Assembly: GCA_003599025.1 (NCBI GenBank) | Contig: QZIL01000021.1 | Coordinates: forward strand, 3,965 to 67,964 | Direction of reading: 5' to 3' | Length of the DNA stretch: 64,000 nt | From: Nitrospiraceae bacterium | GTDB lineage: Bacteria > Nitrospirota > Thermodesulfovibrionia > UBA6902 | Part shown: in pieces, positions 1 to 64,000 of the stretch | How positions within the stretch are numbered: position 1 is the stretch's first letter | Layout of the letters: every line of letters begins with the position of its first letter | Position numbers and translations under genes: made by a program | Notes under the pieces: generated by a model | Databases searched by the model: none | Seen by the model: the letters and a program-made list of their open reading frames with translations, nothing else | What the model was told of the DNA's origin: nothing

Positions 1-534
1 TTTGCCGAACTTTCTGGTGCTGAGTCCGATAAGCGGAACAAGTATAAGGGTCATCAGGGTCACCTTCCAGCTCCGGTAGAAAGCGATGCCGAGGAGAAAG
101 ACAACAGTCGGCAGTTCCATGACAAAATTCTTTATTACATGAGATATAAGGCCGTCCAGCACTTCAACGTCATTGATTATCCTTGAAATGATCACTCCGG
201 AAGATTCTTTATTAAAATAACTGGCAGGGAGATACAGAATATGATCAAACAATCTGTTCCTCAGCTCCCTGATCATCTTCATCGCAGCAGACTTCATCAG
301 ATACGTCTGGCAGAAATTCAGGACACCTTTTAATATAAAGAGCCCGACAACACCGAAAGGTATGTATTTCAGATACTCATAATTTTTCCGGACGAGCACC
401 TCATCAAGCGCGGGCTTGACAAGCCAGGCAATGGCTGCGGTAATACCGGAAACCATAAGTCCGAGGACGATACCGGCAGCGATTCTCGGCCAGTATGGAC
501 GTGTCATTTTTATAACTTTCTGCAGATGTGTCAT
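1..534 (-). CDS. msbA: MsbA-like lipid A/ABC exporter, N-terminal transmembrane part (runs off the window)
   Basis: Manual translation from ATG 534: MTHLQKVIKMTRPYWPRIAAGIVLGLMVSGITAAIAWLVKPALDEVL...ELRNRLFDHILYLPASYFNKESSGVIISRIINDV. This is typical of an ABC TM1 region; the frame is open to position 1. Confidence 0.8.
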   Translation of the reverse strand, partial: MTHLQKVIKMTRPYWPRIAAGIVLGLMVSGITAAIAWLVKPALDEVLVRKNYEYLKYIPFGVVGLFILKGVLNFCQTYLMKSAAMKMIRELRNRLFDHILYLPASYFNKESSGVIISRIINDVEVLDGLISHVIKNFVMELPTVVFLLGIAFYRSWKVTLMTLILVPLIGLSTRKFGK

Positions 535-767
535 GATCCTATAGTATATAGAAAAGCAAATATATGTGAAAGTCAGACAGTGGGAACGCTGCGGATTCTG
601 TTGTCTTTGCTTCCTTTATTGCTGTATTATATCAAATCAGATTACAATTTCTGTTCTGCTCGTATGATAGATTCTATCATAAAGATGTACAGTGAAATAT
701 TCTCACCATGAACGGGCTGATTACAGGACAGTCATTATTTACAGATAATTATGTTCGGAGGATCTTA

Positions 768-1775
768 ATGAAGAAAAAAGTTGCAGAGAGTAATTTCCGG
801 GGAAAGAATGTTCTTGTTACAGGTTGCGCCGGTTTCATAGGATGGAAGGTCTCTCATCTATTACTTGAGATGGGGAAAAATGTCATAGGCATTGACAATA
901 TAAACAACTATTACGACCCGTCGCTCAAGATATGGCGGCTGAATTCTTTAAAGAAATATCCGGGCTTCAATTATTACAGGGTTGATATAGGAGACTACAA
1001 AAAACTGAAAAAAGCCTTTGATGACAGCAAGATTGATGCAGTCATAAATCTTGCTGCAAGGGCCGGGGTAAGGGCATCGGTAGAAGACCCGTGGGTTTAT
1101 CTCGATACGAACACAAAAGGGACCCTGAACCTGCTTGAATGCTGCAAAGACAACAAGGTGAAAAAATTCGTCCTTGCATCCACATCAAGTCTTTATGCCT
1201 CACTGGACATGCCATTTAAAGAGACATCCGTAACAGATACACCATTGGCACCATACTCCGCAACCAAGAAAGGGGCTGAGGCATTATGTCACGCTTACCA
1301 CTATCTTTATAAAACTGACATAAGCATACTCAGATACTTTACCGTCTACGGTCCTGCAGGCAGACCGGACATGAGCATCTTCAAATTTCTCAGGAGCATG
1401 GATACAGGCAGACCGATTCCATTATATGGTGACGGAAGCCAGACAAGGGATTTTACTTATATCGATGACATAGCTGACGGCACTATCAGATCACTAAGGC
1501 CTGCTGGCTTTGAGGTATTCAACCTCGGGAGCGACCATCCCGTCAAACTGAACTATGTAATAAGCCTGCTGGAGAAATTCCTCGGCAAAAAGGCAAAGAT
1601 CAAAAGATATAAACTGCACCCCGCAGATGTTACCGCTACATGGGCAAATATCGATAAGGCCAAAAAGGTCCTGGGATGGAAGCCGACCATGCCGCTTGAA
1701 GAGGGCATTGAGAAAACAGTCAACTGGTTTGTGGAGAACAGGGACTTTGTTAAGAAATTAAAATGGGTGGATTGA
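768..1775 (+). CDS. NAD-dependent epimerase (UDP-glucuronate 4-epimerase-like)
   Basis: Motifs TGCAGFIG, LAARAGVR, YSATKK and YGPAGRPDM. ATG 768 is preceded by GGAGG; the ORF track starts at 708. Confidence 0.9.
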   Translation: MKKKVAESNFRGKNVLVTGCAGFIGWKVSHLLLEMGKNVIGIDNINNYYDPSLKIWRLNSLKKYPGFNYYRVDIGDYKKLKKAFDDSKIDAVINLAARAGVRASVEDPWVYLDTNTKGTLNLLECCKDNKVKKFVLASTSSLYASLDMPFKETSVTDTPLAPYSATKKGAEALCHAYHYLYKTDISILRYFTVYGPAGRPDMSIFKFLRSMDTGRPIPLYGDGSQTRDFTYIDDIADGTIRSLRPAGFEVFNLGSDHPVKLNYVISLLEKFLGKKAKIKRYKLHPADVTATWANIDKAKKVLGWKPTMPLEEGIEKTVNWFVENRDFVKKLKWVD

Positions 1776-1788
1776 AGTTAATGTATCC

Positions 1789-2679
1789 CTACCTGGGATA
1801 AATCGCCCTCAGCGCTTCACTCACATCTGAATATTTAAATTCATACCCGGCATTCAGTGCCTTCTCAGGCAATACACGCTGGCCTGTGAGCAGAACAGAC
1901 CCGAGCTCCCCAAGGGTCAGCTTAACCGCAAAACCCGGCACCGGAATAAATGAAGGGCGATGAAGGGCCTTCCCGAGTGCCCTGCTGAATTCCTTATTGG
2001 TCACCGGGGTTGGAGCTGTTAAATTAACAGGGCCGGATATTGATTCATTTTCAAGCGCGAGCTTTATAATACCGATTATGTCATCCCTGTGAATCCAGGA
2101 AAACCACTGTGTGCCGCTGCCTATAGGCCCCCCCAGAAAAAATTTAAAAGGGATGACCATCTGCGCCAATGCCCCTCCGTCTGCTTCGAGCACCCCGCCG
2201 ATGCGGACCGTAACCACCCTGAGTCCCAGATCGCGTGCCTTATACGCCTCAGCCTCCCATTGTCTGCAGACATCGGCAAGGAAATCATTGGCAGGCGGCG
2301 TATCCTCGGTCACATATTCATCCCCGTGCGCTCCGTAATAACCGACTGCGGATGCGCTGACAAGGACCTTCGGCCGTGCATGTGCATTTTTTATCGACTC
2401 CACAAGCGCCCGTGTTGTGTTGATACGGCTTGACAGGATGCGCTTTTTTCTCTCCTTTGTCCACCGCTGAGGCGCGATAGGCTCCCCTGCAAGATTAATA
2501 AAGGCATCGAAAGTTGAAATTACATCCGGGGGTATGAGGTCCGGGGGATTCCATGTTAATTTATCTTTTGATGATGATTGTCTTCTGGTGGTGACAGTAA
2601 CAGAATGCCCGCTGCTCCGAAGCTCATGCGTCAGCGGAGTGCCTATAAATCCTGTGCCGCCTGTTATGAGGATGTTCAT
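1789..2679 (-). CDS. YfcH-like (TIGR01777-type) epimerase/oxidoreductase
   Basis: Motifs ITGGTGFIG, NLAGEPI, SASAVGYYG, GGPIGSGTQWFSWIH. Confidence 0.9.
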   Translation of the reverse strand: MNILITGGTGFIGTPLTHELRSSGHSVTVTTRRQSSSKDKLTWNPPDLIPPDVISTFDAFINLAGEPIAPQRWTKERKKRILSSRINTTRALVESIKNAHARPKVLVSASAVGYYGAHGDEYVTEDTPPANDFLADVCRQWEAEAYKARDLGLRVVTVRIGGVLEADGGALAQMVIPFKFFLGGPIGSGTQWFSWIHRDDIIGIIKLALENESISGPVNLTAPTPVTNKEFSRALGKALHRPSFIPVPGFAVKLTLGELGSVLLTGQRVLPEKALNAGYEFKYSDVSEALRAIYPR

Positions 2680-2721
2680 ATGACAATTATAACATCGAGG
2701 AAAGGAAACAACATGACCAAT

Positions 2722-2793
2722 ACCCCTCTGTATCTCCCCTTATAAAGGGGAGAATATAAATCCTCTCCTTGCCAAGGAGGGGGCGGGGAGGTC
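2722..2793. repeat. GC-rich palindromic element (CCCCTT..AAGGGG family), intergenic
   Basis: Hairpins tctccccttataaaggggaga and ctccttgccaaggag. The same family occurs at 34263, 50322, 52547, 53457, 54887 and 60957. Confidence 0.75.
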
Positions 2794-2801
2794 AATAGCT
2801 A

Positions 2802-4441
<1,640 letters not shown>

Positions 4442-4638
4442 GGAAGATTATAGCATACCAGGCCATATCAAATATTGTATTTTTGCTATATCCGGCATGA
4501 GGTTATATTACGTTCAAAATACATTCTGATAAATTGTTTCTACTATAAACATTTCTATTGACTTAGCATATTTTTTGGAGTTTTAATCGAGATAACAGCA
4601 CACGTTATAATTGAGCAATATCGAATGATGGGTTATGC

Positions 4639-5529
4639 ATGAATAATATTTCACGAAGACAATATGAAACTCATACCCACAGTAAACATTGGTTTTCAAG
4701 TGATATCTTGAAAATTCCAAATACGCTTGAAGTTATAGTCACTTGCTGGGAAAGGGCAGAACAGCGCCTTCAATATGAAATTGATGAAAATTATCCGGGA
4801 CTCAATGAGGAATGTATTACAAGAATCTTTCATGGCTTGTTAGCGAAAGAACTTAGGAAGGCAAGTGACGAGTTCCTTATTGAGAAAGAATTCCTGAGGG
4901 ATTTGAAGAACGCTTTTCCTGATGCCGATTTTTCCCAACTAAGCGGATTCTCCAGTGGACTAATTGCTAATGTAACATTGCATGAGCGAGAGACAGAAAG
5001 AATTACAGGCGGGGACATCGGTCTCATGATAGTTCGCCCTAAAATATATTGCAATATTACACCTAAATATGACGGCAATTACAGACGAGGATTGCTCTGT
5101 CAGGCAAAGCTTAAAGATTCCAAAGGCAAATGGGGAAGATTCTCTTCGAAACAAAAGAACGTATTACCTGAACGATTAGAGTACTTTGGATTGCTTTTAT
5201 ATAGCTATAAAGACGAAGAGAGGCATAAGCTGAATAATTTTCTGTGGCAGATTTGTAATAGTGCGTCATCCTTCAAGGAGGTAGAAAACTGGTCAAAACG
5301 TGACAATTTCCCTTCTCCTGTCGACTCAGGATGGGTCATAAGGAAAGTTGGCGAGGAGGAGATTGGGACTCACGATGATGAGATACTGGATGAGATCATA
5401 GCGCCTCTTGGAAATCCTGCTCTGATAATAACAATAGACTGGCCCAATGACAAACGTCCGTCCACAGAGATTTATGTCTCATCAAAATGCGAGCATAAAA
5501 TTAAAAATATCATTAAAAGATGCGGTTAG
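4639..5529 (+). CDS. Hypothetical protein, probable PD-(D/E)XK nuclease-like fold
   Basis: E..GGDIGLMI...GLLCQAK resembles the E..D..QxK restriction-endonuclease-like motif; AT-rich. Confidence 0.6.
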   Translation: MNNISRRQYETHTHSKHWFSSDILKIPNTLEVIVTCWERAEQRLQYEIDENYPGLNEECITRIFHGLLAKELRKASDEFLIEKEFLRDLKNAFPDADFSQLSGFSSGLIANVTLHERETERITGGDIGLMIVRPKIYCNITPKYDGNYRRGLLCQAKLKDSKGKWGRFSSKQKNVLPERLEYFGLLLYSYKDEERHKLNNFLWQICNSASSFKEVENWSKRDNFPSPVDSGWVIRKVGEEEIGTHDDEILDEIIAPLGNPALIITIDWPNDKRPSTEIYVSSKCEHKIKNIIKRCG

Positions 5530-5587
5530 GGAGGAAATTGAGAATAAATAATAATTCAAGTAAAGCGATGGTTGAGGGAAAAAGTAG

Positions 5588-6244
5588 ATGACAACATATA
5601 AAATCACAAGAGACGATTTCACTATTCCACGTACTCCTATAGATCTCGCTCGCTATGTTCATGAAACTTACAACAAGATTTATCACACTCCTGAATTGAA
5701 ACGAGTTGCTCGTCTTCGCAGGCAGCCATACAAGACATTTTTAGAAGAGTTGATGCCATTCAGTGACTTCTGCACGTGGAAATATGGAAATAGAGATGAC
5801 ATTCTCTGCGCTCTTGCACAGGGGACACTTGCGCGCGATGGTCTCGTGTTCGATATGACGACCAGAATCGAGCATTCCGTAGAAATCACCTACCCAGTAG
5901 ATGGCCTGCAAGTTGTCAATGATGGGAGGCAGTTGAACGAGAGCGGGATGACGTATGCCAATTGGGACTGCAATGATATGTCAAAACAACAAGCAGCAAT
6001 CGAGCTCACAATAAAGATAGCATACAAGAAATCTCTTCGGAACTATCTCTCTCCTGGTGGCTCCAGTCTAGTCTTCGTTTTTGATCATAGGTTGTTCTGG
6101 GATTGCAATCCGAAGCATGTAGAATTATTGGTATCGTTGCGATCACATCTTTCACTACTCAATTTTCAGGCTGATGACGTACTTCTGATGCTTGTACACG
6201 GAAGTCAAAGAAAAATCATTGAAGTGAAGAATCTAAACAAATAG
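5588..6244 (+). CDS. Hypothetical protein (possible degenerate nuclease fold)
   Basis: 218-aa ORF with an upstream GAGG. RDGLV...VEIT is a weak D..ExT pattern. Confidence 0.55.
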   Translation: MTTYKITRDDFTIPRTPIDLARYVHETYNKIYHTPELKRVARLRRQPYKTFLEELMPFSDFCTWKYGNRDDILCALAQGTLARDGLVFDMTTRIEHSVEITYPVDGLQVVNDGRQLNESGMTYANWDCNDMSKQQAAIELTIKIAYKKSLRNYLSPGGSSLVFVFDHRLFWDCNPKHVELLVSLRSHLSLLNFQADDVLLMLVHGSQRKIIEVKNLNK

Positions 6245-6343
6245 TGGTGATTGCTGTTTTATAGTTCTTCGTATTTCATAATGAATTAATCAACAAATAC
6301 CATAAACATTAAATAATAAAACTAAGGATTTGTCAGTCGGTCA

Positions 6344-7678
6344 TCACTTGTATATCAGATTAAATAGCTCATTAGCTTTTTCTATATCAAGAGGCTTCAA
6401 TATCTTATATTCCTCTAAGGCAGAACCTCTGTCATCTAAAAACTGATAAGTAATCCCAAGATTATAATGTGCCAATGCAAAATCAGGGTTGATCCGTATT
6501 GCCTGTTTATATGATTCAATTGCCTCTTTGAGCATACCTAAGTACGTATAAACAACACCAAGTTCAGAATAAGCTTTGTAATCATCAGGATTAATTCTTA
6601 TTGCCTGCTTATATGACTCAATTGCCTCTTTGTGCATGCCTAAGTCCCCATATGCGTAACCAATATTAAAATGAGCACTGTCATAATCGGGATTAATCCT
6701 TATTGCCTGCTTATATGACTCAATTTCCTCTTTATGCCTGCCTGAATTCCCATAAGCAACACCAAGATTATAATAAGCTACGTCATTGTCAGGGTTAATT
6801 CTTAGTGCGTTCTTGAATGACTCAATTGCCTCTTTCCACATGCCTGACTCCCCAAATGCAGCTCCAAGATTAATATGTACCCCATCAAAATCAGGGGAAA
6901 TTCTTATTGCCTGCTTATATGCCTCGATTGCTTCTTTCAACATGCCTGACTTCCAATATGCAAGCCCAATATAAAACCAATACTCTGCTGTCTTTTTGTA
7001 ATCTTCGATAGAAGAATCTTTTAAAGAAGTCATCTTCTTGCTGCCAATATTATTCTTTATCAGATTTACAGGCATTGCAAAATTAAGGTTTTGAGCCTCC
7101 TCTAACAGAAAAGTTGTAATACCGATAACTTCGCCAGATGTATTAAATACAGGACCGCCGCTGCTGCCTGATGAAACCGGGGCAGTTATCTGAAGAACCT
7201 TTTTGTCGGATGAAATCTCCCTTATCCCGCTTAATAAGCCATCAGAGATCGTATTCTCAAGCCCCTGCGGACTGCTGATGACATAAACCTTCTCGCCAAC
7301 AGTTGCCTTTTCACTGTCCCCTATTTTGACAGCTTGAAATTTTTCCCCTTTGACTTTAAGAATAACAAGGTCAGTTCCCTTGTCGGCAAGAATCAATCCC
7401 TCAACATCTAAAACCTTATCCCCGGCTTTCACCTTTATGCCCTTTGCATTGCTGATAACATGGTAATTGGTAACTATAGCCCCATCTGCCCTGACTATGA
7501 ACCCGCTCCCCTGACTTATCAGTTCCCCCTTATCATTATAAGTCAGCACAACTACAACCGCTTTGGTGTTATCCTTGAAAATCTTGTCAGCGTCGGCAAA
7601 GGCAAGCGCAGGAAAAACCAGAATTAAAACAAAGAAGAAAATAGAGTGATGATTTCTGAGACATATATTACTTTTCAT
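6344..7678 (-). CDS. Secreted trypsin-like serine protease with C-terminal TPR repeats
   Basis: Signal peptide ending ALAFA; triad motifs TNYHV, DLVIL and GSSGGP; repeated EAIESYKQAIRINPD (34-aa TPRs). Likely start is ATG 7678; the track gives 7753. Confidence 0.9.
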   Translation of the reverse strand: MKSNICLRNHHSIFFFVLILVFPALAFADADKIFKDNTKAVVVVLTYNDKGELISQGSGFIVRADGAIVTNYHVISNAKGIKVKAGDKVLDVEGLILADKGTDLVILKVKGEKFQAVKIGDSEKATVGEKVYVISSPQGLENTISDGLLSGIREISSDKKVLQITAPVSSGSSGGPVFNTSGEVIGITTFLLEEAQNLNFAMPVNLIKNNIGSKKMTSLKDSSIEDYKKTAEYWFYIGLAYWKSGMLKEAIEAYKQAIRISPDFDGVHINLGAAFGESGMWKEAIESFKNALRINPDNDVAYYNLGVAYGNSGRHKEEIESYKQAIRINPDYDSAHFNIGYAYGDLGMHKEAIESYKQAIRINPDDYKAYSELGVVYTYLGMLKEAIESYKQAIRINPDFALAHYNLGITYQFLDDRGSALEEYKILKPLDIEKANELFNLIYK

Positions 7679-7839
7679 CTTGTCCCCCCTTTCTACCATA
7701 AGAGGCATATGCAATAAACTGTATGATAATTTATTGCATACAGCAAATGCCATACAAATTTAAGAACGAAATTGCTATCTGATAGCGAGGTATTTAAAGG
7801 ACTCAAACCCAGTGGTTGAGGAAGATGGCAAAGGAGTGA

Positions 7840-8064
7840 TCAGGCGGCTTCATGCTGCACCGGGCTTACTTCTACAACAACCTTATTTAAGGTCTCGCCT
7901 GCAACAATACTTGCATTGAGAATCTCCAGTCCTGCGAGTTTGCCGTCCGGTCCGTAATTGGCAATAACATCTTCACTAAGCTCACGGTTTTCGGCCGTTC
8001 CCGGGTCAAGCGGTTTGAATTCAATATATAGAGCATCAACTTCTGAATCATACTGGATTTTCAT
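7840..8064 (-). CDS. DUF2283-family protein (putative antitoxin)
   Basis: MKIQYDSEVDALYI...DGKLAGLEILNAS. Confidence 0.85.
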   Translation of the reverse strand: MKIQYDSEVDALYIEFKPLDPGTAENRELSEDVIANYGPDGKLAGLEILNASIVAGETLNKVVVEVSPVQHEAA

Positions 8065-8076
8065 AATATATCCTCC

Positions 8077-8343
8077 TTACTCGTTAGAATAATACACTTT
8101 TACGGTTATTACAATGATTTTATCATTTTCATCGGCAAAAACAGGTTCAACAGTTTTATATTTGTATATCTTCTGATTTACCATTGATACTTCGTTGTAT
8201 TCAAACTTATGTTTCCGCTTAAATTTTCCGAGTTTTGCAGATTCCCATGTGCCTGAATTGATTGCTATAACAACTTCCTCTACTGACGCTCCCCTGAGAG
8301 ACATCTGGGCTTTTGCATGGTCTGAAAATTTTATCTGTTTCAT
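8077..8343 (-). CDS. DUF4258-family protein (putative RNase toxin)
   Basis: IKFSDHAKAQMSLRG...IIVITV; lies directly upstream of the DUF2283 gene. Confidence 0.8.
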   Translation of the reverse strand: MKQIKFSDHAKAQMSLRGASVEEVVIAINSGTWESAKLGKFKRKHKFEYNEVSMVNQKIYKYKTVEPVFADENDKIIVITVKVYYSNE

Positions 8344-8346
8344 ATT

Positions 8347-8796
8347 CTAATAATGCCCTGCATAAATCCCCGCAGCAATGGCAAACAGGCTCAGCCCCAG
8401 TACTACCCAGTGAAATATCTGAAGCGCGTTAAAGACTGTTTTCATATCAGCCTGGGCTCCCGGCTTTGAGAAGAGTTTTTTGAATATCATCTTCTCCAGA
8501 CCAAACAGAAGAGATGCGTAAACTACCCACAGTACGATCATTATCCAGACGCCTGTACTGAATCCTTTTACTGAAAGCAGATACAGCCCTGACAGCCCGG
8601 CAAGTATGACCATGACCTTTGCGATTTTTCCGAACCTGTGCTCCACACCCTGAAACACCATTACCATTTCGAGTGATTTATCCATGCGCAGGATCATGGG
8701 AAAGGTCACGAGGGTCACAAAGGCCACCCCTCCGATCCAGATAACAATAGACAACACATGAATGGTTAATGCAATTACATATTCCATGTCAGTCAC
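8347..8796 (-). CDS. CopD-like four-TM membrane protein
   Basis: IHVLSIVIWIGGVAF motif, four hydrophobic segments, overlaps the argS stop. Confidence 0.7.
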   Translation of the reverse strand: MTDMEYVIALTIHVLSIVIWIGGVAFVTLVTFPMILRMDKSLEMVMVFQGVEHRFGKIAKVMVILAGLSGLYLLSVKGFSTGVWIMIVLWVVYASLLFGLEKMIFKKLFSKPGAQADMKTVFNALQIFHWVVLGLSLFAIAAGIYAGHY

Positions 8797-10478
8797 ATCC
8801 TTTCCGGGGCGCTGACCCCGAGAATCTTCAGGCCTTCATCAAGCACAATTTTAACTCCCCTGCAAAGACTGAGCCTTGCAAGGGTAAGCCTGTTGTCCTC
8901 TGTTATGATCCTGTGTTTGTAGTAGTAAGCATGAAACACACCGGCCAGCTCCTGCAGATAATAAGTGATCCTGTGAGGCTCGCAGGCAAGTGCCGCCCCC
9001 TCAAATACCATCGGATACTGAAGAAGCTTTTTGACAAGTAGGATTTCCTCCGGTTCTATTAATGCCGCAAGGTCTGTTCCCTCGATTTCTGAATTTTGAA
9101 TTTTGAATTTTGAGTTTTGAATTCCAATGCCTTTCTCCTCCGCAAGTCGGAAGAGGCTCGATATCCGTGCGTAAGCGTACTGGACATAGAAAACCGGGTT
9201 CTCCGCTGACTGCTCTTTTGCTACATCAATGTCAAATTCCAGTTGGCTGTCGGCTTTTCTTGTCAGAAAAATAAACTTGGTGATGTCCGGGCCGACCTCA
9301 TCTATGACCTCTCTGAGGGTTATAAAGGCCCCTGCCCTTTTTGACATCTGCACCGGTACCCCATGTCTGAGAAGAGAGACCATCTGAATGAGTATCACCC
9401 TGAATTTCTCCTTCGGCAGATCAAAGGCCTCAAGTACAGACCTGATCCTCGGGATGTAACCGTGATGGTCAGCACCCCATATATCAATAATTGTATCAAA
9501 TCCCCTGTCAAGCTTGTCCTTGTGATAGCAGATGTCTGACGCAAAATAAGTATATTCACCGTCCTGCTTTTTCACTACCCTGTCTTTGTCATCTTCAAAA
9601 CGGGTAGAACTGAACCACACCGCCCCGTCTTTGTCGTATATCAGGTCTTTTGCCCGGAGTGCATTTATTGCGCCTTCAACCTTGCCCTGCTCATGAAGCT
9701 CCTTTTCACTCTGCCAGTTGTCAAAGACAACGCCAAAATCCTTCAGGTCGCTTTCAAGGTTGGCAAGCATCATTTTATATGCATGATCTGTAACTGCTTC
9801 TCCGCATTCATCAAATGGAACTTTAAGATACAGGTCTCCATCATTTTTCTGTAAGTCTTTTGCAATGTCCGCAATATAATCGCCTTTGTAACCGTCTTCA
9901 GGAAAGGGCACATCGTTGCCATGTAACTGCTGATAGCGGGCATATACGGAACGGCCCAGCAGCTTTACCTGCAGGCCCGCATCATTAATATAGAACTCCT
10001 TCTGCACATCATATCCTGCAGCCTTCAGGATATTGCACAGCGCGCTTCCTACAGCAGCACCCCTGCCATGCCCGATATGCAGCGGTCCTGTGGGGTTGGC
10101 GCTTACAAATTCTACCTGAATCCTGGCGCCCTTTCCAATGTCTGACCTCAGAGATGAATGCTCTTCTTCAAGGAGGGCCTGAAGGCCTTTGTGAAAGTAT
10201 TCCTGTTTGAACCTGAAATTAATAAACCCCGGGCCTGCAATATCAACATTCTCAAAAAAGCCCGGCTGCTGCCCGGTTATCTCTGCAACGATCTCTTCTG
10301 CTATTTTTCGCGGGGGCTTTTTTAATAATCTGGCAAGCCTCATGGCAACCGTAATTGCGATGTCTCCCACTGACTCATCTCTGGGGATTTCAACCTCTAT
10401 ATCCGGAAGAGTTACACCCCATCCGGCGTTAAGACTTTCCAGTGCTTTCTGAACTCTATCGATGATATCCTGCTTCAT
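8793..10478 (-). CDS. argS: Arginine--tRNA ligase
   Basis: VEFVSANPTGPLHIGH (HIGH motif), WGADHHGY, MSKRAG, YVQYAYAR, C-terminal APERM. Confidence 0.97.
   Translation of the reverse strand: MKQDIIDRVQKALESLNAGWGVTLPDIEVEIPRDESVGDIAITVAMRLARLLKKPPRKIAEEIVAEITGQQPGFFENVDIAGPGFINFRFKQEYFHKGLQALLEEEHSSLRSDIGKGARIQVEFVSANPTGPLHIGHGRGAAVGSALCNILKAAGYDVQKEFYINDAGLQVKLLGRSVYARYQQLHGNDVPFPEDGYKGDYIADIAKDLQKNDGDLYLKVPFDECGEAVTDHAYKMMLANLESDLKDFGVVFDNWQSEKELHEQGKVEGAINALRAKDLIYDKDGAVWFSSTRFEDDKDRVVKKQDGEYTYFASDICYHKDKLDRGFDTIIDIWGADHHGYIPRIRSVLEAFDLPKEKFRVILIQMVSLLRHGVPVQMSKRAGAFITLREVIDEVGPDITKFIFLTRKADSQLEFDIDVAKEQSAENPVFYVQYAYARISSLFRLAEEKGIGIQNSKFKIQNSEIEGTDLAALIEPEEILLVKKLLQYPMVFEGAALACEPHRITYYLQELAGVFHAYYYKHRIITEDNRLTLARLSLCRGVKIVLDEGLKILGVSAPERM
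9090..9124. repeat. Five tandem heptamers (TGAATTT) in frame inside argS
   Basis: tgaattt x3, tgagttt, tgaattc; encodes IQNSKFKIQNS. Confidence 0.85.
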
Positions 10479-10527
10479 GAACAATAAGTTTAAAGCTACC
10501 CAATAAGTAAGTCAACCGGCATGGAGG

Positions 10528-10583
10528 TCGCATGTAAAGGTCTTACGGCACTGCTGCTCTCCTGCTTAATGCAACATGAGGTT
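10528..10583. mobile_element. Truncated right end of the 214-bp MITE-like element
   Basis: tcgcatgtaaaggtcttacggca...atgcaacatgagg matches the right arm of the copy at 14655-14868. Confidence 0.6.
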
Positions 10584-10607
10584 TGGATATATAATCCCAG
10601 AAAACAG

Positions 10608-10641
10608 AAAAACTCCTTGTGGTTAGCCACAGGGAGTTTTT
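10608..10641 (-). terminator. Intrinsic terminator closing the EPS operon (possibly bidirectional)
   Basis: Hairpin aaaaactccttgtgg-ttag-ccacagggagttttt with T-runs on both strands, ~35 bp after the stop of the WecA-like gene. Confidence 0.75.
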
Positions 10642-10677
10642 CCGGTCCCCTAAGTCTGTCAGACATATGAGCTTTCT

Positions 10678-11718
10678 TCAGTCTGTCATTTCCCACCTGC
10701 GACCGTGTCTCGCGCCCCCAACCATAAGCATCCCTATAATTCCAAAAATGATCGCCCCCTGTATAACAGCCTTGATACCTTCCAGCGGTTCCTGTGCATG
10801 GCTTATTACGATCGCACTTATCCCCATCGAGAAAGTCACAGAGCAAATAATAAGCACACTCCCCAGTGAATCAAACCCAACGTCCATCAATCTGTGATGG
10901 AAGTGGTCCTTACCTGCATACCTGAGCCACTCAATAATGTTGCTGACCTTTTTTTCCCTTATCCGCATTATGGTCGTGAATGTCATGTCGAATATGGGAA
11001 CCCCTAGGACCAGGAGAGGAACACTCAACCTTATAACATTGTCACTTGCCCAATGGCCGATTACTGCGATACTGGCCAGCACAAACCCCATAAGGGTGCT
11101 TCCTGCATCTCCCAGAAACATTTTTTCCTGTTTAAAATTGTGAGGCAGAAAACCCAAGCAGCTTGCCATCAGTATCAGGCTTAACATACAGATCATATCC
11201 TGCCCGGTCATATATGAAATCACGGCAAAACAGAGCGAACTTATAGCTGTAATACCGGCTGCCAATCCATCCAGCCCATCGAGGTAATTCACAGCATTGG
11301 TAATGCCCGCAATCCATATTATGGTCAGTAACACCTCTCCTGCTGTTCCAGCCGCAGTATTAGGTAAAAAATCGATACGGTAGCCTGAACAGATAATGAT
11401 AAGGGACGCAGCCAGCTGGCCTGCCAGCCTGATGCTGCAGGATAGCCCCTTTTTATCGTCAATAATTCCCATGATAAATATTATCCCCGCGCCTGCTATC
11501 AGGGGGAGAAAGTAATGAAAGGATGTCAGATTAAACAGGTGGCCTGATACCAGCCCGGCAAAAATTGCGGCACCTCCCAGAAGCGGCACCGGATGCTTGT
11601 GCGTCTTTCTGTGATCGGGGTTATCCAGGAAGTTGTATCTTAATGCAATTTTTCTAATTAGAGGTGTTAAAAGCAATACCACCACGCAGGACGTTATCAC
11701 GGGCATCAGCATATTCAC
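10678..11718 (-). CDS. Undecaprenyl-phosphate GlcNAc-1-P transferase (WecA/TagO, MraY-like)
   Basis: RKTHKHPVPLLGG, GIIDD, NAVNYLDGLDGLA, FLGDAGS, HFHHRL. Confidence 0.92.
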   Translation of the reverse strand: MNMLMPVITSCVVVLLLTPLIRKIALRYNFLDNPDHRKTHKHPVPLLGGAAIFAGLVSGHLFNLTSFHYFLPLIAGAGIIFIMGIIDDKKGLSCSIRLAGQLAASLIIICSGYRIDFLPNTAAGTAGEVLLTIIWIAGITNAVNYLDGLDGLAAGITAISSLCFAVISYMTGQDMICMLSLILMASCLGFLPHNFKQEKMFLGDAGSTLMGFVLASIAVIGHWASDNVIRLSVPLLVLGVPIFDMTFTTIMRIREKKVSNIIEWLRYAGKDHFHHRLMDVGFDSLGSVLIICSVTFSMGISAIVISHAQEPLEGIKAVIQGAIIFGIIGMLMVGGARHGRRWEMTD

Positions 11719-12358
11719 AATTATGTATCTCCTTTAGTATTCTTAAGGCCTTGAAGCCTTCTGCATATTTGACTCTTCCCTGGTATCCGCGAAAGTTGGC
11801 ACAGGACCTGGCGCTCTCAAGGATGGTAAGGTCCTTGACCCTTGTCCGGTTGATCTGCGAAGCATGTGTGCTTAGAAGGTCCAGCTTTTTGTCCAGTACA
11901 TCTCTGATATCAACAAATATATCAGGCTGAAAATTCTTGCTTGACGGCACCTCATAAAAAAGCACCTCTCTTACAAATCGCGTTGCGGAGATGGCGGCCT
12001 CTGCTGCAGTCCGGTGGTCCTGATGTGTGTCATCAAAATAGTTAATCAAAATAGAGTGCGGATCTGTTTCATTTATAACATCTTCAATTAGGGAGATTAT
12101 TGTTCTTGTTGAGGGAAGGTCCGTGTCGCTGAAATTGCCCCAGAAGACTTTTTTCACATTGATCAGCTTCGCGGATTCCTCCTGTTCTTTTCTTCTGATC
12201 CAGCGTTCTCCTCCAACATCACCCATTGTCAGTATAAGAAGATAGATGTTATATCCTTTTTCAGCGTACTTCAGCAAGGTACCTCCACAGCCGAATTCAA
12301 TATCGTCCGGATGACATCCTATGGCCAGAATATTATTGCTATTTGAGCTGTAATTCAT
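11654..12358 (-). CDS. PIG-L family deacetylase
   Basis: HPDDIEFGCGG and HQDH motifs. Confidence 0.9.
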   Translation of the reverse strand: MNYSSNSNNILAIGCHPDDIEFGCGGTLLKYAEKGYNIYLLILTMGDVGGERWIRRKEQEESAKLINVKKVFWGNFSDTDLPSTRTIISLIEDVINETDPHSILINYFDDTHQDHRTAAEAAISATRFVREVLFYEVPSSKNFQPDIFVDIRDVLDKKLDLLSTHASQINRTRVKDLTILESARSCANFRGYQGRVKYAEGFKALRILKEIHNCEYADARDNVLRGGIAFNTSN

Positions 12359-13061
12359 GCGTTACCTCTTCTCCGATCAGAATTTGTTTGCTATACGGTC
12401 CTTCATTGAATAATAAATCCACACTTGACATGTATGGAATGAACGCACTTCCTTTTCCAGCATATTGCTGATGATATACAGGATGCTTAAACTTCTGATA
12501 GATTAATTTAATGCCTGCCCGGTCAAATTTATACTCTTCCAGGTAACCTCTGCCGCCTTCACCCGAAAGATATGCAGTGGCCTTGAATTTTTTACATATT
12601 TCTATGATGCGATCTGTTTTGGTAGCACTTATCCCAAGATTGTGCTCATAATAAAGGGGCGTCGTTATTTCAAGCTCTTTCAGAATATATTTCATCATAT
12701 CTATGTTTATATGGACTAACCGTTCCGTTTCCCTTGACAATATATCTTCAAAAAACGGGATGTAATCATTAAAATAAAGAGAGCTCTGATACCATGTTTT
12801 TATGCTGTTGAAATGTTTTTTGCGCCAGCCATTGCTGTTATCTATCAATACATCACATATTTTTTTCCTGCCTGTACCGCTGGATTGAACAGGCACTGTC
12901 AGCCACATCCATCCATCTTTTGTCCTGATTTTGTTTCTGTTCTGGAACTCTCTCTCTTTATACTGGACCTGGTCCAGAAAGACAAAGCAGTCGCTTTTGG
13001 CGATTTTGTCGAACAATCCCAACCATGGCATGTACTGAGGCTGATGCACTGATAAAATCAT
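12339..13061 (-). CDS. WbqC-like protein
   Basis: HQPQYMPWLG, QNRNKI, YLSGEGG, SSVDLLFN. Confidence 0.9.
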   Translation of the reverse strand: MILSVHQPQYMPWLGLFDKIAKSDCFVFLDQVQYKEREFQNRNKIRTKDGWMWLTVPVQSSGTGRKKICDVLIDNSNGWRKKHFNSIKTWYQSSLYFNDYIPFFEDILSRETERLVHINIDMMKYILKELEITTPLYYEHNLGISATKTDRIIEICKKFKATAYLSGEGGRGYLEEYKFDRAGIKLIYQKFKHPVYHQQYAGKGSAFIPYMSSVDLLFNEGPYSKQILIGEEVTHELQLK

Positions 13062-13361
13062 TTTTTATTTACCTCCAGCAATGAAAATACATAAAGATAA
13101 ATATTATCATCCTGAGATAAGTGTCTCATAATTGGTCTACTCCCCCTCTGATATTGATAAATCAACTTATGACCTGCCTATAGAAAAGCTAATCGGATTT
13201 GTTTAGATAAAATTAATAGGGGGATACTACCGAGCTACAATGGGGGATTGAACTATTGATATGCTTGAAATGGGGAATTTCATTAATACGAATCAAAACT
13301 TGATCCTGGGATCGAGTTTGTTATGGATGGTTATAGTATTTATAAATCATCAACCATTGAC

Positions 13362-13445
13362 TGTCATGCCCGAAGTCCTTAATCGGGCATCCAGTATCTA
13401 TTAAAAAGACTCTGGATTCCCGCTCAACAGACTGCGGGAATGACA
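13362..13445. repeat. dRS3-like palindromic element (GTCATTCCCG...CGGGAATGAC family)
   Basis: tgtcatgcccga...tcgggcatccag...ctggattcccgc...gcgggaatgaca. Confidence 0.75.
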
Positions 13446-13489
13446 CCTCTGATGTGTATAGCCTATTATGAGATTGTTAATTATTGCTG

Positions 13490-14644
13490 TCATCTGCACA
13501 CCGATTCATATAAATCAGAAAAGCTTGCCACCATTCTCGATGCACTGAATTTATCGTCTGCCCAGAACCTTGCCATCTCACCCATTCTTTGCCTTTTGTC
13601 ATTGTCTTCTATTAACGATATCAATGCCCGGGCCAGCCCGTCTGCATCACCGGGGGGGACCAGTATTCCGGTTTCCATGTCCTTTACTATCTCAGGTATT
13701 CCTCCAACCTTTGTTGCAACAACCGGTATGCCGCAGGCACCTGCCTCAATCAATGTCCTGCCGACTGCCTCATTAAGCGATGGCAATACCAGAATATCCA
13801 GACCCGGCAGTATTTCCGGGATGTCCTCTCTCCAGCCGGTAAAAGTGACGCGGTCGGATATTTTCAGCTCCCTGCACCTCGATTCCAGTTTGTACCTTAA
13901 CGAACCTTCCCCGACCACCAGAAACTCTGCCTGAGGGCACTTCTCTGCCACAGAGACTGCGGCCTCAATAAAGTACCCCGGTCCCTTTATCTGCTCCAGC
14001 CTTCCTACCATTCCGACCAGAACCGAACCCGACTTAATGCCTAATTTATCACGCCTGCCATTTTTATCAGCCTTTACATTCCTGTAAAGCTCCAGTTCGA
14101 GTCCGCTGTTGATAATATCGACTTTTTCAGGCCGCGCCACATTATAGGAAGACAGGTCTTTTTTCTCCAGGTCCGTGAGAGCGGTTATCCTGTCAGTAAA
14201 ATGTGTAAGAAACCGTTCAGCCATAATTACTAATTTGCTCTTTGCAGGCCCGAAATACCCATAAAAGTTATGGCCGTGTGAAGTGTGAATTACACCCGCC
14301 CTTCCTGCAAGCCGGGCAGCGATCCTTCCTAGCGCTCCCGCCTTTGCAGTATGAGTGTGTACAATATCAAACTTCTCCTTCCTGAATAAACGATAGAGTC
14401 TGAATAATGCGATGATATCATCTAAAGGTTTCACATCTCTCTGGAGTTGAGGGACGGTTATGACCCTGTTTTTAAATTCGGTAAGAAAATTTTCAGTCAT
14501 TGAAGACGGGTTTTTTGAAGGCCCTGTTATTAAGGTTATATCAAACCTGTCAGGGTCAAGGGATTTGCACACCAGCCTGATTATGTCCGGTGATCCGCCC
14601 CAGTCAAGGCGTGTAATTACCTGTGCGATTTTAATTTTTTTCAT
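13490..14644 (-). CDS. GT4 (GT-B) glycosyltransferase
   Basis: HTHTAKAG, VGRLEQIKG, EAVGRTLIEAGACG. Confidence 0.92.
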   Translation of the reverse strand: MKKIKIAQVITRLDWGGSPDIIRLVCKSLDPDRFDITLITGPSKNPSSMTENFLTEFKNRVITVPQLQRDVKPLDDIIALFRLYRLFRKEKFDIVHTHTAKAGALGRIAARLAGRAGVIHTSHGHNFYGYFGPAKSKLVIMAERFLTHFTDRITALTDLEKKDLSSYNVARPEKVDIINSGLELELYRNVKADKNGRRDKLGIKSGSVLVGMVGRLEQIKGPGYFIEAAVSVAEKCPQAEFLVVGEGSLRYKLESRCRELKISDRVTFTGWREDIPEILPGLDILVLPSLNEAVGRTLIEAGACGIPVVATKVGGIPEIVKDMETGILVPPGDADGLARALISLIEDNDKRQRMGEMARFWADDKFSASRMVASFSDLYESVCR

Positions 14645-14654
14645 ATATGGCTTA

Positions 14655-14868
14655 CCTTACAGTTTCATTACATTACTCATATGAGGCATGCGGTTTTGAC
14701 GGAAAAGCTTTACCTGCGATACCTTAGCGAGATTTATTAACGCACAAATAATGTCTTTCCGGACTTCACCATGCGTTACGTCCTGCCGTTAATATTTATT
14801 CCCAATATCTCATCGCATTGTAAAGGTTTTACGGCAAGACCGCTTGACTGATTTATGCAACATTAAGG
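14655..14868. mobile_element. 214-bp MITE-like element, copy 1
   Basis: Imperfect terminal IRs (CCTTACAGTTTCATTA / TTATGCAACATTAAGG), TTA on both flanks and a long internal IR. Same length as, and homologous to, 35499-35712. Confidence 0.7.
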
Positions 14869-14953
14869 TTAACATTATTAGCAAGAAGGGAAGCCTGGAG
14901 TATGTCTTCCACTTGACCCCTCTACTCCTTGACTCCTGCCTATTGACCCTCAG

Positions 14954-16111
14954 TTAATACCTGTACAATTCCGTACATCTTACACATGCGGGAAGCATTC
15001 TGTTTTCCCGCACAGTGCTGCGAAACCTGACCGCTTTTTCACTGTTCCACACTTCAGCAAAACTTTCCGCCCTCACATTCCCGAATGAGTAATCGAAGTT
15101 CAGGCATGGTCTCAGTTCTCCGTCAGGGAATATATATCCTGTCATCCATGGACTTACACATCTGCCCTGTCCATTTGACGGGGCATATGAGGGATTAAGG
15201 TAATAATCATTAAGCTGCTCCTTCGAAAAATTGGGATACATGTCTATAGGGAAGTCCGGTTTGCTTCTGGAGATGTCCTTAATCTTTGCATGCAGTGCTT
15301 CAGGATCAACTTGCGGCTCACAAACAAAGCCCTCCCAGTTTAAGGAAGAACAGTCAAGCATCCGGTCAAACTCAAGCTGCTTCTCCATTGTGTCCCTGTC
15401 AAGAAAAATAAGATTGTGAAAGGTAAGGGAGTTTGCCCTGATTTCCTCTGCCACGGTCACCATCTGTTCAAGATGCCGATAATTGTGCCGGTTTATAGTG
15501 CACTGCAGATTAATCAGGGGGGTTTTTGTCTTCATCTTTTCTTTCAGGTCTGTTACCTCTTTAAGGCCGTCCATAATCCTGCTGTACAGACCGGGCACCC
15601 CGCGTATTTCATCATGAAGCTCCATCCCCCCGTCAACCGACACATTGAGTTCATCCAGCCCGCTCTCAACCAGCCCATGTCCATACCTGGATAGCATTGA
15701 CCCGTTTGTAATCATCAGGCAGTGAAGTTCTTTTTTCTTAATATATCCTATCAGCTCATGGGCATGGCGATGCAGAAGCGGCTCTCCCCCGAACAGGGTA
15801 ATATTAGGCCTGAAAGACGCAATGTCATCAATGATTTTTTTCATGTCTTCAACCGGCATATCAGCAGTCCTGTCCCCTGCGGGTTTATTTCTTGTGACAC
15901 CCTGGTCCCCCCACTGTCCGCACATCCTGCAGCGCAGGTTGCATCGATGAGTCAAAAACAGGGTGACAGCTTCAGGCAGCCCCGCCTCTCCATTGCCGGC
16001 ATAATATGCGTAATATGCCTTTGAACGTTTTGCCGCTACCTTACCTGCATATACAGGCTGGTTAAATATCTTGCCCAGAAATCTTCTGGAATTTCTCCAC
16101 GGGATTTGCAT
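14954..16111 (-). CDS. Radical SAM protein with SPASM/twitch domain (in the polysaccharide locus)
   Basis: CNLRCRMC, GGEPLL; C-terminal CVSPW..PC..CVRC. Confidence 0.9.
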   Translation of the reverse strand: MQIPWRNSRRFLGKIFNQPVYAGKVAAKRSKAYYAYYAGNGEAGLPEAVTLFLTHRCNLRCRMCGQWGDQGVTRNKPAGDRTADMPVEDMKKIIDDIASFRPNITLFGGEPLLHRHAHELIGYIKKKELHCLMITNGSMLSRYGHGLVESGLDELNVSVDGGMELHDEIRGVPGLYSRIMDGLKEVTDLKEKMKTKTPLINLQCTINRHNYRHLEQMVTVAEEIRANSLTFHNLIFLDRDTMEKQLEFDRMLDCSSLNWEGFVCEPQVDPEALHAKIKDISRSKPDFPIDMYPNFSKEQLNDYYLNPSYAPSNGQGRCVSPWMTGYIFPDGELRPCLNFDYSFGNVRAESFAEVWNSEKAVRFRSTVRENRMLPACVRCTELYRY

Positions 16112-17306
16112 GTTCAGTTCCTTTTATCTGTTTTGTAGAAGTAACCAGTCCGATTAATCTTCTTATGTCTTTTCCGGACAGCATGGAGTGAACCGGCAAT
16201 GCTATGAGGTGATCGGCAAGATGCACGGCATTCGGAAAGGCATCCTTTTCATAGCCGAGATCATAGACGTGGTGCAAAGGATTTACATCCATGCTGGCGC
16301 TTTGTATCCCTGCCTGTTTAAGGGCAGCCTCGATCCTCTTCTTCCGGTCCATGTCTTTCACCATGATCGGAAGGCGGTTAAAGGAAGGTTCCATTGTTTC
16401 CCTTATTTCAGGAAGAACTATTCCCCTGTCATCTCTTAATGTGTTCATAATAGTTGCAGCACTATAATGCCGATCCAGGACTGATTGATTAAACCTCTTT
16501 AGAAGTGAGGCCCCTAATCCAGCCTGAACAGGCGTATACTTAAAAACCGGGAAGTCATCAGGATATGTCTGATTTTTTGACGGACCCATAAACGGACAGG
16601 CAATGGTATAAAAAAGCGGCCTGAATAACATCGCCAGCACTATAAATTTAACAAAGAGAGAACACTCCTGAATAAATCCGGCGTCCTTGAAACCGCCAAG
16701 GGTTTTCTCGATGTCGTCTCTCAGTCTGTCTGAATTTACAATTAAGGCCCCTCCTCCGTAAGTAGGCAGGTGCTTCCCCCTGTTAAAGCTGAATATGGCG
16801 GCATCGGCAAAACTGCCGGTCAGCCGTCCGTCCACTTTTACGCCCATCGCCTGGGCACAATCCTCAACAAGAAAAACATCTTCAGGCAAATCATCCTTTA
16901 TCTTCGCTATGTCACCAACAGGCATGCCGAACATGTGAACACAGACAACGCACAGGGTGTCGGATGTAACCGCTTCCCGCACGGTGTTAGCTGTCATGTT
17001 AAATTCCTTTCCCGATATGTCGCACAGCACCGGCTTGAGGCCGGCCTTCCTTATGGCAACAACAAGGCACCTTGCAGCATGGGCCGGAATGATCACCTCT
17101 CGCTTCAGAGATTTCGTTTTCAGAGACTGAAGAATGGTGTAAAAGGCTGCTGTACCTGAGTTGACGAGATATATTCGTCCTGATGGAATGAATGAAGAAA
17201 GGGTGGCCCCGAACCTTTCCCTGCTATTTCCTGATAAAAAATACAGCAGGCCGGAAACCATATCAGACAGGGTTATCCTGTAACCTATGACAGGTATCTT
17301 CAGCAT
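16062..17306 (-). CDS. DegT/DnrJ/EryC1/StrS PLP-dependent sugar aminotransferase
   Basis: NSGTAA, VEDCAQ, FSFNRGKHLPTYGGG (PLP lysine), LPVH. Confidence 0.88.
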   Translation of the reverse strand: MLKIPVIGYRITLSDMVSGLLYFLSGNSRERFGATLSSFIPSGRIYLVNSGTAAFYTILQSLKTKSLKREVIIPAHAARCLVVAIRKAGLKPVLCDISGKEFNMTANTVREAVTSDTLCVVCVHMFGMPVGDIAKIKDDLPEDVFLVEDCAQAMGVKVDGRLTGSFADAAIFSFNRGKHLPTYGGGALIVNSDRLRDDIEKTLGGFKDAGFIQECSLFVKFIVLAMLFRPLFYTIACPFMGPSKNQTYPDDFPVFKYTPVQAGLGASLLKRFNQSVLDRHYSAATIMNTLRDDRGIVLPEIRETMEPSFNRLPIMVKDMDRKKRIEAALKQAGIQSASMDVNPLHHVYDLGYEKDAFPNAVHLADHLIALPVHSMLSGKDIRRLIGLVTSTKQIKGTEHANPVEKFQKISGQDI

Positions 17307-17981
17307 TTATTTTTTAACGCCTTCAAACATGATAATCGGGGCCATTGGCTTTAAAGGGAAAAACAGGGGTCTCTCACGCACGATTTCAAACCCTGCATTT
17401 TTCAGGATGACGCGTATTTCCGCAGGCTTGTATGTGCTGAGATTGAGGTTTCTGCTGGTCGCATCGTAGTACTTTGCGAGTTTGTACTTCACGACAAGAA
17501 AAGGGTTCAGTGAATTACGGATGTCAAAGATAATCCTGCTGCCCTTTTTGCATACTCTTGCTATTTCATTTAAGGAGCTGCTAACTTTTGCAATAGAATC
17601 CATATTGAGGAATACGTTTATACAGACTACCTTATCGAAGAAGGCATCCTCAAAAGGCAGATCGGATGCATCTGCCCTCCGCAACGTTACGCCAGGCCGC
17701 AGCTGATTTAATCTCCTCTCCGACTTTGATAATGCCTCGTCCCACTGGTCAACTCCAAAGATCTCCAGTCCGGGAAATGCCTTTATGAGACCGGCAAGGA
17801 ACAACCCCTCTCCGCAGCCTACTTCAAGAAGCCGCCCTTTCTGCATTGCGCACATGTCCTGGGCGGTCTGCCGCACCAGATACTGCCAGTAGCCTGAGGA
17901 ATATTCTCCCCTTTCCTCAGGCTTTGACATTGCCTGGTGAAGACGGTAATACATTTTTTCAATTGACATAAACTTTTCCAT
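17307..17981 (-). CDS. Class I SAM methyltransferase
   Basis: LLEVGCGEG, DASDLPFEDAFFD. Confidence 0.9.
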   Translation of the reverse strand: MEKFMSIEKMYYRLHQAMSKPEERGEYSSGYWQYLVRQTAQDMCAMQKGRLLEVGCGEGLFLAGLIKAFPGLEIFGVDQWDEALSKSERRLNQLRPGVTLRRADASDLPFEDAFFDKVVCINVFLNMDSIAKVSSSLNEIARVCKKGSRIIFDIRNSLNPFLVVKYKLAKYYDATSRNLNLSTYKPAEIRVILKNAGFEIVRERPLFFPLKPMAPIIMFEGVKK

Positions 17982-19122
17982 AATCCGATAATAAACCTCC
18001 TACTGTCTTGCTGATCATTTCCCACCTGAAGTCCTTCATCACTCTCTCCCTTCCCTTCATGCCATAACTCCCGGCTAACTCTCTGTCCGAGAGGATCTGA
18101 ATTATCTGATCAGCGAGAAGCTCTGTGTCCAGAGGATCGATCAATACTCCTGTTTCTCCGTTAAGTACTGAGTCTGAAGTGCCTCCCGATCTCCCGCCAA
18201 TTACAGGTTTGCCGCAGGCCCCGGCCTCAATAAAGGAAATACCGAAGCCCTCCACAGCTTCAAATCCATCAGTTTCTCTGTTAGGCAGCACATACAGGTC
18301 ACAGGCGTTATAATATTTTGGAAGGTCTTCATCACTGACAAATCCTGCGAAAACAATATGATCTTCAAGATGTAATTCATGTGCCAGCATCTGAAGCCTC
18401 TTTTTTTCGGGACCGTTGCCAATGATTACATATCTTATGTCCGGTATCTTCTCAACCACTTTTTTCAAAGAACGGATGACCGTGTCATTGCCTTTTCTCG
18501 GTACCAGGCGGCCTACTGTCATTATCACTCTCCTGTTTTCCAGATCATGCTTTTTCACCAGGTCCCTGACGTCCATATCAGGCCTGAACTGGTCCGCATC
18601 AACTCCGGGAGTGACTTTCAACAGCTTCTCATCAGGTATGCCGAACCTGCTGTATTCTTCATCAGTATAAGAGCTGTTCGTAATGACCCTGTCGGCATTG
18701 TCCAGGATGCATTTAAGCATTTTCAAAAACAGCTTACTGTCTTTAAACTTTATCGTTTCTCCCCCATATACCCAGACATGGTAAGGCATATTAAACAGTT
18801 TCCTGAAAATCAGGCCTACGGCCCCGATGATCATCGGCTGACCGCATATCAGCAGGTCTATCTTTTCTTTTCTCGTTATCCTCATTGTATGGACAAAGAG
18901 CAAAATTGCACTCAGGAATTTCTTAATGATATCCGTCTCCAGAGAATACTTTTTACGGACGACCTGTATTCCGTTTACCCTGTCAAACTCAAGAGAGCCC
19001 CTTACACGCGGTGCCAGGACAAGACACTGATCAGCGGGGAGAGATTTCCAGATGTTATAAAAGACCGTAGCGATACCGCTCACAATCGGTGGAAAGTCAT
19101 ATGTAATCAGCAAGGATCGCAT
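17959..19122 (-). CDS. GT4 glycosyltransferase (PimB-like)
   Basis: ITYDFPPIVSGI, VGRLVPRKG, EGFGISFIEA. Confidence 0.92.
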   Translation of the reverse strand: MRSLLITYDFPPIVSGIATVFYNIWKSLPADQCLVLAPRVRGSLEFDRVNGIQVVRKKYSLETDIIKKFLSAILLFVHTMRITRKEKIDLLICGQPMIIGAVGLIFRKLFNMPYHVWVYGGETIKFKDSKLFLKMLKCILDNADRVITNSSYTDEEYSRFGIPDEKLLKVTPGVDADQFRPDMDVRDLVKKHDLENRRVIMTVGRLVPRKGNDTVIRSLKKVVEKIPDIRYVIIGNGPEKKRLQMLAHELHLEDHIVFAGFVSDEDLPKYYNACDLYVLPNRETDGFEAVEGFGISFIEAGACGKPVIGGRSGGTSDSVLNGETGVLIDPLDTELLADQIIQILSDRELAGSYGMKGRERVMKDFRWEMISKTVGGLLSDYGKVYVN

Positions 19123-19128
19123 CTGAAA

Positions 19129-20277
19129 TTAATTACTCCTCAAAAGTCCCTCGAATATATTCAACATATCCACACTCATTTTCTGAAAAGAATATTCACC
19201 TGCTTTTTGAAAGCCCCTTTCCTGTAAATGCTGTCTCAGGCCCCTCCGTGTCAGAACGTCTTCGATTGCCCGGGCCATTTCATCCGAATTCAGGGGGTCA
19301 ACAAGCACAGCTGCATCCCCCAGGATCTCTGGGATGCATGACCTCTTTGAACTTATAACCGGAGTCCCGCAGGCCATTGCCTCAAGAGGAGGAAGCCCGA
19401 ATCCTTCATAAAATGATGGAAACAGAAACACCTCTGCTCCACTATAGATGGCCGGAAGGTGTTTGTTTTCAATAAAACCCGTAAATATCGCTTGCTCCGC
19501 TATTCCCAGCTCTACACAAAGCCTTTCCATTTTATTACGGCCACCATCTTTTTTGCCGCCCAGTACAAGTTTATATTCTCTTCGCAGCTCATGTTTTATT
19601 TTTGCATATGCTTTAAGAATGCCTTCCACATTCTTGTGCGGCGCAAAATTACCTACATAAAGCATGTAGTTCCCCTCAATGCCATAATTATTTTTGGCCC
19701 TCTTTATTTCATCCATGCCTCTAGGGTTAAATTCATCGCCAAATCCTTCATAAATTACTTCGACCTTCCCTTCCGGCGCTTCAAATAAATCCACGATGTC
19801 TTTTTTTGAATAGTTCGAAACGGTAAGGATTTTAGCTGCATTCTTTGCCATGAGACGAGACCACAATTTCAATATAGGACCAAATCTGTAAGCTGTCCTG
19901 TGTCCGCCAGCAGCCTGACTATCATTCACTGAATGCCCGATTTTGACGAATGGTGTTACATCATGAACTGTTATTACCGTCGGACAGTGAGCTAAAAGTG
20001 GCGTTTTGTAATATGGTGAAAAGAATATGTCTATTTTTTCCCTTTTCAGCAATTTGGGAAGCTCGACCTGATCCCAGATAACAGTAGATTTCTCGGTCAT
20101 GATAATATGTTTCATGTTCTGGTGTGCCGGAGAGAAGAACGTATTCTGGTTTCCAATAACAATAAACTCCCATGAAGGGGCTATATCAGGGGCATACTTC
20201 AGAAAATTAGAGACAAACCTGCCTATGCCGTTAACTTCATTCCTTCTGATGTCTCTGGCGTCAATTCCGATCTTCAT
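19129..20277 (-). CDS. GT4 glycosyltransferase (MtfB/WbaZ-like)
   Basis: MKIGIDAR start, PHKN, EGFGLPPLEAMACG. The track starts the ORF at 20316. Confidence 0.92.
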   Translation of the reverse strand: MKIGIDARDIRRNEVNGIGRFVSNFLKYAPDIAPSWEFIVIGNQNTFFSPAHQNMKHIIMTEKSTVIWDQVELPKLLKREKIDIFFSPYYKTPLLAHCPTVITVHDVTPFVKIGHSVNDSQAAGGHRTAYRFGPILKLWSRLMAKNAAKILTVSNYSKKDIVDLFEAPEGKVEVIYEGFGDEFNPRGMDEIKRAKNNYGIEGNYMLYVGNFAPHKNVEGILKAYAKIKHELRREYKLVLGGKKDGGRNKMERLCVELGIAEQAIFTGFIENKHLPAIYSGAEVFLFPSFYEGFGLPPLEAMACGTPVISSKRSCIPEILGDAAVLVDPLNSDEMARAIEDVLTRRGLRQHLQERGFQKAGEYSFQKMSVDMLNIFEGLLRSN

Positions 20278-20334
20278 TTGTAAATATCGCAAGTCAGACA
20301 AAGGAGGCCGCAGCAAAGGTTTTCATAACATTCA

Positions 20335-21402
20335 TCAGGAGAGCAATGAATCATAAATCCCCTCGATCATGCCCGTATTCTTTCTTACATCAAACAGCTG
20401 CTCGGCCCTGCCTCTGGTCTTTTCTCTCATACTGCACAGAATCCGGCGATCATCCGATACTTTTCTTATTATGGCCGCCAACTTCTCATGATCACCTGCA
20501 GGAAACATGAATTCTTTCAGCTCTTCACCCATGGCTTCCCTGCTGGACATGAGATCAGTAGCTATTACGACCTTTCCCATCGCCATCGATTCAATTATCA
20601 TCCTCGAAAGGCCCTCTTCTTTCATTGCGGGTAAAACCACTGTATCAACTGCCGACATATCATCGAGGATATTCGGCCTGTAATTTTTATATGTTACGCT
20701 GACGCCTCCTGACATCGCGCCAAGTTCCTCCAGATATTCCGGGTCTCCGTCTCCCATAACGGTCAGTTCCACTTCCCTGTTTATGCTCCTCATTGCCCCA
20801 AGGAGTGCATCTATGCCTTTTCTGCGCTGTATCTGTCCAAAATAACCGATTTGCAGGGGCCCGTTATTTTCGCATCTGTCTGAAGGCCGGAATGCATCCA
20901 GTTCAACCCCGTTAAAAATAATAGCGACTTTGTTCTTCCTGTCCCTGAATCTCCTGGCAGCGGTCCCGGATACCGCAATCAGTCGGTCTGTCAAATAATA
21001 CAGAAGCCTGTCCCCCAAGACATGGGAATCTGATACACGTGCATGGAAAATAACACGCACCCCGGAGACCTTTTTTACCAGCACTGCATAAAAGGCCTCA
21101 CGTGGCGACTCTGTATGAATCAAATCGATCCTGTTTTCCCTGACTATCCTCCACAACCGGACCAGACTGCTTGCAGGAGATGCAGCATTAATCGTCCGGA
21201 TCCTCGGGAACGGCAGAATAAATGTTTTCACGCCCAGCCTGGCGGCTTCTTCAGACAATTCATCTTCCTTCGGTACAACCAGAAAGGGCTGGAACCTGTC
21301 TCTGTTAAGATATTTAATCAACAGATGCAGGCTTCTCTGCCCGCCTCCGCGCATGGAGCTGAAGCAGCTTGTAAACAATATGTTATATTTCTGCGGCCCC
21401 AT
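20335..21402 (-). CDS. GT4 glycosyltransferase
   Basis: GGGQRS, RRKG, EGLSRMIIESMAMG. Confidence 0.9.
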   Translation of the reverse strand: MGPQKYNILFTSCFSSMRGGGQRSLHLLIKYLNRDRFQPFLVVPKEDELSEEAARLGVKTFILPFPRIRTINAASPASSLVRLWRIVRENRIDLIHTESPREAFYAVLVKKVSGVRVIFHARVSDSHVLGDRLLYYLTDRLIAVSGTAARRFRDRKNKVAIIFNGVELDAFRPSDRCENNGPLQIGYFGQIQRRKGIDALLGAMRSINREVELTVMGDGDPEYLEELGAMSGGVSVTYKNYRPNILDDMSAVDTVVLPAMKEEGLSRMIIESMAMGKVVIATDLMSSREAMGEELKEFMFPAGDHEKLAAIIRKVSDDRRILCSMREKTRGRAEQLFDVRKNTGMIEGIYDSLLS

Positions 21403-22588
21403 TGTTCCTCTTGAGCAGCCCCTGGTACAAATCTTCTATTTTTTCAAGCATCCCCTGTACTGAAAATTTCTTCTTTACGATCGCCCTTCCTTCTACACCC
21501 ATCTGTATGGCCTCTTCTCTATGATTAAGCATGTATAACATAGCCCCTGCCAGCGAAGCGGTATCTTTCGGCGGCACAAGCAGGCCGTTTTTCCCATGTT
21601 CGACTACTTCAGGAAGACCCCCGAGGGATGTTGCTATGACTGGCTTGCCTGCAGCCATGGCCTCAATTATTGCCAGTCCGAGCCCCTCCCTTTCAGATGA
21701 CGGCAGGACCGCAATATCAACTGAGGACATAATTTCAGAGATGTCCGTGACTGTCTCCCTGAATATGATGTATGAACTTATTCCAAGTCTTTCTGCCTGT
21801 TCTTCAAGTTCCCCCTTCAGTGCCCCTTCCCCGACCAGGACAAATTTGACTTTATCTGAACAGGTATCAATAACAGATTTTGCGGCATCCAGAAGATATT
21901 TATGTCCCTTGTGCGGCGCAAAAGAAGCCACACAGCCGATTACAATCTCTTTTTCATCTGCAATACGTCTCTGTGAATTACGTTCAAATTTATCAATATC
22001 CACACCGTTATAAATGACCTCCAGCTTATCGGCCCTGATTTTTTCACGGTCGCCTGCGAGATCTGCTACAGCCTGAGAACAGCACAATATTCTGTCACTG
22101 AAACAACTCAAGAATTTCTCTATAAATAACTGCCTGCGGGTACAATCCCAATAAGTTGTGTGCATGTGAGAAAGTACGACCGGAGTCCTGGCAAAAATAC
22201 CTGCCAGTCTTCCCATGGTAGTAGCCGTGCAGCCATGGGTATGAAGGACATGAATTCTTTCTCTTCTTAATTTCCTGCAGAGGTTCGCAAAAAACAGGAC
22301 ATCCCTGTGTGATCTCATATTTAATATCTGGACATCGATTCCCTTATTTTTCAATTCATCAAATATCCGGCCTCCGCGGACCAGACACCAGACACTGGGA
22401 TGAAACCGGTTTTTATCCAGCCCTGTTGCGATAGTGTCGACAACTCGCTCCAGTCCCCCGATTTCCAGGGCCTCCACCATGTGCACTACGTTTATAACGG
22501 ACCTTTTCCGTACGCTACCGCACGCACGCGATTTATGTCCTGTGGTACTGCTGAACACGTCCACTCTGTCTTTATTGAGGGAATACAT
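21383..22588 (-). CDS. GT4 glycosyltransferase
   Basis: GGLERVV, HKGH, EGLGLAIIEAMAAG. Confidence 0.92.
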   Translation of the reverse strand: MYSLNKDRVDVFSSTTGHKSRACGSVRKRSVINVVHMVEALEIGGLERVVDTIATGLDKNRFHPSVWCLVRGGRIFDELKNKGIDVQILNMRSHRDVLFFANLCRKLRRERIHVLHTHGCTATTMGRLAGIFARTPVVLSHMHTTYWDCTRRQLFIEKFLSCFSDRILCCSQAVADLAGDREKIRADKLEVIYNGVDIDKFERNSQRRIADEKEIVIGCVASFAPHKGHKYLLDAAKSVIDTCSDKVKFVLVGEGALKGELEEQAERLGISSYIIFRETVTDISEIMSSVDIAVLPSSEREGLGLAIIEAMAAGKPVIATSLGGLPEVVEHGKNGLLVPPKDTASLAGAMLYMLNHREEAIQMGVEGRAIVKKKFSVQGMLEKIEDLYQGLLKRNNGAAEI

Positions 22589-22622
22589 CAGTATGCGAAT
22601 TTCCTCATGTGAAGCATGCTAT

Positions 22623-23546
22623 CTAGGCTTTATCCCCCGAGACATGCCACTTGAGCACTTTCAGGTTATTCAATATGCGTCCCCTGTGATTACCGCCGTC
22701 ACCCGCTATAAGATGATACCTGACCGCAATATACGCCATTTCTATAATTACCCCGGCCATTAAAATAGGTTTTATAACAAGATACCCTTTGGCTTTGTAT
22801 TGCTTCATGAAGAAATACAAAGCGCTTCTGTGCCAGGCTATATCTCTCAGCCTGATGTTTTTTGCTGTTGAGCTTCCTCCGGAGTGCGTTATCCTGAAGT
22901 CAGGACAAGAAATCGTCTTTAGACCTATTTGCCCGATTCGGACTCCAAGATCAGTATCTTCAAAAAAGAGGAAGAAATTCTCATCAAAACCACAAAGGCT
23001 CTTGTACACGGAACTTTTCATCAGAAAACAGCTTCCGGAGGGATATCCATGCACCTGTATTTCTGACTGGTTCAGCAGAGTAGCGTCCCTGAAGGTCAGC
23101 ATATTAAGAAACAGACAGTAATTCATCATGTCTCTAATACGCGGGACTGTCCTCAGATATTTGTAGCGCAGATTGCCATTGTCATCAAATACTATCGGAA
23201 CAATTGCCCCGATGTCTTTTTTGTCTTTGAAATAATCGAAAAGCTTTTTGAAGTCAGCATCAAGCAGTGTTGTATCGGGATTCATTAACAGAAGGTGTTC
23301 GCCTTCAGCCATTCCTGCGCCCTGATTGTTTGCCCGCCCGAACCCGACATTGACCCGATTTTCAATTAACTTCGCATACGGGAATTCATGCCTGACCATG
23401 TCCGGGCTTCCGTCAGCAGATGCGTTATCTATTACTATGACCTCGAAGGAGACACCTCCCATTCTCTCATAGATGGATTTAAGACAGTCTCGCATTGGTC
23501 CTTTGGAGTTCCAGCTTACTATAATTATTGAAACATCCATTTTCAT
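22623..23546 (-). CDS. GT2 glycosyltransferase
   Basis: SIIIVSWN, DNASAD, NVGFGRANN, NPD, FEDTD. Confidence 0.92.
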   Translation of the reverse strand: MKMDVSIIIVSWNSKGPMRDCLKSIYERMGGVSFEVIVIDNASADGSPDMVRHEFPYAKLIENRVNVGFGRANNQGAGMAEGEHLLLMNPDTTLLDADFKKLFDYFKDKKDIGAIVPIVFDDNGNLRYKYLRTVPRIRDMMNYCLFLNMLTFRDATLLNQSEIQVHGYPSGSCFLMKSSVYKSLCGFDENFFLFFEDTDLGVRIGQIGLKTISCPDFRITHSGGSSTAKNIRLRDIAWHRSALYFFMKQYKAKGYLVIKPILMAGVIIEMAYIAVRYHLIAGDGGNHRGRILNNLKVLKWHVSGDKA

Positions 23547-24244
23547 TTTTGTGGTACAGCCTTGAACAGGACTACCACACCGAAAAGATTCGGGAAACTC
23601 CTTGACAGAAATGAGCGAGACCAGTCATAGACCGGTCTAAAAAAAGGCAATTTATATTCAAGGGGGAGATCACACTTAGTGACACTCCAGTCTACCACAG
23701 AATATCCGCAATCCTTAATAAACTGCCGGGCGGAATAGAATGTAAAAAAACGAAGGTGGGTCTTGTCGAGCACCCCTGAATCCTGATAATCATATCTTCC
23801 GAACAAGAGTTCCTTTCGCACACCATACGACGCAACATTCGGAATCGTTGCGATTATAAAGCCCCCTGGATACAGGAGTTCCCTGCTTTTAACCAGAACG
23901 CTCCGCGGATTCACCAGATGCTCCAGTACATCAAGGAACAGTATGACATCATATTTTCGGGATATCGCATCCCATATGTTCTGGTCTTCTATGCTTCCGG
24001 TAAAGACTTTTTCATAAAACTGTTCTGCCGAACGGGCCGCCTCTCTGTTTATCTCAACCCCCCAGACTTTATTGCCCCTCTTCTTTAAAACCTCTCCCAG
24101 ATATCCGCTGTGACAGCCGACTTCCAGGACAGATTGATCCCCCCTGGTAAGTTCAAGGACCTGTTTATACTTCAGCCCCATCCCTGACTTGAAATCCTGA
24201 TGGTAATGATACCCTTTATATAAGTCGTTTTCGCCCATTGTCAT
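23543..24244 (-). CDS. Class I SAM methyltransferase
   Basis: VLEVGCHSG, DVLEHL, GVLDKTHLRFFT. Confidence 0.9.
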   Translation of the reverse strand: MTMGENDLYKGYHYHQDFKSGMGLKYKQVLELTRGDQSVLEVGCHSGYLGEVLKKRGNKVWGVEINREAARSAEQFYEKVFTGSIEDQNIWDAISRKYDVILFLDVLEHLVNPRSVLVKSRELLYPGGFIIATIPNVASYGVRKELLFGRYDYQDSGVLDKTHLRFFTFYSARQFIKDCGYSVVDWSVTKCDLPLEYKLPFFRPVYDWSRSFLSRSFPNLFGVVVLFKAVPQK

Positions 24245-24245
24245 G

Positions 24246-24896
24246 CTATAAAGAACTTACTACCTTTCGATACAAATCCAGGACTATCGGGGGGGTAAAT
24301 GGTTTCACATACGACCTCCAGTTTTTTGATGACGCGCCTGAGTTAAACTGCTTCCACATGCCAACATGTTTTATAAACTCATCCATATTAATGGAATCCT
24401 CCCGGACGCTTTTAAACCCTAATCCTATTACGGTGTGCGGGAATGTTTCCTCCCCGAGAAAATCAACAAATGAGGATGAGAAAATAGATAGAAGACTTTT
24501 AAAGCCTTCAGGGGTAAACCTCCAGTAATCGTACGGGAAGTTATGTATGGAGAAATTCATGACCGAGCTCACAATAGCAGCCCCTCCCGGTTTAAGGATC
24601 CTATGCACTTCCTTTACTGCTTCTCTGAAGAACTCAACATGCTCAAGGGTGTCCATGATAAGGACTGTCCCGACAGATTCTGATGGAAGGGCTATATTAT
24701 GCAGGTTCAGGACCCTGTCCACACCCGGCCCCTCCCGCATATCACAGCCAACGTATTCCTTCCCCCGGAAAAGCCGGCGGAGATCCGCAAATCCTTCCTG
24801 CCCCGGGACCTGTAAAGCGCCGAACTCATAAACCGGTTCCATGAGAGGCAGTGTCTGTGAGGCGATCTCAACATAGTCCTTTATAATCTCTCTCAT
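24246..24896 (-). CDS. SAM methyltransferase domain protein
   Basis: YEFGA, GPGVD, DTLEHV, PYDYWRFT. Confidence 0.85.
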   Translation of the reverse strand: MREIIKDYVEIASQTLPLMEPVYEFGALQVPGQEGFADLRRLFRGKEYVGCDMREGPGVDRVLNLHNIALPSESVGTVLIMDTLEHVEFFREAVKEVHRILKPGGAAIVSSVMNFSIHNFPYDYWRFTPEGFKSLLSIFSSSFVDFLGEETFPHTVIGLGFKSVREDSINMDEFIKHVGMWKQFNSGASSKNWRSYVKPFTPPIVLDLYRKVVSSL

Positions 24897-24900
24897 ATAG

Positions 24901-26397
24901 TCACCATCCTTTCAATGACTGTATATTGATCTTTATATTGTCAAATAAACGATAATTCAGAAGCCGGTCAACCATATAGGTCATGCAAAGATATGCTCCG
25001 ATAAAAAGCATTATGAGCAATACTAACTCCGGCAAGCCTGTATTGATCAGGCGGGTTTTCAGCAGGAAGACAAGTAATACCGGAAATCCTGTATTGACCA
25101 GAGACGTGACAGTGGCCCTGCCGAAGTTAATGACACCGCACCCGGTTGCTTTAGTTATCAGATAAAAAGCCGCAAGATTCGGCAACAATGTAGAAAAAAG
25201 AACAGCCATAGAAGTCCCAACTATCCCCCATTTTACAGAAAGAGGATAGATCAGAATAATTAATATAATTAAGACCCAGAATTGCAATTTTGTAACTATC
25301 CCGGGGTTCCCCGTGGATACAAAGACCTGTCCGGCAACTGTCCCTATGGACCTCACTACTCCCCATATAACCAAAACCTGCATTACAGGCACCATCGGAA
25401 GCCATTTCTCTCCTAAAAATATAACGGTAAAATCAGGGGCTAATATAAAAATCATTCCGGCTGCTGGAAATGACAAAAACGCCGTCAGCTGCAGGACCTT
25501 TAAAAATCCCTCCCTTAACCTGGGAAGATCGTCCTGAATCTTGGAGTAAGCCGGGAATGATACCTGAGAGATAACGCTCGAAATTTCTGTAGCGGGAATG
25601 TTTGAAATTTTGTAAGCCATCTGATAAAAGCCGAGCGCGGTCAGACCAAGCAGCTTTCCTACAAAGATATCATCTCCCTGGCTTATTAAGAATACGAGTA
25701 TGCTTGATCCAAAAATCCATTTCCCAAAAACTGCCAGTTCTTTTACCTTTATCAGGTCAAAACGCAGGGAAGGTCTGTACGGATGGATTATGTAGCTCGC
25801 AACAAGTTTGACTATACTTGAAGCAAGCAGACCGAGAACAAGGGCCCAGACACTCCTCAGCGCAAAAGCCGCGGATACAGCTATCGCAAAGTCGGCCAAT
25901 GTACCGCACAAATGATAGATATACATCCTTTTAAATTCCAGTTCTTTTTCATAATAAACGAGCCCGATATTGGTAACAGCCTGGAAAAGCACAGTACATC
26001 CGATTGCCCGGATTATCAACGCTGCTTCAGGGGCCTGAAAAAACGATGCAGCATAAGGCGCAGTAAGATACAATATTGCAAACAGAGCAACTCCACGCAA
26101 AATCGACACTGTCCATGCGCTGTCAAGATATGACCTGATATCTTCTTTCTTCTGAATTAACGCTGTCTGAAATCCGGTCTGCGAAAAAGTTTCAAGGGTC
26201 GCCATGCTTAAAAGCGCAACTCCAAGCAGGCCGAACGCATCAGGTGCAAGAATGCGGGCAAGAACAACAAGCCTTGCCAGACTAAATACCTGTTGAGTAA
26301 TTCTGAGGGCAAAAACCCAGGCTCCGCCTCGTGCTATCCGTTGAGATAACCTAGTTTCCTTGTGAGAAAACTGGTTCATATTCCCTTTAAGTCCCAT
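24901..26397 (-). CDS. wzx: Wzx/WzxC-type flippase
   Basis: LARILAPDAFG, ALIQKK, LGFYQMAY; multi-TM protein. Confidence 0.9.
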   Translation of the reverse strand: MGLKGNMNQFSHKETRLSQRIARGGAWVFALRITQQVFSLARLVVLARILAPDAFGLLGVALLSMATLETFSQTGFQTALIQKKEDIRSYLDSAWTVSILRGVALFAILYLTAPYAASFFQAPEAALIIRAIGCTVLFQAVTNIGLVYYEKELEFKRMYIYHLCGTLADFAIAVSAAFALRSVWALVLGLLASSIVKLVASYIIHPYRPSLRFDLIKVKELAVFGKWIFGSSILVFLISQGDDIFVGKLLGLTALGFYQMAYKISNIPATEISSVISQVSFPAYSKIQDDLPRLREGFLKVLQLTAFLSFPAAGMIFILAPDFTVIFLGEKWLPMVPVMQVLVIWGVVRSIGTVAGQVFVSTGNPGIVTKLQFWVLIILIILIYPLSVKWGIVGTSMAVLFSTLLPNLAAFYLITKATGCGVINFGRATVTSLVNTGFPVLLVFLLKTRLINTGLPELVLLIMLFIGAYLCMTYMVDRLLNYRLFDNIKINIQSLKGW

Positions 26398-26409
26398 AAC
26401 ATTTCAACT

Positions 26410-27774
26410 TCATACACTATTGCCTTCAGGTGCAGCACCGATTTCCGGCAGCATTATAACGATTGCGGCCAGAAAGCAGAACGGCTCCATTATCCGAACG
26501 ATAATAAATGTGCTGGCAGTCAGCGCCTGGACCAGCAATCCCGCGAAACCGCCCAGAAAACCGAGGGTCAGGCCTTTGGCCCAGCCTTCTTCCACCCGGT
26601 CGAGTGTTTGTTTCCCCTTTATGAATATAATTGCCATAATCCACATGTATGCGATGAAGCCCATAATGCCTGTCTCCCCCAGCACTCTCGGATATTGGGC
26701 ATCCACAATACCTAATCCCGTTACTCCGTATCCCAAAAACGGTCGCTCGGTCCACAGGTGCATGATGCGTATCCATTTGTCGATACGCAGTGACCCTGAT
26801 TCGGCAATAGTCACATCTTTACCAAGTACGTTATATGTCTTGCCGGACGCAAACGTGACATCTATACGCTGCTTGACTGATTGAGGTATTACAACCGGCA
26901 ACAGGGCAATTATCAGTAAGAGCCCGGCCACTAAAACAAGCCTGGCCCTTTTTGTCAGGGCTACGATAGTTATAAGCATGGGAAAGAAACCTAGCCAGGA
27001 CCCACGGGACAGGGTAAACAGGAATGGAGGTACAATTAACCCGAGGAAAAGCAGCAGGGGCATGAGCAGATTCAGTGATCTGCAGTAAACAATAATCCCG
27101 ATCGCTATGGCCATCATAAAAAGGAGGTAGCCGCCAAGGGTATTGGCCTCTTCTCCCTCTGATATATCAAAGGGCGCCGCCACCCTTTCAAACCCCGACA
27201 ATTTGAGATACCAGGCGTATATGCTCACGATAAGACATACAAGCAAAAGCAGAAACACATATTTCCTGACCTGTCCCATGTCCCGCAGGTTATTCGCAAC
27301 CATAAAGAAGAGCAGGAAATATTCGATATACTTCAGCACATAAAAAAAAGCGGATTTTATATTCACATGGCCCTGCAGTGCCCCGAACAGCGTGGCCAGC
27401 ACGGCAATGAACACGTAGGCAAGGATAGGACGGACCAGAGGGTTGGACCTCAACAGTCCCAGTTCTTTATGTATGGCCATCTTGGATATCCAGCTGAAAA
27501 AGATAACGAGCAGCAGCAGGTCATCCACCCTTATAACCACCTCACGGCCTGGCACACCACCTATGCCGATCTCCGGCGAAAGAAGCATCGAAAAGATCAG
27601 GATGATAAGCGCTGCATCGGTATTTACAAAGGCGATAAAAAAAACGATCCCCGCAAACAGGACCATGCCCGGTATTGCCAGAGGTGATTTAACTACATAT
27701 AAAAACGCTATCCCGGACAGAAAAATTAATGAAGTGATGACAGCGGTATTTGAACGTTCATTCGTTATATGCAT
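26410..27774 (-). CDS. O-antigen ligase/Wzy polymerase family protein
   Basis: About 12 TM segments; TLSRGSW, R..W...PFLGYG, ETGIMG. Confidence 0.85.
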   Translation of the reverse strand: MHITNERSNTAVITSLIFLSGIAFLYVVKSPLAIPGMVLFAGIVFFIAFVNTDAALIILIFSMLLSPEIGIGGVPGREVVIRVDDLLLLVIFFSWISKMAIHKELGLLRSNPLVRPILAYVFIAVLATLFGALQGHVNIKSAFFYVLKYIEYFLLFFMVANNLRDMGQVRKYVFLLLLVCLIVSIYAWYLKLSGFERVAAPFDISEGEEANTLGGYLLFMMAIAIGIIVYCRSLNLLMPLLLFLGLIVPPFLFTLSRGSWLGFFPMLITIVALTKRARLVLVAGLLLIIALLPVVIPQSVKQRIDVTFASGKTYNVLGKDVTIAESGSLRIDKWIRIMHLWTERPFLGYGVTGLGIVDAQYPRVLGETGIMGFIAYMWIMAIIFIKGKQTLDRVEEGWAKGLTLGFLGGFAGLLVQALTASTFIIVRIMEPFCFLAAIVIMLPEIGAAPEGNSV

Positions 27775-27796
27775 ATTCTAATATTAAGGCGGTTAT

Positions 27797-29737
27797 CTAA
27801 ACCGGCTGGCTTTGCTCCCCGTAATAGCTCTCTTTATCACCATAGTGAATTGGATGTAACGCGGTACCCTTCTGAAGCCTGTTATGATTCAGGACTATTC
27901 CGGAAATATTGGCGCCGACAGATTCGATCTGGATTTTGGCCCTCAAAAGGGATTCCCTTGGCAACTTACCGACCTGATAACACAGAACAACACTGTCAAC
28001 CCTGGAAGCCAGAAGACTGGCATCGGTTACAGGCAGAACAGGCGGAGAATCAAAGAATATATAGTTGAACCTTCTCCTCAGCTCTTCAATCAGCTCCACA
28101 TTTTTTCCCGATTCGAGTATCTCTGCGGGATTAACAGGCGGGTGTCCGCTCGGAAGTATCCATATATTATCCATGCCTGAAGACCCGGTTATCATCTCAA
28201 GCGCCGCATCACCCAAAATAATGTCCGATATGTTCTTCAGCGCCTCATCCAGAGTCGCTGTTCCGGATATGACTTCTGTCAGACCGGGCCCGCTCCTGAT
28301 ACCAAAAGACCTGCTGACAGCAGGTTTCCTTAAGTCGGATGATACCAGCAGGGTTTTTGCTCCTGTCTGGGCAACAGCCAGTCCCAGATTAACAAGCACA
28401 GTTGTCTTGCCTTCCCCGGCTCCCGCGCTTGTGACAAGGATGGTCTTTCTGGAAGGGCCGAGCCTCAGGTTGGTCCTGATATTGCGGAAGGATTCAGCCA
28501 TAAGCGAGGTGGGCAGGTGATGGGTGATCATCCTGATGTATATATCAGCCGACTCCCTGCTGCTGATGTCCGGCATATTGGACGCAGGTTTTGACCGCCC
28601 CTTTTTGATATCTCTGTCTGCAGATGGAACCACACCCAGGACCGGCAGTTTCATTATATTTTCCGCCTCTTCAACGGTCCATATAGACCTGTCCATGGCT
28701 TCGAGGACGAAAACAAGGCCAATCCCTGTTAAAAGTCCTATGAGTCCTCCAAGAAGCACGTTGATATTTCCCGCTGTGTTTACAGGCGCGTTTGACAGTA
28801 CCGCGGGATCGATAATGGACACATCTCCCACTTTTTGCGCCTCTGTAATGCGCGCCTCTTCAAGTTTCTCCTTAAACATCATGTAGAGTTTTGTATTGAT
28901 TTCAACCTCTCGCGCCAGTTTGACCTGCTTAAGTTCCTGCTCCGACAATTCCATATTCTGAAGCGCGTATGAATCGCTTTTTATTTCGAGCCGTGATTCA
29001 AGGTCATTGATCTGCTGCTTGAGCTCTATGATCTTCGGGTTTTTTCCTGTATACCGCTGAGAAAGCCTGGCCAGCTGGTACTTCAGTTCCACAAGATTTT
29101 CCTGAAGATTGCCGGTCTCTTTACCACTGTAAGCAAGCTCCTTTAATCTGCTCGCCTCTTCTTTGGCCCCTCCCATGGTCCTCTCAGACTCTTCCAGCCT
29201 TTTGTTCAGGATCAACAACTGTTCTTCTATGAACAGCCGTGAACTGCGCGCCTGCTCTCTTTTCTCTCTCAAGTTTTCCTCAACATAAACAGCTGCCACC
29301 GTGTTGGCCAGATTCATGGCATCTTCTGCAATATTTGAAATTCCTGTAATCTCAATAATGTTAGTCTGGTCGAGCCTCTTTGTCTCGATCTTCTCCTGCA
29401 GATTACTCACAACCTTATGGACCTGGTCCATTGGTGAATCTTCCTGTATAAGTCCAAGCCTTATGGCAGAGTGCCTTATTATGGGATACCCCTTAATGAT
29501 ATTTGTCTGTGAAGCCATTATGTCTCCGGGATTATACACGATCCACTCTGTCAGGAGCCCCGCAATGGTTTTACGTTCTTCAATTTTTACAGTAGTTGAT
29601 GACTTGTACACAGGAGGCGCTGGAGGAAACAATATTAATCCGGCTATTACGCCTGTCAGCAGCGTAGCGAGTACAAGGAACTTCCTTTTGTAAAATATCC
29701 GTGTGTAATCTTTTATATTAAATTCATATTGCGGCAA
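27797..29737 (-). CDS. wzc: Wzc-type chain-length regulator/BY-kinase
   Basis: Two TM segments, coiled coil, ESFRNIRTN, Walker A GEGKTT, DLRKP, DSPP, C-terminal tyrosines; TTG start. Confidence 0.92.
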   Translation of the reverse strand: MPQYEFNIKDYTRIFYKRKFLVLATLLTGVIAGLILFPPAPPVYKSSTTVKIEERKTIAGLLTEWIVYNPGDIMASQTNIIKGYPIIRHSAIRLGLIQEDSPMDQVHKVVSNLQEKIETKRLDQTNIIEITGISNIAEDAMNLANTVAAVYVEENLREKREQARSSRLFIEEQLLILNKRLEESERTMGGAKEEASRLKELAYSGKETGNLQENLVELKYQLARLSQRYTGKNPKIIELKQQINDLESRLEIKSDSYALQNMELSEQELKQVKLAREVEINTKLYMMFKEKLEEARITEAQKVGDVSIIDPAVLSNAPVNTAGNINVLLGGLIGLLTGIGLVFVLEAMDRSIWTVEEAENIMKLPVLGVVPSADRDIKKGRSKPASNMPDISSRESADIYIRMITHHLPTSLMAESFRNIRTNLRLGPSRKTILVTSAGAGEGKTTVLVNLGLAVAQTGAKTLLVSSDLRKPAVSRSFGIRSGPGLTEVISGTATLDEALKNISDIILGDAALEMITGSSGMDNIWILPSGHPPVNPAEILESGKNVELIEELRRRFNYIFFDSPPVLPVTDASLLASRVDSVVLCYQVGKLPRESLLRAKIQIESVGANISGIVLNHNRLQKGTALHPIHYGDKESYYGEQSQPV

Positions 29738-29825
29738 AGAAAGTCACTCCTCTGTTTTATGAATGCAACATTTAGGATCGTTAACTTATTGCTACCTGTA
29801 AAAGTGATGTCCTGCCTTCATGGTC

Positions 29826-29897
29826 TGTCATTCCGGGCTTGACCCGGAATCCAGAAGAAGACTGGATTCCTCCCGATGCAACAGGACGGGAATGACA
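29826..29897. repeat. dRS3-like palindromic element between wza and wzc
   Basis: tgtcattccgggcttgacccggaatccag...ctggattcc...gggaatgaca. Confidence 0.75.
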
Positions 29898-29943
29898 CTG
29901 CGTGGGACATTTCTTCTGCGTCATTCAATAGCTCCGTCAAACC

Positions 29944-30978
29944 TTACTTTGACAGGGTCTTCACTGTTGTGCCGCCGGAAGTTATGGGGCCGAGAATCTG
30001 GCTCATGAAGTAATTCACATCTGCTATGAATTTTTTCGGAACGTAGACAATGTCTTCAGTCAGTATTTCAACGTTCTGACTTACATCTCTGCCCTTAAAA
30101 GCATCGTTCAGATTAATTCTCTTACCTTCAGGGTTCTCTTTCCCCCCCCTGATAAGCATGACGCTGGATGGCACAGAATCATCGGTAAAACCGTTTGCGC
30201 TGGCTATGGCCTCCAGCACAGACTTGCCGCCCGTCACATAATACACACCCGGAGTTCTCACTTCACCGAGGACAATGACCTTTCTGCGATCAAGCATTTC
30301 AGAGGTGGTTGGAATATAGATAATGTCCTCAGCCTGCACACGTATATTCTGTCCCAGGTCGCTCTTGTCAATGGCCTTGGACAGATCAAGCTTTAGTCCT
30401 GTGGGGTTTTGCTGCCCCTCCCTGATAAGTGTCACGCCTGAGGGGGATGCTGTGTCAGTGAAACCCTGCGCACTGGCTATGGCCTCCATCACGGTGTTTT
30501 CCCCTGTAACAAAATAGACCCCGGGATGTTTCACTGCTCCCATCACAACAACTTTTTTTCCGCCAGATTTTCTGAATGATATGGAGACCTCAGGGTGCTT
30601 GATATAATCTGTCAGTCTTGTTTTTATCCTCTCTTTAAGCTCGGCGAAGGTCAATCCCGAAGCCCTGATGTCCCCTGCCAGAGGAAAAGATATTCTTCCA
30701 TCAGGACGCACTACAACCTCTTCTCTCAGGTCTTCTTCAAGCCATACGGAAATAAACAGTACGTCCCCTTCCTGTATGATATATTCCCGGGAATTGTGCT
30801 CCGAGTGCGTATCAACTGTGAAATTGTCCTCTGCAGTATTTATTTTATTAATGGCCGCACTATGTGCATTAAAGGCGGAACCTTGAGTCAGCAATACAAG
30901 TACGCAAGCCCCCATTACAGGAATAAGGATACCACGGATTAAACTTGGCAGCAGTTTATTAAGTAAAGTATATTTCAT
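29944..30978 (-). CDS. wza: Wza-like polysaccharide export protein with two SLBB domains
   Basis: YIIQEGDVL, VRPDGRISFPLAG, two G.V..PGVY repeats. Confidence 0.88.
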   Translation of the reverse strand: MKYTLLNKLLPSLIRGILIPVMGACVLVLLTQGSAFNAHSAAINKINTAEDNFTVDTHSEHNSREYIIQEGDVLFISVWLEEDLREEVVVRPDGRISFPLAGDIRASGLTFAELKERIKTRLTDYIKHPEVSISFRKSGGKKVVVMGAVKHPGVYFVTGENTVMEAIASAQGFTDTASPSGVTLIREGQQNPTGLKLDLSKAIDKSDLGQNIRVQAEDIIYIPTTSEMLDRRKVIVLGEVRTPGVYYVTGGKSVLEAIASANGFTDDSVPSSVMLIRGGKENPEGKRINLNDAFKGRDVSQNVEILTEDIVYVPKKFIADVNYFMSQILGPITSGGTTVKTLSK

Positions 30979-30984
30979 TCTTTA

Positions 30985-31812
30985 TTAATAGTGAACCAGG
31001 CTGCCTTCCTTTTTTGCCTTTCTAACAGCATATGAAAAGGTCATGACCCCGACAGGCAGAAAGACTGCCGTAAAGAGAGCGAGTGCCCCTATATGCGGGA
31101 CAAGATCCGAAAAAGAGCTCCCTGCCAGAAGCGCGCCCCTGAGCCCGTTTAATGTATGAGTGATCGGCAGAAACATCGCAATGTCCTGGAGGAAATCCGG
31201 CAGAACAGCGACCGGATAATATACCCCGCCAAGGAGGCTGGAGGCTGTAAGGAACACCCAGGTCACAGGATCACCCTTTTTAAAAATCATGATGACGGCT
31301 GCAGATATAATGCCCAGACTGCCCGAGCTTGTTAAGGTCAGGATGAGAATAATCAGTGCAGCGGACAGTTCATTTAATTTCAGATTCACCTTGAAAATTA
31401 ATATCCCTATTATCAGGTACAGAAATATGTCAGCAGTTGCCAGAAGGAATTTCCATAGCGCCTGGCTTACAAGCATTATGGAGAGCCTCGTAGGAGTGAG
31501 CAGGATTGCTTCGAGTGTTCCGGTTATCTGTTCATTTCGTATCGCGTTTGCAAAGCTGCTCAGGCCTGATGAAAGGTAGCCGGAAAAAGCGATGCCGATC
31601 AATACAAAAGGGAAATATTCCCCTCCATATGCCTCCAGATAAGGACTCACTTTATAACCAAATGTTCTGGAAATAAAGAAGAACGTGAGCACAGTAAGAA
31701 CAATGCCTGAAAGATTGAAGAAAAAGAATAAACGGTAACTGGTATCTATAAGGAAGTCACGTTTTATGAAGGCATACGCCCTACGCAGAAACATAAGGTC
31801 CTTCCCTTTCAC
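30985..31812 (-). CDS. ABC-2 type exporter permease
   Basis: EQITGTLEAILLTP, GVYYPVAVLP, PITH. Confidence 0.9.
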   Translation of the reverse strand: MKGKDLMFLRRAYAFIKRDFLIDTSYRLFFFFNLSGIVLTVLTFFFISRTFGYKVSPYLEAYGGEYFPFVLIGIAFSGYLSSGLSSFANAIRNEQITGTLEAILLTPTRLSIMLVSQALWKFLLATADIFLYLIIGILIFKVNLKLNELSAALIILILTLTSSGSLGIISAAVIMIFKKGDPVTWVFLTASSLLGGVYYPVAVLPDFLQDIAMFLPITHTLNGLRGALLAGSSFSDLVPHIGALALFTAVFLPVGVMTFSYAVRKAKKEGSLVHY

Positions 31813-32587
31813 AGATGTCTGCAGGTCCGGTTACCCTTCTGAATATCTCATACAGGTCAGCCTCTGCTGATCCGGTTTCATCCCTCAACTCTCCTAAAGT
31901 ACCCATTGCCATAATCCTGCCGTGATGCATAATTGCTATACGGTCGCATATCTCTTCTGCCTCAGCCATCTGGTGTGTAGTCATAAAGACAGTCTTTCTT
32001 CTCTTTTCCACAAGCTCTGCTTTGATAAACGTTCTTAATTTAGAGGCCGCGAGCGGGTCAAGGCTCTTTGTCGCCTCATCAAGAAAAAGTATCTGAGGAT
32101 CATTGAGCAGGCTCCGGGCAATGAGCATCCGCTGCCTGATGCCGCTTGAGCATTTCTGGAAACTGATATCAGCCTCTTTCTCTATTTCGAGCAGAGAGAG
32201 GACCTCGCCTATTTTTTCCTTTGATGATTCAGAGGACAGTCCGGAGAGGGCTGCAAAGAAATCGAGGTTTTGCCTTCCGGTAAGTCTCCAGTAAAAAGAC
32301 CTGTCATCACCGCTCACAAGACCGATGGACGCCTTGACTTTGCTCTCATAAAGAGACGTGTCATATCCGTTTACAATAATACTGCCCGACGTAGGAATTA
32401 TGAGTGTGCAGAGTAGCTTGATCAGGGTTGATTTCCCTGCCTGGTTCGGCCCGACCAGGCCGAAGAGTTCCCCCTCCCTCACGTCAAGTGCTACCCCGTC
32501 AACTGCTTTAAGGATCTCCCTTCTGCCCCATATCGGCCCCTGCCGGAAATGCTTCTTTAAATTCGATGTATGTATGGCAATATTCAT
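31781..32587 (-). CDS. ABC exporter ATP-binding protein
   Basis: GPNQAGKST, SSGIRQR, LFLDE, TTH. Confidence 0.92.
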   Translation of the reverse strand: MNIAIHTSNLKKHFRQGPIWGRREILKAVDGVALDVREGELFGLVGPNQAGKSTLIKLLCTLIIPTSGSIIVNGYDTSLYESKVKASIGLVSGDDRSFYWRLTGRQNLDFFAALSGLSSESSKEKIGEVLSLLEIEKEADISFQKCSSGIRQRMLIARSLLNDPQILFLDEATKSLDPLAASKLRTFIKAELVEKRRKTVFMTTHQMAEAEEICDRIAIMHHGRIMAMGTLGELRDETGSAEADLYEIFRRVTGPADICEREGPYVSA

Positions 32588-34254
32588 GACCTGAGTGATA
32601 CCTGTTTTGAAAAATGAAACATTACTCTTAAAGCAGTTCCTGCCCCTGCACGTATCCTTTTCACATAATCATGGACACCTGCCCTCTCACCTTCCTTTTT
32701 CTGAATCAGGGAGAGTTCGCTTTTTGAAGGGAAAAGTAATCTCCACAAAAACAGAAACCTGTCCTTTATCGACTCATTCATGCCAAGGCAGATAAGCCAC
32801 TCGCCCGTTAAAATAGGGGTGCCGCGCAATACAGAAGAAAGAAACGTGCGCTCGATAAGGCCGATCCTCCGGGGCCTCAACCTCCTGAGGACCTCCTCAG
32901 GTATATCTGCATTGAAAATCCCTGATACAAGGTACAGAGTGTAATAAACACTCTTGGAAAGATTAAAGGCAGATGCGTCCTTAACAAGCATCTCCCAGTC
33001 AATTTCTTCACCCTTTGATCTCAGGACCTCGTTAATATCGCACAGTCTTACAAGGGGATGAAAGGAATGATTCAGTGCGTGCATGCATAAGTAAATGATG
33101 TTGTGGTGAAGGGAAAAGGTCCTTATGTGCGCATTGTCCAGATTCATTGATATCGATTCATCCCACAACCTGTTCATATCAATCCTTTGCATTACATTTA
33201 AATGGAAAGGTGAGAAATTAACGATATGCCAGTGAACATGCAGTGAGACAGGAGAAACGCCATCTGACCTGTATACGATGCTGTTGCGATACTGCCCTGT
33301 TGCTACAGTGCTGAAATCCCTGATCTCAAATTCAGGTTTGAACCCGTGTCTGCGTAATGTACGGTCTGCTTTTGCAAGGTCATCTTTTCTGACAAGAAGA
33401 TCTATGTCCCCCATCGGGCGCATACCGACATCTTTATAAACCGATTGGGCCAATGCAAGCCCCTTAAAGACTATAATCTCTATCTTCTCCCTGTTAAAGG
33501 CAGCTGCAATCATTTCAAGAGAATGGAGCATCGGGATGTTCTTGCCTGAAACAGAATAATAAAAGTCCTTCAGATGGCCCCTGACATGACAGGGGGCCAC
33601 GTGCTCTATCCCTTCTATCTTGTTCAATGTCCTGTAAACTAAAGATGCCGTGTCCTCTCCCTGAAGCTGTTTCAGAAAATAGTCCCAGTCAACATACTGG
33701 TCAAGTATCTTACAGACAGCCATTTCACGCTCATTATCAAGGACCGTGACTGAGCAGAGGCGTATAAGCCTGTCTTCTGCCTTCATCTCCCGGCTGAACC
33801 TGTTCATTGTGCGGCATTTAATTCGGTACGCCGTCATCTTGAAAAGCTGGTAAAAGTCAAATAAAACGTTGATCGCCCTGCCGTGCCATTTATCCAGACA
33901 GATGGAAAATAATTTCTTATGGATCTTGACTACCCTGCCCAGCAATTGCCGGTCTTTGAAGGCTTCTTCTTCCGTATATGCCATGTCCGCCTTGGGCACA
34001 AGTATGACTTCCCCATGCTGAACTGTTTTTCTTACTAGCCTATGAAGAATGAGTGCGGAGTTTCTTTCAAACAGGATTATGTCCCCCGGCTCCACTTCTG
34101 ATGCACTGCTTTTTTGTACTACAACCCGGTCCATAGGATTTATAATTGGCTGCATGCTGCCGGTAGCTGTGTGGAAAGACCATTCCTTTACGTTCAAGAC
34201 TGATTCCTTTATATAGTCAACGCAGAATAATCCGGCTTTTTCTTCAATATCCAT
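32584..34254 (-). CDS. Fusion of an S24/S26-like peptidase and a nucleotidyltransferase (NTP_transf_5-like)
   Basis: N-terminal TGSMQP...PGDIILF...LHRL; C-terminal FKGLALA...RPMGDIDLLV...HVHW...LCD. Confidence 0.82.
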   Translation of the reverse strand: MDIEEKAGLFCVDYIKESVLNVKEWSFHTATGSMQPIINPMDRVVVQKSSASEVEPGDIILFERNSALILHRLVRKTVQHGEVILVPKADMAYTEEEAFKDRQLLGRVVKIHKKLFSICLDKWHGRAINVLFDFYQLFKMTAYRIKCRTMNRFSREMKAEDRLIRLCSVTVLDNEREMAVCKILDQYVDWDYFLKQLQGEDTASLVYRTLNKIEGIEHVAPCHVRGHLKDFYYSVSGKNIPMLHSLEMIAAAFNREKIEIIVFKGLALAQSVYKDVGMRPMGDIDLLVRKDDLAKADRTLRRHGFKPEFEIRDFSTVATGQYRNSIVYRSDGVSPVSLHVHWHIVNFSPFHLNVMQRIDMNRLWDESISMNLDNAHIRTFSLHHNIIYLCMHALNHSFHPLVRLCDINEVLRSKGEEIDWEMLVKDASAFNLSKSVYYTLYLVSGIFNADIPEEVLRRLRPRRIGLIERTFLSSVLRGTPILTGEWLICLGMNESIKDRFLFLWRLLFPSKSELSLIQKKEGERAGVHDYVKRIRAGAGTALRVMFHFSKQVSLRS

Positions 34255-34262
34255 GTCACATT

Positions 34263-34307
34263 AACCTCCTCCCCTTACCAAGGGGGGGCTGGGGGGGTCC
34301 CTCCTTC
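34263..34307. repeat. GC-rich palindromic element directly after the precursor stop
   Basis: ccccttaccaagggg hairpin followed by ctggggggg. It includes the GGAGG RBS of the next gene. Confidence 0.65.
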
Positions 34308-34454
34308 CTAAGCCATCAGTTTTGTACAGGGAACCGCCTTCATACATACTCTCGGAGCGATACGTGAGGAATTGCATACCACTGACAATACTTCAATCTT
34401 CTTCTCATATACGATCTCAGGCTTTTTATATGCTTTTTTCTTCTCTTCCTTCAT
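34308..34454 (-). CDS. 48-aa putative RiPP precursor peptide (not in the ORF track)
   Basis: MKEEKKKAYKKPEIVYEKKIEVLSVVCNSSRIAPRVCMKAVPCTKLMA*. The ATG lies 1 nt after the rSAM stop, with a GAGGTG RBS. It has a YxxP leader motif and Cys27/37/43. Confidence 0.85.
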   Translation of the reverse strand: MKEEKKKAYKKPEIVYEKKIEVLSVVCNSSRIAPRVCMKAVPCTKLMA

Positions 34455-34455
34455 C

Positions 34456-35484
34456 TCACACCTCTAAACATGTTCCCCTGGCAGTATTTTTCAGCGCTTT
34501 TGCAAGCATACACGCCGCACTCGACGGCCCCAGATAATCTTCATCTTCAGACACCGCCAGTCCTGGGCAGCGGCGGCAGTATGGCGCCTTATCACACGAT
34601 CTGCAGGTATGGAGTTCATCAAACTTAATCGACCTTATTCGCTGAAAATGTCCTGACTGCATAATCTGTTCAATTGATTGTTCCCGTACGTTTCCTGCGT
34701 CCTGTTTCCAGCCGACGCAGGGATAAACTTCACCATATGGGGATATCAAAAGGTTGTTCAGTCCGGCAGTACACATAAATGTGTCGTCATTAACAGACTC
34801 CAATGGCTCAAAAGAAGCGGCCCTGTCGTCCTCCCTGAATATTTTAGTCATACCATCGGTATCGAGTCTGTAACGCAACGTGTCCCTTGAACCGTCATCT
34901 TTCGGTACAACGGTCATGTCATATACGAAATCCGAGTCGAGTTCATGGGACAGCTTTGTTAAAGCACCCAGCTGGTCTGCATTCTGATTCATCAGGAGGC
35001 TTTTAACTACTCTTTTTACCCCTCTTTGACCAAGCAGCTGAAAAGCCCTCATGGTCTTCTTAAAGGAACCTTTCGTGCCGGTAATACTGTCATGTATTTC
35101 AGGGTCAGCAGCGTATACGCTCATCTCTACCGACAGGGGATTGAGTTGCTTTATCTCATCAGCCATTTCACTGCTGATAAACGTGCCGTTTGTTAACAGC
35201 CTCAATGCAAACCCTTTGCTGCGGCTATAACGCGCAATTGTGAAAAAATCCTTTCTAGTTAAAATCTCACCGCCGCTGAATGTTATATACAGGGACTGAA
35301 GGGCTGCCAGTTCATCAATAACAGACATGATCTCTTCTGTGGTTAGCTCTTTTTTATCATCCCTGCGGACGCAGTAGCAGTGGCTGCAGGCCATGTTGCA
35401 TCTGTGTGTAAGCTCCCAATGTACAATAAAGGGGATGTTCCTCTCCATTGTCTTTTTTATAATGTCGTTGTAATGGTCCTTCAT
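34456..35484 (-). CDS. Radical SAM/SPASM peptide-maturase-like protein
   Basis: CNMACSHC, SGGE; full SPASM pattern CTAG..YPC..CRSC..YCRRCPG..C. Confidence 0.92.
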   Translation of the reverse strand: MKDHYNDIIKKTMERNIPFIVHWELTHRCNMACSHCYCVRRDDKKELTTEEIMSVIDELAALQSLYITFSGGEILTRKDFFTIARYSRSKGFALRLLTNGTFISSEMADEIKQLNPLSVEMSVYAADPEIHDSITGTKGSFKKTMRAFQLLGQRGVKRVVKSLLMNQNADQLGALTKLSHELDSDFVYDMTVVPKDDGSRDTLRYRLDTDGMTKIFREDDRAASFEPLESVNDDTFMCTAGLNNLLISPYGEVYPCVGWKQDAGNVREQSIEQIMQSGHFQRIRSIKFDELHTCRSCDKAPYCRRCPGLAVSEDEDYLGPSSAACMLAKALKNTARGTCLEV

Positions 35485-35498
35485 ATTGTCCTTCTTTA

Positions 35499-35712
35499 CC
35501 TTTCGGTTACATTAAAATGTGTATAGCGGGCCGGGTAGACTTGCAGCAAAAGCTTTACCATCGATACCTCAGAGAAGCTTTTTCAAGGCATATCTGCGTT
35601 TTTCGTAATTCCACCATGTGTTACGTCCTGCTATACTCACTAATTCCAATGTCCTATCGCATTTGTAAAGGTTTTGCTGCATGTCCACCCGCCGCTTTGT
35701 ACATAATCAAGG
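35499..35712. mobile_element. 214-bp MITE-like element, copy 2 (between the PqqD and rSAM genes)
   Basis: Shares aaaagctttacc, cgatacct, ccatg.gttacgtcctgc, atcgcatt and gtaaaggtttt with copy 1. CC...GG ends and the same length. Confidence 0.7.
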
Positions 35713-35718
35713 TTTAGT

Positions 35719-36021
35719 TTAAGTAAGGGCCTCTTCCTTCGGGTGTTCAAGATATATGAGCATGTCTCTCGCGTACAGATCATTAATAAATTCTCTCGTG
35801 TCGTTCAGCGCGTCATCATAAGACACGTCAAATTCCTCTGAAATGACCAAAGCGATCCGGTCTGTTCTGAGGTCCCCGTTTAAAAGCTCCCATATCCGCG
35901 AACCTGTCCCGTTCAGGACCATCACCTTGTTCTCCTGAGGTGAAATAATTACCGCTTCGTTGTCTATCACCCGTGATGCTGTTTGAGGCGACCTGTCAGG
36001 ATACATGCTGTTTAAGTCCAT
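35719..36021 (-). CDS. PqqD-family RiPP recognition element (RRE)
   Basis: EAVII...LNGTGSRIWELLNG...EEFDV...DTREFINDL, the canonical stand-alone PqqD pattern. Confidence 0.9.
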   Translation of the reverse strand: MDLNSMYPDRSPQTASRVIDNEAVIISPQENKVMVLNGTGSRIWELLNGDLRTDRIALVISEEFDVSYDDALNDTREFINDLYARDMLIYLEHPKEEALT

Positions 36022-36808
36022 CTATATGCCTCCAGAATGAATTATCTTTTGTAAAATGCATTTCATACAAGCCATATTCAACAAGAATTCTGCTGAATAT
36101 ATCAAAGAGTTTCTCAACCGGCTGCAGCTTGTTCGGAATATGTGGAACCGTTAAGATATCTGCCAGGGCCTGCGAGAGGGACAATTCTTTTATATACGTT
36201 GTGTTGTCCTGCTTCAGTGTAAATATTCCGCCAATATCATAGCCTCTGTTTTCCCTTTTGCCTATATGCATGTCCAGCCAGTGGGGGGCAGTGTAGGCCT
36301 GATATTTGCCGTTGCTTCGTTTAATGATCACCATATCATCACTTAATATGGTACAGTCGTCTGACAACGCAGACACAGTTGATTTACCTGCGCCTGAGTG
36401 GCCCATAAATATATAAACTTCATCATCCTTCAGTATCCCCGCTGCGTGCAAAACCACCGCATCTTCGTGCAGGATAAGCCTGAAGGTAAACATATTTCTC
36501 AGGAGAGTGCCGAGTCCCATTAACATGCCGCTTCTGCTTATAAGGGCCGAGCCGCAGGTAAGGTCTTTGTTAATTTTACTCTCCAGGTGATCGTCTGACA
36601 GTCTTAATTCATCGCCAGTGACCGACAGACCGGCCCAGGAGGAATTATTGACATACGGCTCATCAGTAAGCGTTATGTCCAGAGTAAGGGATGGCGGCCT
36701 GTCAGAAAGGAAAAGAGAATAATCCCTCCGGACACTGCTGATGAATTCAGAGGACTCTGATCTTAACATGATGCAAATTTCTGCAACTTCTATTTTTATC
36801 TCTTTCAT
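35996..36808 (-). CDS. HPr-kinase-like P-loop protein (ScmC/PadeK-like)
   Basis: LHAAG...GHSGAGKST...LSDD. The ATG at 36808 forms a TGATG overlap with the HD-GYP stop; the track gives 36832. Confidence 0.82.
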   Translation of the reverse strand: MKEIKIEVAEICIMLRSESSEFISSVRRDYSLFLSDRPPSLTLDITLTDEPYVNNSSWAGLSVTGDELRLSDDHLESKINKDLTCGSALISRSGMLMGLGTLLRNMFTFRLILHEDAVVLHAAGILKDDEVYIFMGHSGAGKSTVSALSDDCTILSDDMVIIKRSNGKYQAYTAPHWLDMHIGKRENRGYDIGGIFTLKQDNTTYIKELSLSQALADILTVPHIPNKLQPVEKLFDIFSRILVEYGLYEMHFTKDNSFWRHIDGLKQHVS

Positions 36809-37866
36809 CAGTCTCCGCTTTGCTTCAGACATTCCTTGATGTGAATAATGGGATAGTTCAGTAAATTAATTATGTTCTGTTCGTCCGGTTTTTTGTAATC
36901 ACTGTTTAAAAGCACATGCAGTACCGGCCTTGTTGGGTGGCCCTGATTGATTGCAGCAACCCGGCATGTTTCTCCGGTATTTAATCTGACCAGGCTTCCG
37001 ACAGGGTAGACCCCGACCATATTAATAAAAGCCTTCATTACTTTATAGTCATAGGAGTGTTTCATCTGTAATATGTTATGTACCGATTCATGGGGCATAC
37101 ATCTGTCGCGATGCGGCCGTGAATGGGTCAGGGCCTCATATGTGTCCGCAAGATGTATTATCCGGGAGTATATATTGAGGGATTCTCCTCTCAGGCCACG
37201 GGGATAGCCTGATCCGTCTATGCGTTCATGATGCTGAAGTGCGACCTGAACAGCTACTTCGGGCAATTCATCGGCCTCCTCCAGAATTCCGGCACTCATG
37301 AATGTATGGTTCTGTATTTCCCTGTATTCTTTAGAGGAAAGTTTTCCGGGCTGCATGGCCTGCTTCATATATTTCATCATTCCTATATCATGAAGAAATG
37401 CCGAGATACCGAGTTCTGTTAATCCGGTCTTGTCGTAACCTATGTCCTGCCCGATTTTAATTGATAATATACTCACATTGACTACATGGCTGCTGAGATA
37501 ATCCTGCGCGTTCCCGGACATTAGAACAGGCAGATGACTGTTATTGAGGAGCAACTGCTCGACAAGTTTCTCTACGCATAAATTTACAGGACCACACTTA
37601 ATAACTTCATTCCCGGACAACCTGTCATGGATCTCTTTTGCAAGAGCCATTGCCATATGATAAAGGTCCGAACTTTCACTTTCATTTTGTGCAGTGCTTT
37701 TCTGCTTTTCAGAAAGCTTTGAACTGAATACATCAAAGGACGTGTCGTCCAGACCACCCGGCCCGCTATATCCCTCTGCAGAAATATCGCGCTCTGCCTG
37801 TGTCTCCTGTTCTATAGCCTTATGCCTGATATAATCTCTGTGACTGCTGGCCTTCACTTCTTTCAC
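36808..37866 (-). CDS. HD-GYP c-di-GMP phosphodiesterase domain protein
   Basis: LHDIG, HHERIDGSGYPRG, ADTYEALT. Confidence 0.92.
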   Translation of the reverse strand: MKEVKASSHRDYIRHKAIEQETQAERDISAEGYSGPGGLDDTSFDVFSSKLSEKQKSTAQNESESSDLYHMAMALAKEIHDRLSGNEVIKCGPVNLCVEKLVEQLLLNNSHLPVLMSGNAQDYLSSHVVNVSILSIKIGQDIGYDKTGLTELGISAFLHDIGMMKYMKQAMQPGKLSSKEYREIQNHTFMSAGILEEADELPEVAVQVALQHHERIDGSGYPRGLRGESLNIYSRIIHLADTYEALTHSRPHRDRCMPHESVHNILQMKHSYDYKVMKAFINMVGVYPVGSLVRLNTGETCRVAAINQGHPTRPVLHVLLNSDYKKPDEQNIINLLNYPIIHIKECLKQSGD

Positions 37867-38008
37867 CCAGTCTTAAATCCGATTCCGGAGACTGCTCCGC
37901 CTTTTCAGTTACATAAATGCTTTTTGCACAATGAAACTGACAATCCCTGATTTTTTTAAATACGCTAACTGCAAATACAGTGATGAAGCCCTACAGTCAG
38001 GCAGATAG

Positions 38009-38024
38009 AGCAATTAATATGCCA
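38009..38024 (-). promoter_or_regulatory. Sigma54 (-24/-12) promoter
   Basis: The minus strand reads TGGCAT-ATTAA-TTGCT, matching TGGCAC-N5-TTGCW with exact spacing, ~140 bp upstream of the HD-GYP gene. Confidence 0.8.
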
Positions 38025-38446
38025 TTACAATGAGTTATAGGTGGTTATCCTATTGGACATATGGGTGGATAACCTATTGTTATTATTCGATAATTTCAGC
38101 GCAAGCAATTGTTGACTTACAACCTGTTGAATCGAATGGATTTCCAGATATTCCACTTATCATAGAAGCCTCTTTTCAAAAAAGCCTGCATGTGACAGAC
38201 ATTCACCATCAATTAAATCTGGACATGCTCAGGCGTCAGTTGTATGACGTATTGGTGCAGCACATGTCAAAAATAATATAGAGAAACTTCTTCCTGCCCA
38301 AAATTACAAATAATGGATCTAAATTATTTTGGTGAACAGTTGCCTCATTTGTTTTTTCATGAAAGTCTTAAGATTTTCTCTCGTGAGTCGAAAAGATATA
38401 AACCAAAAGGTAAATATGCTCTTGTAAATTTTTGCTATAACTGCTC

Positions 38447-39436
38447 GTGAATAATATAAGAGAAAACATATCACGTAAACTTGCCAATCCCCGCACCAGG
38501 GCATATGTCCATTTTTTCTTACTGTTTATCGGCGCTGCAGGCATACTGCTTACGTCTTTGAACTGGGAAGTATTGCAGGGAATTCAGGAGAACCAGGACA
38601 AGGTACTGCATTATAAGGCAGGGCGTTTGATTGCAGTATCATGCTTTCTCCTGGTTTATTTCTGCATCCTTGCCCGGGTCCTGTTTGTAGGGGAGCACAG
38701 AAGTTCCATGACAGTCTTTCTGTTGTGGCTTCCGACCATGCTGGCTGCGGGCCTTGTCATAGGGATTGTTGTTGCACTTGCTTTTGCAGTTATTAAGGAA
38801 ACAATAGACGGAGGAGGAGCAGGTTCTGTAGAATGGCTCGATATAACAGCAACACTGGACGGCGCCGCATCACTTACAGGTCCCATAGCACTCATCATAG
38901 CTATTACACCGGTACTTATCCCCCTTGATATGCTTATGCAACTGCCGAAACTGCTGCTGTCTGATGTCAGGACCGGCTTAAAGACATTAGACAATTATAT
39001 TAAGGAAAGCAGATCTCATGAAAACCTGAAAAAACATACTGACGTGCTCGTTGTTGAAGACGATATTATGTGCGCAACCACAGTGATGAATTTCTGCCGC
39101 AGGAATGACCTTAAGTGTCATCATATATCGACTGCTTCAGAGGCTGATACATATCTTCGGGACAATATCAGGAACATCCGTCTTGTTGTCCTTGACAATT
39201 TCCTCAGGGTAGACGAGTCCGGCAACAGAATGACCGGAGGTGAATGGCTGATGATGATAAGTGAAGAATTCCCTGTAAATAAACGCCCGTTTCTTGTGGT
39301 GATCATTTCAGGACATACAGAGTTTCTGAGAGACGCTGCTTCACAGGCGAACCTGGTATTGCAGAAACCCTGGGACCCTCACGCCTTACAGGACTTTCTC
39401 AGAGAGAATAAAATAATAAACCATAGGAGGACATAA
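38447..39436 (+). CDS. Membrane protein (VanZ/YfiM-like DKxxH..KExxD..DxxA segment) fused to a receiver domain
   Basis: DKVLHYKAG, IKETID, DITATLDG; receiver motifs VLVVEDD, VVLD, IISG, QKP. Confidence 0.7.
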   Translation: MNNIRENISRKLANPRTRAYVHFFLLFIGAAGILLTSLNWEVLQGIQENQDKVLHYKAGRLIAVSCFLLVYFCILARVLFVGEHRSSMTVFLLWLPTMLAAGLVIGIVVALAFAVIKETIDGGGAGSVEWLDITATLDGAASLTGPIALIIAITPVLIPLDMLMQLPKLLLSDVRTGLKTLDNYIKESRSHENLKKHTDVLVVEDDIMCATTVMNFCRRNDLKCHHISTASEADTYLRDNIRNIRLVVLDNFLRVDESGNRMTGGEWLMMISEEFPVNKRPFLVVIISGHTEFLRDAASQANLVLQKPWDPHALQDFLRENKIINHRRT

Positions 39437-39439
39437 CAA

Positions 39440-40570
39440 ATGATAAGAGAGAAAAGACACCTTATAGCAATTGTTGATGATGAGCCTAACAGCCTTAAAG
39501 CCATGCGGAGGCAGCTCATGGATTCTTATGATGTCGCAACGTTTAATTCTGCAGATGAACTGCTCGGCTCACTTCACAAAATAAGTCCGAGTCTGTTCAT
39601 CCTTGACTGGCTGATGCCCGGGAAGGACGGGATATCTCTCTGCCGGGACATAAGAAAAATGCATCGGTTTGATCTGGTCCCCATTGCCTTTTACAGCGGG
39701 ATTGATCCGTCCACTTCAAACATACAAAAAGCCCATGAGGCAGGCGCGCAGACTTTCATCCCGAAGGCATCTTTTTCGTCATTTACGCTTATGCATATCG
39801 ATACACTTGTGGACGGTTATGATCGTATGTCCAGATATCTGAGGCATCAAAAGACCATGCTCTCCGTACTGAAACACGATATGTCCAACCTGCTTACGGG
39901 AATAATCACCGGCATGCATGTCCTGCTGATGGACGATTATTTTAAAAATGATCAGGTCAGGGAGGAAACAAATACGATCACTCAGGCGTGTGACAAACTT
40001 CTGACCCTTTTCGGAGACCTCAGTGAAGTAATTGTTGATAATGACCGGAATATAAACAAGCCCCTGCCCTGCGTAAAAGTCACAGAAATCAGAGCGTCCC
40101 TGCACAATTCGCTCAGGGACATCATGCGTAAAGTCATCATTGAATTTCCGGACACATTAGAACTCGCCTGCGACCCGGTTGCAACTGCACGTGCTATTCA
40201 TTACATGGTGAGGTTTGTGGATAAAACCGTAAGTCAGCATATTGATTTACTGATACGATCCGGCATGGGTGAGTCCGGAGTGACCTTCACTATTAGTCTG
40301 CACGGTAATTTCAAAGAGTGCCTTGAATCCTCCCTCATAAATATACTCGATCTCGAAAATTATGACGACCGGCACGATTTACTGGCCGTCCAGTATTTTC
40401 AAAACTATCTGAACCAGAACAACACTGACATCTCCATTATATATAATGGAACTGCAACCGAGATCAGTTTTCTGGTCCCTCAGCAATCTCAGGACCAGCA
40501 TAGCCAGGCACAGCCGGATACAGTTTTCAGCTCCTGCGCGGCAGAAGATATCAGTGTCAGTCCGCTCTGA
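39440..40570 (+). CDS. Receiver domain + HisKA with degenerate HATPase domain
   Basis: IVDDE, ILDWLMPGKDG, H-box LKHDMSNLL; no recognisable N or G boxes. Confidence 0.75.
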   Translation: MIREKRHLIAIVDDEPNSLKAMRRQLMDSYDVATFNSADELLGSLHKISPSLFILDWLMPGKDGISLCRDIRKMHRFDLVPIAFYSGIDPSTSNIQKAHEAGAQTFIPKASFSSFTLMHIDTLVDGYDRMSRYLRHQKTMLSVLKHDMSNLLTGIITGMHVLLMDDYFKNDQVREETNTITQACDKLLTLFGDLSEVIVDNDRNINKPLPCVKVTEIRASLHNSLRDIMRKVIIEFPDTLELACDPVATARAIHYMVRFVDKTVSQHIDLLIRSGMGESGVTFTISLHGNFKECLESSLINILDLENYDDRHDLLAVQYFQNYLNQNNTDISIIYNGTATEISFLVPQQSQDQHSQAQPDTVFSSCAAEDISVSPL

Positions 40571-40710
40571 GAAAAGTGCCCTGACTTAAAGAAATGGCGT
40601 GCCTTGTTTCTGACAATCAATTCTCTTCGGGTTTGGAATGATTGATCGGGTGAATTAAAAGAAGAAGTTTCCGGTGAGACACCTTATACACAGAAGTCCC
40701 GCCGGACTGT

Positions 40711-41991
40711 CTATTTGTTCATCATATCAAGAAAATCCTTGTTGCTCTTTGTCCCCGTAATCTTGTCGAGCAGGAACTCCATGCTTTCGACTGTGCTGAG
40801 GGAATGAAGCACCTTTCTTAATATCCACATCCTCTGAAGCGTGCTCTTGTCAACAAGAAGTTCTTCCTTCCTGGTGCCCGAGGCGTTGATGTTAATGGTC
40901 GGGAATATCCTCTTGTCTACGAGTTTTCTGTCAAGGTGCAGCTCCATATTGCCGGTCCCCTTGAATTCCTCAAAGATAACATCATCCATCCTGCTGCCTG
41001 TATCAATAAGGGCAGTCGCAAGGATCGTCAAACTTCCTCCCTCTTCGATGTTTCTGGCAGCTCCGAAAAATCTCTTCGGCTTCTGGAGCGCGTTGGAATC
41101 AAGTCCGCCTGAAAGCACCTTGCCGCTTGCAGGTATCACTGCATTGTAAGCCCTGGCGAGCCTGGTAATTGAATCCAGAAGGATAACGACGTTTTTCCTG
41201 GTTTCCACGAGTCTCTTGGACCTTTCAATAACCATCTCGGCAACCTGCAGATGCCTCTGAGGGGGTTCATCAAACGTCGAACTTATTATCTCTGCATCCA
41301 CCTGTCTTTTCCAGTCAGTGACTTCTTCAGGTCTTTCATCGATCAGAAGTACGATAAGATGGACTTCCGGATGGTTTTTCTTTATTGCCTTTGCTATGGA
41401 CTGGAGCAGCATGGTCTTACCTGTTCTCGGGGCTGCGACAACCATGCCTCTCTGTCCCATACCTATCGGCGTTACAAGGGACATAACGCGTGTAGAATAA
41501 TCCGACTTGCTGTATTCAAGGTTTATTGCCTGAGTTGGATAATACGGTATGAGGTTGTCAAACAGGGCCCTCTCAATGCTCTCATCAGGCGGCTCATGGT
41601 TAACGGCCTCTACTTTAAGAAGCGCAAAATACCGCTCGCTCTCCTTCGGCGGCCTTATCTGTCCGGTAACAAGGTCCCCTGTACGGAGGTTGAACCTCCT
41701 TATCTGTGACGGGGAGACATATATATCATCCGGCCCCGGCAGATAACTGTAGTTCGGGGAACGGAGAAAACCAAAACCATCCGGTAGAATCTCGAGTACC
41801 CCCTCCCCGAAAATCAGACCGGTCTTTTCAGTCTGGGCCTGGAGAATAGCGAAGATCAGGTCCTGCTTCCTCAGACCTCTCGCACCTTCAACGCTCAGTC
41901 CTTTTGCCATCTTTGTCAGCTCATCGATCGTCTTTTCTTTGAGATCCGTAATATTCATGCTATCTCCTTGATTATTGCTTTTGTTTGCCAT
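40711..41991 (-). CDS. rho: Transcription termination factor Rho
   Basis: [45 protein letters not shown]. The start may be 41958. Confidence 0.98.
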
Positions 41992-42105
41992 GGGATAATA
42001 CTTCCTCTCTTAGCGGGAATACATTTTCTTGATAAAATCTGCTCTTGGAGGTTTGTAACCTTTCAGCCTCAAACGGGATTGTTAAAAAGAAGATTTGTTA
42101 TCCAA

Positions 42106-42134
42106 ATAGTATAATAGTTTAATTTATTTGTCAA
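42106..42134 (-). promoter_or_regulatory. Sigma70-type promoter for rho
   Basis: TTGACA-17nt-TACTAT on the minus strand. Confidence 0.65.
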
Positions 42135-42265
42135 TACTAAAACCAGCCATTAAAAATATTTATTTTCAGGGTGTAGCCCGGATTCATCAGGGTATTAACG
42201 GCGGCATTTAAGTACAGATATTAAGCTTAATTGCTTTTTTAATACGGTCTCTGCAAAATATTCCC

Positions 42266-42595
42266 ATGCCCGGTCAGACTGACAAGGAAATTGTTATTTT
42301 CATCACAGCGCCGAACGAGGATGAAGCGGCCCGTATCGCCCGCTCCCTTGTCGAAGCCCGCCTCGCTGCCTGCGCGAATATAGTCAGGAACATCCGCTCG
42401 ATATACACCTGGCAGGGAAGCGTCCAGGACGATACCGAAGTCCTCATGGTAGTAAAGACCCGAGAGGTCCTGTTCGAGGCAGTATCGGCCAGGGTCAGAG
42501 AGCTCCACAGCTACGATGTGCCTGAGATCATAGCGCTGCCGATCATAGACGGTTTTCCGGACTATCTTAACTGGCTTAGAGGATCAACTGAATGA
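42266..42595 (+). CDS. cutA: Divalent-cation tolerance protein CutA
   Basis: LAACANI, SIYTWQG, LHSYDVPEI. Confidence 0.93.
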   Translation: MPGQTDKEIVIFITAPNEDEAARIARSLVEARLAACANIVRNIRSIYTWQGSVQDDTEVLMVVKTREVLFEAVSARVRELHSYDVPEIIALPIIDGFPDYLNWLRGSTE

Positions 42596-42613
42596 AACGG
42601 GAGGTCAAATAAC

Positions 42614-43081
42614 ATGGAGGAAAAACTCACCGAAGAATTAGAGGACTCCTTAAAGGGATGGAAAGAAAAGACCCCTCTTGAAAGCAGGGGGTTCCTGACA
42701 TGGGAAAAGGACCTGGTATTTACATCAAGGATACGCGGATATTCATTCGAATATGACCCGGCCGCGCAGGAGGGCTGTTTCCCCACCGACACCCTGCTGA
42801 TGAGCGTGGCCGGCTGCCTGGGGATAGATGTTGTCATGTTTCTTCAGAAAATGCGGGCAGAGATCAGCGAATTTGAGATCGAAACATCAGGTGAGCGAAA
42901 TCCCGTGCCGCCGCAGTATTTCAAGGCGATCAATATGGTTATCAATATTGCCGGGAAGGGTATTACACCAAAAAAAATGGACCGGGCCATTTCACTTTCA
43001 CAGGAAAAGTACTGCTCGGTCTATCATTCACTGCGCAAGGACATTGAATTCAAGGTGAGCTACAAGATCAGTGAGGCTTAG
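42614..43081 (+). CDS. OsmC/YhfA family protein
   Basis: P..LL.SVAGC.G.DV...EKYCSV. Confidence 0.88.
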   Translation: MEEKLTEELEDSLKGWKEKTPLESRGFLTWEKDLVFTSRIRGYSFEYDPAAQEGCFPTDTLLMSVAGCLGIDVVMFLQKMRAEISEFEIETSGERNPVPPQYFKAINMVINIAGKGITPKKMDRAISLSQEKYCSVYHSLRKDIEFKVSYKISEA

Positions 43082-43437
43082 GATACACCGAGTTCTTTTT
43101 TGAGCCAATCTTCGAGTTTCCCTGTAATCGGGTACATACCTGCGATACAGTCCGGGACCTTGCACTTCATTGCAGCCAGCAGCAGCTCTTCCGGGATGTC
43201 AATAATGCAGCCTACGTTCTGGCTCATCATACGCTTCAGCAGCATGATCATGAGCATCGGCTTATCATTTACGAGGTCCACATAGAGCATATAGCCGCTT
43301 GTGATATCAATTAGTTTTCCGGACTCACTGCGCGGGCCGGAGGAAGGGCTCATAAATATTTTTGGAGTTACTTCCCACCTTATGCCCTGAATGAAAGACT
43401 GGTTCTGCTTAACGTCATTAATGCTTATCAGTTTCAC
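43078..43437 (-). CDS. DVU0772-like hypothetical protein
   Basis: IRWEVTP, GYMLYVD, IPEELL, MYPI..LEDWLK. Likely GTG start at 43437; the track start at 43530 overlaps the HIT gene. Confidence 0.6.
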   Translation of the reverse strand: MKLISINDVKQNQSFIQGIRWEVTPKIFMSPSSGPRSESGKLIDITSGYMLYVDLVNDKPMLMIMLLKRMMSQNVGCIIDIPEELLLAAMKCKVPDCIAGMYPITGKLEDWLKKELGVS

Positions 43438-43504
43438 GGGTTTTATTATAATAAAAAAATATTCATTTTGTTTATAATTAAAAAAATCAAAAGGAGTCCA
43501 CAAT

Positions 43505-43846
43505 ATGAACTGCCTGTTCTGCAAAATCATAGCAAAAGAAATTCCTTCAAAAACCGTTTATGAGGATGAAACCGTACTGGCTTTTGAAGACATAACTCCC
43601 CAGGCCCCGGTCCATATTCTGATCATCCCCAAAAAGCACATATCAACAATACTTGAAATAGATAAAGATGACCACGAATTGATAGGGCATATGTTTGAAG
43701 TCGCAAACACACTCGCAAAAGAGAAAAAGGTAGCTGAAAGGGGCTTCAGGCTTGTGATGAACTGCAACCGCGAATCAGGCCAGACCGTCTTTCACATCCA
43801 TCTCCACCTGCTTGCAGGAAGGGCCATGCACTGGCCCCCGGGGTAG
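43505..43846 (+). CDS. hinT: Histidine triad nucleotide-binding protein
   Basis: CLFCKII, GQTVFHIHLHLL, WPPG. Confidence 0.93.
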   Translation: MNCLFCKIIAKEIPSKTVYEDETVLAFEDITPQAPVHILIIPKKHISTILEIDKDDHELIGHMFEVANTLAKEKKVAERGFRLVMNCNRESGQTVFHIHLHLLAGRAMHWPPG

Positions 43847-43850
43847 TCAA

Positions 43851-43947
43851 AGAGATTAAAGAATTAAGATTTATAATTTAAAGTTAGAATTGTACGGGAT
43901 CAATCATCCTGCCTTATATCTAAAATCTAGAATCTTTAATCTTAAAT
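43851..43947. repeat. Degenerate inverted heptamer arrays, intergenic
   Basis: agattaa/agaatta/agattta... and atctaaa/atctaga/atcttta/atcttaa. Confidence 0.5.
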
Positions 43948-43964
43948 AGTGAATTTATATCTCC

Positions 43965-44663
43965 ATGGACAAAAAGACCAAAACATCATACAAGACAGTT
44001 CTTGTAAAAATATACCGGGCACTGTTCAGCCACTTCGGCCCCCAGCACTGGTGGCCGGGTGATACGCCTTTTGAAATAGCAGTGGGCGCTATACTTACCC
44101 AGAACACAAATTGGGGAAATGTAGAGAAGGCCATCAGCAATCTGAAAAAGAGCTGTTCGCTTGACGCAAATGTCCTGCATAAATTGCCTCACGCAAAACT
44201 TGCCTCTCTTATAAAACCTGCCGGGTATTTCAATATAAAGGCAAAAAGACTGAAACACTTCCTTGCATTTTTGACAGATCAGTACAGCGGTGTAATTGAA
44301 TACATGAAAGATGAAGACCTTCATCTTCTCAGGCGGCAGCTGCTTGAGGTGAACGGTATAGGACCCGAGACAGCAGACTCCATTCTGCTCTATGCTCTCG
44401 ATAAACCGACCTTTGTTATTGATGCGTATACAAAGAGGGTGCTGATAAGACACAACATCATGCCGGAAAATGCAACATACCACGAGATGCAGGAGCTTTT
44501 CCACAAAAATCTGCCGTCAGATGTACCCTTATATAATGAATACCATGCACTGCTTGTCATGACAGGCAAACACTACTGTAAACCAGAGCCCAGATGTCAG
44601 GGATGTCCCCTGGAAGGGAAATACTTGTTGCAGGGCAAAGCGCTGCCCTGCCCAGGCAGATAA
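43965..44663 (+). CDS. Endonuclease III-related HhH-GPD protein
   Basis: WWPGDTPFE, ILTQNTNW, GIGPETADS, IDAY, C..C..C. Confidence 0.9.
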   Translation: MDKKTKTSYKTVLVKIYRALFSHFGPQHWWPGDTPFEIAVGAILTQNTNWGNVEKAISNLKKSCSLDANVLHKLPHAKLASLIKPAGYFNIKAKRLKHFLAFLTDQYSGVIEYMKDEDLHLLRRQLLEVNGIGPETADSILLYALDKPTFVIDAYTKRVLIRHNIMPENATYHEMQELFHKNLPSDVPLYNEYHALLVMTGKHYCKPEPRCQGCPLEGKYLLQGKALPCPGR

Positions 44664-44672
44664 TACCAATAT

Positions 44673-45371
44673 ATGGATAACTTGTTAGACATAAAAAAAA
44701 CACATACCAAAGGCAGGAAATTCGGCAGGATGAGCAGGAGGGAGCATGACGCGCTTAGAACCATTCTCCCTATGGTAAAACTCAGCACAGAGACAATGAT
44801 GGACGGGACCGAGGTCTTTGGAAGGGAGGCCCCTCTGTACCTTGAAATAGGGTTCGGCAACGGGGGCTTCCTGCTCGAAAAGGCGGTTACTACCCCTCAA
44901 CACGATTTTATCGGTATAGAAATTTATGTGACCGGGATATCAAAACTGCTGGTTAATCTCGTCAGCACAGACAATCCCGATGCCCTAGCCGTTACCAATG
45001 TGAGGGTATTCAATAAAGACGCTATGAGCGTCCTTATAAATAATATCCCTCCCGGCTCTCTGGATGGAGTTTATATTCTCTTTCCGGACCCGTGGCCCAA
45101 GAAGAAGCATAAGAAGCGGCGGCTCATAAATCCCGAATTGGCGGTCATCCTTTTTTCAAGACTCAAGACTGAGGGTTATGTAGTCGTTGCTACAGACAAG
45201 CAGGATTATGCTGAAGACATAGAGAGAGCTTTCATTTCCTCCGGCTTCAGAGCGGTAATGGAGGGGCCTTCTGAAATAGATAAAACAACTTATGCATTGA
45301 AGGCCTCTAAAGAAAACAGGGAATTGAGGGCATACAGGTTTATTAAGGGCAATTTGAGTCTGCCCGAATAA
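44673..45371 (+). CDS. trmB: tRNA (guanine-N7)-methyltransferase
   Basis: LEIGFGNG, FPDPWPKKKHKKRR, ATD. Confidence 0.92.
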   Translation: MDNLLDIKKTHTKGRKFGRMSRREHDALRTILPMVKLSTETMMDGTEVFGREAPLYLEIGFGNGGFLLEKAVTTPQHDFIGIEIYVTGISKLLVNLVSTDNPDALAVTNVRVFNKDAMSVLINNIPPGSLDGVYILFPDPWPKKKHKKRRLINPELAVILFSRLKTEGYVVVATDKQDYAEDIERAFISSGFRAVMEGPSEIDKTTYALKASKENRELRAYRFIKGNLSLPE

Positions 45372-45484
45372 GTCTGCGTAGTCTCAGCGGGCCTATCTTC
45401 TTGTTTAATAAACAATAATACTGCTTAATATACTGCCTCCTAATATAAATAATGCCACTATTTATATTAATATTAAAATATATC

Positions 45485-45513
45485 TTGACATTGCAATTAA
45501 TACACTGTATTAT
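45485..45513 (+). promoter_or_regulatory. Near-consensus sigma70 promoter for the AT-rich island
   Basis: TTGACA-17nt-TATTAT with an AT-rich region upstream. Confidence 0.7.
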
Positions 45514-45558
45514 TTTCAATAAATAACAAATTATATTTTGATATACAGAGACCGTTTC

Positions 45559-45804
45559 ATGAATCAAAAATCAAAATCAGCAAGTAAAATCGAAGAAAAC
45601 AGACACGAGCGTTTTAAAAGAATCGCTGCTAAAAGGACCAATGAGCTCCTCGAAAAGATCAGGATACTCGGCAATTGCTCCAATAAGAGTTCTTATGAAT
45701 ATACTGAAGAGGAAGTTAATAAAATCTTTAGCGAGATAGATAAACAGTTGCGATTAACTAAGTCGAGGTTTTCGGCGGGGAAGAGGGAGAGGTTTAAGCT
45801 GTGA
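45559..45804 (+). CDS. Small helical hypothetical protein (ERFKRIA..RTN..IRILGN.SN..YEY type)
   Basis: 81 aa from ATG 45559. From recall, similar proteins lead restriction/defence loci; not verified. Confidence 0.75.
   Translation: MNQKSKSASKIEENRHERFKRIAAKRTNELLEKIRILGNCSNKSSYEYTEEEVNKIFSEIDKQLRLTKSRFSAGKRERFKL
45740..45804 (+). repeat. 65-bp direct repeat, copy 1
   Basis: 55/65 identical to 46413-46477 by manual alignment. Confidence 0.85.
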
Positions 45805-45831
45805 AAACAATAAACTTCAGGGGACATTATT

Positions 45832-46386
45832 ATGCAAGTCAAGGAGGGCTCTTATCACATGGAAAAAGGGACATCGATCATACCCATTGAACGGATTGAA
45901 CATTCGATACTTCTGATTCGCGGTGAAAAGGTTATGCTGGATGCTGACCTTGCAGCACTATATGGGGTAACAACAAAACGTCTCAATGAACAGGTAAAGC
46001 GTAACAGAGACCGCTTCCCCGAGGACTTCATGTTCCAGCTAACTGGCAAAGAAAAAGCAGAGGTGGTCGCAAATTGCGACCACCTCAAAGCGCTGAAATT
46101 CTCACCTAATTTACCATATGCCTTTACGGAACATGGGTCGATTATGCTTGCCACTGTATTAAACAGCCCGGCTGCAGTACAGGGAAGCATTCAGGTCGTG
46201 CGTGCCTTTGTCCGGCTGCGCCAGATACTTGCTTCCAACGCTGAGCTTGCACTCAAGCTTAACGCTCTGGAAAATAAATACGACGCACAATTTAAAGTGG
46301 TCTTTGACGCAATCCGTCAGCTTATGACCACACCGGGACAGCATAAAAGAAAAATTGGGTTTTTAAGGGAGAAGGAAAGTAAATGA
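45832..46386 (+). CDS. ORF6N (KilA-N-like) DNA-binding domain protein
   Basis: IRGEKVMLDADLAALYGV, VKRNRDRFPEDFMFQL, PYAFTEHG, RKIGF. Confidence 0.92.
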   Translation: MQVKEGSYHMEKGTSIIPIERIEHSILLIRGEKVMLDADLAALYGVTTKRLNEQVKRNRDRFPEDFMFQLTGKEKAEVVANCDHLKALKFSPNLPYAFTEHGSIMLATVLNSPAAVQGSIQVVRAFVRLRQILASNAELALKLNALENKYDAQFKVVFDAIRQLMTTPGQHKRKIGFLREKESK

Positions 46387-46412
46387 AGCGACCAGGATTT
46401 TCTCTGTAATTT

Positions 46413-46477
46413 ATAAACAGTTGCGATTAACAAAGGCAATGTTTCTGTTGGGGAGGAAGGAGAGGTTTAAGCTGTGA
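46413..46477 (+). repeat. 65-bp direct repeat, copy 2
   Basis: Its terminal GTGA supplies the GTG start of the 223-aa gene. Confidence 0.85.
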
Positions 46478-47145
46478 CAAGATTTCATCAACACTTATAT
46501 TCAGATACAAGCTTAGACGAGTTAGTCACCTATAGCATTCACTCTTTGCTAGAAGAAAGTAAAGAAGCAACTTTCGAGAACATTGTTGCTAAATGTTTTG
46601 AACTATTTCCGGAAAAGTTTTCCCTTATCGGATATCCTCAATGGCCTGATTCTGCAAGAGTAAATAAGTCATGGCTCAGATGTAGAACTGACTTCAAATA
46701 TATAAAAGGGTCTGTCAAGAGCGGATTTGCACTTACTTCAAAAGGACTTGAGATTGTAGAAAAAGTTCAGAAGAAATTAAGGCGACCTGTATCAGAAAAA
46801 ATTGCAGTTTCACAAAAGAAAGCTAAGGAAAGAACTAAAGAGGAACAATTCATTAACGAGTTGGAACGATCCGAAGTTTTCAAGAGATACCTATCTGACC
46901 ATGATAAGACAGAAATCAGCCATTTTGAATTTTGCGATATGCTTTATTGCACACTTGAAAGTTCACCTAAAGCATTAAAGGAAAATTTAGATAAATTAAA
47001 AGGATATGCTCAAAAGTTAAATAGGAATGAAGTATTAAAATTTCTGATTTTTTCTGAAATAAAATTATTCCACTTATTGCAAGGCAAAGCTTCGCAAAAC
47101 GAATATGTCGGAGGCATGAACAAAGGGAAAACAAAGGGGGTATAA
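46474..47145 (+). CDS. Hypothetical protein, possible N-terminal winged helix
   Basis: 223 aa; FENIVAKCFELFPEKFSL.GYPQWPDSARV...FALTSKG (wing-like). Its stop lies 1 nt before the next ATG. Confidence 0.65.
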   Translation: MTRFHQHLYSDTSLDELVTYSIHSLLEESKEATFENIVAKCFELFPEKFSLIGYPQWPDSARVNKSWLRCRTDFKYIKGSVKSGFALTSKGLEIVEKVQKKLRRPVSEKIAVSQKKAKERTKEEQFINELERSEVFKRYLSDHDKTEISHFEFCDMLYCTLESSPKALKENLDKLKGYAQKLNRNEVLKFLIFSEIKLFHLLQGKASQNEYVGGMNKGKTKGV

Positions 47146-47146
47146 C

Positions 47147-49063
47147 ATGTCAGTTGTTCGGAGAGACCTCAAAATAGATAAACGCGTTGTAAAACAGTTA
47201 TCCGAGTCAGCTATAAAAAAAGACCCCGTTCAAGCATTGGTCGAATTAATTACAAATAGCGATGATAGCTACAGGAGACTTGAAAGCCATGGGTTGACAA
47301 CTACGGGTAATATCGTAGTAGAAGTTGTCCGGAAACATAAAAACAGTATATTTAGCTTAATTGACCAAGCTGAAGGATTTGATGACCAAACGATGGATGA
47401 GCGAGTTGGCGGATTTGGAACTAATACAAGTGGTTTAACCAAAGGATTAAATGTGAGAGGTTTCTTTGGGCGTGGACTTAAAGAGGCCATTTTAGGATTA
47501 GGCAATGGCTCAGTCAGTAGTGTTAGAGATGGATATCAATATATCTGTTCTTTAAATGAAGAAGCATTCTACGAAAGAGAAGACGCTGTTAAATTGAATA
47601 AAGAACTTAAAAAGAAGCTTGCAGATGAATTTGGAATAGATAAAAATGGCACAGTAATTACTATCTCTGTTACTAAAGATGGCGTGAATATTCCTCAAAT
47701 CGATAATTTAACTTATCAATTAGCGAGATATTTCAGTTTAAGAGATATAACTTCTTCTAAGAAGAGGTCTGTATATCTCATAGAAAAAGATGAAAAGGGC
47801 CGAAGCAAGAAAAATCCTATAAGATTAGAATACCAGATCCCTTTAGGAAAGGAAGTTCTTAATAAAAAGGGAATATCCCTTGAAAATTATTCATCAGCAG
47901 AAGTTGATTTGCAAATATTCAAAGCAACAGATCTATTGACTCAAGATGGTCCATGTAGAGAAGGCGGAATATTAATAAAAGGTAAAACTGCTATACATGA
48001 TGTGACTTTATTTGGTTATGAAGATAATCCTTACGCTCAAAAAATATTTGGATATGTTAAGTGTAAATATATAGACGAGTTAATGAAAAAAGAAGAGCCT
48101 ATCCTTTCAGATAGAAGGGATGGATTGGATTGGCATCATCCTTTATGTAAGGCTTTGAGGGATGTTGTTACAAAAGAACTTAAACCTATAGTAGACGAAA
48201 TTAAAAGAGAAGAGGAGAGCCAAAAAAAGTTAGTAGAGAATGAAAAAACCAGACAGCGCTTCCTTACCGCAATAGAAAAAATTAATCAAATAGCACTTCA
48301 AGAACTAGGAGCAGAAGGAGAAGGCAGGTCAAAAGAAAAGGAAGGAAAACCGTCAACGCCACCTCCAAATGGATTTGATTTCATACCCGAATATTATCAA
48401 ATTATTGCTGGAAACAGAGCAACTCTTACATTAAAGGTCGTTGTTCCATGGGTAATCCCTTCCGGAAGCATTATAAACGTCGAAACTGACAGCGATGATA
48501 TAAGAATTGAAAATAAAATTTTTACTGTTAAAGAAGAGGAAGCAGTAGATGGAGTCGTTGTATTGAATCCAAAGATTTATGGTAAACGAGTTGGCACTGA
48601 AGCAATTATTACTGCAAGAACAAAAGATTTTAAAGCAGAGGCTCTTATTAAAGTAGTCGCTGCGATAGATAAAAAAAATAAGCACAAAGAGAGGAAGGGC
48701 AAAACAAAAGAAGGCCTTTTTAATGATATAAAATATGATCCCGCATTAGGCCCAAAAGTTAGACATTACTTCGACAAAGAAGCAAGTATTATTAAAATAT
48801 CTAGTAAGCACCCATCTGTTGAAGTATATTTAGGCCCCAATGGTGAGGGGCAAGATGCTTTGCATTGTCAAGTACTTGTAGCGGAATTGGTAACGGACGC
48901 CGTGTGTCGTGAATTAGCAAGAAGAAAAGCTGAGACTGGTAGACTTCCAATCTTAGGTGAATATATGGATGCAGTTAATAGAGAGCATTACAGATTAATA
49001 AATGAATACGCACATATTATTCATCAGTATTTGGTCGCACCGGAAGGTAGAAGAAAGAAATAA
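47147..49063 (+). CDS. GHKL (MORC/MutL-like) ATPase with a beta-rich C-terminal region
   Basis: ALVELITNSDD (motif I), DQAEG (motif II), RGFFGRGLK (motif III), NGTVI (motif IV). Confidence 0.8.
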   Translation: MSVVRRDLKIDKRVVKQLSESAIKKDPVQALVELITNSDDSYRRLESHGLTTTGNIVVEVVRKHKNSIFSLIDQAEGFDDQTMDERVGGFGTNTSGLTKGLNVRGFFGRGLKEAILGLGNGSVSSVRDGYQYICSLNEEAFYEREDAVKLNKELKKKLADEFGIDKNGTVITISVTKDGVNIPQIDNLTYQLARYFSLRDITSSKKRSVYLIEKDEKGRSKKNPIRLEYQIPLGKEVLNKKGISLENYSSAEVDLQIFKATDLLTQDGPCREGGILIKGKTAIHDVTLFGYEDNPYAQKIFGYVKCKYIDELMKKEEPILSDRRDGLDWHHPLCKALRDVVTKELKPIVDEIKREEESQKKLVENEKTRQRFLTAIEKINQIALQELGAEGEGRSKEKEGKPSTPPPNGFDFIPEYYQIIAGNRATLTLKVVVPWVIPSGSIINVETDSDDIRIENKIFTVKEEEAVDGVVVLNPKIYGKRVGTEAIITARTKDFKAEALIKVVAAIDKKNKHKERKGKTKEGLFNDIKYDPALGPKVRHYFDKEASIIKISSKHPSVEVYLGPNGEGQDALHCQVLVAELVTDAVCRELARRKAETGRLPILGEYMDAVNREHYRLINEYAHIIHQYLVAPEGRRKK

Positions 49064-49064
49064 A

Positions 49065-49811
49065 ATGACCAACGACATCTTAGACAAAATCGACTCCCTC
49101 AAATCCTCTCTCGACACCCATCGCCCATTCCCGGACCATGTTGTCAAGCAGCTAAAAGACTATTACCGCATCGGCCTGACATATACGTCCAATGCGATTG
49201 AGGGGAACACTCTCACGGAGTCTGAAACAAAGGTTGTCATAGAAGACGGTATAACTATAGGCGGGAAGTCTTTGAGAGAACATAATGAGGCTATCGGACA
49301 TGCCAAGGCCTACGACCATATTTATTCTCTCCTGAACCGGAACATAACCGAAGAAGATGTTTTAATTCTTCATAAACTCTTTTTTCAGCTGATTGACTCC
49401 GAAGACGCAGGCAAGTACAGAAAGCGCAACGTCATCATTACCGGAACTGATTACCTGCCCCCTCATTATGCTGAAGTGCCTGTGCTAATGAAGCGACATA
49501 TTGAAAACATAAACGGTAAAGCTCAGGACAAACACCCTCTTGAGCAGGTAAGCGACCTTCATGCTGAATTTGAGGCGATTCATCCTTTCACAGACGGCAA
49601 TGGCAGGATCGGAAGACTTTTATCAAGTATAATGACTATGAAGAATGGCTACTGTCCCGTTATCGTGCCTCCCGTAAGAAGGGCGGAATACATAACTGCA
49701 TTGCAAAAAACAAACAAAGGGGATGCATCCTCTCTACGTACGTTTATTCTGAGTATCATTTATGAAGAAATGAAATCATTGCAGAAACTCGTGGAACACT
49801 TGATCAAGTAA
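49065..49811 (+). CDS. Fic family protein
   Basis: Catalytic HPFTDGNGRIGR plus N-terminal SNAIEGN autoinhibitory motif. ATG 49065 lies 1 nt after the GHKL stop. Confidence 0.93.
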   Translation: MTNDILDKIDSLKSSLDTHRPFPDHVVKQLKDYYRIGLTYTSNAIEGNTLTESETKVVIEDGITIGGKSLREHNEAIGHAKAYDHIYSLLNRNITEEDVLILHKLFFQLIDSEDAGKYRKRNVIITGTDYLPPHYAEVPVLMKRHIENINGKAQDKHPLEQVSDLHAEFEAIHPFTDGNGRIGRLLSSIMTMKNGYCPVIVPPVRRAEYITALQKTNKGDASSLRTFILSIIYEEMKSLQKLVEHLIK

Positions 49812-50071
49812 TTACCTGTTATAAATCATGTTGCATTCACTGGCCTTTTACCCGGAAAATACATTTAACGTAATGCAGATGTTGGAAAATAAATTAATTT
49901 TCGATACATTAGACGCAACATTCACTTATCAGAGCGTAAACACTGTAATTCAAAACCATATGCATAATTTATATTTAATACATCGAGTTAATTAATTTGT
50001 TTTTCAATGTCTGCATTATTTAGGTTAAACAATAATGCCTCATAAGGATAGTTTAATTTAGGCAGGAATAA

Positions 50072-52897
50072 GTGAAACAAGGGACCCTTTTCATAGCGCC
50101 CATCGGCGCGCGGAACAAAAGAGAGCATCTGTTCAGGGAAATACTCTCTCTGAACCCTGACAATAATTTTTCCTCTGTCCTTTTTCTAGGGCCGAACAAT
50201 TTTGTCCTTTCAGAGACCAGGAGACAATTTTTTTCATATCTGAAAAAACAGCATAACCGGTCCGCATATGTCCCGTTTCAGACATTTACCATAAAGCAAC
50301 TCGCTTTACAGGATTATGAAATAACTCTCCCTTCACCCCCTCTTAATTTAAGAGGGGGACGGGGGGAGTTACTGCAGACATCCAGCAGACCTTCGGTCAT
50401 TTCCGAACTCATACGTCCCCTGCTTCTCTGCGAAATCCTCAAAGATACCAATATCGGCTATGCTCGCATCCTTTCGGACCTTTACAGAAAAACCGGTCAC
50501 TACATTTTGGACAAGTCCTTCGCACAAATAAAGGAAGAGATCAGTTCACTTATATTCGAAGAAAAGGCAAGGGAACGGGCTGTAAGGGCAATAGAAGTCC
50601 TTGAGTCTTATGAGGACGAATTGAAAGGGAAGAACCTCGTTGATCCCGTTAATGTACTGAGAGATGTAGGGGCTGGCCCCTGTGCCTGCCCTGGGCAACC
50701 ACAGGGGATTGCCCCTACAATAGTCATAGACGGTTTCTTTGATCCCACCCCGCTTGAAATGGAGCTTGTGAAAACACTCCTTGACAGGACTGAAAACGCG
50801 TTTGTGCTGGCAGAAGAAGGTACCGAAATACTCCAGGGCATACGGTCGTATCAGCCGGGAATGGAAACAAAACAGTTAACGCCCACACTCACAAGAGAAA
50901 AGACAGGCTGTTACACATATCCCGCAATGGAAGATGAGGTTGAAGGCATTGTGCGTAACGTAAAGAAGCTCCTGCTCGAGGGCATGAAGCCGTGGGAGAT
51001 AACAGTCAGTTTTTCTGTCCTGTCAAAGTATCTGCCGATGACAAGGAGAATTTTCAAAAAACACGGGGTCCCTCTGAATATCGGAGAATATGACCTGTCA
51101 ACCACAGGGCCTGTGACAGCACTGCTGGAGCTGCTGAACTGCATTGTGGAAGACTATCCGAGGAATGCGCTCCTCTCTTTTATGACCTCTCCGTACTTCC
51201 CGAACATTCCGGATGCCCTTAAAGAACGTGCCGTCAGTTATTCATACAGGGCAGGGATCATCAAGGGGAAGCAGTCCTGGCTCTCTCTTAAAGGTGTCCT
51301 GCAGGCCCGGCATGAAGAAAGGGTGTCAGAGGCTGAAAAGGAACGGCTGGATGATTTTCACAAGGAGATCAGCAGGATCATTGCGGTCATTGAAAATATA
51401 AAACAGAAGAAAGACCTTCTCCCGTTTATCAATGAATTTGAGGCCGCGATTGATAAATGGGGCTTTTATGATTACTTCAAGTCCCCGGAAAAAAACCTGC
51501 CGGGAGATGACACAGCTGACAGACTGATCAGCCTGTTTTCTGAACTGAGACATTTCGCCGGAATATATTCGCAGGGACCCGGGACAGCAGGTACACCTGA
51601 ATTTTATCTAAGGTATCTGCTGCAGGATATGACCGGCTTTGATGAAAGAAAGGACGGGGTGAAGATCATACCTTATGAACTGGCTGCAGGGACCGAGCCT
51701 GAGGCTTTTTTCTTCGGGGGGGTTCTTGAGGGCGATTTCCCCTCGAGGCCTGACATAGACCCCATACTGCCTGAGAAAGTAAAAAAGGCCCTGGGCATGC
51801 CAGATCTGGAGCATTACATGAACAGGCAGAAACTCTATTTCAACAGGCTCCTCAATATTTCACGGCATGACCCGGTCTTTTCCTGTCCTGCTGCCGAGGG
51901 TGATAAAATATTCCTCCCCTCGCCATTTCTTGACTGGGAAAAGATGCTTTCACCCATTGAATTCAATATCTTCACTGATGAAGATGTCCTGGTTAGGAAA
52001 GGTTCCGCACAGAAACCTGAGAGCAGCACCAGTGCAGAGACATATTTTGACAACAACTCTGCAGGCATCCTGCGCAGCATCATCGGGGCGATGTCAAAGA
52101 GATACTTCAGGGTGACGGACCTTGATTATTACAGAAAATGCCCCTTCAGATTTTATCTTGACAGGATACTCGGCCTTGAAATGGAAAAGCCCCCGAGATT
52201 TGAGGTGGAGTACAGGCTGTGGGGCACACTTGCTCACAGGACGATGGAGCTCTTGTTCAAAGACAGAGAGTGGAAAATGGACGAGTTTGAGGACAGGCTT
52301 TTCAAGTCTCTTGAGCAATGCCTGAAGGAGATCCCGATAGCTGAATTCTGGGCAGATGTAACAAGGGAAATATTCCGCAATCTCCTCCCCTTGCTCGGGA
52401 AGCAGGAGACCGACCTCAGACTGAAGGGCTACATTCCATGGCTTGTAGAGGAAAAGATAGATGCTGAGATCGAAGGGGTGAAATTCAGAGGAAAGATTGA
52501 CAGGATTGACAGAAAGATTCAAGATTCAAGATTCAAGAGTCAAGATAATCCCCCCTTTGGCAAAGGGGGGCAGGGGGGATTTTCAGATGATTCGGTCATT
52601 CTCCTGGATTACAAGACCGGGGAGATTGACAGGAAAAGCCTCCAGCTGCCCCTGTACTCCCGGATGTGGCAGGAGACGCATTCACAGCAGGTGGATGAAG
52701 CCGGATACTATTCTCTGAAGGACGGCAAGTTGACATCTTACCCGCCGAAGAAAAAAAGCATGGAGGAGTTTATCAGGGAGGCGCTGGAAGAAGCAGCAGT
52801 GCTTATAACACAGATGAAGAAAGGCATGTTCCCGGCAGAGCCGGTCACTAATGCATGCAGAAACTGCGATCACAGCGCATTGTGCGGGAAAGGGTGA
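50072..52897 (+). CDS. addB: AddB/RexB-like helicase-nuclease subunit
   Basis: IDGF; C-terminal CPFRF, GKIDRID..DYKTG, QLPLY, CRNC..LC Fe-S staple; lies upstream of the AddA-like gene. Confidence 0.8.
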   Translation: MKQGTLFIAPIGARNKREHLFREILSLNPDNNFSSVLFLGPNNFVLSETRRQFFSYLKKQHNRSAYVPFQTFTIKQLALQDYEITLPSPPLNLRGGRGELLQTSSRPSVISELIRPLLLCEILKDTNIGYARILSDLYRKTGHYILDKSFAQIKEEISSLIFEEKARERAVRAIEVLESYEDELKGKNLVDPVNVLRDVGAGPCACPGQPQGIAPTIVIDGFFDPTPLEMELVKTLLDRTENAFVLAEEGTEILQGIRSYQPGMETKQLTPTLTREKTGCYTYPAMEDEVEGIVRNVKKLLLEGMKPWEITVSFSVLSKYLPMTRRIFKKHGVPLNIGEYDLSTTGPVTALLELLNCIVEDYPRNALLSFMTSPYFPNIPDALKERAVSYSYRAGIIKGKQSWLSLKGVLQARHEERVSEAEKERLDDFHKEISRIIAVIENIKQKKDLLPFINEFEAAIDKWGFYDYFKSPEKNLPGDDTADRLISLFSELRHFAGIYSQGPGTAGTPEFYLRYLLQDMTGFDERKDGVKIIPYELAAGTEPEAFFFGGVLEGDFPSRPDIDPILPEKVKKALGMPDLEHYMNRQKLYFNRLLNISRHDPVFSCPAAEGDKIFLPSPFLDWEKMLSPIEFNIFTDEDVLVRKGSAQKPESSTSAETYFDNNSAGILRSIIGAMSKRYFRVTDLDYYRKCPFRFYLDRILGLEMEKPPRFEVEYRLWGTLAHRTMELLFKDREWKMDEFEDRLFKSLEQCLKEIPIAEFWADVTREIFRNLLPLLGKQETDLRLKGYIPWLVEEKIDAEIEGVKFRGKIDRIDRKIQDSRFKSQDNPPFGKGGQGGFSDDSVILLDYKTGEIDRKSLQLPLYSRMWQETHSQQVDEAGYYSLKDGKLTSYPPKKKSMEEFIREALEEAAVLITQMKKGMFPAEPVTNACRNCDHSALCGKG
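50322..50371. repeat. GC-rich palindrome in frame inside addB
   Basis: taactctcccttcaccccctcttaatttaagagggggacggggggagtta, encoding TLPSPPLNLRGGRGEL. Confidence 0.8.
50665..50719. repeat. GTAG-type REP doublet in frame inside addB
   Basis: tgtaggggctggcccctgtgcctgccc-t-gggcaaccacaggggattgcccctaca, encoding VGAGPCACPGQPQGIAPT. Confidence 0.8.
52514..52582. repeat. Heptamer array plus GC-rich palindrome in frame within the AddB nuclease domain
   Basis: aagattc x3, aagagtc, then atcccccctttggcaaaggggggcaggggggat. Confidence 0.8.
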
Positions 52898-52916
52898 ATG
52901 GGTTTGGCATATGTTT

Positions 52917-53007
52917 GTCATTCCCGCGAAGGCGGGAATCCAGACACCGTCCCTGCGGAAGCAGGGAACCATCAAGTAACTGGATTCCGGGTCAAGCCCG
53001 GAATGAC
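52917..53007. repeat. dRS3-like composite palindromic element between addB and addA
   Basis: gtcattcccgcgaaggcgggaatccag...ctggattccgggtcaagcccggaatgac. Confidence 0.8.
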
Positions 53008-53057
53008 GTCTATGAGGCTTTATTAACATATATCTTGGTAACACCTGACAACTATAC

Positions 53058-56000
53058 ATGAGCTATTTAGACACAAATAAAAGCGTAATGATCTCTTCTC
53101 CGGCAGGTTCCGGCAAGACCGAGAAGCTGGCGCGGCGCTATATCGCACTTCTTCAGAGCGGAGTGGATGTGGAGAGGGTCCTGGCTATCACATTCACCGA
53201 CAAGGCGGCCGCGGAGATGAAACAGAGGATACTCCGCATTCTCAGGGATGAAGATGATAAATTGTTCCGCAGCCTGCTCGAAAAAATGCCGCTCATGCGC
53301 GTGACCACGATACATTCCTTCTGCGGGACCCTGCTGAGGCGCTTTTCCTTTGACGCGGACATTGACCCTAATTACCGGATCTCTGATGAAATTGCTTCAG
53401 GCATGGAATGGGAAGAAATATTATATGACATACTGATGGATGTAGGGACACGGCAAACCCCCCTTTTAATTCCCCCCTTGGTAAGGGGGGACTCAGAGGG
53501 GTCAAGTACTTCGGGCTTCATCCTGCAGACACTGAGCGAAAAGGGTTTCAGGGGGCTGGACTATTTTAAAGGAACAATGGATTATCTCTTCAAAAAAAGA
53601 CCGTTCTCTCTTGAGGCCCAGTCCTTCATCCATGTTCCGTCAGTGAGTGATGAATTGATAGAAGAACTGCATTCATGGGACGGTGCAGCAGATGCCATTG
53701 ATAATTATAAAAGACTTTTTCTGAAGGGTTCCCGGAAGGAACTGGAATACATTAAAGAGTCCTTTTTGACAGCAGACGGGACTCCCCGCAAAAGGACCCC
53801 TTCTCACCTGAAAGGCATAGAAAATTATCATGAGTGGGCACAGAAAATGTCCTTTTACTGGATAGACACAAGACTTGAGGAATGTTCAGAACGGAGCGAA
53901 AGGCTCTGGACCATATTTAACACGTGTCTCCACAATTACTCCGCAAGAAAAAGATCAAAAGGTGTGCTCGATTTCAGCGACCTTGAATATCTTGCCTACC
54001 GTATGCTCACTGAAAACCCGGAATGGGCAAACATCCTTTACGCCTTTGACGAAAAGACCGACCACATCCTCGTCGATGAATTCCAGGACACGAACAATTT
54101 CCAGTGGGCAGTCATCAACAAGCTTACAGAAGAGTGGCGCTCCGGCCTTGGCGCCAAAAGGGAGGGAGGCACCAGGCCCACGATATTTTTTGTCGGGGAC
54201 GAAAAGCAGTCGGTCTACTTGTTCAGGGGGGCGAATGTTGAGATTTTCCACAGGGCAAAGGCCCAGATGGAGACCTGGCTCGGAAAGGAATTTCTGTACG
54301 AGGAGGCAAAGGAGAATTACCGGAGCAGGCCGGCGATCATCAATTTCACCAACATAGTTTTTTCAAAGGTAATGGGCCGTCCCGGCAACTGGCCCTGGAT
54401 AACACGCTACAGCCCCTTTACTGCAAAGAGGCCGGGCTTTCCGAATAATGGACGCATCGAACTGATACTCCTCCAGCCTGAGGAAGATATAAAAATAGAG
54501 GAGAGGAAGCTGAAAGAGGCTGACGTTATCGCGCAGAGGATAAAGTCCATTAACGGCAATTTCGAACTTGCAGAGCGGGGCAGCGAGCTGAAGAGGGTTT
54601 GCAGGTATTCGGACATCGCTATACTGCTTAAAAAGAGGACGCATCTCGCACCATATGAAGAGGCCCTGAGGAAATACAGCATCCCCTTTGTTGCTGTGAA
54701 GGGGATCGGGTTTTATCAGGAGACTGAGATCGCAATGCTGAGGGCACTGGTATTTTTCCTCTCAAACCAGCATGACGATTACAGCCTCTATCTCCTGCTT
54801 AAAAGCCCCCTGTTCAATGTCCCCGAAAGCGATATCCTTCAATTGGTCAGACTGGAAGGCGAAAGCCTGTTTGAGAAGATGGGGAATACCCCCCCTTTAG
54901 ATAAGGGGGGACACAGGGGGGTTAATGAAGCCTTCACCCTCCTCCAGAACTGGCTCACACAATCAGCGCATATGCCAATTGCTGAACTGATCGAACACGC
55001 CCTTGTCCGCACCAGGGCGTGGATATATTTCCATGAGGAACAGAAAAGGGCAAATATAAAGAAATTCATACGTATCATTGAGGACCTTGAGGCAGGAGGA
55101 AGCACGCTTGTCCGTACAAGGGAATTTCTTGAGAGGACAATTAACGAGCAGGAGGCAAAGGCAAATGTCAATACCGAGGGCATGAATGCAGTGAGCATTA
55201 TGACCATTCATGCTGCAAAAGGGCTTGAATTCCCGGTTGTTATTGTGCCGGGGATCGAGGAGGCTTTCACTCCAAAGACAGGTGACAGCCTCATATATGA
55301 AATACCCCCCAGGGAAGGTCAGGAGCAGGGCCGGTTCTTTTTCAAATCATTGCCGGAAGCGTCAATACGGGACAGCGATGATGATTTCCTTATTCACAAG
55401 GCAAAGGAGATAGAGGAGCAGATAAGGCTTTTCTATGTGGCGGTGACCCGGGCAGAAGAGGCCCTCATTCTCACCGGTTACTGGGACATCAGGGAAAACA
55501 GCTTTCTTGGTTTTCTCACTAAAGGCCTTGGGCTTGAGAAACAGAACGGGACGGTCATCGTTGAGGACCCGGACATCCCCGGACTGGCACTGCTGTCTGA
55601 AGAAGACGTCAGCATACTTTACAAACATGCGCGCAGGGAAGAAGTTATCCAGGCCGACTACGGCCGGATCGGAGTCATCCCCTTGTCCATCCCCAAGGCC
55701 GCTTCATGGCGGTCCGTGACTGAAACAGCTGAGGTACGGAGCCGGCACGGAGAGGAGTGGCTGATAATCGGGGACATAATGCACAGGATATTTGAAGGCA
55801 TATCAAAGGGGCTCATGCAGGAGCAGGACATACCAGCTAAGGCAGAGATGCTCTTCAGGGCAAAAGGGATGGGCAGGGAACAGATCGGAGACAGGATCGT
55901 GCTCATCAATAGAGACATAGAGACATTGAAGGCAAAAGGCGTCTGGCAGGACATTATAATGCCGGGCAAAGACAGATTCTCTGAACTCCCGTTTGTACTT

Positions 56001-56240
56001 GATGCCGGAGATAATGTATATAATGGAAGGATCGACAGGATAATTAAAGAGAACAATGAATATAAAATTTATGACTACAAGACCTTCCCTGTCAAGGACA
56101 ATGAGGTCAACTACCTTTTAAAGGAGTATTCCTTTCAGATGAATATATATAAGCAGGCCGTGCGGAGATTGTTTAAGACTGATGCTGTTAAGTCCCTTAT
56201 TGTGTTTACGCATACGGGGGAAGTGAGGGAGTGCAGATGA
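53058..56240 (+). CDS. addA: AddA/UvrD-like helicase-nuclease
   Basis: AGSGKT, ITFT, TIHSF, VDEFQD, VGDEKQS.Y.FRGA, TIHAAKGLEF, YVAVTRA, GRIDR..DYKT. Confidence 0.88.
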   Translation: MSYLDTNKSVMISSPAGSGKTEKLARRYIALLQSGVDVERVLAITFTDKAAAEMKQRILRILRDEDDKLFRSLLEKMPLMRVTTIHSFCGTLLRRFSFDADIDPNYRISDEIASGMEWEEILYDILMDVGTRQTPLLIPPLVRGDSEGSSTSGFILQTLSEKGFRGLDYFKGTMDYLFKKRPFSLEAQSFIHVPSVSDELIEELHSWDGAADAIDNYKRLFLKGSRKELEYIKESFLTADGTPRKRTPSHLKGIENYHEWAQKMSFYWIDTRLEECSERSERLWTIFNTCLHNYSARKRSKGVLDFSDLEYLAYRMLTENPEWANILYAFDEKTDHILVDEFQDTNNFQWAVINKLTEEWRSGLGAKREGGTRPTIFFVGDEKQSVYLFRGANVEIFHRAKAQMETWLGKEFLYEEAKENYRSRPAIINFTNIVFSKVMGRPGNWPWITRYSPFTAKRPGFPNNGRIELILLQPEEDIKIEERKLKEADVIAQRIKSINGNFELAERGSELKRVCRYSDIAILLKKRTHLAPYEEALRKYSIPFVAVKGIGFYQETEIAMLRALVFFLSNQHDDYSLYLLLKSPLFNVPESDILQLVRLEGESLFEKMGNTPPLDKGGHRGVNEAFTLLQNWLTQSAHMPIAELIEHALVRTRAWIYFHEEQKRANIKKFIRIIEDLEAGGSTLVRTREFLERTINEQEAKANVNTEGMNAVSIMTIHAAKGLEFPVVIVPGIEEAFTPKTGDSLIYEIPPREGQEQGRFFFKSLPEASIRDSDDDFLIHKAKEIEEQIRLFYVAVTRAEEALILTGYWDIRENSFLGFLTKGLGLEKQNGTVIVEDPDIPGLALLSEEDVSILYKHARREEVIQADYGRIGVIPLSIPKAASWRSVTETAEVRSRHGEEWLIIGDIMHRIFEGISKGLMQEQDIPAKAEMLFRAKGMGREQIGDRIVLINRDIETLKAKGVWQDIIMPGKDRFSELPFVLDAGDNVYNGRIDRIIKENNEYKIYDYKTFPVKDNEVNYLLKEYSFQMNIYKQAVRRLFKTDAVKSLIVFTHTGEVRECR
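53441..53502. repeat. GTAG half-REP plus GC-rich palindrome in frame inside addA
   Basis: tgtagggacacggca followed by tccccccttggtaagggggga, encoding VGTRQTPLLIPPLVRGDSEG. Confidence 0.7.
54887..54923. repeat. GC-rich palindrome in frame inside addA
   Basis: ccccccctttagataaggggggacacagggggg, encoding TPPLDKGGHRGV. Confidence 0.75.
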
Positions 56241-56995
56241 AACGGCCCTTCGGACAGCACTTCCTCTTTGACCCCAACATCCTGAAAAAGATCATCGCGT
56301 GCAGCGGGGTAACGAAAGAGGATACGGTCGTTGAGATCGGCCCGGGGCTAGGGACGCTCACAAAGTTTCTTTCATTCTACGCCAAAAAGATCATCGCTAT
56401 CGAGATCGACAGGAGGCTGATAGAGAAACTTGAAGGGATACTGGCGCCATGCAGCAATGTAGAACTGATTCAGGCAGATGCAATGAAATTCCCTTATGAT
56501 ACGATTGAGGGCAATTTCAGGGTTGTTGCGAACATCCCCTATTATATAACCACCCCTCTTTTATTCAGGCTGCTTGAATTCAAAGAAAAGGTGACCGGCA
56601 TGACACTTCTGATGCAGAAAGAAGTGGCAAAAAGGATCACTGCTTCACATGGCAGCAAGGATTACGGCGTGCTCTCTATATCAGCGCAGTATCACACAAA
56701 ACCGGAGTTGAAGTTCATGGTATCACGAAGGGCCTTTGTGCCGCCCCCTGAAGTCGATTCAGCTGTTGTGCACTTTGATGTATCGCATTTACCCCTTTTC
56801 CCGGTCGTTGACGAGAGATTGTTTTTTGATATAGTAAAGGCGGCCTTTTCACAAAGGAGAAAGACCGTTTTAAACAGCCTTAAGAAATTTGAAGGCATAG
56901 GTCATGCATTATCTGCCAGTGGCATTGACCCTAAACAGCGGCCGGAAAAGCTGAGCATAGAGGACTTTACGAGACTTGCTAACGCACTCAAGTAA
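56237..56995 (+). CDS. rsmA: 16S rRNA m6,2A dimethyltransferase
   Basis: [35 protein letters not shown]. Forms an ATGA overlap with addA. Confidence 0.95.
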
Positions 56996-57083
56996 GTCCC
57001 TGTTCAGGCCGAAAGACAATTACAGTCAACAGGCCTCTTCATTTGCCACTGGTTATATCAAGCTATGTCTGCACTGTAACTAT

Positions 57084-59498
57084 ATGAAAAAGTTAGTTTT
57101 ACAGTCGTTACTGGCTTTCATCCTCCTGGTATCCGGCAGAGATGGGATGGCGGAGTATGTCCCAGGGGAGGTCCTGGTCAAATTCAGGGGCACTTCAGCT
57201 GCATCAGCAATAAGGAATTTGCATTCAAGTGTCGGCTCACACAAGAAAAAGGAATTCGCCCGCACCGGTCTGCAGCATATAAAACTTCCTTCCGGCATGA
57301 GTGTGGAAAAGGCAGTTGAATATTACAGACAGGACCCGAATGTTGAGTATGCAGAGCCGAATTATATAGTGCACGCAGCAGCAATCCCGGATGATCCTTC
57401 ATTTAACAGTCTATGGGGGCTTAACAACACAGGGCAATCTGGTGGAACGAATGACGCAGACATAGATGCGCCCGAGGCCTGGGACACAATAACAGGGTCA
57501 GACAGCATCATAATTGCAGTTATTGATTCAGGCGTTGCATATGACCACCCGGATTTTGCGGACAACATATGGTCAAATACTAATGAAATACCATTTAACG
57601 GGATTGATGATGACGGAAACGGATATATTGATGATGTCTACGGCTGGGACTTTGTTGAGAATGACGGTTATCCTCAGGACTATAATTCACACGGCACACA
57701 TGTAGCAGGCATTATAGCCGCACAGGGCAATAACGCAAGCGGTATCACAGGGATTATGTGGAACGCAAAAATAATGGCCGTACGGTTCCTCGGACTTACC
57801 GGAAGCGGTACAACCGCTGATGCCATTTCCGCGATCCTTTATGCAAGGGCAAACGGTGCCCGCGTAATCAATAACAGCTGGGGCAGCACTGACAACAGTC
57901 AGGCCTTAAAAGATGCAATTGACGAATTCCCAGGGGTTGTAGTCTGCGCTGCAGGCAATTCCAGCAACAACAACGACGGAACCACCACTTTTTATCCGGC
58001 AAGTCACGACAGTCCGAACATAATAGCTGTTGCTGCCACTGACCGGAATGACGGACTCGCTTCCTTTTCCAACTATGGAGCAACTAAAGTAGACCTTGCA
58101 GCACCTGGAGTGGATATATACAGCAATATTCCGTTATTCAGTTATGGCCCTCCTGAAACTCTTTATAGTGAGAGTTTTGACACTACTTCGGGGCCGCTCC
58201 CGCTTTCAGGCTGGGACCGCGGCGGCACCTATTCTTCCTGGGCAGTGACTGGAGGGACAGGGACAGGAGGGACCAACAGCCTGGAAGACAGCCCCGGTGG
58301 TAATTATCTCAACTATACTGTGTCATGGGCAGGATATATGACCCCGGTAGTTTCAGAGAAAAATTACAGGTATCTTCTGGGTTTTCAATGGAAAGGCAAC
58401 CTCCAGAGCAATTATGATTATCTCGATATTATCCTGTCGGTTGACGGGGTCAACTGGGGGTGGATCGACTACCTTACAGGGTCCACAAGCGGGAATTTCT
58501 CGGGTTATTCAGTGGATTTAACAGAGTTCGCTGACAACTATGATCAGTTTTACTTTGGCTTTGGATTGTATTCAAACGGCTCTGTTTCCGCGGATGGTGT
58601 GTATATTGATAATGTCACCCTTACAAAGGAGCCTATATCCATCTCCGGATACTCTTTCACAAGCTATAGCGGTACATCTATGGCAGCCCCTTACGTGGCA
58701 GGTGTTGCAGGTCTGGTCCTGGCAAATAATCCATCCCTGGATTACTACCAGGTAAAGGCCATCATCCTGAACAGTACAGACCCGAAAGCATCGCTCAGCG
58801 GCAAGGTCCTGACAGGCGGCAGACTGAATGCTAATAGTGCAGTCCTTAATTCAGCCTTTCCAAATACGCCTTCAGACCTGTCAGCTACAACAGTTTCTCC
58901 TTCACAGGTCAATCTCTCATGGAATGATAATGCCGTTGATGAAACTGGTTTTATGATCAGCCGGAAAAAGGGGGCAAATGGATCTTTTACAGATGTAGCT
59001 TCTGTCGGGGCAAACGTAATATCATATTCCGACACCGGCCTTTCACCGGGGACCACGTATTATTACAGAGTACGTGTATTCGGCGGGTCCTCAGGAGATT
59101 TCAACTTCTCTAACGAAGACAGCGCTACTACCCAGACAACCCCTTCGAACAACAACAACGGAGGTGGGGGCGGCGGCGGGGGAGGTGGCGGCGGCTGTTT
59201 CATCGCCACAGCAGCATATGGCAGCATGATGCATCCATACGTTAAAGAGCTGCGTGATTTCAGGGACAATTATCTTTTGACAAATGCCCCGGGACGGGCA
59301 TTTGTCGAATTGTATTACCGGTATTCTCCCCCTGTTGCGGATACTATCAGGGAGAATGAAAGTTTGAAATTTATATCACGGCTGATACTCACACCTCTTG
59401 TCATTTTAATAGTATACCCGTACCATTTTATCGGCTTGTTATTTGTCCTCTCTGTTTCTGTAGCGGTCATAAGAAGATCGGTAAATATCAGAAGCTGA
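57084..59498 (+). CDS. Secreted S8 subtilase with FN3 domain and CFI-box-CTERM tail
   Basis: Signal peptide; triad motifs AVIDSG, HGTHVAG and GTSMAAP; FN3 (PSDL..LSW..YYYRV); poly-G then [10 protein letters not shown]...LRDFRD...YYRYSP and a TM helix. Likely start is ATG 57084. Confidence 0.92.
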
Positions 59499-59546
59499 TT
59501 AGAACCCATCTCAAATCCAGGTAATATCTTCAAGGTTCCTTATATC

Positions 59547-59646
59547 GTCATTCCCGCGAAGGCGGGAATCCAGAATATTATATTTATGGTTCACCGTCTT
59601 CATGAGGACAACGTCTGGATGCCCGCTTACTACATGCGGGCATGAC
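59547..59646. repeat. dRS3-like element between convergent genes
   Basis: gtcattcccgcgaaggcgggaatccag...ctggatgcccgc...gcgggcatgac. Confidence 0.78.
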
Positions 59647-59685
59647 AATTAATTGCATTTCAATTACGAGAAAGGTTTTTGCCAT

Positions 59686-60873
59686 CTATAAGTTCGTTGA
59701 TACATTTACCTTTCCGGAACAGGTAAAAAAAATCACGGCACTCACCGCGAGCAGGAGGGCCGCTGCACCAAACGCCCTTCCATATCCGTACACCGATGCA
59801 ATGATTCCGGAGACAATAGGGCCTGTCGTATGACCGATATCCATTATCGACCCCAGTATTCCCATTGCCGAGCCGTGCGCCTCCCTGCTGCTGAGATCCG
59901 CTATCAATGCTGATGTTGCAGATGTTACTATGGACAGGCTGAGGCCGAACAAAATACTGAGGGCAAGAAGCGGTACAAACGAACCGAAATACTGAATGCT
60001 CCATATGCACGCAGCTCCTGTCAGCGCCCCGGTCGTGATCTGCGGTTTTCTTCCATGTCTGTCTGAAAATCTGCCCATTACTGGCTTGGTAAGGGCAAGT
60101 GTTATTACCTGTGCAGAAATCAGGATGCCGACCTCATATGCAGTCAACCCAGCCTTTATTGAATACAGGGGGATAAATGTCTCGAATGTCCCGTATGCAA
60201 AGAGTATCGCTGCCTCAACCGAACTTGTGATGATAATTCCGCCTGAGGAGATTACCCCCCTGAATGCCCTGAATGTTTCATTCCAGTCTCTTTCAATCTT
60301 TTTCACTTTCCCCGAATCAGGTATTTTCAGTGCAAGGACCAACGCTGTTACTCCGGCAGCACCGCATACCATATAGACCACTTTGTAACTCAGTCCGGGA
60401 TTATATACCATAAATCCTATGATGCCCCCTCCTATTGCAGGGGCAGCAAACCTGCCTGCAAGGGTCGCTGTTGAAAACCATCCGATTTTTTCTCCTCTCT
60501 CTTTATGAAACAGGTCCGCAACAAGCGCCATGGCAACAGGGACAAAGATGGCTGTTGCAAAGCCGTGATAAAACCTGATCGCAGCAAGCTGCCATATATT
60601 GCTCACCATGAGGTAAAGGAAAGGTGCGGTCGAAAAGACGATTGCCGAGAGCAGAAGCATCTTTCTCCTCCCCAGTTTATCGGACAGGATACCCGCAGGT
60701 ATACTCGCTATTATCCCTGTGAAGGCGGACACTGAAGCGACCATCCCCACTCCCGACGGACCGGCCCCAAGATGGGCGGCAAAGAGCGGAAGGACAGGGC
60801 TCTTGGATATGGTAGAACTGAATATCGCAAACAGCCCTGTGGAGCAGAGCAGAGCAAATGGACTTAAGTTCAT
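59686..60873 (-). CDS. MFS transporter
   Basis: Motif A appears twice (GILSDKLGRR and GRFSDRHGRK); about 12 TM segments. Confidence 0.93.
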   Translation of the reverse strand: MNLSPFALLCSTGLFAIFSSTISKSPVLPLFAAHLGAGPSGVGMVASVSAFTGIIASIPAGILSDKLGRRKMLLLSAIVFSTAPFLYLMVSNIWQLAAIRFYHGFATAIFVPVAMALVADLFHKERGEKIGWFSTATLAGRFAAPAIGGGIIGFMVYNPGLSYKVVYMVCGAAGVTALVLALKIPDSGKVKKIERDWNETFRAFRGVISSGGIIITSSVEAAILFAYGTFETFIPLYSIKAGLTAYEVGILISAQVITLALTKPVMGRFSDRHGRKPQITTGALTGAACIWSIQYFGSFVPLLALSILFGLSLSIVTSATSALIADLSSREAHGSAMGILGSIMDIGHTTGPIVSGIIASVYGYGRAFGAAALLLAVSAVIFFTCSGKVNVSTNL

Positions 60874-60956
60874 ATTGAAATTTGTTTTCTATTTTGTTTG
60901 TTATGCCATAAAATCATTCCGGTCAGTTCGACTCAATGCGAGTTTGTCCAGAACTT

Positions 60957-61062
60957 TCTCCCTTTAATAAGAGGGGGCAGGGGTGTGTTTATCTCAACAT
61001 CCCCCTGTATCCCCCTTTTCTAAGGGGGAAAAGAACCTGATTCCCGACAAGCGGGAATGACA
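60957..61062. repeat. Two GC-rich palindromes plus a half dRS3-like element
   Basis: ctccctttaataagagggggcagggg, cccctgtatcccccttttctaaggggga and attcccgacaagcgggaatgaca. Confidence 0.7.
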
Positions 61063-61077
61063 TCCGATGTTGTTAAC

Positions 61078-61632
61078 CTATAACTTCTTCATTAACCCCT
61101 GAATTTCTCCGTGATACCCGAGATAACGGTTCAGGGTGATTTCATTCTTCCCGTATTTCGGGTACCCGCTCAGTATCTCCTCGAACCGTGTTTCAGCCTC
61201 GTGTTCATCTCCATGAATATCCACAATGCCGTCCGTGATGATGTCAACGAGCCGGTCGGCGTATATTACTATTCTTTCTTCAAGAAGCCTGAGGGTATAA
61301 TCCTTTACCGGCAGGCCCAGCTCTACCGCTTCTTCCTTTGTCAGCCCGCCTCTGATGTGCTTTTCCATTACAGCCGTGATCTTTTCCGGCAGCCCGAGTT
61401 TTCTGCCAAGTTCCGCACCGATTTTGCCGTGCTCTATCTCGTGAGTTTCAGACTTGCCGAGGTCGTGAAACAGTGCCCCCCGTCCGACAAGCTCCATATC
61501 CAACTCCGCCTGTGTCCTTCCAGCGATTTCCAGCGCCTTTTCAGCAACCTTTATGCTGTGATTAATATCGTCTTCCGATACCCCTGTTTTTCGCAGGAGT
61601 TCGATGTCAGAATGCTGAATTTTAAATCCCAT
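61078..61632 (-). CDS. HD-domain metal-dependent phosphohydrolase
   Basis: H...HDLGK...HG...KH...YADR. Likely start is ATG 61632 with a GAGG RBS; the track extension runs through a repeat. Confidence 0.88.
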   Translation of the reverse strand: MGFKIQHSDIELLRKTGVSEDDINHSIKVAEKALEIAGRTQAELDMELVGRGALFHDLGKSETHEIEHGKIGAELGRKLGLPEKITAVMEKHIRGGLTKEEAVELGLPVKDYTLRLLEERIVIYADRLVDIITDGIVDIHGDEHEAETRFEEILSGYPKYGKNEITLNRYLGYHGEIQGLMKKL

Positions 61633-61651
61633 AAGATCCTCCTCTTTCTTT

Positions 61652-61722
61652 GTCATTCCCACGAAAGTGGGAAACCAGTTCCTTTTATAAAACTGGATTC
61701 CCCGATCAATTCGGGGAATGAC
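61652..61722. repeat. dRS3-like palindromic element
   Basis: gtcattcccacgaaagtgggaaaccag...ctggattccccgatcaattcggggaatgac. Confidence 0.78.
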
Positions 61723-61756
61723 GATCATGAGACCTTTATTAATTATGCCTTATTAA

Positions 61757-62041
61757 CTATTTCACCCCGAAATACGCCAGAGTGTCCGTAATGGATTTCT
61801 CAAAATCATGCTGCAGATGCTCGAACTTCGTCTTCACGTCATCATGAATGTGCCGGATATATTCCTGAAGCGCTTCCTTCCCGTATTTCTCCTCGATCAT
61901 TTTTCCGTATTCATACATCTTTGTAATGTCATGGCGCTCAGCCTTCTTCTCCGGGTCTTTATCCAGCCAATCATGGACATCCTTAAACTCTTTTCCTGTC
62001 TTGTCCAGGCTTATCTTAATGTGTTTGTCAATCGGCGGCAT
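61757..62041 (-). CDS. Small His-rich hypothetical protein
   Basis: MPPIDKH...VHDWLD...RH...RHIHDD, 94 aa, with an AAGGAGG RBS. Confidence 0.7.
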   Translation of the reverse strand: MPPIDKHIKISLDKTGKEFKDVHDWLDKDPEKKAERHDITKMYEYGKMIEEKYGKEALQEYIRHIHDDVKTKFEHLQHDFEKSITDTLAYFGVK

Positions 62042-62087
62042 TTTCTTTTCCTCCTTAATTAAATGGTTAACGTCTTCTTCCTTCCCC

Positions 62088-63389
62088 TTATGATATATAC
62101 ATCTTCCAGGCAAGTCCGGCCGCTGCCGAACACACAATCACCGGGATCATACCCCACTTGAAATATATCATGCCCGTAAACGCAGCCACGGAGGCTGACA
62201 GTGCATACCAGTCAAACCCCTTCCCCTCTGGTAAAAGCACATGGTAAGTAAATATGACCGATAGGTTCATGATGACCCCGACTACAGCAGCGGTTATGGC
62301 TGAAAGGGCTGCGCCAAGGTATGCATTTTCCCTGACCCTCTCGATATACGGGGCCCCGACGAATATCCACATGAAACACGGGGTGAATGTGACCCATGTT
62401 GTAAGAAGCCCGCCAATAGCCCCTGCCATAGCAGGCGCTATTCCTTTTGCGTGCGTGTATGCCGCAAGATAACCTACGAACTGCGTAACCATGATCAGCG
62501 GACCCGGTGTAGTCTCCGCCAAACCGAGTCCGTCTATCATCTGCTCAGGGAGAATCCACCCGTAGAAACTCACGGCCTGCTGACTGATATAGGCCAGCAC
62601 AGCATATGCCCCGCCGAAAGTCACCATAGCCGCCTTGCTGAAGAGCATCCCGATATCAATGAATATATTGTCCCAGCCGAGCCATAAACCCAGGAGAACA
62701 AGCGGAAGGAACCAGATGGGCAGGCACACGGCAATGACTTTCAACGAGTGCCTCCAGTTTGCCTGGCCCCTTCGTGAAACATGCAGATCTGCAATTATAT
62801 ACTCTGCGGGGTCCAAAGGCTTATTATTACCGGTCACAACAAATTTATCAGGCAGAAATTTCCCGCCGGCATAGCCGATGAGTCCGGCAGCAAGAATAAT
62901 GACAGGGAATGGGACCTGATAAAAGTATATCCCGATAAATGATAGCGCTGCCATAGAGATGAGGACTTCATTCCTGAGGGCCTTCTTCCCGATCCGGATG
63001 ACTGCTTCAGCAACAATGGCGGCAACAGCAGGTTTCAGCCCGTAGAATAATGCCGCTACCGCAGGTACAGATCCCAGTGATACATATATCCATGAAAGAC
63101 CCCACAAAATAAATACTGACGGCAGCACAAAGAGCACCCCTGCTGCAATACCGCCTTTTATCCCGTGCATGAGCCAGCCGATGTATGTTGCCAGCTGCTG
63201 TGCCTCAGGCCCTGGAAGAAGCATACAGAAGTTAAGTGCCTGGAGAAAATGGTCTTCGGTTATCCATTTCTTTTTCTCGACCACATCCCTGTGCATTATT
63301 GCGATCTGGCCTGTCGGTCCTCCAAAGCTGATAAAGCCAAGTCTGAGCCAGTAGCGAAACGCTTCTTTAAAGGAAATAATTCGTGCCAT
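62088..63389 (-). CDS. chrA: Chromate efflux transporter
   Basis: SFGGPTGQ, LLPGPEAQQ, TFGGAYAV, ETTPGP. Confidence 0.95.
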   Translation of the reverse strand: MARIISFKEAFRYWLRLGFISFGGPTGQIAIMHRDVVEKKKWITEDHFLQALNFCMLLPGPEAQQLATYIGWLMHGIKGGIAAGVLFVLPSVFILWGLSWIYVSLGSVPAVAALFYGLKPAVAAIVAEAVIRIGKKALRNEVLISMAALSFIGIYFYQVPFPVIILAAGLIGYAGGKFLPDKFVVTGNNKPLDPAEYIIADLHVSRRGQANWRHSLKVIAVCLPIWFLPLVLLGLWLGWDNIFIDIGMLFSKAAMVTFGGAYAVLAYISQQAVSFYGWILPEQMIDGLGLAETTPGPLIMVTQFVGYLAAYTHAKGIAPAMAGAIGGLLTTWVTFTPCFMWIFVGAPYIERVRENAYLGAALSAITAAVVGVIMNLSVIFTYHVLLPEGKGFDWYALSASVAAFTGMIYFKWGMIPVIVCSAAAGLAWKMYIS

Positions 63390-63401
63390 ATTACACTTCT
63401 T

Positions 63402-64000
63402 TCAGCCCGCCAAAGATGTATAAAGCATCTCAAACACATCCATTCCTTTCATAAGTATTTCTCGGTCGTTCTTTGAACTTTTTCTGACACCGATCAGTAT
63501 TTCTTCAACCCCTCTGGCCTTATGAGAGCTATACTTCCCATCCCTTACATCCAGTTCGTGTACGAGCTCTGCAATTTTTTTCACTGCCGTGTCCTTTATT
63601 CCAAACGTCCTCACTAGTACTTCAAAGGTGCACAAGTCGCCTTTGTGTGTAAAATCTCCGTCTTTTGTATCAAATGTAACAGCTCCGCCGGGTGCCTTAT
63701 CCTTTACGTCTTCATCTATAAAGCTGAAAACCGCCCCGCTGTCAATGAACTTCTTTATCAGCCATGCCGAGGCCATCCTGTCAACAAAAGGTTTCTTCCT
63801 TGTAATCCATGTCCTGCCAGAAAAATCCTTTTTGTTCATTCTGGGAATTGTGGTCCTCCTGTCAACTGTCGTCTTAAGTCCCCCGTGTAAAGTCAGCCTC
63901 TTCAACTCATTCCGGAGGTCATTGATCTTTTTTTCAATATCGATTTGCAGCTGTGGAGAGAAATAATCGATCTTCCTGATATCATCCAATTCTTTCGAAT
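63402..64000 (-). CDS. chrB: Chromate resistance protein ChrB (5' end outside the window)
   Basis: WITRKKPFVDRMASAWLIKKFID, FTHKGDLCTFE; the frame is open to the window end. Confidence 0.88.
   Translation of the reverse strand, partial: SKELDDIRKIDYFSPQLQIDIEKKINDLRNELKRLTLHGGLKTTVDRRTTIPRMNKKDFSGRTWITRKKPFVDRMASAWLIKKFIDSGAVFSFIDEDVKDKAPGGAVTFDTKDGDFTHKGDLCTFEVLVRTFGIKDTAVKKIAELVHELDVRDGKYSSHKARGVEEILIGVRKSSKNDREILMKGMDVFEMLYTSLAG

Follow-up and report, generated by a model that had tools for sequence, protein, structure and literature searches.

An accessory block of approximately 27 kb in the genome of an uncultured groundwater bacterium of the Thermodesulfovibrionia (Nitrospirota) combines a peptide-modification kit with a whole slime-polysaccharide pathway, and the association of these two modules recurs among relatives, as is evident from gene content, sequence motifs, synteny and linkage across phyla. 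Since the same pairing occurs in many phyla the two products probably work together, and we consider it rather probable that peptide and polysaccharide form one functional programme, presumably that of a surface matrix or biofilm. It is this genomic association which suggests a joint action of the two.

The block is part of the window, i.e. the whole stretch of 64,000 nt analysed here, and all features described below lie on its minus strand. In agreement with the initial annotation, which had reported about 26 co-directional genes headed by an HD-GYP gene, the run from 37866 to 10678 comprises 26 genes (25 open reading frames of at least 100 aa and one of 48 aa) and the HD-GYP gene in first place is intact.

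Genes of the peptide cassette

The leading gene (36808..37866) encodes an HD-GYP protein of 352 aa, a putative cyclic-dinucleotide phosphodiesterase (Pfam HD_5, 91.8 bits, cut-off 27.2) with the motifs LHDIGM and HHERIDGSGYP; no known domain was detected in its N-terminal 120 aa or so. It is followed by the parts of a “RiPP cassette”, namely an HprK-like kinase, a PqqD recognition element, a radical SAM/SPASM (rSAM/SPASM) enzyme, a 48-aa precursor, a fusion of signal peptidase I and NTP_transf_5 and an ABC-2 exporter.

The predicted ScmC-like P-loop kinase of the HprK/PEPCK type (35996..36832, 278 aa) contains the Walker A motif GHSGAGKST. Its NCBIfam matches (ScmC, 31.1 bits; HprK_rel_A/B) are all under the cut-offs, and profile matches were obtained to the HPr kinases 1ko7 (E 1.6e-5) and 1jb1 (9e-5). 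The best folds for its AF2 model (pLDDT 90.5) were PEP carboxykinases (E 5.5e-8, TMq 0.52), which have a common fold with HprK. Profiles and model identify the protein as an HprK-like kinase at the level of superfamily and fold only. The HprK-like, signal-peptidase and Scm matches of the window are all under the curated cut-offs.

The PqqD-family recognition element (35719..36021, 100 aa; PF05402, 55.4 bits, cut-off 23.4) precedes the radical SAM/SPASM peptide maturase (34456..35484, 342 aa; Pfam and NCBIfam profiles) and the precursor peptide (34308..34454, 48 aa) with its leader motif YKKPEI and a core containing three Cys. Precursors with [YW]xxPx[LIV] leaders and Cys-rich cores are located beside such cassettes in other loci; counting duplicates, the search for homologs gave 36 rows at E<=1, and 21 rows were obtained at E<1e-3. 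The C-terminal residue of the window precursor is Ala, a C-terminal Ser being common in the family. A G/C-rich hairpin without U-run (34255..34307, dG -19.7) was found directly 3' of the precursor gene.

In structure prediction the complex of PqqD and precursor scored 0.47 as compared to 0.02 for the best of three controls, alignments of our own being used; agreement between the runs is 95% of contacts or more, with a pLDDT of at least 53 for the partner. Of 157 solved complexes 116 attain the mark applied, as do two of 215 mismatched pairs, and passes at or below 0.60 comprise only 18 of the 157 solved complexes, yet both passing mismatches. Since complexes of recognition elements with leaders have been solved, the pass may also stem from structures already known to the predictor, and the model weakly supports the idea that PqqD may bind the YxxP leader.

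The fusion protein (32584..34254, 556 aa; Pfam/NCBIfam) combines a signal-peptidase-I-like domain of the S24/SipW type with an NTP_transf_5 nucleotidyltransferase domain. Its residues 29-112 match sigpep_I_arch (E 2e-8, 34.2 bits, cut-off 51.85) and Peptidase_S24 (23.1 bits, cut-off 23.3) and contain GSMQP and LHR, which we take to be the catalytic motifs of signal peptidase. The NTP_transf_5 domain is well supported (PF14907, 174.3 bits, cut-off 31.2), D283 and D285 being invariant in the alignment. The cassette ends with a DrrA-like ABC transporter ATPase (31781..32587; Pfam/NCBIfam) and an ABC-2 permease (30985..31812), which has a 46% identical paralog in a second cassette of the genome (on contig C59).

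Genes of polysaccharide biosynthesis and export

The gap of 6 nt between permease and wza given in the initial annotation was confirmed, with the permease stop TAA at 30985-30987 and the wza ATG at 30978. The Wza-type outer-membrane polysaccharide export protein (29944..30978; Poly_export, 84.8 bits, and two SLBB domains) has the PEP-CTERM exporter as its best NCBIfam model (165 bits, under the 180-bit cut-off). Further genes are predicted to encode a Wzc-type co-polymerase with tyrosine autokinase (27797..29737; eps_fam TIGR01007, 147.4 bits, cut-off 108), a Wzy_C-family polymerase (26410-27774; 35.2 bits, cut-off 31.7) and a Wzx flippase (24901-26397; Polysacc_synt_3, 278.8 bits).

The middle part (16062..24896), which differs between genera, encodes three methyltransferases, one GT2 and four GT4 glycosyltransferases and a DegT aminotransferase (Pfam). 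A second radical SAM/SPASM protein within the sugar part (14954..16111) has a 63% identical ortholog in G018, a related genome of another genus. The run is completed by a further GT4 glycosyltransferase (13490..14644; Pfam) and, at 10678..13061, a WbqC-like protein, a PIG-L deacetylase and a WecA-type initiating phosphotransferase (Glycos_transf_4, 122.7 bits). Judged from these profiles all parts of a putative Wzx/Wzy-dependent polysaccharide locus are present, i.e. Wza, Wzc, Wzy, Wzx and the initiating phosphotransferase.

The initial annotation had noted that the window contains neither an exosortase nor a PEP-CTERM gene, and this extends to the whole contig (C4). The profile search of the genome contigs detected exosortase matches on C14 and C2 only and PEP-CTERM matches on C66, C61, C2, C7 and C1, but none on C4; the XrtA/PEP-CTERM EPS system was rejected on this basis. 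Both kinds of gene exist elsewhere in the genome.

Transcriptional organisation

The initial annotation had regarded the region as one sigma54-driven super-operon, i.e. a single transcript would start at the promoter (38009-38024), cover all 26 genes with HD-GYP as the leading one and end at the terminator (10601-10636). The promoter candidate TGGCATATTAATTGCT (38009..38024) is located 143 nt before the GTG start of the HD-GYP gene. Three sigma54-like sites with at most one mismatch were found in the window as compared to 2.19 expected, so that this count is not significant alone. Throughout the genome there are 90 such sites, 50 of them within the intergenic portion of about 13% and 35 at most 300 nt upstream of a gene on the same strand. 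Their commonest form is TGGCAT-N5-TTGCW, and TGGCATATTAATTGCT fits this enriched promoter form of the genome. The genome carries rpoN and about 25 sigma54 activator genes, none of which was detected in the window or on contig C4. The motif reported for the 5' end is present and of this type, but no counterpart was detected before the cassettes of the sister genus G012, of G025 or of the other loci examined; the contig of G018 ends before the point where the site would stand.

An intrinsic terminator (10601..10636; 17-bp hairpin with one mismatch and U-run, dG -24.5 kcal/mol) follows 41 nt after the wecA stop, as had been described, and is the sole strong terminator found. Among the 25 junctions of the run 20 are at most 34 nt long (10 of these overlap) and one measures 53 nt; the remaining four exceed 200 nt (234, 206, 309 and 428 nt). 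These four gaps are absent from the initial annotation. The PqqD-rSAM gap (35485..35718) is filled by element 1, a dispersed intercistronic repeat of about 230 nt, and a second copy occupies the 309-nt gap (14645..14953). Since 16 of the 19 genome copies are located between genes co-directional in their orientation, element 1 seems typical of operon interiors; in G018 the matching junctions measure only about 25-90 nt. The wza-wzc gap (29738..29943) contains a copy of element 2, a palindromic dispersed repeat of about 83 nt.

Based on gene order a sigma54 promoter upstream of the HD-GYP gene could read through both modules, and the single strand, the short junctions including that between permease and wza, the form of the promoter motif, the position of the terminator and the nature of two of the gaps are in line with a single transcript. 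However, the 428-nt gap (13062..13489) before wbqC contains about 270 nt of unique AT-rich DNA besides a copy of element 2 and is the best candidate for an internal promoter, and the region is rich in sigma70-like matches (47 vs 33 expected; 23 vs 16 expected). In the sister genera G012, G028 and G256 wza and the ABC pair are transcribed divergently, so that wza must have its own promoter there, and in G018, the closest ortholog, permease and wza are separated by an AT-rich spacer of 113-119 nt. A 46% identical HD-GYP ortholog heads the cassette of G012, and in G012 and G025 another gene precedes it on the same strand. In view of the inverted ABC pair, the spacer and the unconserved site the super-operon is not supported as stated; co-transcription of all 26 genes is possible but seems rather unlikely, and would be specific to this lineage.

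Linkage of cassette and polysaccharide genes in relatives

For the comparison we fetched 160 loci of NTP_transf_5 relatives, chosen by likeness to the protein of the window, so that the linkage counts are inflated by shared ancestry. Loci with at least 8 kb on both sides were regarded as well-flanked and those with Wza or Wzc within 10 kb as linked. Among the well-flanked loci, Wza or Wzc was present in the flanks of 14 of the 32 from genomes and of 7 of the 14 from metagenomes. After dereplication 20/44 loci were linked at 90% identity, 12/32 at 60% and 8/21 at 40%; a stricter definition of the EPS locus gave 19/44 and 11/32. In 201 Nitrospirota genomes there are 312 Poly_export matches, i.e. 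about 1.6 per genome (four in the genome of the window), and as a rough estimate a random 21-kb window would therefore hold one in 1-3% of cases.

The linked loci belong to nine named phyla and represent at least ten gene orders. Wza is encoded inside the cassette in three Omnitrophota loci, and in two other loci the cassette is sandwiched between Wza and Wzc. In Chloroflexota NTP_transf_5 genes are embedded alone in Wzc-Wzy-Wzx loci. An HD-GYP gene was repeatedly found beside such cassettes, and G018 shows synteny over the entire stretch between PqqD and WecA, both included, with different flanks. The co-occurrence statistics suggested in the initial annotation favour an association, and the linkage of the cassette to polysaccharide export is real and old. 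It is far above chance but not general, as more than half of the well-flanked relatives are without Wza or Wzc within 10 kb.

The cassette may alternatively provide an independent secreted peptide (antimicrobial or signal) which shares an accessory or biofilm island with the polysaccharide genes without biochemical coupling. It is self-contained with precursor, enzymes and exporter, and the EPS genes form a complete pathway of their own. Two paralogous cassettes of the same genome have no Wza or Wzc nearby, one being located between ETF and CRISPR-Cas genes (C59, the only one with a Transglut_core3 protein) and the other beside glycosyltransferases only (C40). Likewise, the Poly_export matches of two complete Nitrospirota genomes were listed in full, and their three NTP_transf_5 genes are at least 86 kb away from any wza. 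Popov et al. (2026, Nat Commun, PMC13381572) describe the role of the linear polyphosphorylated peptides (LPP) as unknown, noting only their co-localisation with capsule loci in Bacilli. On the other hand, a linkage of about 40% against the rough baseline, which is maintained in nine phyla and despite at least ten rearrangements, Wza inside the cassette and the lone NTP_transf_5 genes of Chloroflexota make a neutral neighbourhood a poor explanation, and an independent peptide seems rather unlikely.

Less likely still is that Wza, with Wzc, serves as the outer-membrane exit of the modified peptide, the ABC-2 pump handing its product to the channel of the polymer. A diderm producer of a secreted peptide needs a route across the outer membrane, and export through Wza would explain why wza so often follows the permease or NTP_transf_5: no other gene follows NTP_transf_5 directly as often (14 of 72 scored neighbours), and wza lies within the cassette in the Omnitrophota loci and has the ABC pair beside it in 5/5 genomes of the window's family with an orthologous Wzc. 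However, many linked loci carry Wzc, Wzy and Wzx without a nearby Wza, and to our knowledge no peptide route from an ABC-2 pump to Wza is known.

Putative function

The first module of the presumed common programme belongs to the LPP/SynChlorMet kind of peptide-maturation cassettes. The PqqD-type element is predicted to bind the YxxP leader of the 48-aa precursor. Cross-linking of the core with its three Cys is the probable task of the rSAM/SPASM enzyme, and phosphorylation of a Ser probably that of the HprK-like kinase. The leader is probably cleaved off by the signal-peptidase-I-like domain and the phosphate probably decorated by its fusion partner NTP_transf_5, before the ABC-2 pump would export the product. 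Each enzymatic step is proposed by analogy with LppK, which phosphorylates Ser, and LppS, which cleaves the leader (PMC13381572), as well as with PsmK and PsmN, the latter being required for the hexose on phosphoserine in pseudomycoidin (Zyubko et al. 2019, PMC6993621). The second module would provide a complete WecA-initiated, Wzx/Wzy-dependent pathway with Wzc and Wza.

As regards the nature of the coupling, which we infer, the peptide may serve as anchor, primer, matrix component or signal, as put forward in the initial annotation. In a further reading the phosphorylated and cross-linked peptide may be the acceptor on which NTP_transf_5 and the glycosyltransferases of the locus build or attach a glycan, resulting in a peptide-anchored or peptide-capped polysaccharide that would exit via the ABC-2 pump and Wza; this seems the least likely of the scenarios considered. 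If true, many uncultured phyla would build a ribosomal peptide into a bacterial exopolysaccharide as one of its structural components.

Relation to known systems

The cassette of the window, which bears an rSAM enzyme, is related both to the LPP clusters of Bacillota and to the SynChlorMet cassette. According to PMC13381572, LPP clusters consist of a signal peptidase I (SpI), a recognition element (RRE), an HprK kinase, an NTP_transf_5 protein and an exporter and are located in capsular polysaccharide loci of Bacilli; its supplementary file 2 gives an NTP_transf_5 sum of 140 around 126 SpI genes. With these clusters the window cassette shares the RRE, the HprK-like kinase, NTP_transf_5 and the location in a polysaccharide locus. 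In contrast, peptidase and transferase are fused in the window, the gene set is extended by an rSAM/SPASM enzyme and HD-GYP, the MsbA-like exporter is replaced by a DrrA-like ATPase with a separate ABC-2 permease, and the host is a diderm with Wza and Wzc. The window peptide carries YKKPEIVYEKKIEVLS, in which the published LPP leader YxxPxVLxHQxIxFETxxS is matched only at YxxPx[I], the remainder being different.

Paeninodin-type lasso peptides (PsmK/PsmN) similarly combine an HprK-like kinase and an uncharacterised NTP transferase in a RiPP with RRE, whereas the window precursor does not end in Ser. A Pfam scan of the 25 open reading frames revealed neither a macrolactam synthetase (C) nor a B2 protease domain, and a lasso peptide cluster was rejected. 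Wzx/Wzy capsule and EPS loci resemble the window in Wza, Wzc, Wzy_C, Wzx and a WecA-type initiator; in the window, the peptide cassette precedes wza. What is added to these known systems is an rSAM-bearing cassette apparently coupled to Wza/Wzc/Wzy/Wzx in diderms of nine phyla, a coupling that seems to outlast many rearrangements, and one lineage which packs both modules head to tail behind one candidate promoter. Whether such peptides belong to the matrix polysaccharide thereby becomes a directly testable question.

SynChlorMet (NCBIfam TIGR04248-TIGR04251) has been defined computationally, and our literature search found no paper on this cassette. It resembles the window in its PqqD-like ScmD, HprK-like ScmC and rSAM/SPASM ScmE/F, and differs in having two rSAM enzymes instead of one. 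A true SynChlorMet cassette was rejected, as the window proteins reached 31.1, 28.5, 92.4 and 68.1 bits for ScmC, ScmD, ScmE and ScmF (cut-offs 125, 100, 400 and 400). G012 encodes a true Scm cassette passing all four cut-offs, with HD-GYP, SpI, NTP_transf_5, the ABC pair and Wza-Wzc-Wzy as neighbours, and its separate SpI homolog passes the sigpep_I_arch cut-off (54.7 bits).

Gene content and boundaries of the locus

ORF calling in the window detected 25 ORFs of at least 100 aa on the minus strand between 37866 and 10678, which together with a 48-aa ORF account for the run of about 26 genes described in the initial annotation. Based on the Pfam and NCBIfam profiles used for gene assignment across the locus, the run starts with an HD-GYP gene, followed by the genes for a 278-aa protein that weakly matches ScmC and HprK-related models, a PqqD protein and a radical SAM/SPASM protein. 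The 48-aa ORF, starting one base past the stop of this radical SAM gene, precedes the genes encoding a 556-aa protein in which a signal-peptidase-I-like (S24) domain is fused to an NTP_transf_5 domain, an ABC ATPase and an ABC-2 permease. Genes 9 to 12 are predicted to encode Wza, Wzc, a Wzy_C protein and Wzx. They are followed by genes for two methyltransferases, a GT2 and four GT4 glycosyltransferases, one methyltransferase, DegT, a second radical SAM/SPASM protein and a further GT4, while WbqC, PIG-L and a WecA-type transferase form the 3' end, all on the minus strand. Housekeeping genes border the locus on both sides: argS is located downstream, rho and a two-component pair upstream.

Among the 25 junctions, 20 span at most 34 nt and four exceed 200 nt. 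The proposed spacing of 6 nt between the stop codon of the permease gene and the ATG of wza was confirmed, and the proposed terminator after the last gene was recovered as a hairpin with a U-run (-24.5 kcal/mol) located 41 nt past wecA. The Rfam search of the locus yielded nothing credible, its three matches (E 0.3-0.8) all belonging to eukaryotic families.

The second radical SAM/SPASM gene (14954-16111, minus strand) lies within the sugar part of the locus adjoining the DegT and methyltransferase genes, and its counterpart in G018, a related genome of another genus, shares 63% identity. Its product scored below the cut-off of all NCBIfam models.

Identity of the peptide cassette

The 278-aa protein contains a Walker A motif, and a profile built from it and 24 relatives matches HPr kinases in the PDB. 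The closest folds to its AlphaFold model (pLDDT 90.5) are PEP carboxykinases, which have a common fold with the catalytic domain of HPr kinase.

The 48-aa ORF (MKEEKKKAYKKPEIVYEKKIEVLSVVCNSSRIAPRVCMKAVPCTKLMA) carries the sequence YKKPEI, which fits the motif [Y/W]xxPx[L/V/I/F/A] described as bound by lasso and LPP (linear polyphosphorylated peptide) recognition elements (PMC13381572). At other loci the cassettes are adjoined by small ORFs homologous to this putative precursor that share its leader and have Cys-rich cores. Most of these peptides end in Ser, those of the window and G018 in Ala. The predicted complex of PqqD and precursor scored 0.47 versus 0.02 for the best of three controls, with at least 95% contact agreement between runs and a partner pLDDT of at least 53 (own alignments as input). 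Of 157 solved complexes 116 reached the mark applied, as did two of 215 mismatched pairs; a score of 0.60 or less while reaching it occurred in only 18 of the 157 solved complexes and in both passing mismatched pairs. Since complexes of RiPP recognition elements with leaders have already been solved, the pass may only reflect likeness to these, and the model lends weak support to a pairing of the PqqD-type element with the 48-aa peptide.

Directly 3' of the precursor gene a G/C-rich hairpin without U-run was detected (34255-34307, minus strand; dG -19.7 kcal/mol). It is placed like the attenuators of other RiPP operons, which raise the precursor-to-enzyme ratio.

For the fusion protein the metagenome scan retrieved no close ortholog, the best relative being 41% identical, and the protein homolog search retrieved nine nearly full-length relatives (523-566 aa, at least 94% query coverage) with 49-95% identity.

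Among described systems, the one most similar to the cassette is the Bacillota LPP cluster, which consists of a SipW-type peptidase, a recognition element, an HprK kinase, an NTP_transf_5 protein and an exporter, and which is located within capsular polysaccharide loci (Popov et al. 2026, PMC13381572). In this system LppK places phosphate on Ser3 and LppS removes the leader, and the biological role of the peptides is described as unknown (PMC13381572). In contrast to the LPP cluster, the cassette in the window additionally comprises a radical SAM/SPASM enzyme and the HD-GYP gene, its peptidase and transferase are fused and its exporter is of the ABC-2 type. In a lasso peptide, PsmN was shown to be needed for the hexose on the phosphoserine (Zyubko et al. 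2019, PMC6993621).

The cassette is furthermore a relative of the SynChlorMet cassette defined in NCBIfam. Membership was rejected because the proteins of the window fall well short of the Scm cut-offs, whereas the cassette of the sister genus (G012) passes all four of them and has the same neighbours as that of the window, namely HD-GYP, peptidase, transferase, ABC and Wza-Wzc-Wzy genes. A lasso peptide cluster was dismissed as no macrolactam synthetase or B2 protease domain occurs among the 25 ORFs, and an XrtA/PEP-CTERM exopolysaccharide system as the window's contig contains no exosortase or PEP-CTERM gene.

Our literature search retrieved no paper on the SynChlorMet cassette and no description of a radical SAM-bearing diderm cassette joined to Wza/Wzc; in the parts of PMC13381572 on which this comparison draws, co-localisation with polysaccharide genes is noted only for Bacilli. 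The head row of sheet 5 in supplementary file 2 of that paper places TIGR02380, DegT_DnrJ_EryC1, TIGR04001, WbqC, TIGR03015, Glycos_transf_4 and Radical_SAM side by side. This suggests that its wider data set includes one or more loci like the one in the window, which those parts of the paper do not discuss.

Linkage of the cassette to polysaccharide export genes

Among 60 family relatives only G018 encodes a protein closely orthologous to the fusion (55% identity). Its gene order equals that of the window over 24.7 kb from PqqD to WecA, comprising genes for PqqD, radical SAM, the peptide, the fusion, ABC and ABC-2 followed by Wza, Wzc, Wzy and Wzx, a variable glycosyltransferase region and finally methyltransferase, DegT, radical SAM, GT4, WbqC, PIG-L and WecA; argS was not found after this block. 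Orthologous Wzc proteins (48-62% identity, aligned in one or two segments) were detected in four of 40 other family genomes (G018, G012, G028 and G256), whereas the search of four genomes from the same genus (83-100% complete) detected none. The ABC pair adjoins wza in all five carriers, the source genome included, and the block thus behaves as one accessory unit. In G012 a TumE/TumA-like toxin-antitoxin pair (locus L031, 12711-13341, minus strand) is inserted in the SynChlorMet cassette between ScmF and ScmC.

Beyond the family, the best 80 of 199 metagenome loci and the best 80 of 131 genome loci of transferase relatives were sampled, and the ORFs of these 160 fetched loci were annotated with custom-built profiles. 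For S24 the first-round profile matches were used, the iterated profile having drawn in fusion proteins (from 26 to 209). Loci were regarded as well-flanked when each side spanned 8 kb or more, and the other 114 were excluded for short flanks. Wza or Wzc was detected in 14 of the 32 well-flanked genome loci and seven of the 14 metagenome loci. After pooling the 160 loci and retaining one best-flanked member per NTP_transf_5 identity cluster, the flanks contained Wza or Wzc in 20 of 44 loci at 90% identity (19 by a stricter exopolysaccharide definition), 12 of 32 at 60% (11 by the stricter definition) and 8 of 21 at 40%, counts that are inflated by shared descent since the loci were chosen by likeness to the query. 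A rough estimate from the Poly_export counts (312 matches in 201 Nitrospirota genomes and four in the source genome) gives a baseline of about 1-3% for a random 21-kb window.

The co-occurrence of cassette and exopolysaccharide genes expected from the initial annotation thus clearly exceeds this baseline (20/44 at 90% dereplication), and the 29 linked genome loci represent nine named phyla (Nitrospirota, Omnitrophota, Desulfobacterota in the wide sense, Chloroflexota, Planctomycetota, Elusimicrobiota, Actinomycetota, Acidobacteriota and WOR-3). However, over half of the well-flanked relatives have neither Wza nor Wzc within 10 kb. In G192 and G244, the two complete Nitrospirota genomes compared against their full set of Poly_export matches, the three transferase genes are at least 86 kb away from any wza.

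The linked loci differ widely in gene order. In Syntrophales NTP_transf_5 is located directly 5' of wza with the remaining cassette divergent, in Omnitrophota and G012 an inverted ABC pair lies between transferase and wza, and in Chloroflexota the transferase occurs alone within Wzc-Wzy-Wzx loci. Furthermore, wza is found within the cassette at three loci (L122, L132 and L145), and the cassette between wza and wzc at two (L061 and L143). Judged from these gene neighbourhoods, a functional pairing of LPP/Scm-type peptide cassettes with Wza/Wzc polysaccharide export is well supported, and the peptide may act together with the polysaccharide.

The source genome harbours two paralogous cassettes with no Wza or Wzc nearby. 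The first, on contig C59 (locus L007, 2955-8063), comprises PqqD, an HprK-like kinase, a Transglut_core3 protease, NTP_transf_5 and an ABC/ABC-2 pair, and is flanked by ETF and type I-E CRISPR-Cas genes. In the second, on contig C40 (locus L008, 12636-19584), NTP_transf_5 adjoins GT9 and other glycosyltransferase genes and is divergent from genes for radical SAM, HprK_rel_A-like, S24, PqqD, radical SAM, PqqD and methyltransferase proteins.

The HD-GYP gene

The first of the 26 genes, initially designated as coding for a c-di-GMP enzyme, encodes a protein retaining the HD and GYP motifs. This protein may regulate through c-di-GMP or, alternatively, may have the phosphorylated product as its substrate. 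The G012 cassette is headed by an ortholog sharing 46% identity, compared with 34% for the best paralog in the source genome. HD-GYP was present in 13 of the 44 dereplicated well-flanked loci, ten of which also carry Wza or Wzc, and in nine of the 32 non-dereplicated well-flanked genome loci, all nine with the cassette. This enrichment is modest, as HD-GYP paralogs are numerous in such genomes (15 or more tblastn matches in the source genome). The recurrence of the gene as the first of the cassette or within it is the stronger sign.

One operon or several

All four gaps of more than 200 nt contain dispersed repeats. The first element, about 230 nt long and 70-80% identical between copies, has 19 long copies in the source genome, two of them on the minus strand of the window in the PqqD-radical SAM gap (35485-35718) and in the gap between the second radical SAM gene and GT4 (about 14650-14880), and 17 elsewhere (e.g. 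C2:79154-79383 and C19:23849-24079). It is composed of three nested inverted repeats, the middle stem covarying between copies, and had no Rfam match. In 16 of the 19 cases the neighbouring genes are co-directional, and the copy shares their orientation and fills the gap almost exactly. The element is therefore typical of operon interiors. It resembles a structured RNA element that is intercistronic and orientation-locked. The second element is a palindromic REP-like repeat of about 83 nt (GTGTCATTCCCGC...GCGGGAATCCAG...) with about 60 blastn matches in the source genome and is located in the wza-wzc gap (29738-29943) and the GT4-wbqC gap (13062-13489). Besides the repeat the latter gap contains about 270 nt of unique AT-rich DNA, the best candidate place for an internal promoter. 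The junctions in G018 equivalent to the repeat-holding gaps measure only about 25-90 nt (by alignment ends).

The initial annotation regarded the locus as a single sigma54-driven super-operon. In the source genome this is a plausible local arrangement, and all genes may be on one transcript. However, the permease-wza spacer of G018 is AT-rich and 113-119 nt long, and the ABC genes diverge from wza in G012, G028 and G256, which argues that the 6-nt fusion is a local compaction. From these comparisons the single-operon arrangement is not the conserved state.

The sigma54-type site

A sigma54-type site (TGGCATATTAATTGCT; 38024-38009, minus strand) was detected 143 nt 5' of the HD-GYP start. Within the window the motif count is not significant (three matches versus 2.19 expected). 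Genome-wide, 50 of 90 such sites are intergenic, though intergenic DNA makes up roughly 13% of the genome (a fraction resting on crude ORF calls), and 35 are located at most 300 nt upstream of a same-strand gene. The genome encodes rpoN and about 25 sigma54 activators, none of the latter in the window or on its contig. The promoter proposed at the 5' end is therefore probably real, its sequence fitting the commonest form of the motif in the genome (TGGCAT-N5-TTGCW), but it does not appear to be conserved: no such motif was found upstream of HD-GYP in G012 (L031) or in another related genome, G025 (L030), and of the 46 matches in about 2 Mb of related loci three precede annotated genes and none precedes HD-GYP. 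The contig of G018, the closest ortholog, ends inside PqqD.

In G012 and G025 a gene resembling the PEP-CTERM-type ATPase (TIGR03015) precedes HD-GYP directly on the same strand, without a sigma54-type motif (L031, 17692-18522, minus strand, and L030, 7178-8005, plus strand; 240 and 220 bits, below the cut-off of 324.5). This gene links the cassette to PEP-CTERM-type exopolysaccharide gene sets, even though its surroundings contain no exosortase. A further sigma54-type site is located in the C40 paralog (C40:19046-19061, minus strand) in the gap from the transferase gene to the following glycosyltransferase gene.

What the first reader, a model, noticed from the sequence alone, without database searches (positions are those of the whole stretch)
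30985..37866. Radical SAM RiPP-like cassette: kinase, RRE, rSAM-SPASM, Cys precursor, peptidase-nucleotidyltransferase fusion and ABC exporter, with no lasso cyclase
Seen in sequence: eight co-oriented genes, several joined by overlaps or 1-nt gaps. They are HD-GYP, an HprK-like kinase, stand-alone PqqD, a 7-Cys SPASM rSAM, a 48-aa peptide, an S24/S26-nucleotidyltransferase fusion and an ABC-2 pair. Established: kinase + PqqD + nucleotidyltransferase + ABC is the accessory set of paeninodin-type phosphorylated lasso peptide clusters. Kinase-like + PqqD + rSAM recalls the uncharacterised SynChlorMet cassette. Inference: no asparagine-synthetase-like cyclase or transglutaminase-like B2 is present. 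The rSAM may therefore build thioether cross-links, the S26-like domain may remove the leader, and the core may be phosphorylated or nucleotidylated. That would be an uncharacterised RiPP class.
Basis: partly seen in the sequence, partly recalled or inferred. Interest (0 to 1): 0.9.

Follow-up and report, generated by a model that had tools for sequence, protein, structure and literature searches.

The report
Radical-SAM variant of phosphopeptide RiPP cassette
A real gene cluster for a small modified peptide: it pairs the enzyme set of the recently described linear phosphorylated peptides with a radical SAM enzyme and a three-cysteine precursor, at the head of a polysaccharide-export operon.

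Summary
Eight co-oriented minus-strand genes (30985-37866), several overlapping or 1 nt apart, encode HD-GYP, a P-loop kinase, a discrete PqqD-type RRE, a 7-Cys rSAM/SPASM enzyme, a 48-aa peptide, a peptidase-nucleotidyltransferase fusion and an ABC-2 pair. No lasso cyclase or B2 lies on the contig.

The 48-aa ORF is a real gene. Homologues sit at the same position in three metagenome loci, and one further homologue is a catalogued protein. All share a YxxP leader and three invariant Cys.

The interpretation needs revising.
- The non-rSAM genes match the core set of Linear Polyphosphorylated Peptides (LPP; Popov et al. 2026, PMC13381572): archaeal-type signal-peptidase leader protease, discrete RRE, HprK-like kinase, NTP transferase and exporter, with a YxxP leader, embedded in polysaccharide loci.
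- The kinase carries the Pfam label ScmC (PF27840), the SynChlorMet kinase family, but fails all four NCBIfam SynChlorMet cut-offs.
- The rSAM, the Cys core, the peptidase-NT fusion and the ABC-2 exporter are not part of LPP.

I file it as a new variant: an rSAM-bearing, LPP-like cassette that runs 6 nt into a Wza/Wzc EPS operon. The chemistry (thioethers, phosphorylation) is inferred, not shown.

The parts
36808..37866 (-). HD-GYP domain protein (352 aa), first gene of the operon; likely c-di-GMP phosphodiesterase or regulator
   Evidence: PF13487 HD_5 scores 91.8 bits. HD is at residue 159, HHE at 212 and GYP at 220. Its stop shares 1 nt with the kinase start. The same HD-GYP-then-kinase order is found in L002. 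HD-GYP lies within 3 kb of the kinase in 3 of 95 loci.
35996..36832 (-). ScmC-family (PEPCK/HprK-fold) P-loop kinase-like protein; likely start at 36808 (270 aa)
   Evidence: Precomputed Pfam label PF27840, named ScmC by the Atlas. H129, the G144-S-G-x-G-K-x-T152 P-loop, and L163, S164 and D165 are invariant in 25 sequences; D166 is conserved in at least 90% only in the 16-row alignment A2. The AF2 model has pLDDT 89.3; its best folds are ATP-PEPCK (E 4.6e-8) and then HprK/P (E 1.2e-3). NCBIfam ScmC 31.1 against 125, HprK_rel_B 27.5 and HprK_rel_A 25.8 against 200.
35719..36021 (-). Discrete PqqD-type RiPP recognition element (100 aa)
   Evidence: PF05402 scores 55.4 bits. A profile of 19 homologues hits the lasso RRE TbiB1 at 1.8e-16, 9x8z_B 'PqqD family protein' at 1.3e-11, 9x90_B (a lasso PqqD chaperone) at 1.3e-10, and PqqD itself only at 1.3e-8. 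A natural kinase-PqqD fusion, P0011, exists.
35485..35718 (-). 234-nt intergenic insertion of a dispersed repeat between PqqD and rSAM
   Evidence: It is absent from the 81% relative L002, where about 17 nt separate the two genes. It gives 24 matches in the own genome, the self match included; the ten best listed non-self matches are 70-80% identical.
34456..35484 (-). Radical SAM/SPASM peptide maturase (342 aa) with no fused RRE
   Evidence: Radical_SAM 89.5 bits and SPASM 46.6 bits. CX3CX2C at residues 29-36 and seven SPASM Cys. Among the 25 NCBIfam rows shown, one-stretch alignments spanning roughly residues 14-330 are to the sactipeptide maturases StsB (127.6 bits), AlbA and SkfB, and also to the tungsten-cofactor oxidoreductase maturase TIGR04317 (72.5 bits, 23-329). 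Best PDB hit is SkfB at 6e-16. All scores are below the curated cut-offs.
34308..34454 (-). 48-aa precursor peptide: leader about 1-24 with Y9-x-x-P12; core about 25-48 with Cys27, Cys37 and Cys43
   Evidence: It starts 1 nt after the rSAM stop, with a GAGGTG ribosome-binding site. Homologues: P0027 (83% identity), L036, L037 and L047. In L037 and L047 the homologue sits directly after the rSAM gene. Invariant residues are M1, Y9, K11, P12, Y16, K18, L23, V26, C27, C37 and C43. No Pfam or NCBIfam family matches.
32584..34254 (-). Fusion (556 aa): N-terminal archaeal-type signal-peptidase-like (S24/S26 fold) domain plus NTP_transf_5 nucleotidyltransferase
   Evidence: PF14907 174 bits; PF00717 23.1 against 23.3; TIGR02228 34.2 against 51.85. 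Read from the blocks: Ser33 is kept in 7 of 8 rows covering that column (Cys in the eighth), His71 in 11 of 11, Asp90 in 10 of 11. NT residues K264, G265, R279, M281, D283, D285, H343, H392, H396 and D406 are invariant. The AF2 model has pLDDT 83.5; its folds are MenT1, ANT(2'') and TM1012 nucleotidyltransferases, and LexA, UmuD and signal peptidase. Nine further proteins at 49-95% identity, 523-566 aa, cover 94-100% of the query; two of them start after the catalytic Ser column.
31781..32587 (-). ABC transporter ATPase (DrrA-like)
   Evidence: TIGR01188 228.5 bits against a cut-off of 312; PF00005 90.4 bits. ATGA overlap with the fusion gene.
30985..31812 (-). ABC-2 type permease
   Evidence: PF01061 52.5 bits. 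It is 47% identical to the permease of a second, B2-type cassette in the same genome. Orthologues flank the cassette in L037 and L047 at 1e-74 and 2e-74.
10678..30978 (-). Contiguous downstream EPS operon: Wza-like exporter (29944-30978), Wzc-like (27797-29737), Wzy_C (26410-27774), MOP flippase, methyltransferases, glycosyltransferases, aminotransferase, second rSAM/SPASM (14954-16111), WbqC-like, deacetylase, WecA-like (10678-11718)
   Evidence: Family matches are. The Wza-like gene starts 6 nt after the permease stop. The order Wzc, Wzy_C, flippase, methyltransferase recurs beside the cassette in L047.

Best explanation
This is a biosynthetic cassette for a ribosomally made, post-translationally modified peptide. 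Each step below is marked as shown or inferred.

1. The 48-aa product is the precursor. Shown: the gene is conserved, with a conserved leader and conserved Cys.
2. Its N-terminal leader carries a Y-x-x-P-x-I motif of the type that lasso and LPP RREs bind, and the discrete PqqD protein holds it. Inferred from family likeness and one weak-support complex prediction.
3. The rSAM/SPASM enzyme has no RRE of its own. It acts on the three-Cys core while the RRE holds the leader, most likely making Cys-derived thioether cross-links. Inferred: the only named peptide maturases whose models align over nearly the whole length are sactipeptide maturases.
4. The ScmC-family P-loop kinase phosphorylates a hydroxyl of the core. 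Inferred by analogy with LppK and the paeninodin kinases. Candidates are Ser29, Ser30 and Thr44; the site is open.
5. The nucleotidyltransferase domain may decorate the phosphate, as described for pseudomycoidin. Inferred.
6. The signal-peptidase-like domain fused to it removes the leader. Laying the peptide on the published LPP leader motif puts the cut after Ser24. Inferred.
7. The ABC-2 pair exports the product. Inferred.

The cassette is transcriptionally continuous with a Wza/Wzc/Wzy exopolysaccharide operon and begins with an HD-GYP protein, so the peptide is probably made together with the polysaccharide. In kind, it is an rSAM-bearing variant of the LPP system, built around a SynChlorMet-type (ScmC) kinase.
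For: Gene content, catalytic motifs and tight coupling.

The precursor is real.
- P0027 is 83% identical and is listed with a single contig of 9,437 nt. The 98%-identical kinase P0001 and the 95%-identical fusion P0028 are listed with a contig of the same length. That these are one contig is my inference.
- Residues 6-29 and all three Cys are identical. Six of the eight changes lie in the core, and Thr44 becomes Ser.
- Homologues follow the rSAM gene in L037 and L047 and the kinase gene in L036.

The peptide type is specific to such cassettes.
- An HMM built from 36 hand-picked peptides hits 38 of 16,616 small six-frame segments at E<0.01. Of these, 37 lie on the same strand within 702 nt of a kinase, PqqD or rSAM gene. 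This is partly circular, because 35 of the 38 hits are seeds.
- The two new hits near a kinase (L010, L014) have no Cys, and their loci have no rSAM hit.
- Of 41 loci with an rSAM gene within 3 kb of the kinase, 26 have such a peptide.

RRE: it is nearest to lasso B1 proteins and to 9x8z_B. The complex prediction of PqqD with the peptide scored 0.47 against a best control of 0.01, verdict 'weak support'. That mark was reached by 58 of 80 solved complexes and 2 of 110 mismatched pairs, but at 0.60 or under by only 7 of those 80 and by both mismatches. Runs agreed in at least 96% of contacts and partner pLDDT was at least 54. RRE-leader complexes have been solved, so this pass may reflect likeness.

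LPP precedent (PMC13381572; sections 6, 7, 11, 12 read).
- The core set is SpI-like peptidase, discrete RRE, HprK-like kinase, NTP transferase and exporter.
- The leader motif is YxxPxVLxHQxIxFET followed by xxS.
- LppS needs S29, H68 and D93, and needs the RRE.
- LppK polyphosphorylates core Ser3.
- The clusters sit in capsular polysaccharide loci.
- Laid on that motif, the window peptide gives Y9, P12, I14, V15, I20, then V22-L23-S24, then V25-V26-C27.

Fusion logic: the review PMC8498205 (passages) says the nucleotidyltransferase is in several cases fused to the lasso B2 protease. Here it is fused to the alternative protease.

EPS link: Wza-like or Wzc-like genes adjoin the cassette in L036, L037 and L047, the three close relatives with enough flank. 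They also adjoin it in L016 and L096.
Against: - No chemistry is shown. The rSAM scores are below every curated cut-off. The top NCBIfam hit is the mycofactocin maturase (142 against 265) over the rSAM core only.
- The kinase is not in the Hpr_kinase_C family. It folds closer to PEPCK than to HprK/P.
- LppK did not phosphorylate Thr. L047 has Thr where the window has Ser29.
- In the wider peptide set 30 of 36 end in Ser, the site used by paeninodin kinases. The window peptide ends in Ala.
- Cys27 occupies the position of LPP's phospho-Ser, so the LPP analogy for the kinase site breaks down exactly there.
- A 234-nt repeat insertion separates kinase-PqqD from rSAM-peptide. I did not test whether it affects expression.
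- LppN showed no activity in the published system.
- I could not compare directly with LppS, LppK or LppN sequences, because no tool fetches them.
Confidence: 0.7

Rival explanations
1. The cassette is an LPP-like linear phosphopeptide pathway only. The rSAM/SPASM enzyme serves the polysaccharide pathway, for example a sugar modification, and not the peptide.
For: The operon is continuous with EPS genes and holds a second rSAM/SPASM gene at 14954-16111 among glycosyltransferases. The published LPP clusters work without any rSAM: 'radical SAM' occurs 0 times in the main text of PMC13381572.
Against: The peptide gene starts 1 nt after the rSAM stop. The PqqD-rSAM-peptide order recurs in L037 and L047. 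The three Cys are invariant. The two related peptides found beside kinases in loci without an rSAM hit have no Cys. The rSAM lacks its own RRE and sits beside a discrete one.
Confidence: 0.1
2. The peptide is the precursor of a small cofactor or signalling molecule, in the PQQ or mycofactocin style, and not of a secreted stapled peptide. The rSAM starts excision or rearrangement of a few residues.
For: The best NCBIfam hit of the rSAM is the mycofactocin maturase (142.3 bits) and PqqE also hits. PqqE is the second PDB hit. The RRE belongs to the PqqD family.
Against: Those matches cover only the rSAM core (residues 16-190), with a separate second stretch, and are far below cut-off. The RRE profile prefers lasso B1 proteins (1.8e-16) over PqqD (1.3e-8). 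No further cofactor-pathway genes were seen in the operon. A dedicated ABC-2 exporter and a leader peptidase are present. The core varies between close relatives while the Cys are kept, which is typical of peptide products.
Confidence: 0.1
3. It is a phosphorylated lasso peptide cluster whose cyclase and B2 protease are encoded elsewhere in the genome.
For: The kinase, PqqD, nucleotidyltransferase and ABC set is shared with paeninodin-type clusters. A B2 protein lies on contig C59 and a 639-aa Asn_synthase ORF on C50. The genome is only 70% complete.
Against: The predicted core, residues 25-48 of the peptide, holds no Asp or Glu. A macrolactam has no acceptor there, on my recalled knowledge of lasso chemistry. 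The B2 gene belongs to its own complete cassette with its own RRE, peptide, kinase, NT and ABC-2 genes. A different leader peptidase is built into this cassette.
Confidence: 0.03
4. The 48-aa ORF is a chance reading frame and the enzymes act on something else.
For: It matches no Pfam or NCBIfam family. The word-indexed protein search found only two entries, the window's own and P0027. No listed sequencing run that holds the stretch is on record as RNA, which is no evidence either way.
Against: Position and sequence are conserved in L036, L037, L047 and P0027, with 11 invariant residues. The gene has a ribosome-binding site and 1-nt coupling to the rSAM gene. The HMM is specific to cassette neighbourhoods.
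Confidence: 0.02

Closest known systems
Linear Polyphosphorylated Peptides (LPP), Paenibacillus alginolyticus lpp cluster (Popov et al., Nat Commun 2026, PMC13381572; sections 6, 7, 11, 12 and find passages read)
   Same: Both have an archaeal-type signal-peptidase-like leader protease with Ser/His/Asp, a discrete RRE nearest to lasso B1 proteins, a P-loop kinase, an uncharacterised NTP transferase and a dedicated exporter. Both have a precursor with an N-terminal YxxPx[V/I] leader, no macrolactam cyclase, and a setting inside a polysaccharide biosynthesis locus.
   Different: LPP has no rSAM enzyme and no conserved Cys core. At the position of its phospho-Ser3 the window peptide has the invariant Cys27. 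The LPP peptidase and NT are separate proteins; here they are fused. The LPP exporter is MsbA-like; here it is a two-gene ABC-2 type. The LPP kinase is called HprK-like; here it is Pfam ScmC. LPP is described as restricted to Bacillota. This operon carries a Wza-type exporter, which I recall as an outer-membrane component of diderm bacteria, and kinase relatives come from Chloroflexota, Acidobacteriota, Nitrospiria and others.
SynChlorMet cassette (NCBIfam/TIGRFAMs ScmC, ScmD, ScmE, ScmF; a bioinformatic definition, with no paper found in the library)
   Same: A kinase-like ScmC-family protein, a PqqD-family protein and an rSAM/SPASM enzyme lie side by side. The kinase carries the Pfam ScmC label.
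   Different: All four equivalog cut-offs are missed by a wide margin: 31 against 125, 28.5 against 100, 92 against 400, and 68 against 400. There is one adjacent rSAM, not two. There are added peptidase-NT, ABC-2, HD-GYP and EPS genes.
Phosphorylated and phosphoglycosylated lasso peptides (paeninodin, pseudomycoidin; review PMC8498205, passages read)
   Same: An HPr-kinase-like enzyme, a discrete PqqD RRE, a nucleotidyltransferase that is sometimes fused to the leader protease, and an ABC exporter. In the wider ScmC-associated peptide set, 30 of 36 peptides end in Ser, the residue those kinases modify.
   Different: No cyclase and no B2. The leader protease is of a different fold. The window peptide ends in Ala and has no acidic residue in the predicted core. 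An rSAM is present.
Sactipeptide and ranthipeptide maturases (StsB, AlbA, SkfB)
   Same: An rSAM with a 7-Cys SPASM domain, near-full-length alignment to StsB, AlbA and SkfB models, SkfB as best PDB hit, and a Cys-bearing core.
   Different: Scores are far below cut-off. The RRE is discrete, not fused. The leader is of YxxP type. The kinase, NT and signal-peptidase partners are, as far as I recall, unknown in those classes. No cross-link has been shown.

Membership tests
LPP (Popov et al. 2026) | Archaeal-type (SipW-like) signal peptidase I homologue with catalytic Ser/His/Asp as leader peptidase | tested here: met
   The best NCBIfam hit of the N-terminal domain is TIGR02228 sigpep_I_arch (34.2 bits, below its cut-off of 51.85). 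Its folds are LexA, UmuD and signal peptidase. Ser33, His71 and Asp90 are conserved, at spacings of 38 and 19 residues against 39 and 25 in LppS S29/H68/D93. No direct comparison with LppS was possible.
LPP (Popov et al. 2026) | Discrete RRE related to lasso B1 | tested here: met
   The profile hits TbiB1 at 1.8e-16, 9x8z_B at 1.3e-11 and 9x90_B at 1.3e-10.
LPP (Popov et al. 2026) | HprK-like kinase | tested here: inconclusive
   It has a P-loop kinase fold of the PEPCK/HprK type and weak HprK_rel_A and HprK_rel_B hits. Its Pfam family is ScmC and it has no Hpr_kinase_C hit. LppK's own family is not known to me.
LPP (Popov et al. 2026) | Uncharacterised NTP transferase | tested here: inconclusive
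   PF14907 scores 174 bits and the Asp-x-Asp is conserved. I could not check whether LppN is PF14907.
LPP (Popov et al. 2026) | MsbA-like exporter | tested here: not met
   The exporter is a separate DrrA-like ATPase plus an ABC-2 permease.
LPP (Popov et al. 2026) | Leader YxxPxVLxHQxIxFET and phospho-acceptor Ser at core position 3 | tested here: not met
   Y9, P12, I14, V15 and I20 fit. The HQ and FET residues are absent, and core position 3 is Cys27.
LPP (Popov et al. 2026) | Linear product: no cyclase and no other core-modifying enzyme | tested here: not met
   There is no cyclase, but an rSAM/SPASM gene is coupled to the precursor gene.
SynChlorMet cassette | ScmC, ScmD, ScmE and ScmF each above the NCBIfam cut-off | tested here: not met
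   Scores are 31.1 against 125, 28.5 against 100, 92.4 against 400, and 68.1 against 400.
Pfam ScmC (PF27840) | Match to the Pfam model | tested here: inconclusive
   The label is precomputed on all 25 homologues found. It is the family of 27 of the 30 nearest Atlas feature hits, carried by 42-64% of the members of the three best clusters. The model is not in the local Pfam copy, so I did not score it myself.
Lasso peptide cluster | Asn-synthetase-like macrolactam cyclase and B2 transglutaminase-like protease | tested here: not met
   The PF00733 hits are on C50, C53, C40 and C43 only. The PF13471 hit is on C59 only. None is on the window's contig C4. The genome is 70% complete.
HPr-rel-A system (NCBIfam) | HprK-related kinase A above cut-off | tested here: not met
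   TIGR04352 scores 25.8 against 200.
Sactipeptide/ranthipeptide | rSAM/SPASM maturase with two auxiliary-cluster Cys sets, and a Cys-bearing core | tested here: met
   Seven SPASM Cys and three invariant core Cys.
Sactipeptide/ranthipeptide | Cys sulfur to carbon thioether in the product | not testable with these tools
   This needs mass spectrometry or NMR.

The most novel reading that the evidence does not exclude
The product is not a free antibiotic-like peptide. It is a thioether-stapled phosphopeptide whose phosphate the nucleotidyltransferase domain decorates with sugar. It is made and exported together with the Wza/Wzc polysaccharide, as a primer, anchor or capping unit, which would make it a peptide-polysaccharide conjugate.

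Three observations fit this reading:
- RRE-kinase-NT-peptidase sets lie beside polysaccharide loci both in Bacillota (the LPP paper) and here.
- The nearest relatives keep Wza-like or Wzc-like genes next to the cassette.
- In 23 of 94 related loci a giant Peptidase_C25 protein adjoins the kinase. I recall that family as including a sortase-like enzyme that joins proteins to a glycan.
Probability: 0.12. Interest if true: 0.9.

Novelty: new variant of a known kind. Interest (0 to 1): 0.6.

Why it matters
- **It joins two halves.** SynChlorMet/ScmC-type rSAM cassettes are defined only by bioinformatics. LPP and phosphorylated lasso peptides were characterised in part in 2016-2026. This cassette links them in one compact, tightly coupled operon that could be expressed heterologously.
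- **The kinase family is large and unstudied.** A profile search found 2,433 representatives of 50%-identity clusters at E<=1e-30 and 14,218 at E<=1e-10. I found no experimental paper on it.
- **It would widen LPP.** Working this cassette out would show what ScmC kinases and their rSAM partners do to YxxP-leader Cys peptides. It would also extend LPP-type logic beyond Bacillota.
- **It bears on an open question.** It would help test why such peptide pathways sit in polysaccharide loci, which the LPP authors leave open.

Tried and rejected
- **Attenuator hairpin.** I looked for one in the 53-nt spacer after the peptide gene. The fold is no better than shuffles (z 0.56), so I dropped the idea.
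- **Rfam.** Scan of 27000-41000 at E<=0.1 gave 0 matches.
- **Promoters and terminators.** Scan of 29500-38500 gave 22 promoter-like sites against 15.7+/-3.8 expected, and 12 terminator-like sites against 7.6+/-3.0. This is close to noise, so I drew no operon boundaries from it.
- **Peptide against curated families.** The window peptide and nine related peptides were scanned against NCBIfam and Pfam at E<=10. Nothing useful came back. The only hits were a lasso_cyano hit at 0.21 on the YxxP stretch, TaqI_C at 0.098 and DUF5795 at 0.033.
- **PDB by sequence.** The fusion protein had no hit at E<=1. Its N-terminal 118 aa gave only chance-level chaperonin hits. The kinase profile hit only P-loop stretches and PEPCK.
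- **Expression.** No listed holder is on record as RNA. Three DNA runs from one study hold part of the stretch.
- **Organism name.** I did not try to name the sample.
- **Peptidase_C25 in the own genome.** No hit, but the control genomes gave none either and the genome is 70% complete. This is not evidence of absence.
- **Supplementary data.** Those of PMC13381572 (lists of LPP clusters and domains) were not available. They could show whether rSAM-containing or non-Bacillota relatives were already seen by its authors.
- **Other papers.** RRE-Finder (PMC7470986) and the 2025 RRE paper (PMC12710340) have 0 occurrences of the kinase, HPr, signal-peptidase and related terms I searched.

Full report
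**Observation**

The region 30985-37866 holds eight minus-strand ORFs exactly as described. Domain searches give the following:

| Gene | Coordinates | Main evidence |
|---|---|---|
| HD-GYP | 36808-37866 | PF13487 91.8 bits; HD, HHE and GYP motifs at residues 159, 212, 220 |
| P-loop kinase-like | 35996-36832 | see below |
| PqqD | 35719-36021 | PF05402 55.4 bits |
| rSAM/SPASM | 34456-35484 | CX3CX2C at 29-36; seven SPASM Cys at 238, 256, 294, 297, 303, 306, 325 |
| 48-aa ORF | 34308-34454 | no family |
| Fusion | 32584-34254 | Peptidase_S24 at 33-109, 23.1 against 23.3; archaeal signal peptidase I TIGR02228, 34.2 against 51.85; NTP_transf_5 at 188-447, 174 bits |
| ABC ATPase | 31781-32587 | DrrA-like |
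| ABC-2 permease | 30985-31812 | PF01061 |

The junctions show translational coupling:
- The HD-GYP stop and the kinase ATG share one base. The kinase then starts at M9, giving 270 aa as in its homologues.
- Kinase and PqqD overlap by 26 nt.
- The rSAM stop is 1 nt from the peptide ATG, behind a GAGGTG.
- Fusion and ATPase overlap as ATGA.
- ATPase and permease overlap.

First, PqqD and rSAM are 234 nt apart. That spacer is absent from the 81%-identical relative L002, where about 17 nt separate the genes. It belongs to a dispersed repeat with 24 matches in the same genome, the self match included. Second, the cassette does not stop at 30985. A Wza-like gene begins 6 nt after the permease stop. 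It is followed on the same strand by Wzc-like, Wzy_C, MOP flippase, methyltransferases, glycosyltransferases, an aminotransferase, a second rSAM/SPASM, WbqC-like, a deacetylase and WecA-like genes, down to about 10678.

**Is the 48-aa ORF a gene?**

Its sequence is MKEEKKKAYKKPEIVYEKKIEVLSVVCNSSRIAPRVCMKAVPCTKLMA. The word-indexed protein search found only the window's own entry and P0027, which is 83% identical.

P0027 is listed with one contig of 9,437 nt. So are the 98%-identical kinase P0001 and the 95%-identical fusion P0028. That they share a contig is my inference. Residues 6-29 and all three Cys are identical between the two peptides. The eight differences are E4L, K5R, S30A, I32N, A33G, R35H, V41A and T44S. 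A constant leader with a drifting core and fixed Cys is what RiPP precursors show.

I ran phmmer with the window's proteins against six-frame segments of 96 fetched loci. It found peptide homologues at E 5e-8 to 8e-10 in three loci:
- L037: after the rSAM gene, followed by a stand-alone S24 protein, an ABC-2 pair and a Wza-like gene.
- L047: after the rSAM gene, followed by an NT-only protein, an ABC-2 pair and a Wzc-like gene at 5e-201.
- L036: after the kinase gene, beside a Wzc-like gene.

The five-sequence alignment has M1, Y9, K11, P12, Y16, K18, L23, V26, C27, C37 and C43 invariant.

**A wider peptide type**

More distant kinase loci also carry short ORFs next to the kinase, PqqD or rSAM genes. 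These have a basic N-terminus, Y-x-x-P, and a first Cys 17-20 residues later. I picked 35 such ORFs by eye from a loose regular expression and aligned them with the window peptide. Cys counts are three in 22 peptides, two in 12 and four in 2. The last residue is Ser in 30 of 36 and Thr in 2. The window peptide ends in Ala. These peptides fall into a few related families, so the 30 are not independent.

An HMM of the set hits 38 of 16,616 small segments at E<0.01. Of these, 37 lie on the same strand within 702 nt of a kinase, PqqD or rSAM gene, and the 38th lies on the opposite strand beside the rSAM gene of L029. Because 35 hits are seeds, this measures specificity and not discovery. Two of the three new hits (L010, L014) have no Cys, and their loci have no rSAM hit, which fits the Cys being the rSAM's business.

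Counts across the 95 loci other than the window's own (many are short contigs, so these are lower bounds):

| Feature near the kinase | Loci of 95 |
|---|---|
| PqqD within 3 kb | 41 |
| rSAM within 3 kb | 41 |
| S24-like domain within 6 kb | 21 |
| NT domain within 6 kb | 9 |
| ABC-2 permease within 6 kb | 5 |
| Wza-like within 10 kb | 3 |
| Wzc-like within 10 kb | 4 |
| HD-GYP within 3 kb | 3 |

Of the 41 rSAM loci, 26 have a peptide hit.

**The proteins**

*Kinase.* In 25 homologues H129, the G144-S-G-x-G-K-x-T152 P-loop, and L163, S164 and D165 are invariant. D166 is conserved in at least 90% only in the 16-row alignment A2. The AF2 model (pLDDT 89.3) matches ATP-dependent PEPCK best (E 4.6e-8, TM by query 0.45-0.56 among the ATP-PEPCK hits) and then HprK/P (E 1.2e-3). 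NCBIfam hits are all far below cut-off: ScmC 31.1 against 125, HprK_rel_B 27.5 and HprK_rel_A 25.8 against 200. The precomputed Pfam label on every homologue is PF27840, which the Atlas names ScmC. The nearest Atlas clusters are commonest in Chloroflexota, Bacillota, Acidobacteriota and Bacteroidota. One cluster combines Peptidase_S24 with ScmC.

The family is large. A profile of the 25 sequences finds 35,870 cluster representatives at E<=1e-3, 14,218 at 1e-10 and 2,433 at 1e-30. A natural kinase-PqqD fusion, P0011, exists.

*RRE.* A 19-sequence profile hits TbiB1 (1.8e-16), 9x8z_B (1.3e-11), 9x90_B (1.3e-10) and TfuB1 (5.1e-9) ahead of PqqD (1.3e-8). The complex prediction of PqqD with the peptide gave weak support. 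The score was 0.47 with a best control of 0.01. The mark was reached by 58 of 80 solved complexes and 2 of 110 mismatched pairs, but at 0.60 or under by only 7 of those 80 and by both mismatches. Runs agreed in at least 96% of contacts and partner pLDDT was at least 54. Like complexes have been solved, so this shows likeness at most.

*rSAM.* It has no N-terminal RRE, since the radical SAM motif starts at residue 29. Among the 25 NCBIfam rows shown, the single-stretch alignments that span roughly residues 14-330 are to the sactipeptide maturases StsB, AlbA and SkfB. The tungsten-cofactor oxidoreductase maturase TIGR04317 (72.5 bits, residues 23-329) also aligns over that span. The higher-scoring MftC, AhbD and NirJ matches cover the core only. 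SkfB is the best PDB hit.

*Fusion.* Nine further proteins of 523-566 aa at 49-95% identity cover 94-100% of the query; two of them start after the catalytic Ser column. More distant relatives are NT-only. Read from the alignment blocks:
- Ser33 is kept in 7 of the 8 rows that cover it, and is Cys in P0035.
- His71 is kept in 11 of 11 rows.
- Asp90 is kept in 10 of 11 rows.
- The NT residues K264, G265, R279, M281, D283, D285, H343, H392, H396 and D406 are invariant.

The AF2 model (pLDDT 83.5) matches nucleotidyltransferases (MenT1 1.6e-4, ANT(2'')-Ia, TM1012) with its C-terminal part. It matches LexA, UmuD and signal peptidases with its N-terminal part. In a sample of 400 other genomes of the phylum, 91 have an NT match at E<=1e-10 (92 of 401 with the window's own genome). 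Only two matches (G417, G302; 28-30% identity) also extend over the peptidase domain.

**What is known**

The review PMC8498205 (passages) states three things. Paeninodin-type kinases phosphorylate the C-terminal Ser of the precursor. The pseudomycoidin nucleotidyltransferase adds one or two hexoses to that phosphate. In several clusters the nucleotidyltransferase is fused to the B2 leader protease.

Popov et al. 2026 (PMC13381572; outline, find passages and sections 6, 7, 11 and 12 read) describe Linear Polyphosphorylated Peptides:
- Precursors carry YxxPxVLxHQxIxFETxxS.
- The clusters are often embedded in capsular polysaccharide loci.
- LppK puts several phosphates on core Ser3, and Thr is not accepted.
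- LppS (S29, H68, D93) cleaves after T-1 and needs LppB.
- LppN showed no activity.
- The family is called restricted to Bacillota, and its biological role is unknown.
- 'Radical SAM' does not occur in the main text.

Laying the window peptide on that motif gives Y9, P12, I14, V15, I20, then V22-L23-S24, then V25-V26-C27. The predicted cut is therefore after Ser24. In the five close homologues position -1 is Ser or Ala and position -3 is Val, Thr or Ala. I recall that signal peptidase I prefers such small residues. The invariant Cys27 falls where LPP has its phospho-Ser.

**Interpretation**

The cassette is best read as an LPP-like pathway to which an rSAM/SPASM maturase and a Cys core have been added. 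It is built on an ScmC-family kinase, with the leader peptidase fused to the nucleotidyltransferase and an ABC-2 exporter.

Shown: the genes, their coupling, the conserved catalytic residues, the conservation and placement of the precursor, and the link to EPS genes in the nearest relatives with enough flank (L036, L037, L047).

Inferred: RRE-leader binding, thioether formation, the phosphorylation and its site, decoration by the NT domain, cleavage after Ser24, and export.

Points that do not fit neatly:
- The window peptide lacks the C-terminal Ser that most related peptides have.
- LPP's Ser3 is a Cys here.
- The kinase is ScmC, not Hpr_kinase_C.
- A repeat element now separates the kinase-PqqD pair from the rSAM-peptide pair.

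**Context in the same genome and in relatives**

The kinase was found in 5 of 41 relatives' genomes, counting the window's own. It was found in 0 of 6 other genomes of the same genus, and at 81% identity in one other genus. This is a patchy, accessory pattern.

The same genome holds a second cassette on contig C59. It has a lasso-B1-like PqqD, a 53-aa peptide with FxxP, a kinase with a sub-threshold Hpr_kinase_C hit, a lasso B2 protein (38.3 against 33), an NTP_transf_5 protein (176 bits) and an ABC-2 pair whose permease is 47% identical to the window's. It has no rSAM and no cyclase. So a common RRE-kinase-NT-ABC-2 core occurs with either of two leader proteases, and with or without an rSAM.

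In 23 of 94 related loci a large Peptidase_C25 protein lies near the kinase. This holds for 14 of the 27 loci with at least 5 kb on both sides. In L074 that protein also has an N-terminal S24 domain and eight DUF11 repeats. The window and its 70%-complete genome show no C25 hit (with uninformative controls).

**Novelty and literature**

Searches of the held library found no paper on SynChlorMet (0 hits). None combined HprK with rSAM and RiPP terms in a relevant way. None held the acidobacterial-type peptide motif. The 12 papers listed for the Scm gene names and the two accession numbers all used the same letters for unrelated things, and none of them contained either accession. None of the 10 papers listed contained the term gingipain together with rSAM RiPP terms. 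PF14907 occurs in two papers holding that term, one work on phosphonates held as a preprint and its PMC copy. The only paper listed in the LPP search that describes LPP is the one cited.

**Verdict**

Confidence that this is a RiPP cassette with the 48-aa peptide as precursor is about 0.8. Confidence in the full scheme as stated is 0.7 overall, and for the specific chemistry it is nearer 0.4. Interest is 0.6.

Noticed in passing
window 35485-35718 (minus strand); also about window 14703-14836 (G000:C4:18667-18800): A dispersed repeat of about 130-230 nt gives 24 matches in the own genome, the self match included; the ten best listed non-self matches are 70-80% identical. One copy is inserted between PqqD and rSAM and is absent from the 81% relative L002. 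Another lies in the gap between the second rSAM and a GT4 gene of the EPS operon. It looks like a MITE/REP-type intergenic element.
   Followed up: partly
L105 (G000:C59) 2955-8063: A second, paralogous cassette in the same genome: lasso-B1-like PqqD, a 53-aa peptide with FxxP, an HprK-like kinase, a lasso B2 protease, an NTP_transf_5 protein and an ABC-2 pair whose permease is 47% identical to the window's. It has no cyclase and no rSAM, so it is a B2-type linear phosphopeptide cluster.
   Followed up: partly
L009, L011, L012, L014, L015, L020, L023-L026, L029, L037, L039, L040, L047, L049, L050, L063, L066, L068, L074, L083, L094: Giant proteins (650-2,850 aa) with a Peptidase_C25 (gingipain-like) domain lie next to the ScmC-type kinase in 23 of 94 loci, and in 14 of the 27 loci with at least 5 kb of flank. 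In L074 the protein is S24 + 8 x DUF11 + C25. The association recurs in loci titled Chloroflexota and Acidobacteriota and in the window-type loci. It is unexplained.
   Followed up: partly
36 peptides from 34 loci plus the window: Peptides beside ScmC kinases end in Ser in 30 of 36 cases (…GS, …TS, …QS), the residue that paeninodin-type kinases phosphorylate. The window's own subfamily ends in Ala, Thr or Ser.
   Followed up: partly
L010 10594-10800; L014 10560-10772: Two YxxP-leader peptides beside ScmC kinases have no Cys, and their loci have no rSAM hit. This fits the rSAM acting on the Cys residues.
   Followed up: no
window 14954-16111 (minus strand): A second rSAM/SPASM gene (385 aa; its best NCBIfam hit is the tungsten-cofactor maturase, 132.7 against 380) sits among the glycosyltransferases of the EPS operon. 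Its substrate is unknown.
   Followed up: no
window 38447-40570 (plus strand): Two genes lie divergent from the operon. One encodes a 329-aa protein with no family hit. The other encodes a 376-aa response-regulator receiver with a weak HisKA match. They are possible regulators of the cassette and EPS operon.
   Followed up: no
window 6344-7753 (minus strand): A trypsin-like HtrA protease fused to TPR repeats, with sub-threshold hits to the magnetosome proteins MamA (124 against 200) and MamE.
   Followed up: no
P0011; Atlas cluster row 6: Natural fusions exist: ScmC kinase with PqqD (377 aa), and Peptidase_S24 with ScmC (a cluster of 69 members). They support a functional link between kinase, RRE and S24 peptidase.
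   Followed up: no
G000:C40:19656-20516: A third NTP_transf_5 paralogue in the same genome (E 1e-27 to the window's fusion). I did not look at its neighbours.
   Followed up: no

What the first reader, a model, noticed from the sequence alone, without database searches (positions are those of the whole stretch)
34308..34454. Hidden 48-aa precursor with a lasso-type YxxP leader and a C-x9-C-x5-C core
Seen in sequence: MKEEKKKAYKKPEIVYEKKIEVLSVVCNSSRIAPRVCMKAVPCTKLMA, which is shorter than any ORF in the track and absent from it. It starts 1 nt after the rSAM stop and has a GAGGTG RBS. Established: YxxPxL/I is the RRE-binding motif of lasso leaders. Seen: the C-terminal half has no Asp or Glu after residue 21, so lasso macrolactam formation is implausible. 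It does carry three Cys (possible thioether donors) and Ser/Thr (possible kinase targets).
Basis: partly seen in the sequence, partly recalled or inferred. Interest (0 to 1): 0.88.

Follow-up and report, generated by a model that had tools for sequence, protein, structure and literature searches.

The report
Cysteine-rich peptide precursor beside radical-SAM enzyme
The 48-codon reading frame is a real, conserved gene for a small peptide that neighbouring enzymes very probably cross-link, phosphorylate, trim and export, and it belongs to a large, still unnamed family of such peptides.

Summary
A 48-aa ORF lies on the minus strand at 34454->34308. It starts 1 nt after the rSAM/SPASM stop, with GAGGTG 4 nt upstream.

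It is under strong purifying selection. Against the ortholog L003, 47 codons show 21 synonymous and 14 non-synonymous changes; I14-S29 shows 10 and 0.

Relatives lie next to rSAM homologues in 51 of 80 genome loci and 70 of 80 metagenome loci, always on the rSAM strand. A profile finds 1465 representative proteins. No Pfam or NCBIfam model matches.

Shared features are a K-K-x-Y-x-K-P leader, an invariant first Cys and a near-invariant second Cys. Most members end in Ser. The window's own clade (11 sequences) keeps Y9, P12, C27, C37 and C43, but its last residue varies.

[quoted passage not shown] It sits at the head of a polysaccharide locus. This matches the 'linear polyphosphorylated peptide' (LPP) clusters of Bacillota described in 2026, plus an rSAM/SPASM maturase and Cys-bearing cores, which that paper's main text does not mention.

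It is not a lasso peptide. Thioether chemistry is inferred, not shown.

The parts
34308..34454 (-). Precursor peptide gene (48 aa plus TAG stop). The leader carries Y9-x-x-P12 (codons 34430-34419). The invariant Cys are C27 (34376-34374), C37 (34346-34344) and C43 (34328-34326).
34459..34464 (-). GAGGTG Shine-Dalgarno-like hexamer, 4 nt before the ATG. It lies inside the last codons of the rSAM gene, which suggests translational coupling.
   Evidence: read directly from the sequence.
34456..35484 (-). Radical SAM/SPASM enzyme (342 aa) with no fused RRE. It has CxxxCxxC at C29/C33/C36 and seven further conserved Cys (C238, C256, C294, C297, C303, C306, C325).
   Evidence: Pfam PF04055 3.7e-25 and PF13186 4.3e-12. 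Invariant columns. Closest solved structures are SkfB at 6e-16 and PqqE at 5.9e-11.
35485..35718 (-). 234-nt spacer between PqqD and rSAM. It is a dispersed, hairpin-forming repeat (MITE/REP-like insertion) that is absent from the orthologous loci.
   Evidence: 24 matches in the genome. (z = -3.84). (gaps of 42 nt and 2 nt in L003 and L004).
35719..36021 (-). Discrete PqqD-family RiPP recognition element (100 aa).
   Evidence: PF05402 7.8e-15. lasso_PqqD_Bac 2e-8, below cut-off. PDB TbiB1 and LppB.
35996..36832 (-). HprK-like P-loop kinase (278 aa) with GHSGAGKST.
   Evidence: ScmC, HprK_rel_B and HprK_rel_A hits at 1.5e-7 to 5e-6, all below cut-off. Sequence. The P-loop is kept in 61-62 of 62 homologues.
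36808..37866 (-). HD-domain protein (HD_5; HD-GYP-like). It overlaps the kinase gene start. Whether it belongs to the system is uncertain.
   Evidence: PF13487 5.5e-26. Homologues found in 7 of 80 genome loci.
32584..34254 (-). Fusion protein of 556 aa. The N-terminal part is an archaeal/SipW-type signal-peptidase-I-like domain (S33 in GSMQP, H71 in LHRL). The rest is an NTP_transf_5 nucleotidyltransferase domain (188-447).
   Evidence: PF14907 4.5e-51 and PF00717 6.4e-5. TIGR02228 2e-8, below cut-off. S-M-x-P kept in 41 of 42 and H-R in 42 of 42 homologues.
31781..32587 (-). ABC transporter ATPase (DrrA-like). Its start overlaps the stop of the fusion gene.
30985..31812 (-). ABC-2 type permease.
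17959..30978 (-). Context: a same-strand exopolysaccharide locus directly downstream. Scanned genes are Wza-like (29944-30978), Wzc-like (27797-29737), Wzy_C (26410-27774), a Polysacc_synt_3 flippase (24901-26397) and five glycosyltransferases between 17959 and 23546. Two ORFs at 23543-24896 were not scanned.

Best explanation
The ORF is the precursor (A) gene of a RiPP operon. The operon combines the enzyme set of phosphorylated 'LPP'/paeninodin-type peptides with a radical SAM/SPASM maturase.

Proposed pathway, all inferred unless marked shown:
1. The discrete PqqD protein binds the leader through Y9-x-x-P12 and the following beta-strand residues. This is how the lasso B1 and LppB RREs bind their leaders.
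2. The RRE-less rSAM/SPASM enzyme is recruited. It modifies the core at or through the invariant Cys (C27, C37, C43), most probably by forming intramolecular thioether (sactionine or ranthionine-type) bridges.
3. The HprK-like kinase phosphorylates a Ser. In most of the family this is presumably the near-universal C-terminal Ser. In the window's clade that Ser is not kept, and the best candidate is S29, part of a C-x-[S/T] motif kept in 11 of 11 clade members.
4. The NTP_transf_5 domain may decorate the phosphate.
5. The fused signal-peptidase-like domain removes the leader somewhere between E21 and C27.
6. The ABC-2 pump exports the product.

Shown here: the gene is real, conserved and under purifying selection. 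The motif, the Cys and the gene set recur across phyla.

I put genuine precursor status at about 0.9, and rSAM chemistry being Cys-based thioether formation at about 0.5.
For: Coding and conservation:
- Against L003 (rSAM 68% identical, another genus), 47 aligned codons show 21 synonymous changes, 14 non-synonymous changes and 12 identical codons. pS is 0.89 and pN 0.17. I14-S29 shows 10 synonymous and 0 non-synonymous changes.
- P0002 is 83% identical.
- Clade alignment A6 (11 sequences) has K7, Y9, P12, I14, Y16, K18, E21, L23, C27, C37 and C43 invariant.

Family:
- An iterative HMM on 9270 small ORFs of 81 loci gave 52 hits at E<0.01.
- On 13,863 stop-to-stop fragments of 80 metagenome loci it gave 73 hits in 70 loci.
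- All 125 hits are on the rSAM strand.
- In A3 (47 sequences) P12 and C27 are invariant, and Y9 and C37 are kept in at least 90%.
- A profile search of 1.84 billion representatives found 1465 at E<=1e-3 and 179 at E<=1e-10.

Gene set:
- HprK-like genes occur in 60 of 80 and 62 of 80 loci, and PqqD in 38 of 80 and 71 of 80.
- A peptide and an HprK-like gene occur together in 46 and 55 loci.
- Gene order differs between clades. The peptide lies downstream of rSAM in 23 genome loci and upstream in 28. The association therefore does not depend on order.

RRE and leader:
- The PqqD protein is nearest to TbiB1 (4.8e-6) and LppB 9x8z_B (2.1e-4).
- The complex prediction scored 0.47 against a best control of 0.02. 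The verdict was 'weak support'. The mark was reached by 58 of 80 solved complexes and 2 of 110 mismatches, but scores at or under 0.60 were reached by only 7 of those 80 and by both mismatches. Runs agree in at least 93% of contacts, and partner pLDDT is at least 53. Similar complexes are solved, so the pass may come from memory.

Literature:
- PMC13381572 (sections 4, 6, 7, 8 and 12 read). [quoted passage not shown] The leader motif is YxxPxVLxHQxIxFETxxS. YxxP is needed for RRE binding. SpI cleaves the leader, and the kinase polyphosphorylates a core Ser.
- PMC8498205 (passages read). HPr-kinase homologues phosphorylate the C-terminal Ser of lasso precursors. A nucleotidyltransferase, sometimes fused to the leader protease, adds hexoses to the phosphate.

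Enzyme integrity:
- P-loop GHSGAGKST is present.
- The Ser/His pair of the peptidase domain is conserved.
- The SPASM Cys set is conserved.
- The closest solved rSAM is the thioether synthase SkfB.
Against: - No product, transcript or binding measurement exists.
- The rSAM's best NCBIfam scores are to MftC (142 bits), AhbD and NirJ2. The sactipeptide maturase StsB scores 128 bits. All are far below cut-off, so sequence does not point specifically to thioether chemistry.
- The SkfB match covers only the rSAM core (residues 13-178).
- The window's clade lacks the conserved terminal Ser: its last residue is A in 3, S in 4, N in 2, D in 1 and Q in 1. The kinase step is least certain exactly here.
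- The leader's resemblance to the LPP logo is partial. The window has I-E-V where LPP has F-E-T, and there is no Ser three residues after it.
- The HMM was built iteratively from its own hits, so motif conservation within the hits is partly circular.
- Only 2 of 40 sampled relatives of the genome carry a close rSAM ortholog. No other genome of 400 sampled in the phylum carries the peptide.
Confidence: 0.8

Rival explanations
1. It is a true precursor, but the rSAM does not make Cys thioethers. It would carry out other chemistry, such as a C-C or C-O cross-link, epimerisation, Cys-to-formylglycine-type oxidation, or C-terminal processing as MftC does. The conserved Cys would instead form a disulfide or ligate the enzyme's auxiliary cluster.
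For: - The best NCBIfam scores are to MftC, AhbD, NirJ and PqqE rather than to sactisynthases.
- Most family members have only two Cys with a fixed C-x9-C spacing, in 133 of the top 150. That would suit a disulfide loop.
- The C-terminus (…N-R-K-x-S) is as conserved as the Cys in the largest clade.
Against: - C27 is the only core residue invariant in all 47 aligned members, and C37 is kept in at least 90%.
- The C-terminus is not conserved in the window's clade, although the rSAM is.
- The nearest solved rSAM is the thioether synthase SkfB.
Confidence: 0.3
2. It is an ordinary linear LPP-type phosphopeptide. The rSAM gene would be an unrelated neighbour, for example acting on the polysaccharide or on a cofactor.
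For: All LPP core functions are present without the rSAM (PMC13381572 section 6).
Against: - The loci were found through the rSAM, and 121 of 160 of them carry the peptide on the same strand.
- In the window the rSAM stop and the peptide start are 1 nt apart.
- The rSAM has no RRE of its own, while a discrete PqqD gene is found in 38 of 80 and 71 of 80 loci.
- The Cys are invariant in this family. LPP cores are described as highly variable (PMC13381572 section 6).
Confidence: 0.05
3. It is the precursor of a peptide-derived redox cofactor (PQQ or mycofactocin-like) rather than of an exported peptide.
For: The trio of rSAM/SPASM, discrete PqqD and small peptide is the PQQ/mycofactocin layout. 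MftC is the top NCBIfam hit at 142 bits.
Against: - The score is far below the MftC cut-off of 265.
- There is no conserved Glu/Tyr pair or C-terminal Tyr.
- A leader peptidase, a kinase and an exporter are present in the operon.
Confidence: 0.04
4. It is a lasso peptide precursor.
For: The leader has YxxP, and the PqqD protein is most like the lasso B1 protein TbiB1.
Against: - No Asn-synthetase-like cyclase or transglutaminase-like B2 protease is among the 20 ORFs scanned at 17959-41991.
- There is no Asp or Glu after residue 21 in the window's peptide.
Confidence: 0.01
5. It is a chance ORF in an intergenic spacer.
For: It is short, was found as a called protein only twice in the 5.8-billion-protein word search, and no RNA data exist.
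Against: - Ten synonymous and no non-synonymous changes across I14-S29.
- A family of 1465 representative proteins.
- All 125 hits lie on the rSAM strand.
Confidence: 0.01

Closest known systems
Linear polyphosphorylated peptide (LPP) clusters of Bacillota (Popov et al., Nat Commun 2026, PMC13381572; sections 4, 6, 7, 8, 12 read)
   Same: - Discrete RRE, with LppB (PDB 9x8z_B) matching the window's PqqD at E 2.1e-4.
- HprK-like kinase.
- Archaeal/SipW-type signal peptidase I as presumed leader peptidase.
- Uncharacterised NTP transferase.
- Exporter.
- Location in a polysaccharide biosynthesis locus.
- Leader beginning with YxxPx[V/I], followed by a conserved h-x-h-E-[T/V] stretch.
   Different: - An rSAM/SPASM maturase is present. 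The words 'radical' and 'SPASM' do not occur in that paper's main text, and its supplements were not seen.
- The core has invariant Cys.
- The exporter is a two-gene ABC-2 type, not MsbA-like.
- The peptidase is fused to the NTP transferase.
- There is no Ser three residues after the E-T/V motif.
- Hosts are Acidobacteriota, Nitrospirota, Omnitrophota, Desulfobacterota and others by record titles. The paper calls LPPs restricted to Bacillota.
Phosphorylated or phosphoglycosylated lasso peptides (paeninodin, pseudomycoidin; review PMC8498205, passages read)
   Same: - [Y/W]xxP leader bound by a discrete PqqD-type B1.
- An HPr-kinase homologue that phosphorylates a C-terminal Ser of the precursor.
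- A nucleotidyltransferase, sometimes fused to the leader protease.
- Most members of the present family also end in Ser: 46 of 52, 66 of 73 and 147 of 150.
   Different: - No lasso cyclase and no B2 cysteine protease.
- No acidic ring-closing residue in the window's peptide.
- rSAM/SPASM stands in as the class-defining enzyme.
- The window's own clade does not keep the terminal Ser.
Sactipeptides and ranthipeptides (rSAM/SPASM thioether peptides, e.g. SkfB/SKF, AlbA/subtilosin, StsB, PapB)
   Same: - rSAM with a SPASM domain.
- Cys-bearing core.
- RRE-dependent leader recognition.
- SkfB is the nearest solved structure by sequence (6e-16).
   Different: - The RRE is a separate protein, not an N-terminal domain of the rSAM.
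- NCBIfam scores to StsB, AlbA, SkfB and PapB are all far below cut-off.
- A kinase, an NTP transferase and a signal-peptidase-type leader peptidase are added.
- Thioether formation is untested.
SynChlorMet (SCM) cassette, NCBIfam TIGR04248-TIGR04251
   Same: It is the only curated system whose models hit three of the proteins: ScmC (HprK-like) at 1.5e-7, ScmD (PqqD-like) at 1.4e-6 and ScmE (rSAM/SPASM) at 2.6e-26.
   Different: - Every score is far below the curated cut-off: 31 against 125, 28.5 against 100, and 92 against 400.
- The window has one rSAM rather than two.
- No paper holding the word 'SynChlorMet' is in the searched library.

Membership tests
RiPP precursor peptide (generic) | Small gene in an operon with its maturase and RRE, conserved in syntenic loci | tested here: met
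   Starts 1 nt after the rSAM stop. Present in L003, L051 and L131-L139 beside rSAM orthologs. Found in 121 of 160 loci.
RiPP precursor peptide (generic) | Protein-level purifying selection | tested here: met
   pS 0.89 against pN 0.17, with 10 synonymous and 0 non-synonymous changes in I14-S29.
RiPP precursor peptide (generic) | Translated and modified in vivo | not testable with these tools
   No RNA run is listed. No proteomics is available.
Lasso peptide | [Y/W]xxP leader motif with a discrete PqqD-type B1 | tested here: met
   Y9 and P12 are invariant or near-invariant. PqqD is nearest to TbiB1.
Lasso peptide | Asn-synthetase-like macrolactam cyclase and transglutaminase-like B2 protease in the cluster | tested here: not met
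   Pfam scans of the 20 ORFs spanning 17959-41991 show neither.
Lasso peptide | Asp or Glu at core position 7-9 for ring closure | tested here: not met
   No D or E after residue 21 of the window's peptide.
LPP (Popov et al. 2026) | Archaeal/SipW-type signal peptidase I co-located with a discrete RRE | tested here: met
   TIGR02228 at 2e-8, below the cut-off of 51.85 bits. Ser/His motifs kept in 41-42 of 42 homologues. PqqD matches LppB 9x8z_B at 2.1e-4.
LPP (Popov et al. 2026) | HprK-like kinase and uncharacterised NTP transferase | tested here: met
   P-loop kinase with weak HprK_rel and ScmC hits. PF14907 at 4.5e-51. Whether LppN is itself a PF14907 protein was not checked.
LPP (Popov et al. 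2026) | Leader consensus YxxPxVLxHQxIxFETxxS with a phospho-Ser three residues after the cleavage site | tested here: inconclusive
   The window has Y-K-K-P-E-I-V-Y-E-K-K-I-E-V-L-S-V-V-C. YxxPx[I] and an I-E-V block are present. The spacing differs, and the Ser is not at the same place.
LPP (Popov et al. 2026) | Linear product: no further class-defining maturase | tested here: not met
   An rSAM/SPASM gene is translationally coupled to the precursor gene.
Sactipeptide / ranthipeptide | rSAM enzyme with CxxxCxxC and a SPASM (or twitch) Cys set | tested here: met
   PF04055 and PF13186. C29, C33 and C36 plus six downstream Cys are invariant, and C325 is kept in at least 90%.
Sactipeptide / ranthipeptide | Cys S to C-alpha, C-beta or C-gamma thioether in the product | not testable with these tools
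   Only the donors (three invariant Cys) can be seen.
Sactipeptide / ranthipeptide | Membership of a curated maturase family (StsB, AlbA, SkfB, PapB, SCIFF) | tested here: not met
   The best score, to StsB, is 127.6 bits against a cut-off of 625. AlbA scores 90.7 against 850, and SkfB 74.1 against 300.
SynChlorMet cassette | ScmC, ScmD, ScmE and ScmF above NCBIfam cut-offs | tested here: not met
   31.1 against 125, 28.5 against 100, 92.4 against 400, and 68.1 against 400.
PQQ / mycofactocin | PqqE or MftC equivalog, and a precursor with a Glu-x3-Tyr or C-terminal Val-Tyr target (target motifs recalled, not from a call) | tested here: not met
   MftC scores 142.3 against 265, and PqqE 107.6 against 381. 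The peptide ends in K-L-M-A.

The most novel reading that the evidence does not exclude
This would be a new RiPP class rather than a side branch of LPPs. Its products would be rSAM-cross-linked, phospho-(glyco)sylated peptides encoded by well over a thousand distinct precursors across Acidobacteriota and several anaerobic phyla. In the window, the product would be functionally coupled to the downstream exopolysaccharide machinery. For example, the phosphoserine and NTP-transferase step could link the stapled peptide covalently to a sugar or polysaccharide, making a peptide-capped or peptide-primed glycan. The rSAM chemistry on the invariant Cys could also be of a kind not yet described.
Probability: 0.12. 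Interest if true: 0.85.

Novelty: new variant of a known kind. Interest (0 to 1): 0.64.

Why it matters
- **The gene is missed by annotation.** The word search of 5.8 billion proteins found the window's peptide as a called protein only twice (itself and P0002, 83% identical). No Pfam or NCBIfam model covers the family. Yet a profile finds 1465 representative clusters.

- **It links three groups that have been treated separately.** These are phosphorylated lasso peptides, the LPP family described in 2026, and rSAM/SPASM cross-linked peptides. All appear to be built around the same YxxP-leader and RRE module. This shows how one leader-recognition module is re-used with different class-defining enzymes.

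- **It widens the known range of the LPP-type enzyme set.** The signal-peptidase-type leader peptidase, HprK-like kinase and NTP transferase occur well beyond Bacillota.

- **It gives testable substrates.** The peptides are short, with two or three fixed Cys and usually a terminal Ser. They suit work on the rSAM chemistry, on kinase site choice, and on the still unknown role of the NTP_transf_5 enzymes.

- **The polysaccharide context recurs.** In the window the operon sits at the head of a polysaccharide locus, as reported for LPPs. This suggests a role at the cell surface or in biofilm, which nobody has tested.

Tried and rejected
- **Word search with the peptide.** It returned only the peptide itself and P0002. 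It is too insensitive for short peptides, and the profile search replaced it.
- **Peptide profile A1 against 401 genomes of the phylum.** Only the window's own genome matched. All other matches had E >= 0.0037 and lay inside long ORFs, so I treated them as noise.
- **First genome-contig scan with the single rSAM.** It gave 43 pattern matches and no relatives. It was repeated with alignment A2.
- **First metagenome scan with peptide alignment A1.** It gave 592 pattern matches and no relatives. It was repeated with rSAM alignment A5.
- **Hairpin or attenuator after the peptide gene.** z was +1.04, and 176 of 200 shuffles folded at least as well. Rejected.
- **Promoter and terminator scan of 30900-38400.** There were 17 promoter-like sites against 13.6 expected, and none was informative.
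- **Rfam on 34200-35800 at E<=1.** No match.
- **RNA evidence.** No RNA holder is listed. Three DNA runs of one groundwater study hold parts of the stretch.
- **Protein atlas.** The nearest clusters are unnamed (0.93 and 0.91). The nearest named ones, DUF5972 at 0.79 and Subterisin at 0.76, are below the level the tool treats as more than a lead.
- **PDB search with the peptidase-NTP_transf_5 fusion.** No match at E<=1.
- **Looser search in the 14 genome loci with a kinase but no peptide hit.** It gave one strong hit, L055 at 2.4e-15, whose frame runs on past the usual end. It also gave five weak YxxP-bearing candidates (E 0.012-0.22). These are not counted in the totals.
- **Exopolysaccharide context in other loci.** Wza or Wzc homologues appear within the 5-kb flanks in only 2 of the 80 genome loci (L082, L089). 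The polysaccharide link is therefore not general in that sample.
- **Literature searches that found no description of an rSAM-containing version.**
  - 'HPr kinase' + 'radical SAM' + 'PqqD' + 'precursor peptide': 0 papers.
  - 'HPr kinase' + 'radical SAM' + 'RiPP': 1 paper, on lasso clusters only.
  - 'HprK' + 'radical SAM' + 'peptide': 1 paper, listing only, an unrelated genome paper.
  - 'Acidobacteri' + 'RiPP' + 'SPASM' + 'kinase': 1 paper, a conference abstract book, listing only.
  - 'SynChlorMet': 0 papers.
  - 'linear polyphosphorylated peptide': only PMC13381572.
  - Subscription journals and paper supplements were not searchable. Supplementary Data 2 of PMC13381572 (domain co-occurrence) could list Radical_SAM, and I did not see it.
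Full report
**1. The observation**

- The ORF exists as described, but on the minus strand. Its ATG is at 34454-34452, it has 48 codons, and its stop TAG is at 34310-34308.
- The upstream 342-aa ORF (35484->34456) ends in TGA at 34458-34456. Exactly one base separates that stop from the ATG.
- GAGGTG (34464-34459) lies 4 nt before the ATG, inside the end of the upstream gene. This is the layout of translational coupling.
- The peptide is MKEEKKKAYKKPEIVYEKKIEVLSVVCNSSRIAPRVCMKAVPCTKLMA.
- It has Y9-K-K-P12, Cys at 27, 37 and 43 (C-x9-C-x5-C), and no Asp or Glu after E21.

**2. Surroundings**

All genes of the cluster are on the minus strand, and they overlap or nearly abut.

| Gene | Coordinates | Main evidence |
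|---|---|---|
| HD-domain protein | 37866-36808 | PF13487 5.5e-26 |
| HprK-like P-loop kinase | 36832-35996 | GHSGAGKST; weak ScmC and HprK_rel hits |
| Discrete PqqD protein | 36021-35719 | PF05402 7.8e-15 |
| rSAM/SPASM enzyme, no RRE domain | 35484-34456 | PF04055 and PF13186 |
| Peptide gene | 34454-34308 | see sections 3 and 4 |
| Fusion of signal-peptidase-I-like domain and NTP_transf_5 (556 aa) | 34254-32584 | TIGR02228 sigpep_I_arch 2e-8; PF14907 4.5e-51 |
| ABC ATPase | 32587-31781 | |
| ABC-2 permease | 31812-30985 | |

- Directly downstream on the same strand comes an exopolysaccharide locus. Its scanned genes are Wza-like, Wzc-like, Wzy_C, a Polysacc_synt_3 flippase and five glycosyltransferases.
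- The 234-nt gap between PqqD and rSAM is a dispersed hairpin-forming repeat. It is absent from the orthologous loci, where the gaps are 42 nt and 2 nt.

**3. Is it a gene?**

- Among 40 sampled relatives of the genome, only two carry a close rSAM ortholog. These are G018 (68% identity) and G023 (83%, where the contig ends inside the gene).
- In G018 (L003) the rSAM is followed by a 52-aa ORF with the same leader and the same C-x9-C-x5-C. The same peptidase-NTP_transf_5 fusion comes next.
- A codon comparison of window and L003 covered 47 codons.
  - It gave 21 synonymous changes, 14 non-synonymous changes and 12 identical codons.
  - pS is 0.89, which is saturated, and pN is 0.17.
  - From I14 to S29 there are 10 synonymous changes and no non-synonymous change.
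  - Non-synonymous changes cluster between C27 and C37 and at the C-terminus.
- This is the signature of a translated precursor with a constrained leader and Cys scaffold.
- The word search of 5.8 billion proteins found only the peptide itself and one 83%-identical protein. Gene callers mostly miss this gene.

**4. The family**

*How the loci were gathered.*
- The rSAM has 470 homologues at E<=1e-40. The few that carry names come from Thermodesulfovibrionia, Syntrophobacterales, Thermodesulfobacteriota and Omnitrophica.
- An alignment of 40 of these (A2) retrieved 80 genome loci. Many are Acidobacteriota/Terriglobia. Others are Anaerolineae, Omnitrophota, Planctomycetota, Nitrospirota and Desulfobacterota.

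*Neighbouring genes in the 80 genome loci.*
- tblastn with the window's cluster proteins found HprK-like genes in 60 of 80 loci.
- It found PqqD in 38, a signal-peptidase-like domain in 31 and NTP_transf_5 in 25.

*Peptide hits.*
- An HMM seeded with four peptides was iterated over 9270 small ORFs of 81 loci. It gave 52 hits at E<0.01, in 51 of the 80 loci plus L003.
- A peptide and a kinase occur together in 46 loci. Five loci have the peptide only, 14 the kinase only, and 15 neither.
- The peptide gene is downstream of the rSAM in 23 loci, within 100 nt in 13 of them. It is upstream in 28 loci, usually before the peptidase, kinase and PqqD genes. The association therefore survives gene rearrangement.

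*Independent second sample.*
- Eighty metagenome loci were retrieved with rSAM alignment A5. They gave 73 hits in 70 loci.
- HprK-like genes are in 62 of these loci and PqqD in 71.
- All 125 hits of both samples lie on the rSAM strand. This serves as an internal control against chance ORFs.

*Conserved features.*
- In alignment A3 (47 sequences) P12 and C27 are invariant. Y9 and C37 are kept in at least 90%.
- A profile of A3 against 1.84 billion representative proteins found 1465 at E<=1e-3 and 179 at E<=1e-10.
- Of the best 150, 149 have [YFW]xxP, 142 have exactly two Cys after the motif, 133 have C-x9-C, and 147 end in Ser.
- In the locus samples, 46 of 52 and 66 of 73 end in Ser.
- No Pfam or NCBIfam model matches the window's peptide or 11 relatives tested.

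**5. The window's own clade**

Eleven sequences beside rSAMs of 47-89% identity form a three-Cys clade (A6).
- K7, Y9, P12, I14, Y16, K18, E21, L23, C27, C37 and C43 are invariant.
- The C27-C37 gap is 9 residues in 9 of 11. The C37-C43 gap is 4-7 residues.
- Residue 29 is Ser or Thr in all 11, giving a C-x-[S/T] motif.
- The last residue is A in 3, S in 4, N in 2, D in 1 and Q in 1.
- The family-wide terminal Ser is therefore not kept here, although the kinase gene is intact.
- Some clade members have Asp or Glu in the core. The lack of acidic residues is a property of the window's peptide only.

**6. Comparison with what is known**

*PDB matches.*
- The PqqD protein is nearest in the PDB to the lasso RRE TbiB1 (5v1u, 4.8e-6).
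- Its next match is 9x8z_B (2.1e-4). PMC13381572 identifies 9x8z as the complex of LppB with its leader.

*What the LPP paper reports (sections 4, 6, 7, 8, 12 read).*
- It describes 'linear polyphosphorylated peptides' of Bacillota.
- The clusters lie in capsular polysaccharide loci. [quoted passage not shown]
- The precursor motif is YxxPxVLxHQxIxFETxxS.
- Y and P are needed for RRE binding. The leader is cleaved after the Thr by the signal peptidase, with help from the RRE. Ser3 of the core is polyphosphorylated.
- The review PMC8498205 (passages read) reports related findings for lasso peptides. HPr-kinase homologues phosphorylate the C-terminal Ser of lasso precursors. A nucleotidyltransferase, sometimes fused to the leader protease, adds hexoses to that phosphate.

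*How the window compares.*
- The window's operon has every one of these functions and the same kind of genomic setting.
- Its peptidase domain keeps S-M-x-P (41 of 42 homologues) and H-R (42 of 42). I recall these as the Ser/His pair of SipW/Sec11-type enzymes; the recollection is not from a call.
- What is added is the rSAM/SPASM enzyme and the invariant Cys.
- The words 'radical' and 'SPASM' do not occur in the paper's main text, and it calls LPPs restricted to Bacillota.
- Six further literature searches found no description of an rSAM-containing version.

**7. Mechanism**

*Shown.*
- The gene is real and constrained.
- The leader motif, the Cys and the enzyme set co-occur across phyla.

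*Inferred by homology with solved or tested systems.*
- PqqD binds Y9-x-x-P12.
- The signal-peptidase domain removes the leader.
- The kinase phosphorylates a Ser.
- The NTP_transf_5 domain may act on the phosphate.
- The ABC-2 pump exports the product.

*Complex prediction of PqqD with the peptide.*
- The score was 0.47 against a best control of 0.02, and the verdict was 'weak support'.
- The mark was reached by 58 of 80 solved complexes and 2 of 110 mismatches. Scores at or under 0.60 were reached by only 7 of those 80 and by both mismatches.
- Runs agree in at least 93% of contacts, and partner pLDDT is at least 53.
- Similar complexes are solved, so the pass may reflect likeness only.

*Inferred with less support: the rSAM makes thioether bridges from the Cys.*
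- For: the Cys are the only universally conserved core residues.
- For: the enzyme has a full SPASM Cys set.
- For: the nearest solved rSAM is the thioether synthase SkfB (6e-16).
- Against: the NCBIfam scores to MftC, AhbD, NirJ2 and PqqE are as good as or better than those to sactisynthases, and all are far below cut-off.
- I put Cys-thioether chemistry at about 0.5.

*The kinase site in the window's clade is open.* S29 is the only hydroxyl residue kept in all 11 members.

**8. Verdict**

- The peptide is not a lasso precursor.
- It is the substrate gene of an rSAM-bearing relative of the LPP and paeninodin-type phosphopeptide systems.
- It belongs to a large, uncurated precursor family.
- I rate it a new variant of a known kind. 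Interest is moderate to high for RiPP biology.

**Limits**
- There is no expression or product evidence.
- The HMM was iterated on its own hits.
- Loci were retrieved through the rSAM, so clusters without an rSAM were not sampled.
- Flanks were only 4-5 kb.
- Paper supplements and subscription literature were not seen.

Noticed in passing
window 35485-35718 (minus strand); another copy at about window 14703-14836: The 234-nt spacer between the PqqD and rSAM genes is a dispersed repeat. It has 24 matches in the genome, itself included, at 69-93% identity, in both orientations and on many contigs. It folds into a long hairpin with terminal inverted repeats (-67.2 kcal/mol, z = -3.84). The orthologous loci L003 and L004 lack it, so it looks like a MITE/REP-like insertion inside the operon. 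It has no Rfam match.
   Followed up: partly
L142 (5162-5344 and 8424-8642), L143 (1167-1349 and 4390-4626), L144 (5156-5338 and 8379-8615): Some metagenome loci carry two precursor copies about 3.2 kb apart. The cores are identical and the N-terminal regions differ.
   Followed up: no
L055:3037-3399 (+): This is a family precursor (E 2.4e-15) whose reading frame runs on for about 50 residues past the position of the second Cys instead of ending in Ser. It may be a frameshift, an assembly error or a decayed copy.
   Followed up: no
window 36808-37866 (-): An HD_5 (HD-GYP-like) protein gene overlaps the start of the kinase gene. Its best NCBIfam hit is a c-di-GMP phosphodiesterase response-regulator family, far below cut-off. 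Homologues lie near the cassette in 7 of 80 genome loci. This hints at a c-di-GMP link between the peptide system and polysaccharide production.
   Followed up: no
genome G000: The window's genome gave 21 matches to the rSAM query, one of the two highest counts among the 41 genomes searched (G005 also 21). It therefore holds many rSAM-type genes. None of the other matches is a close paralog; the next best has 37% identity on contig C21.
   Followed up: no
window 38447-41991: Upstream of the cassette on the other strand lie a 329-aa ORF with no Pfam match at E<=1e-5 and a response-regulator-receiver protein (39440-40570). A Rho termination factor gene (40711-41991, minus strand) follows.
   Followed up: no
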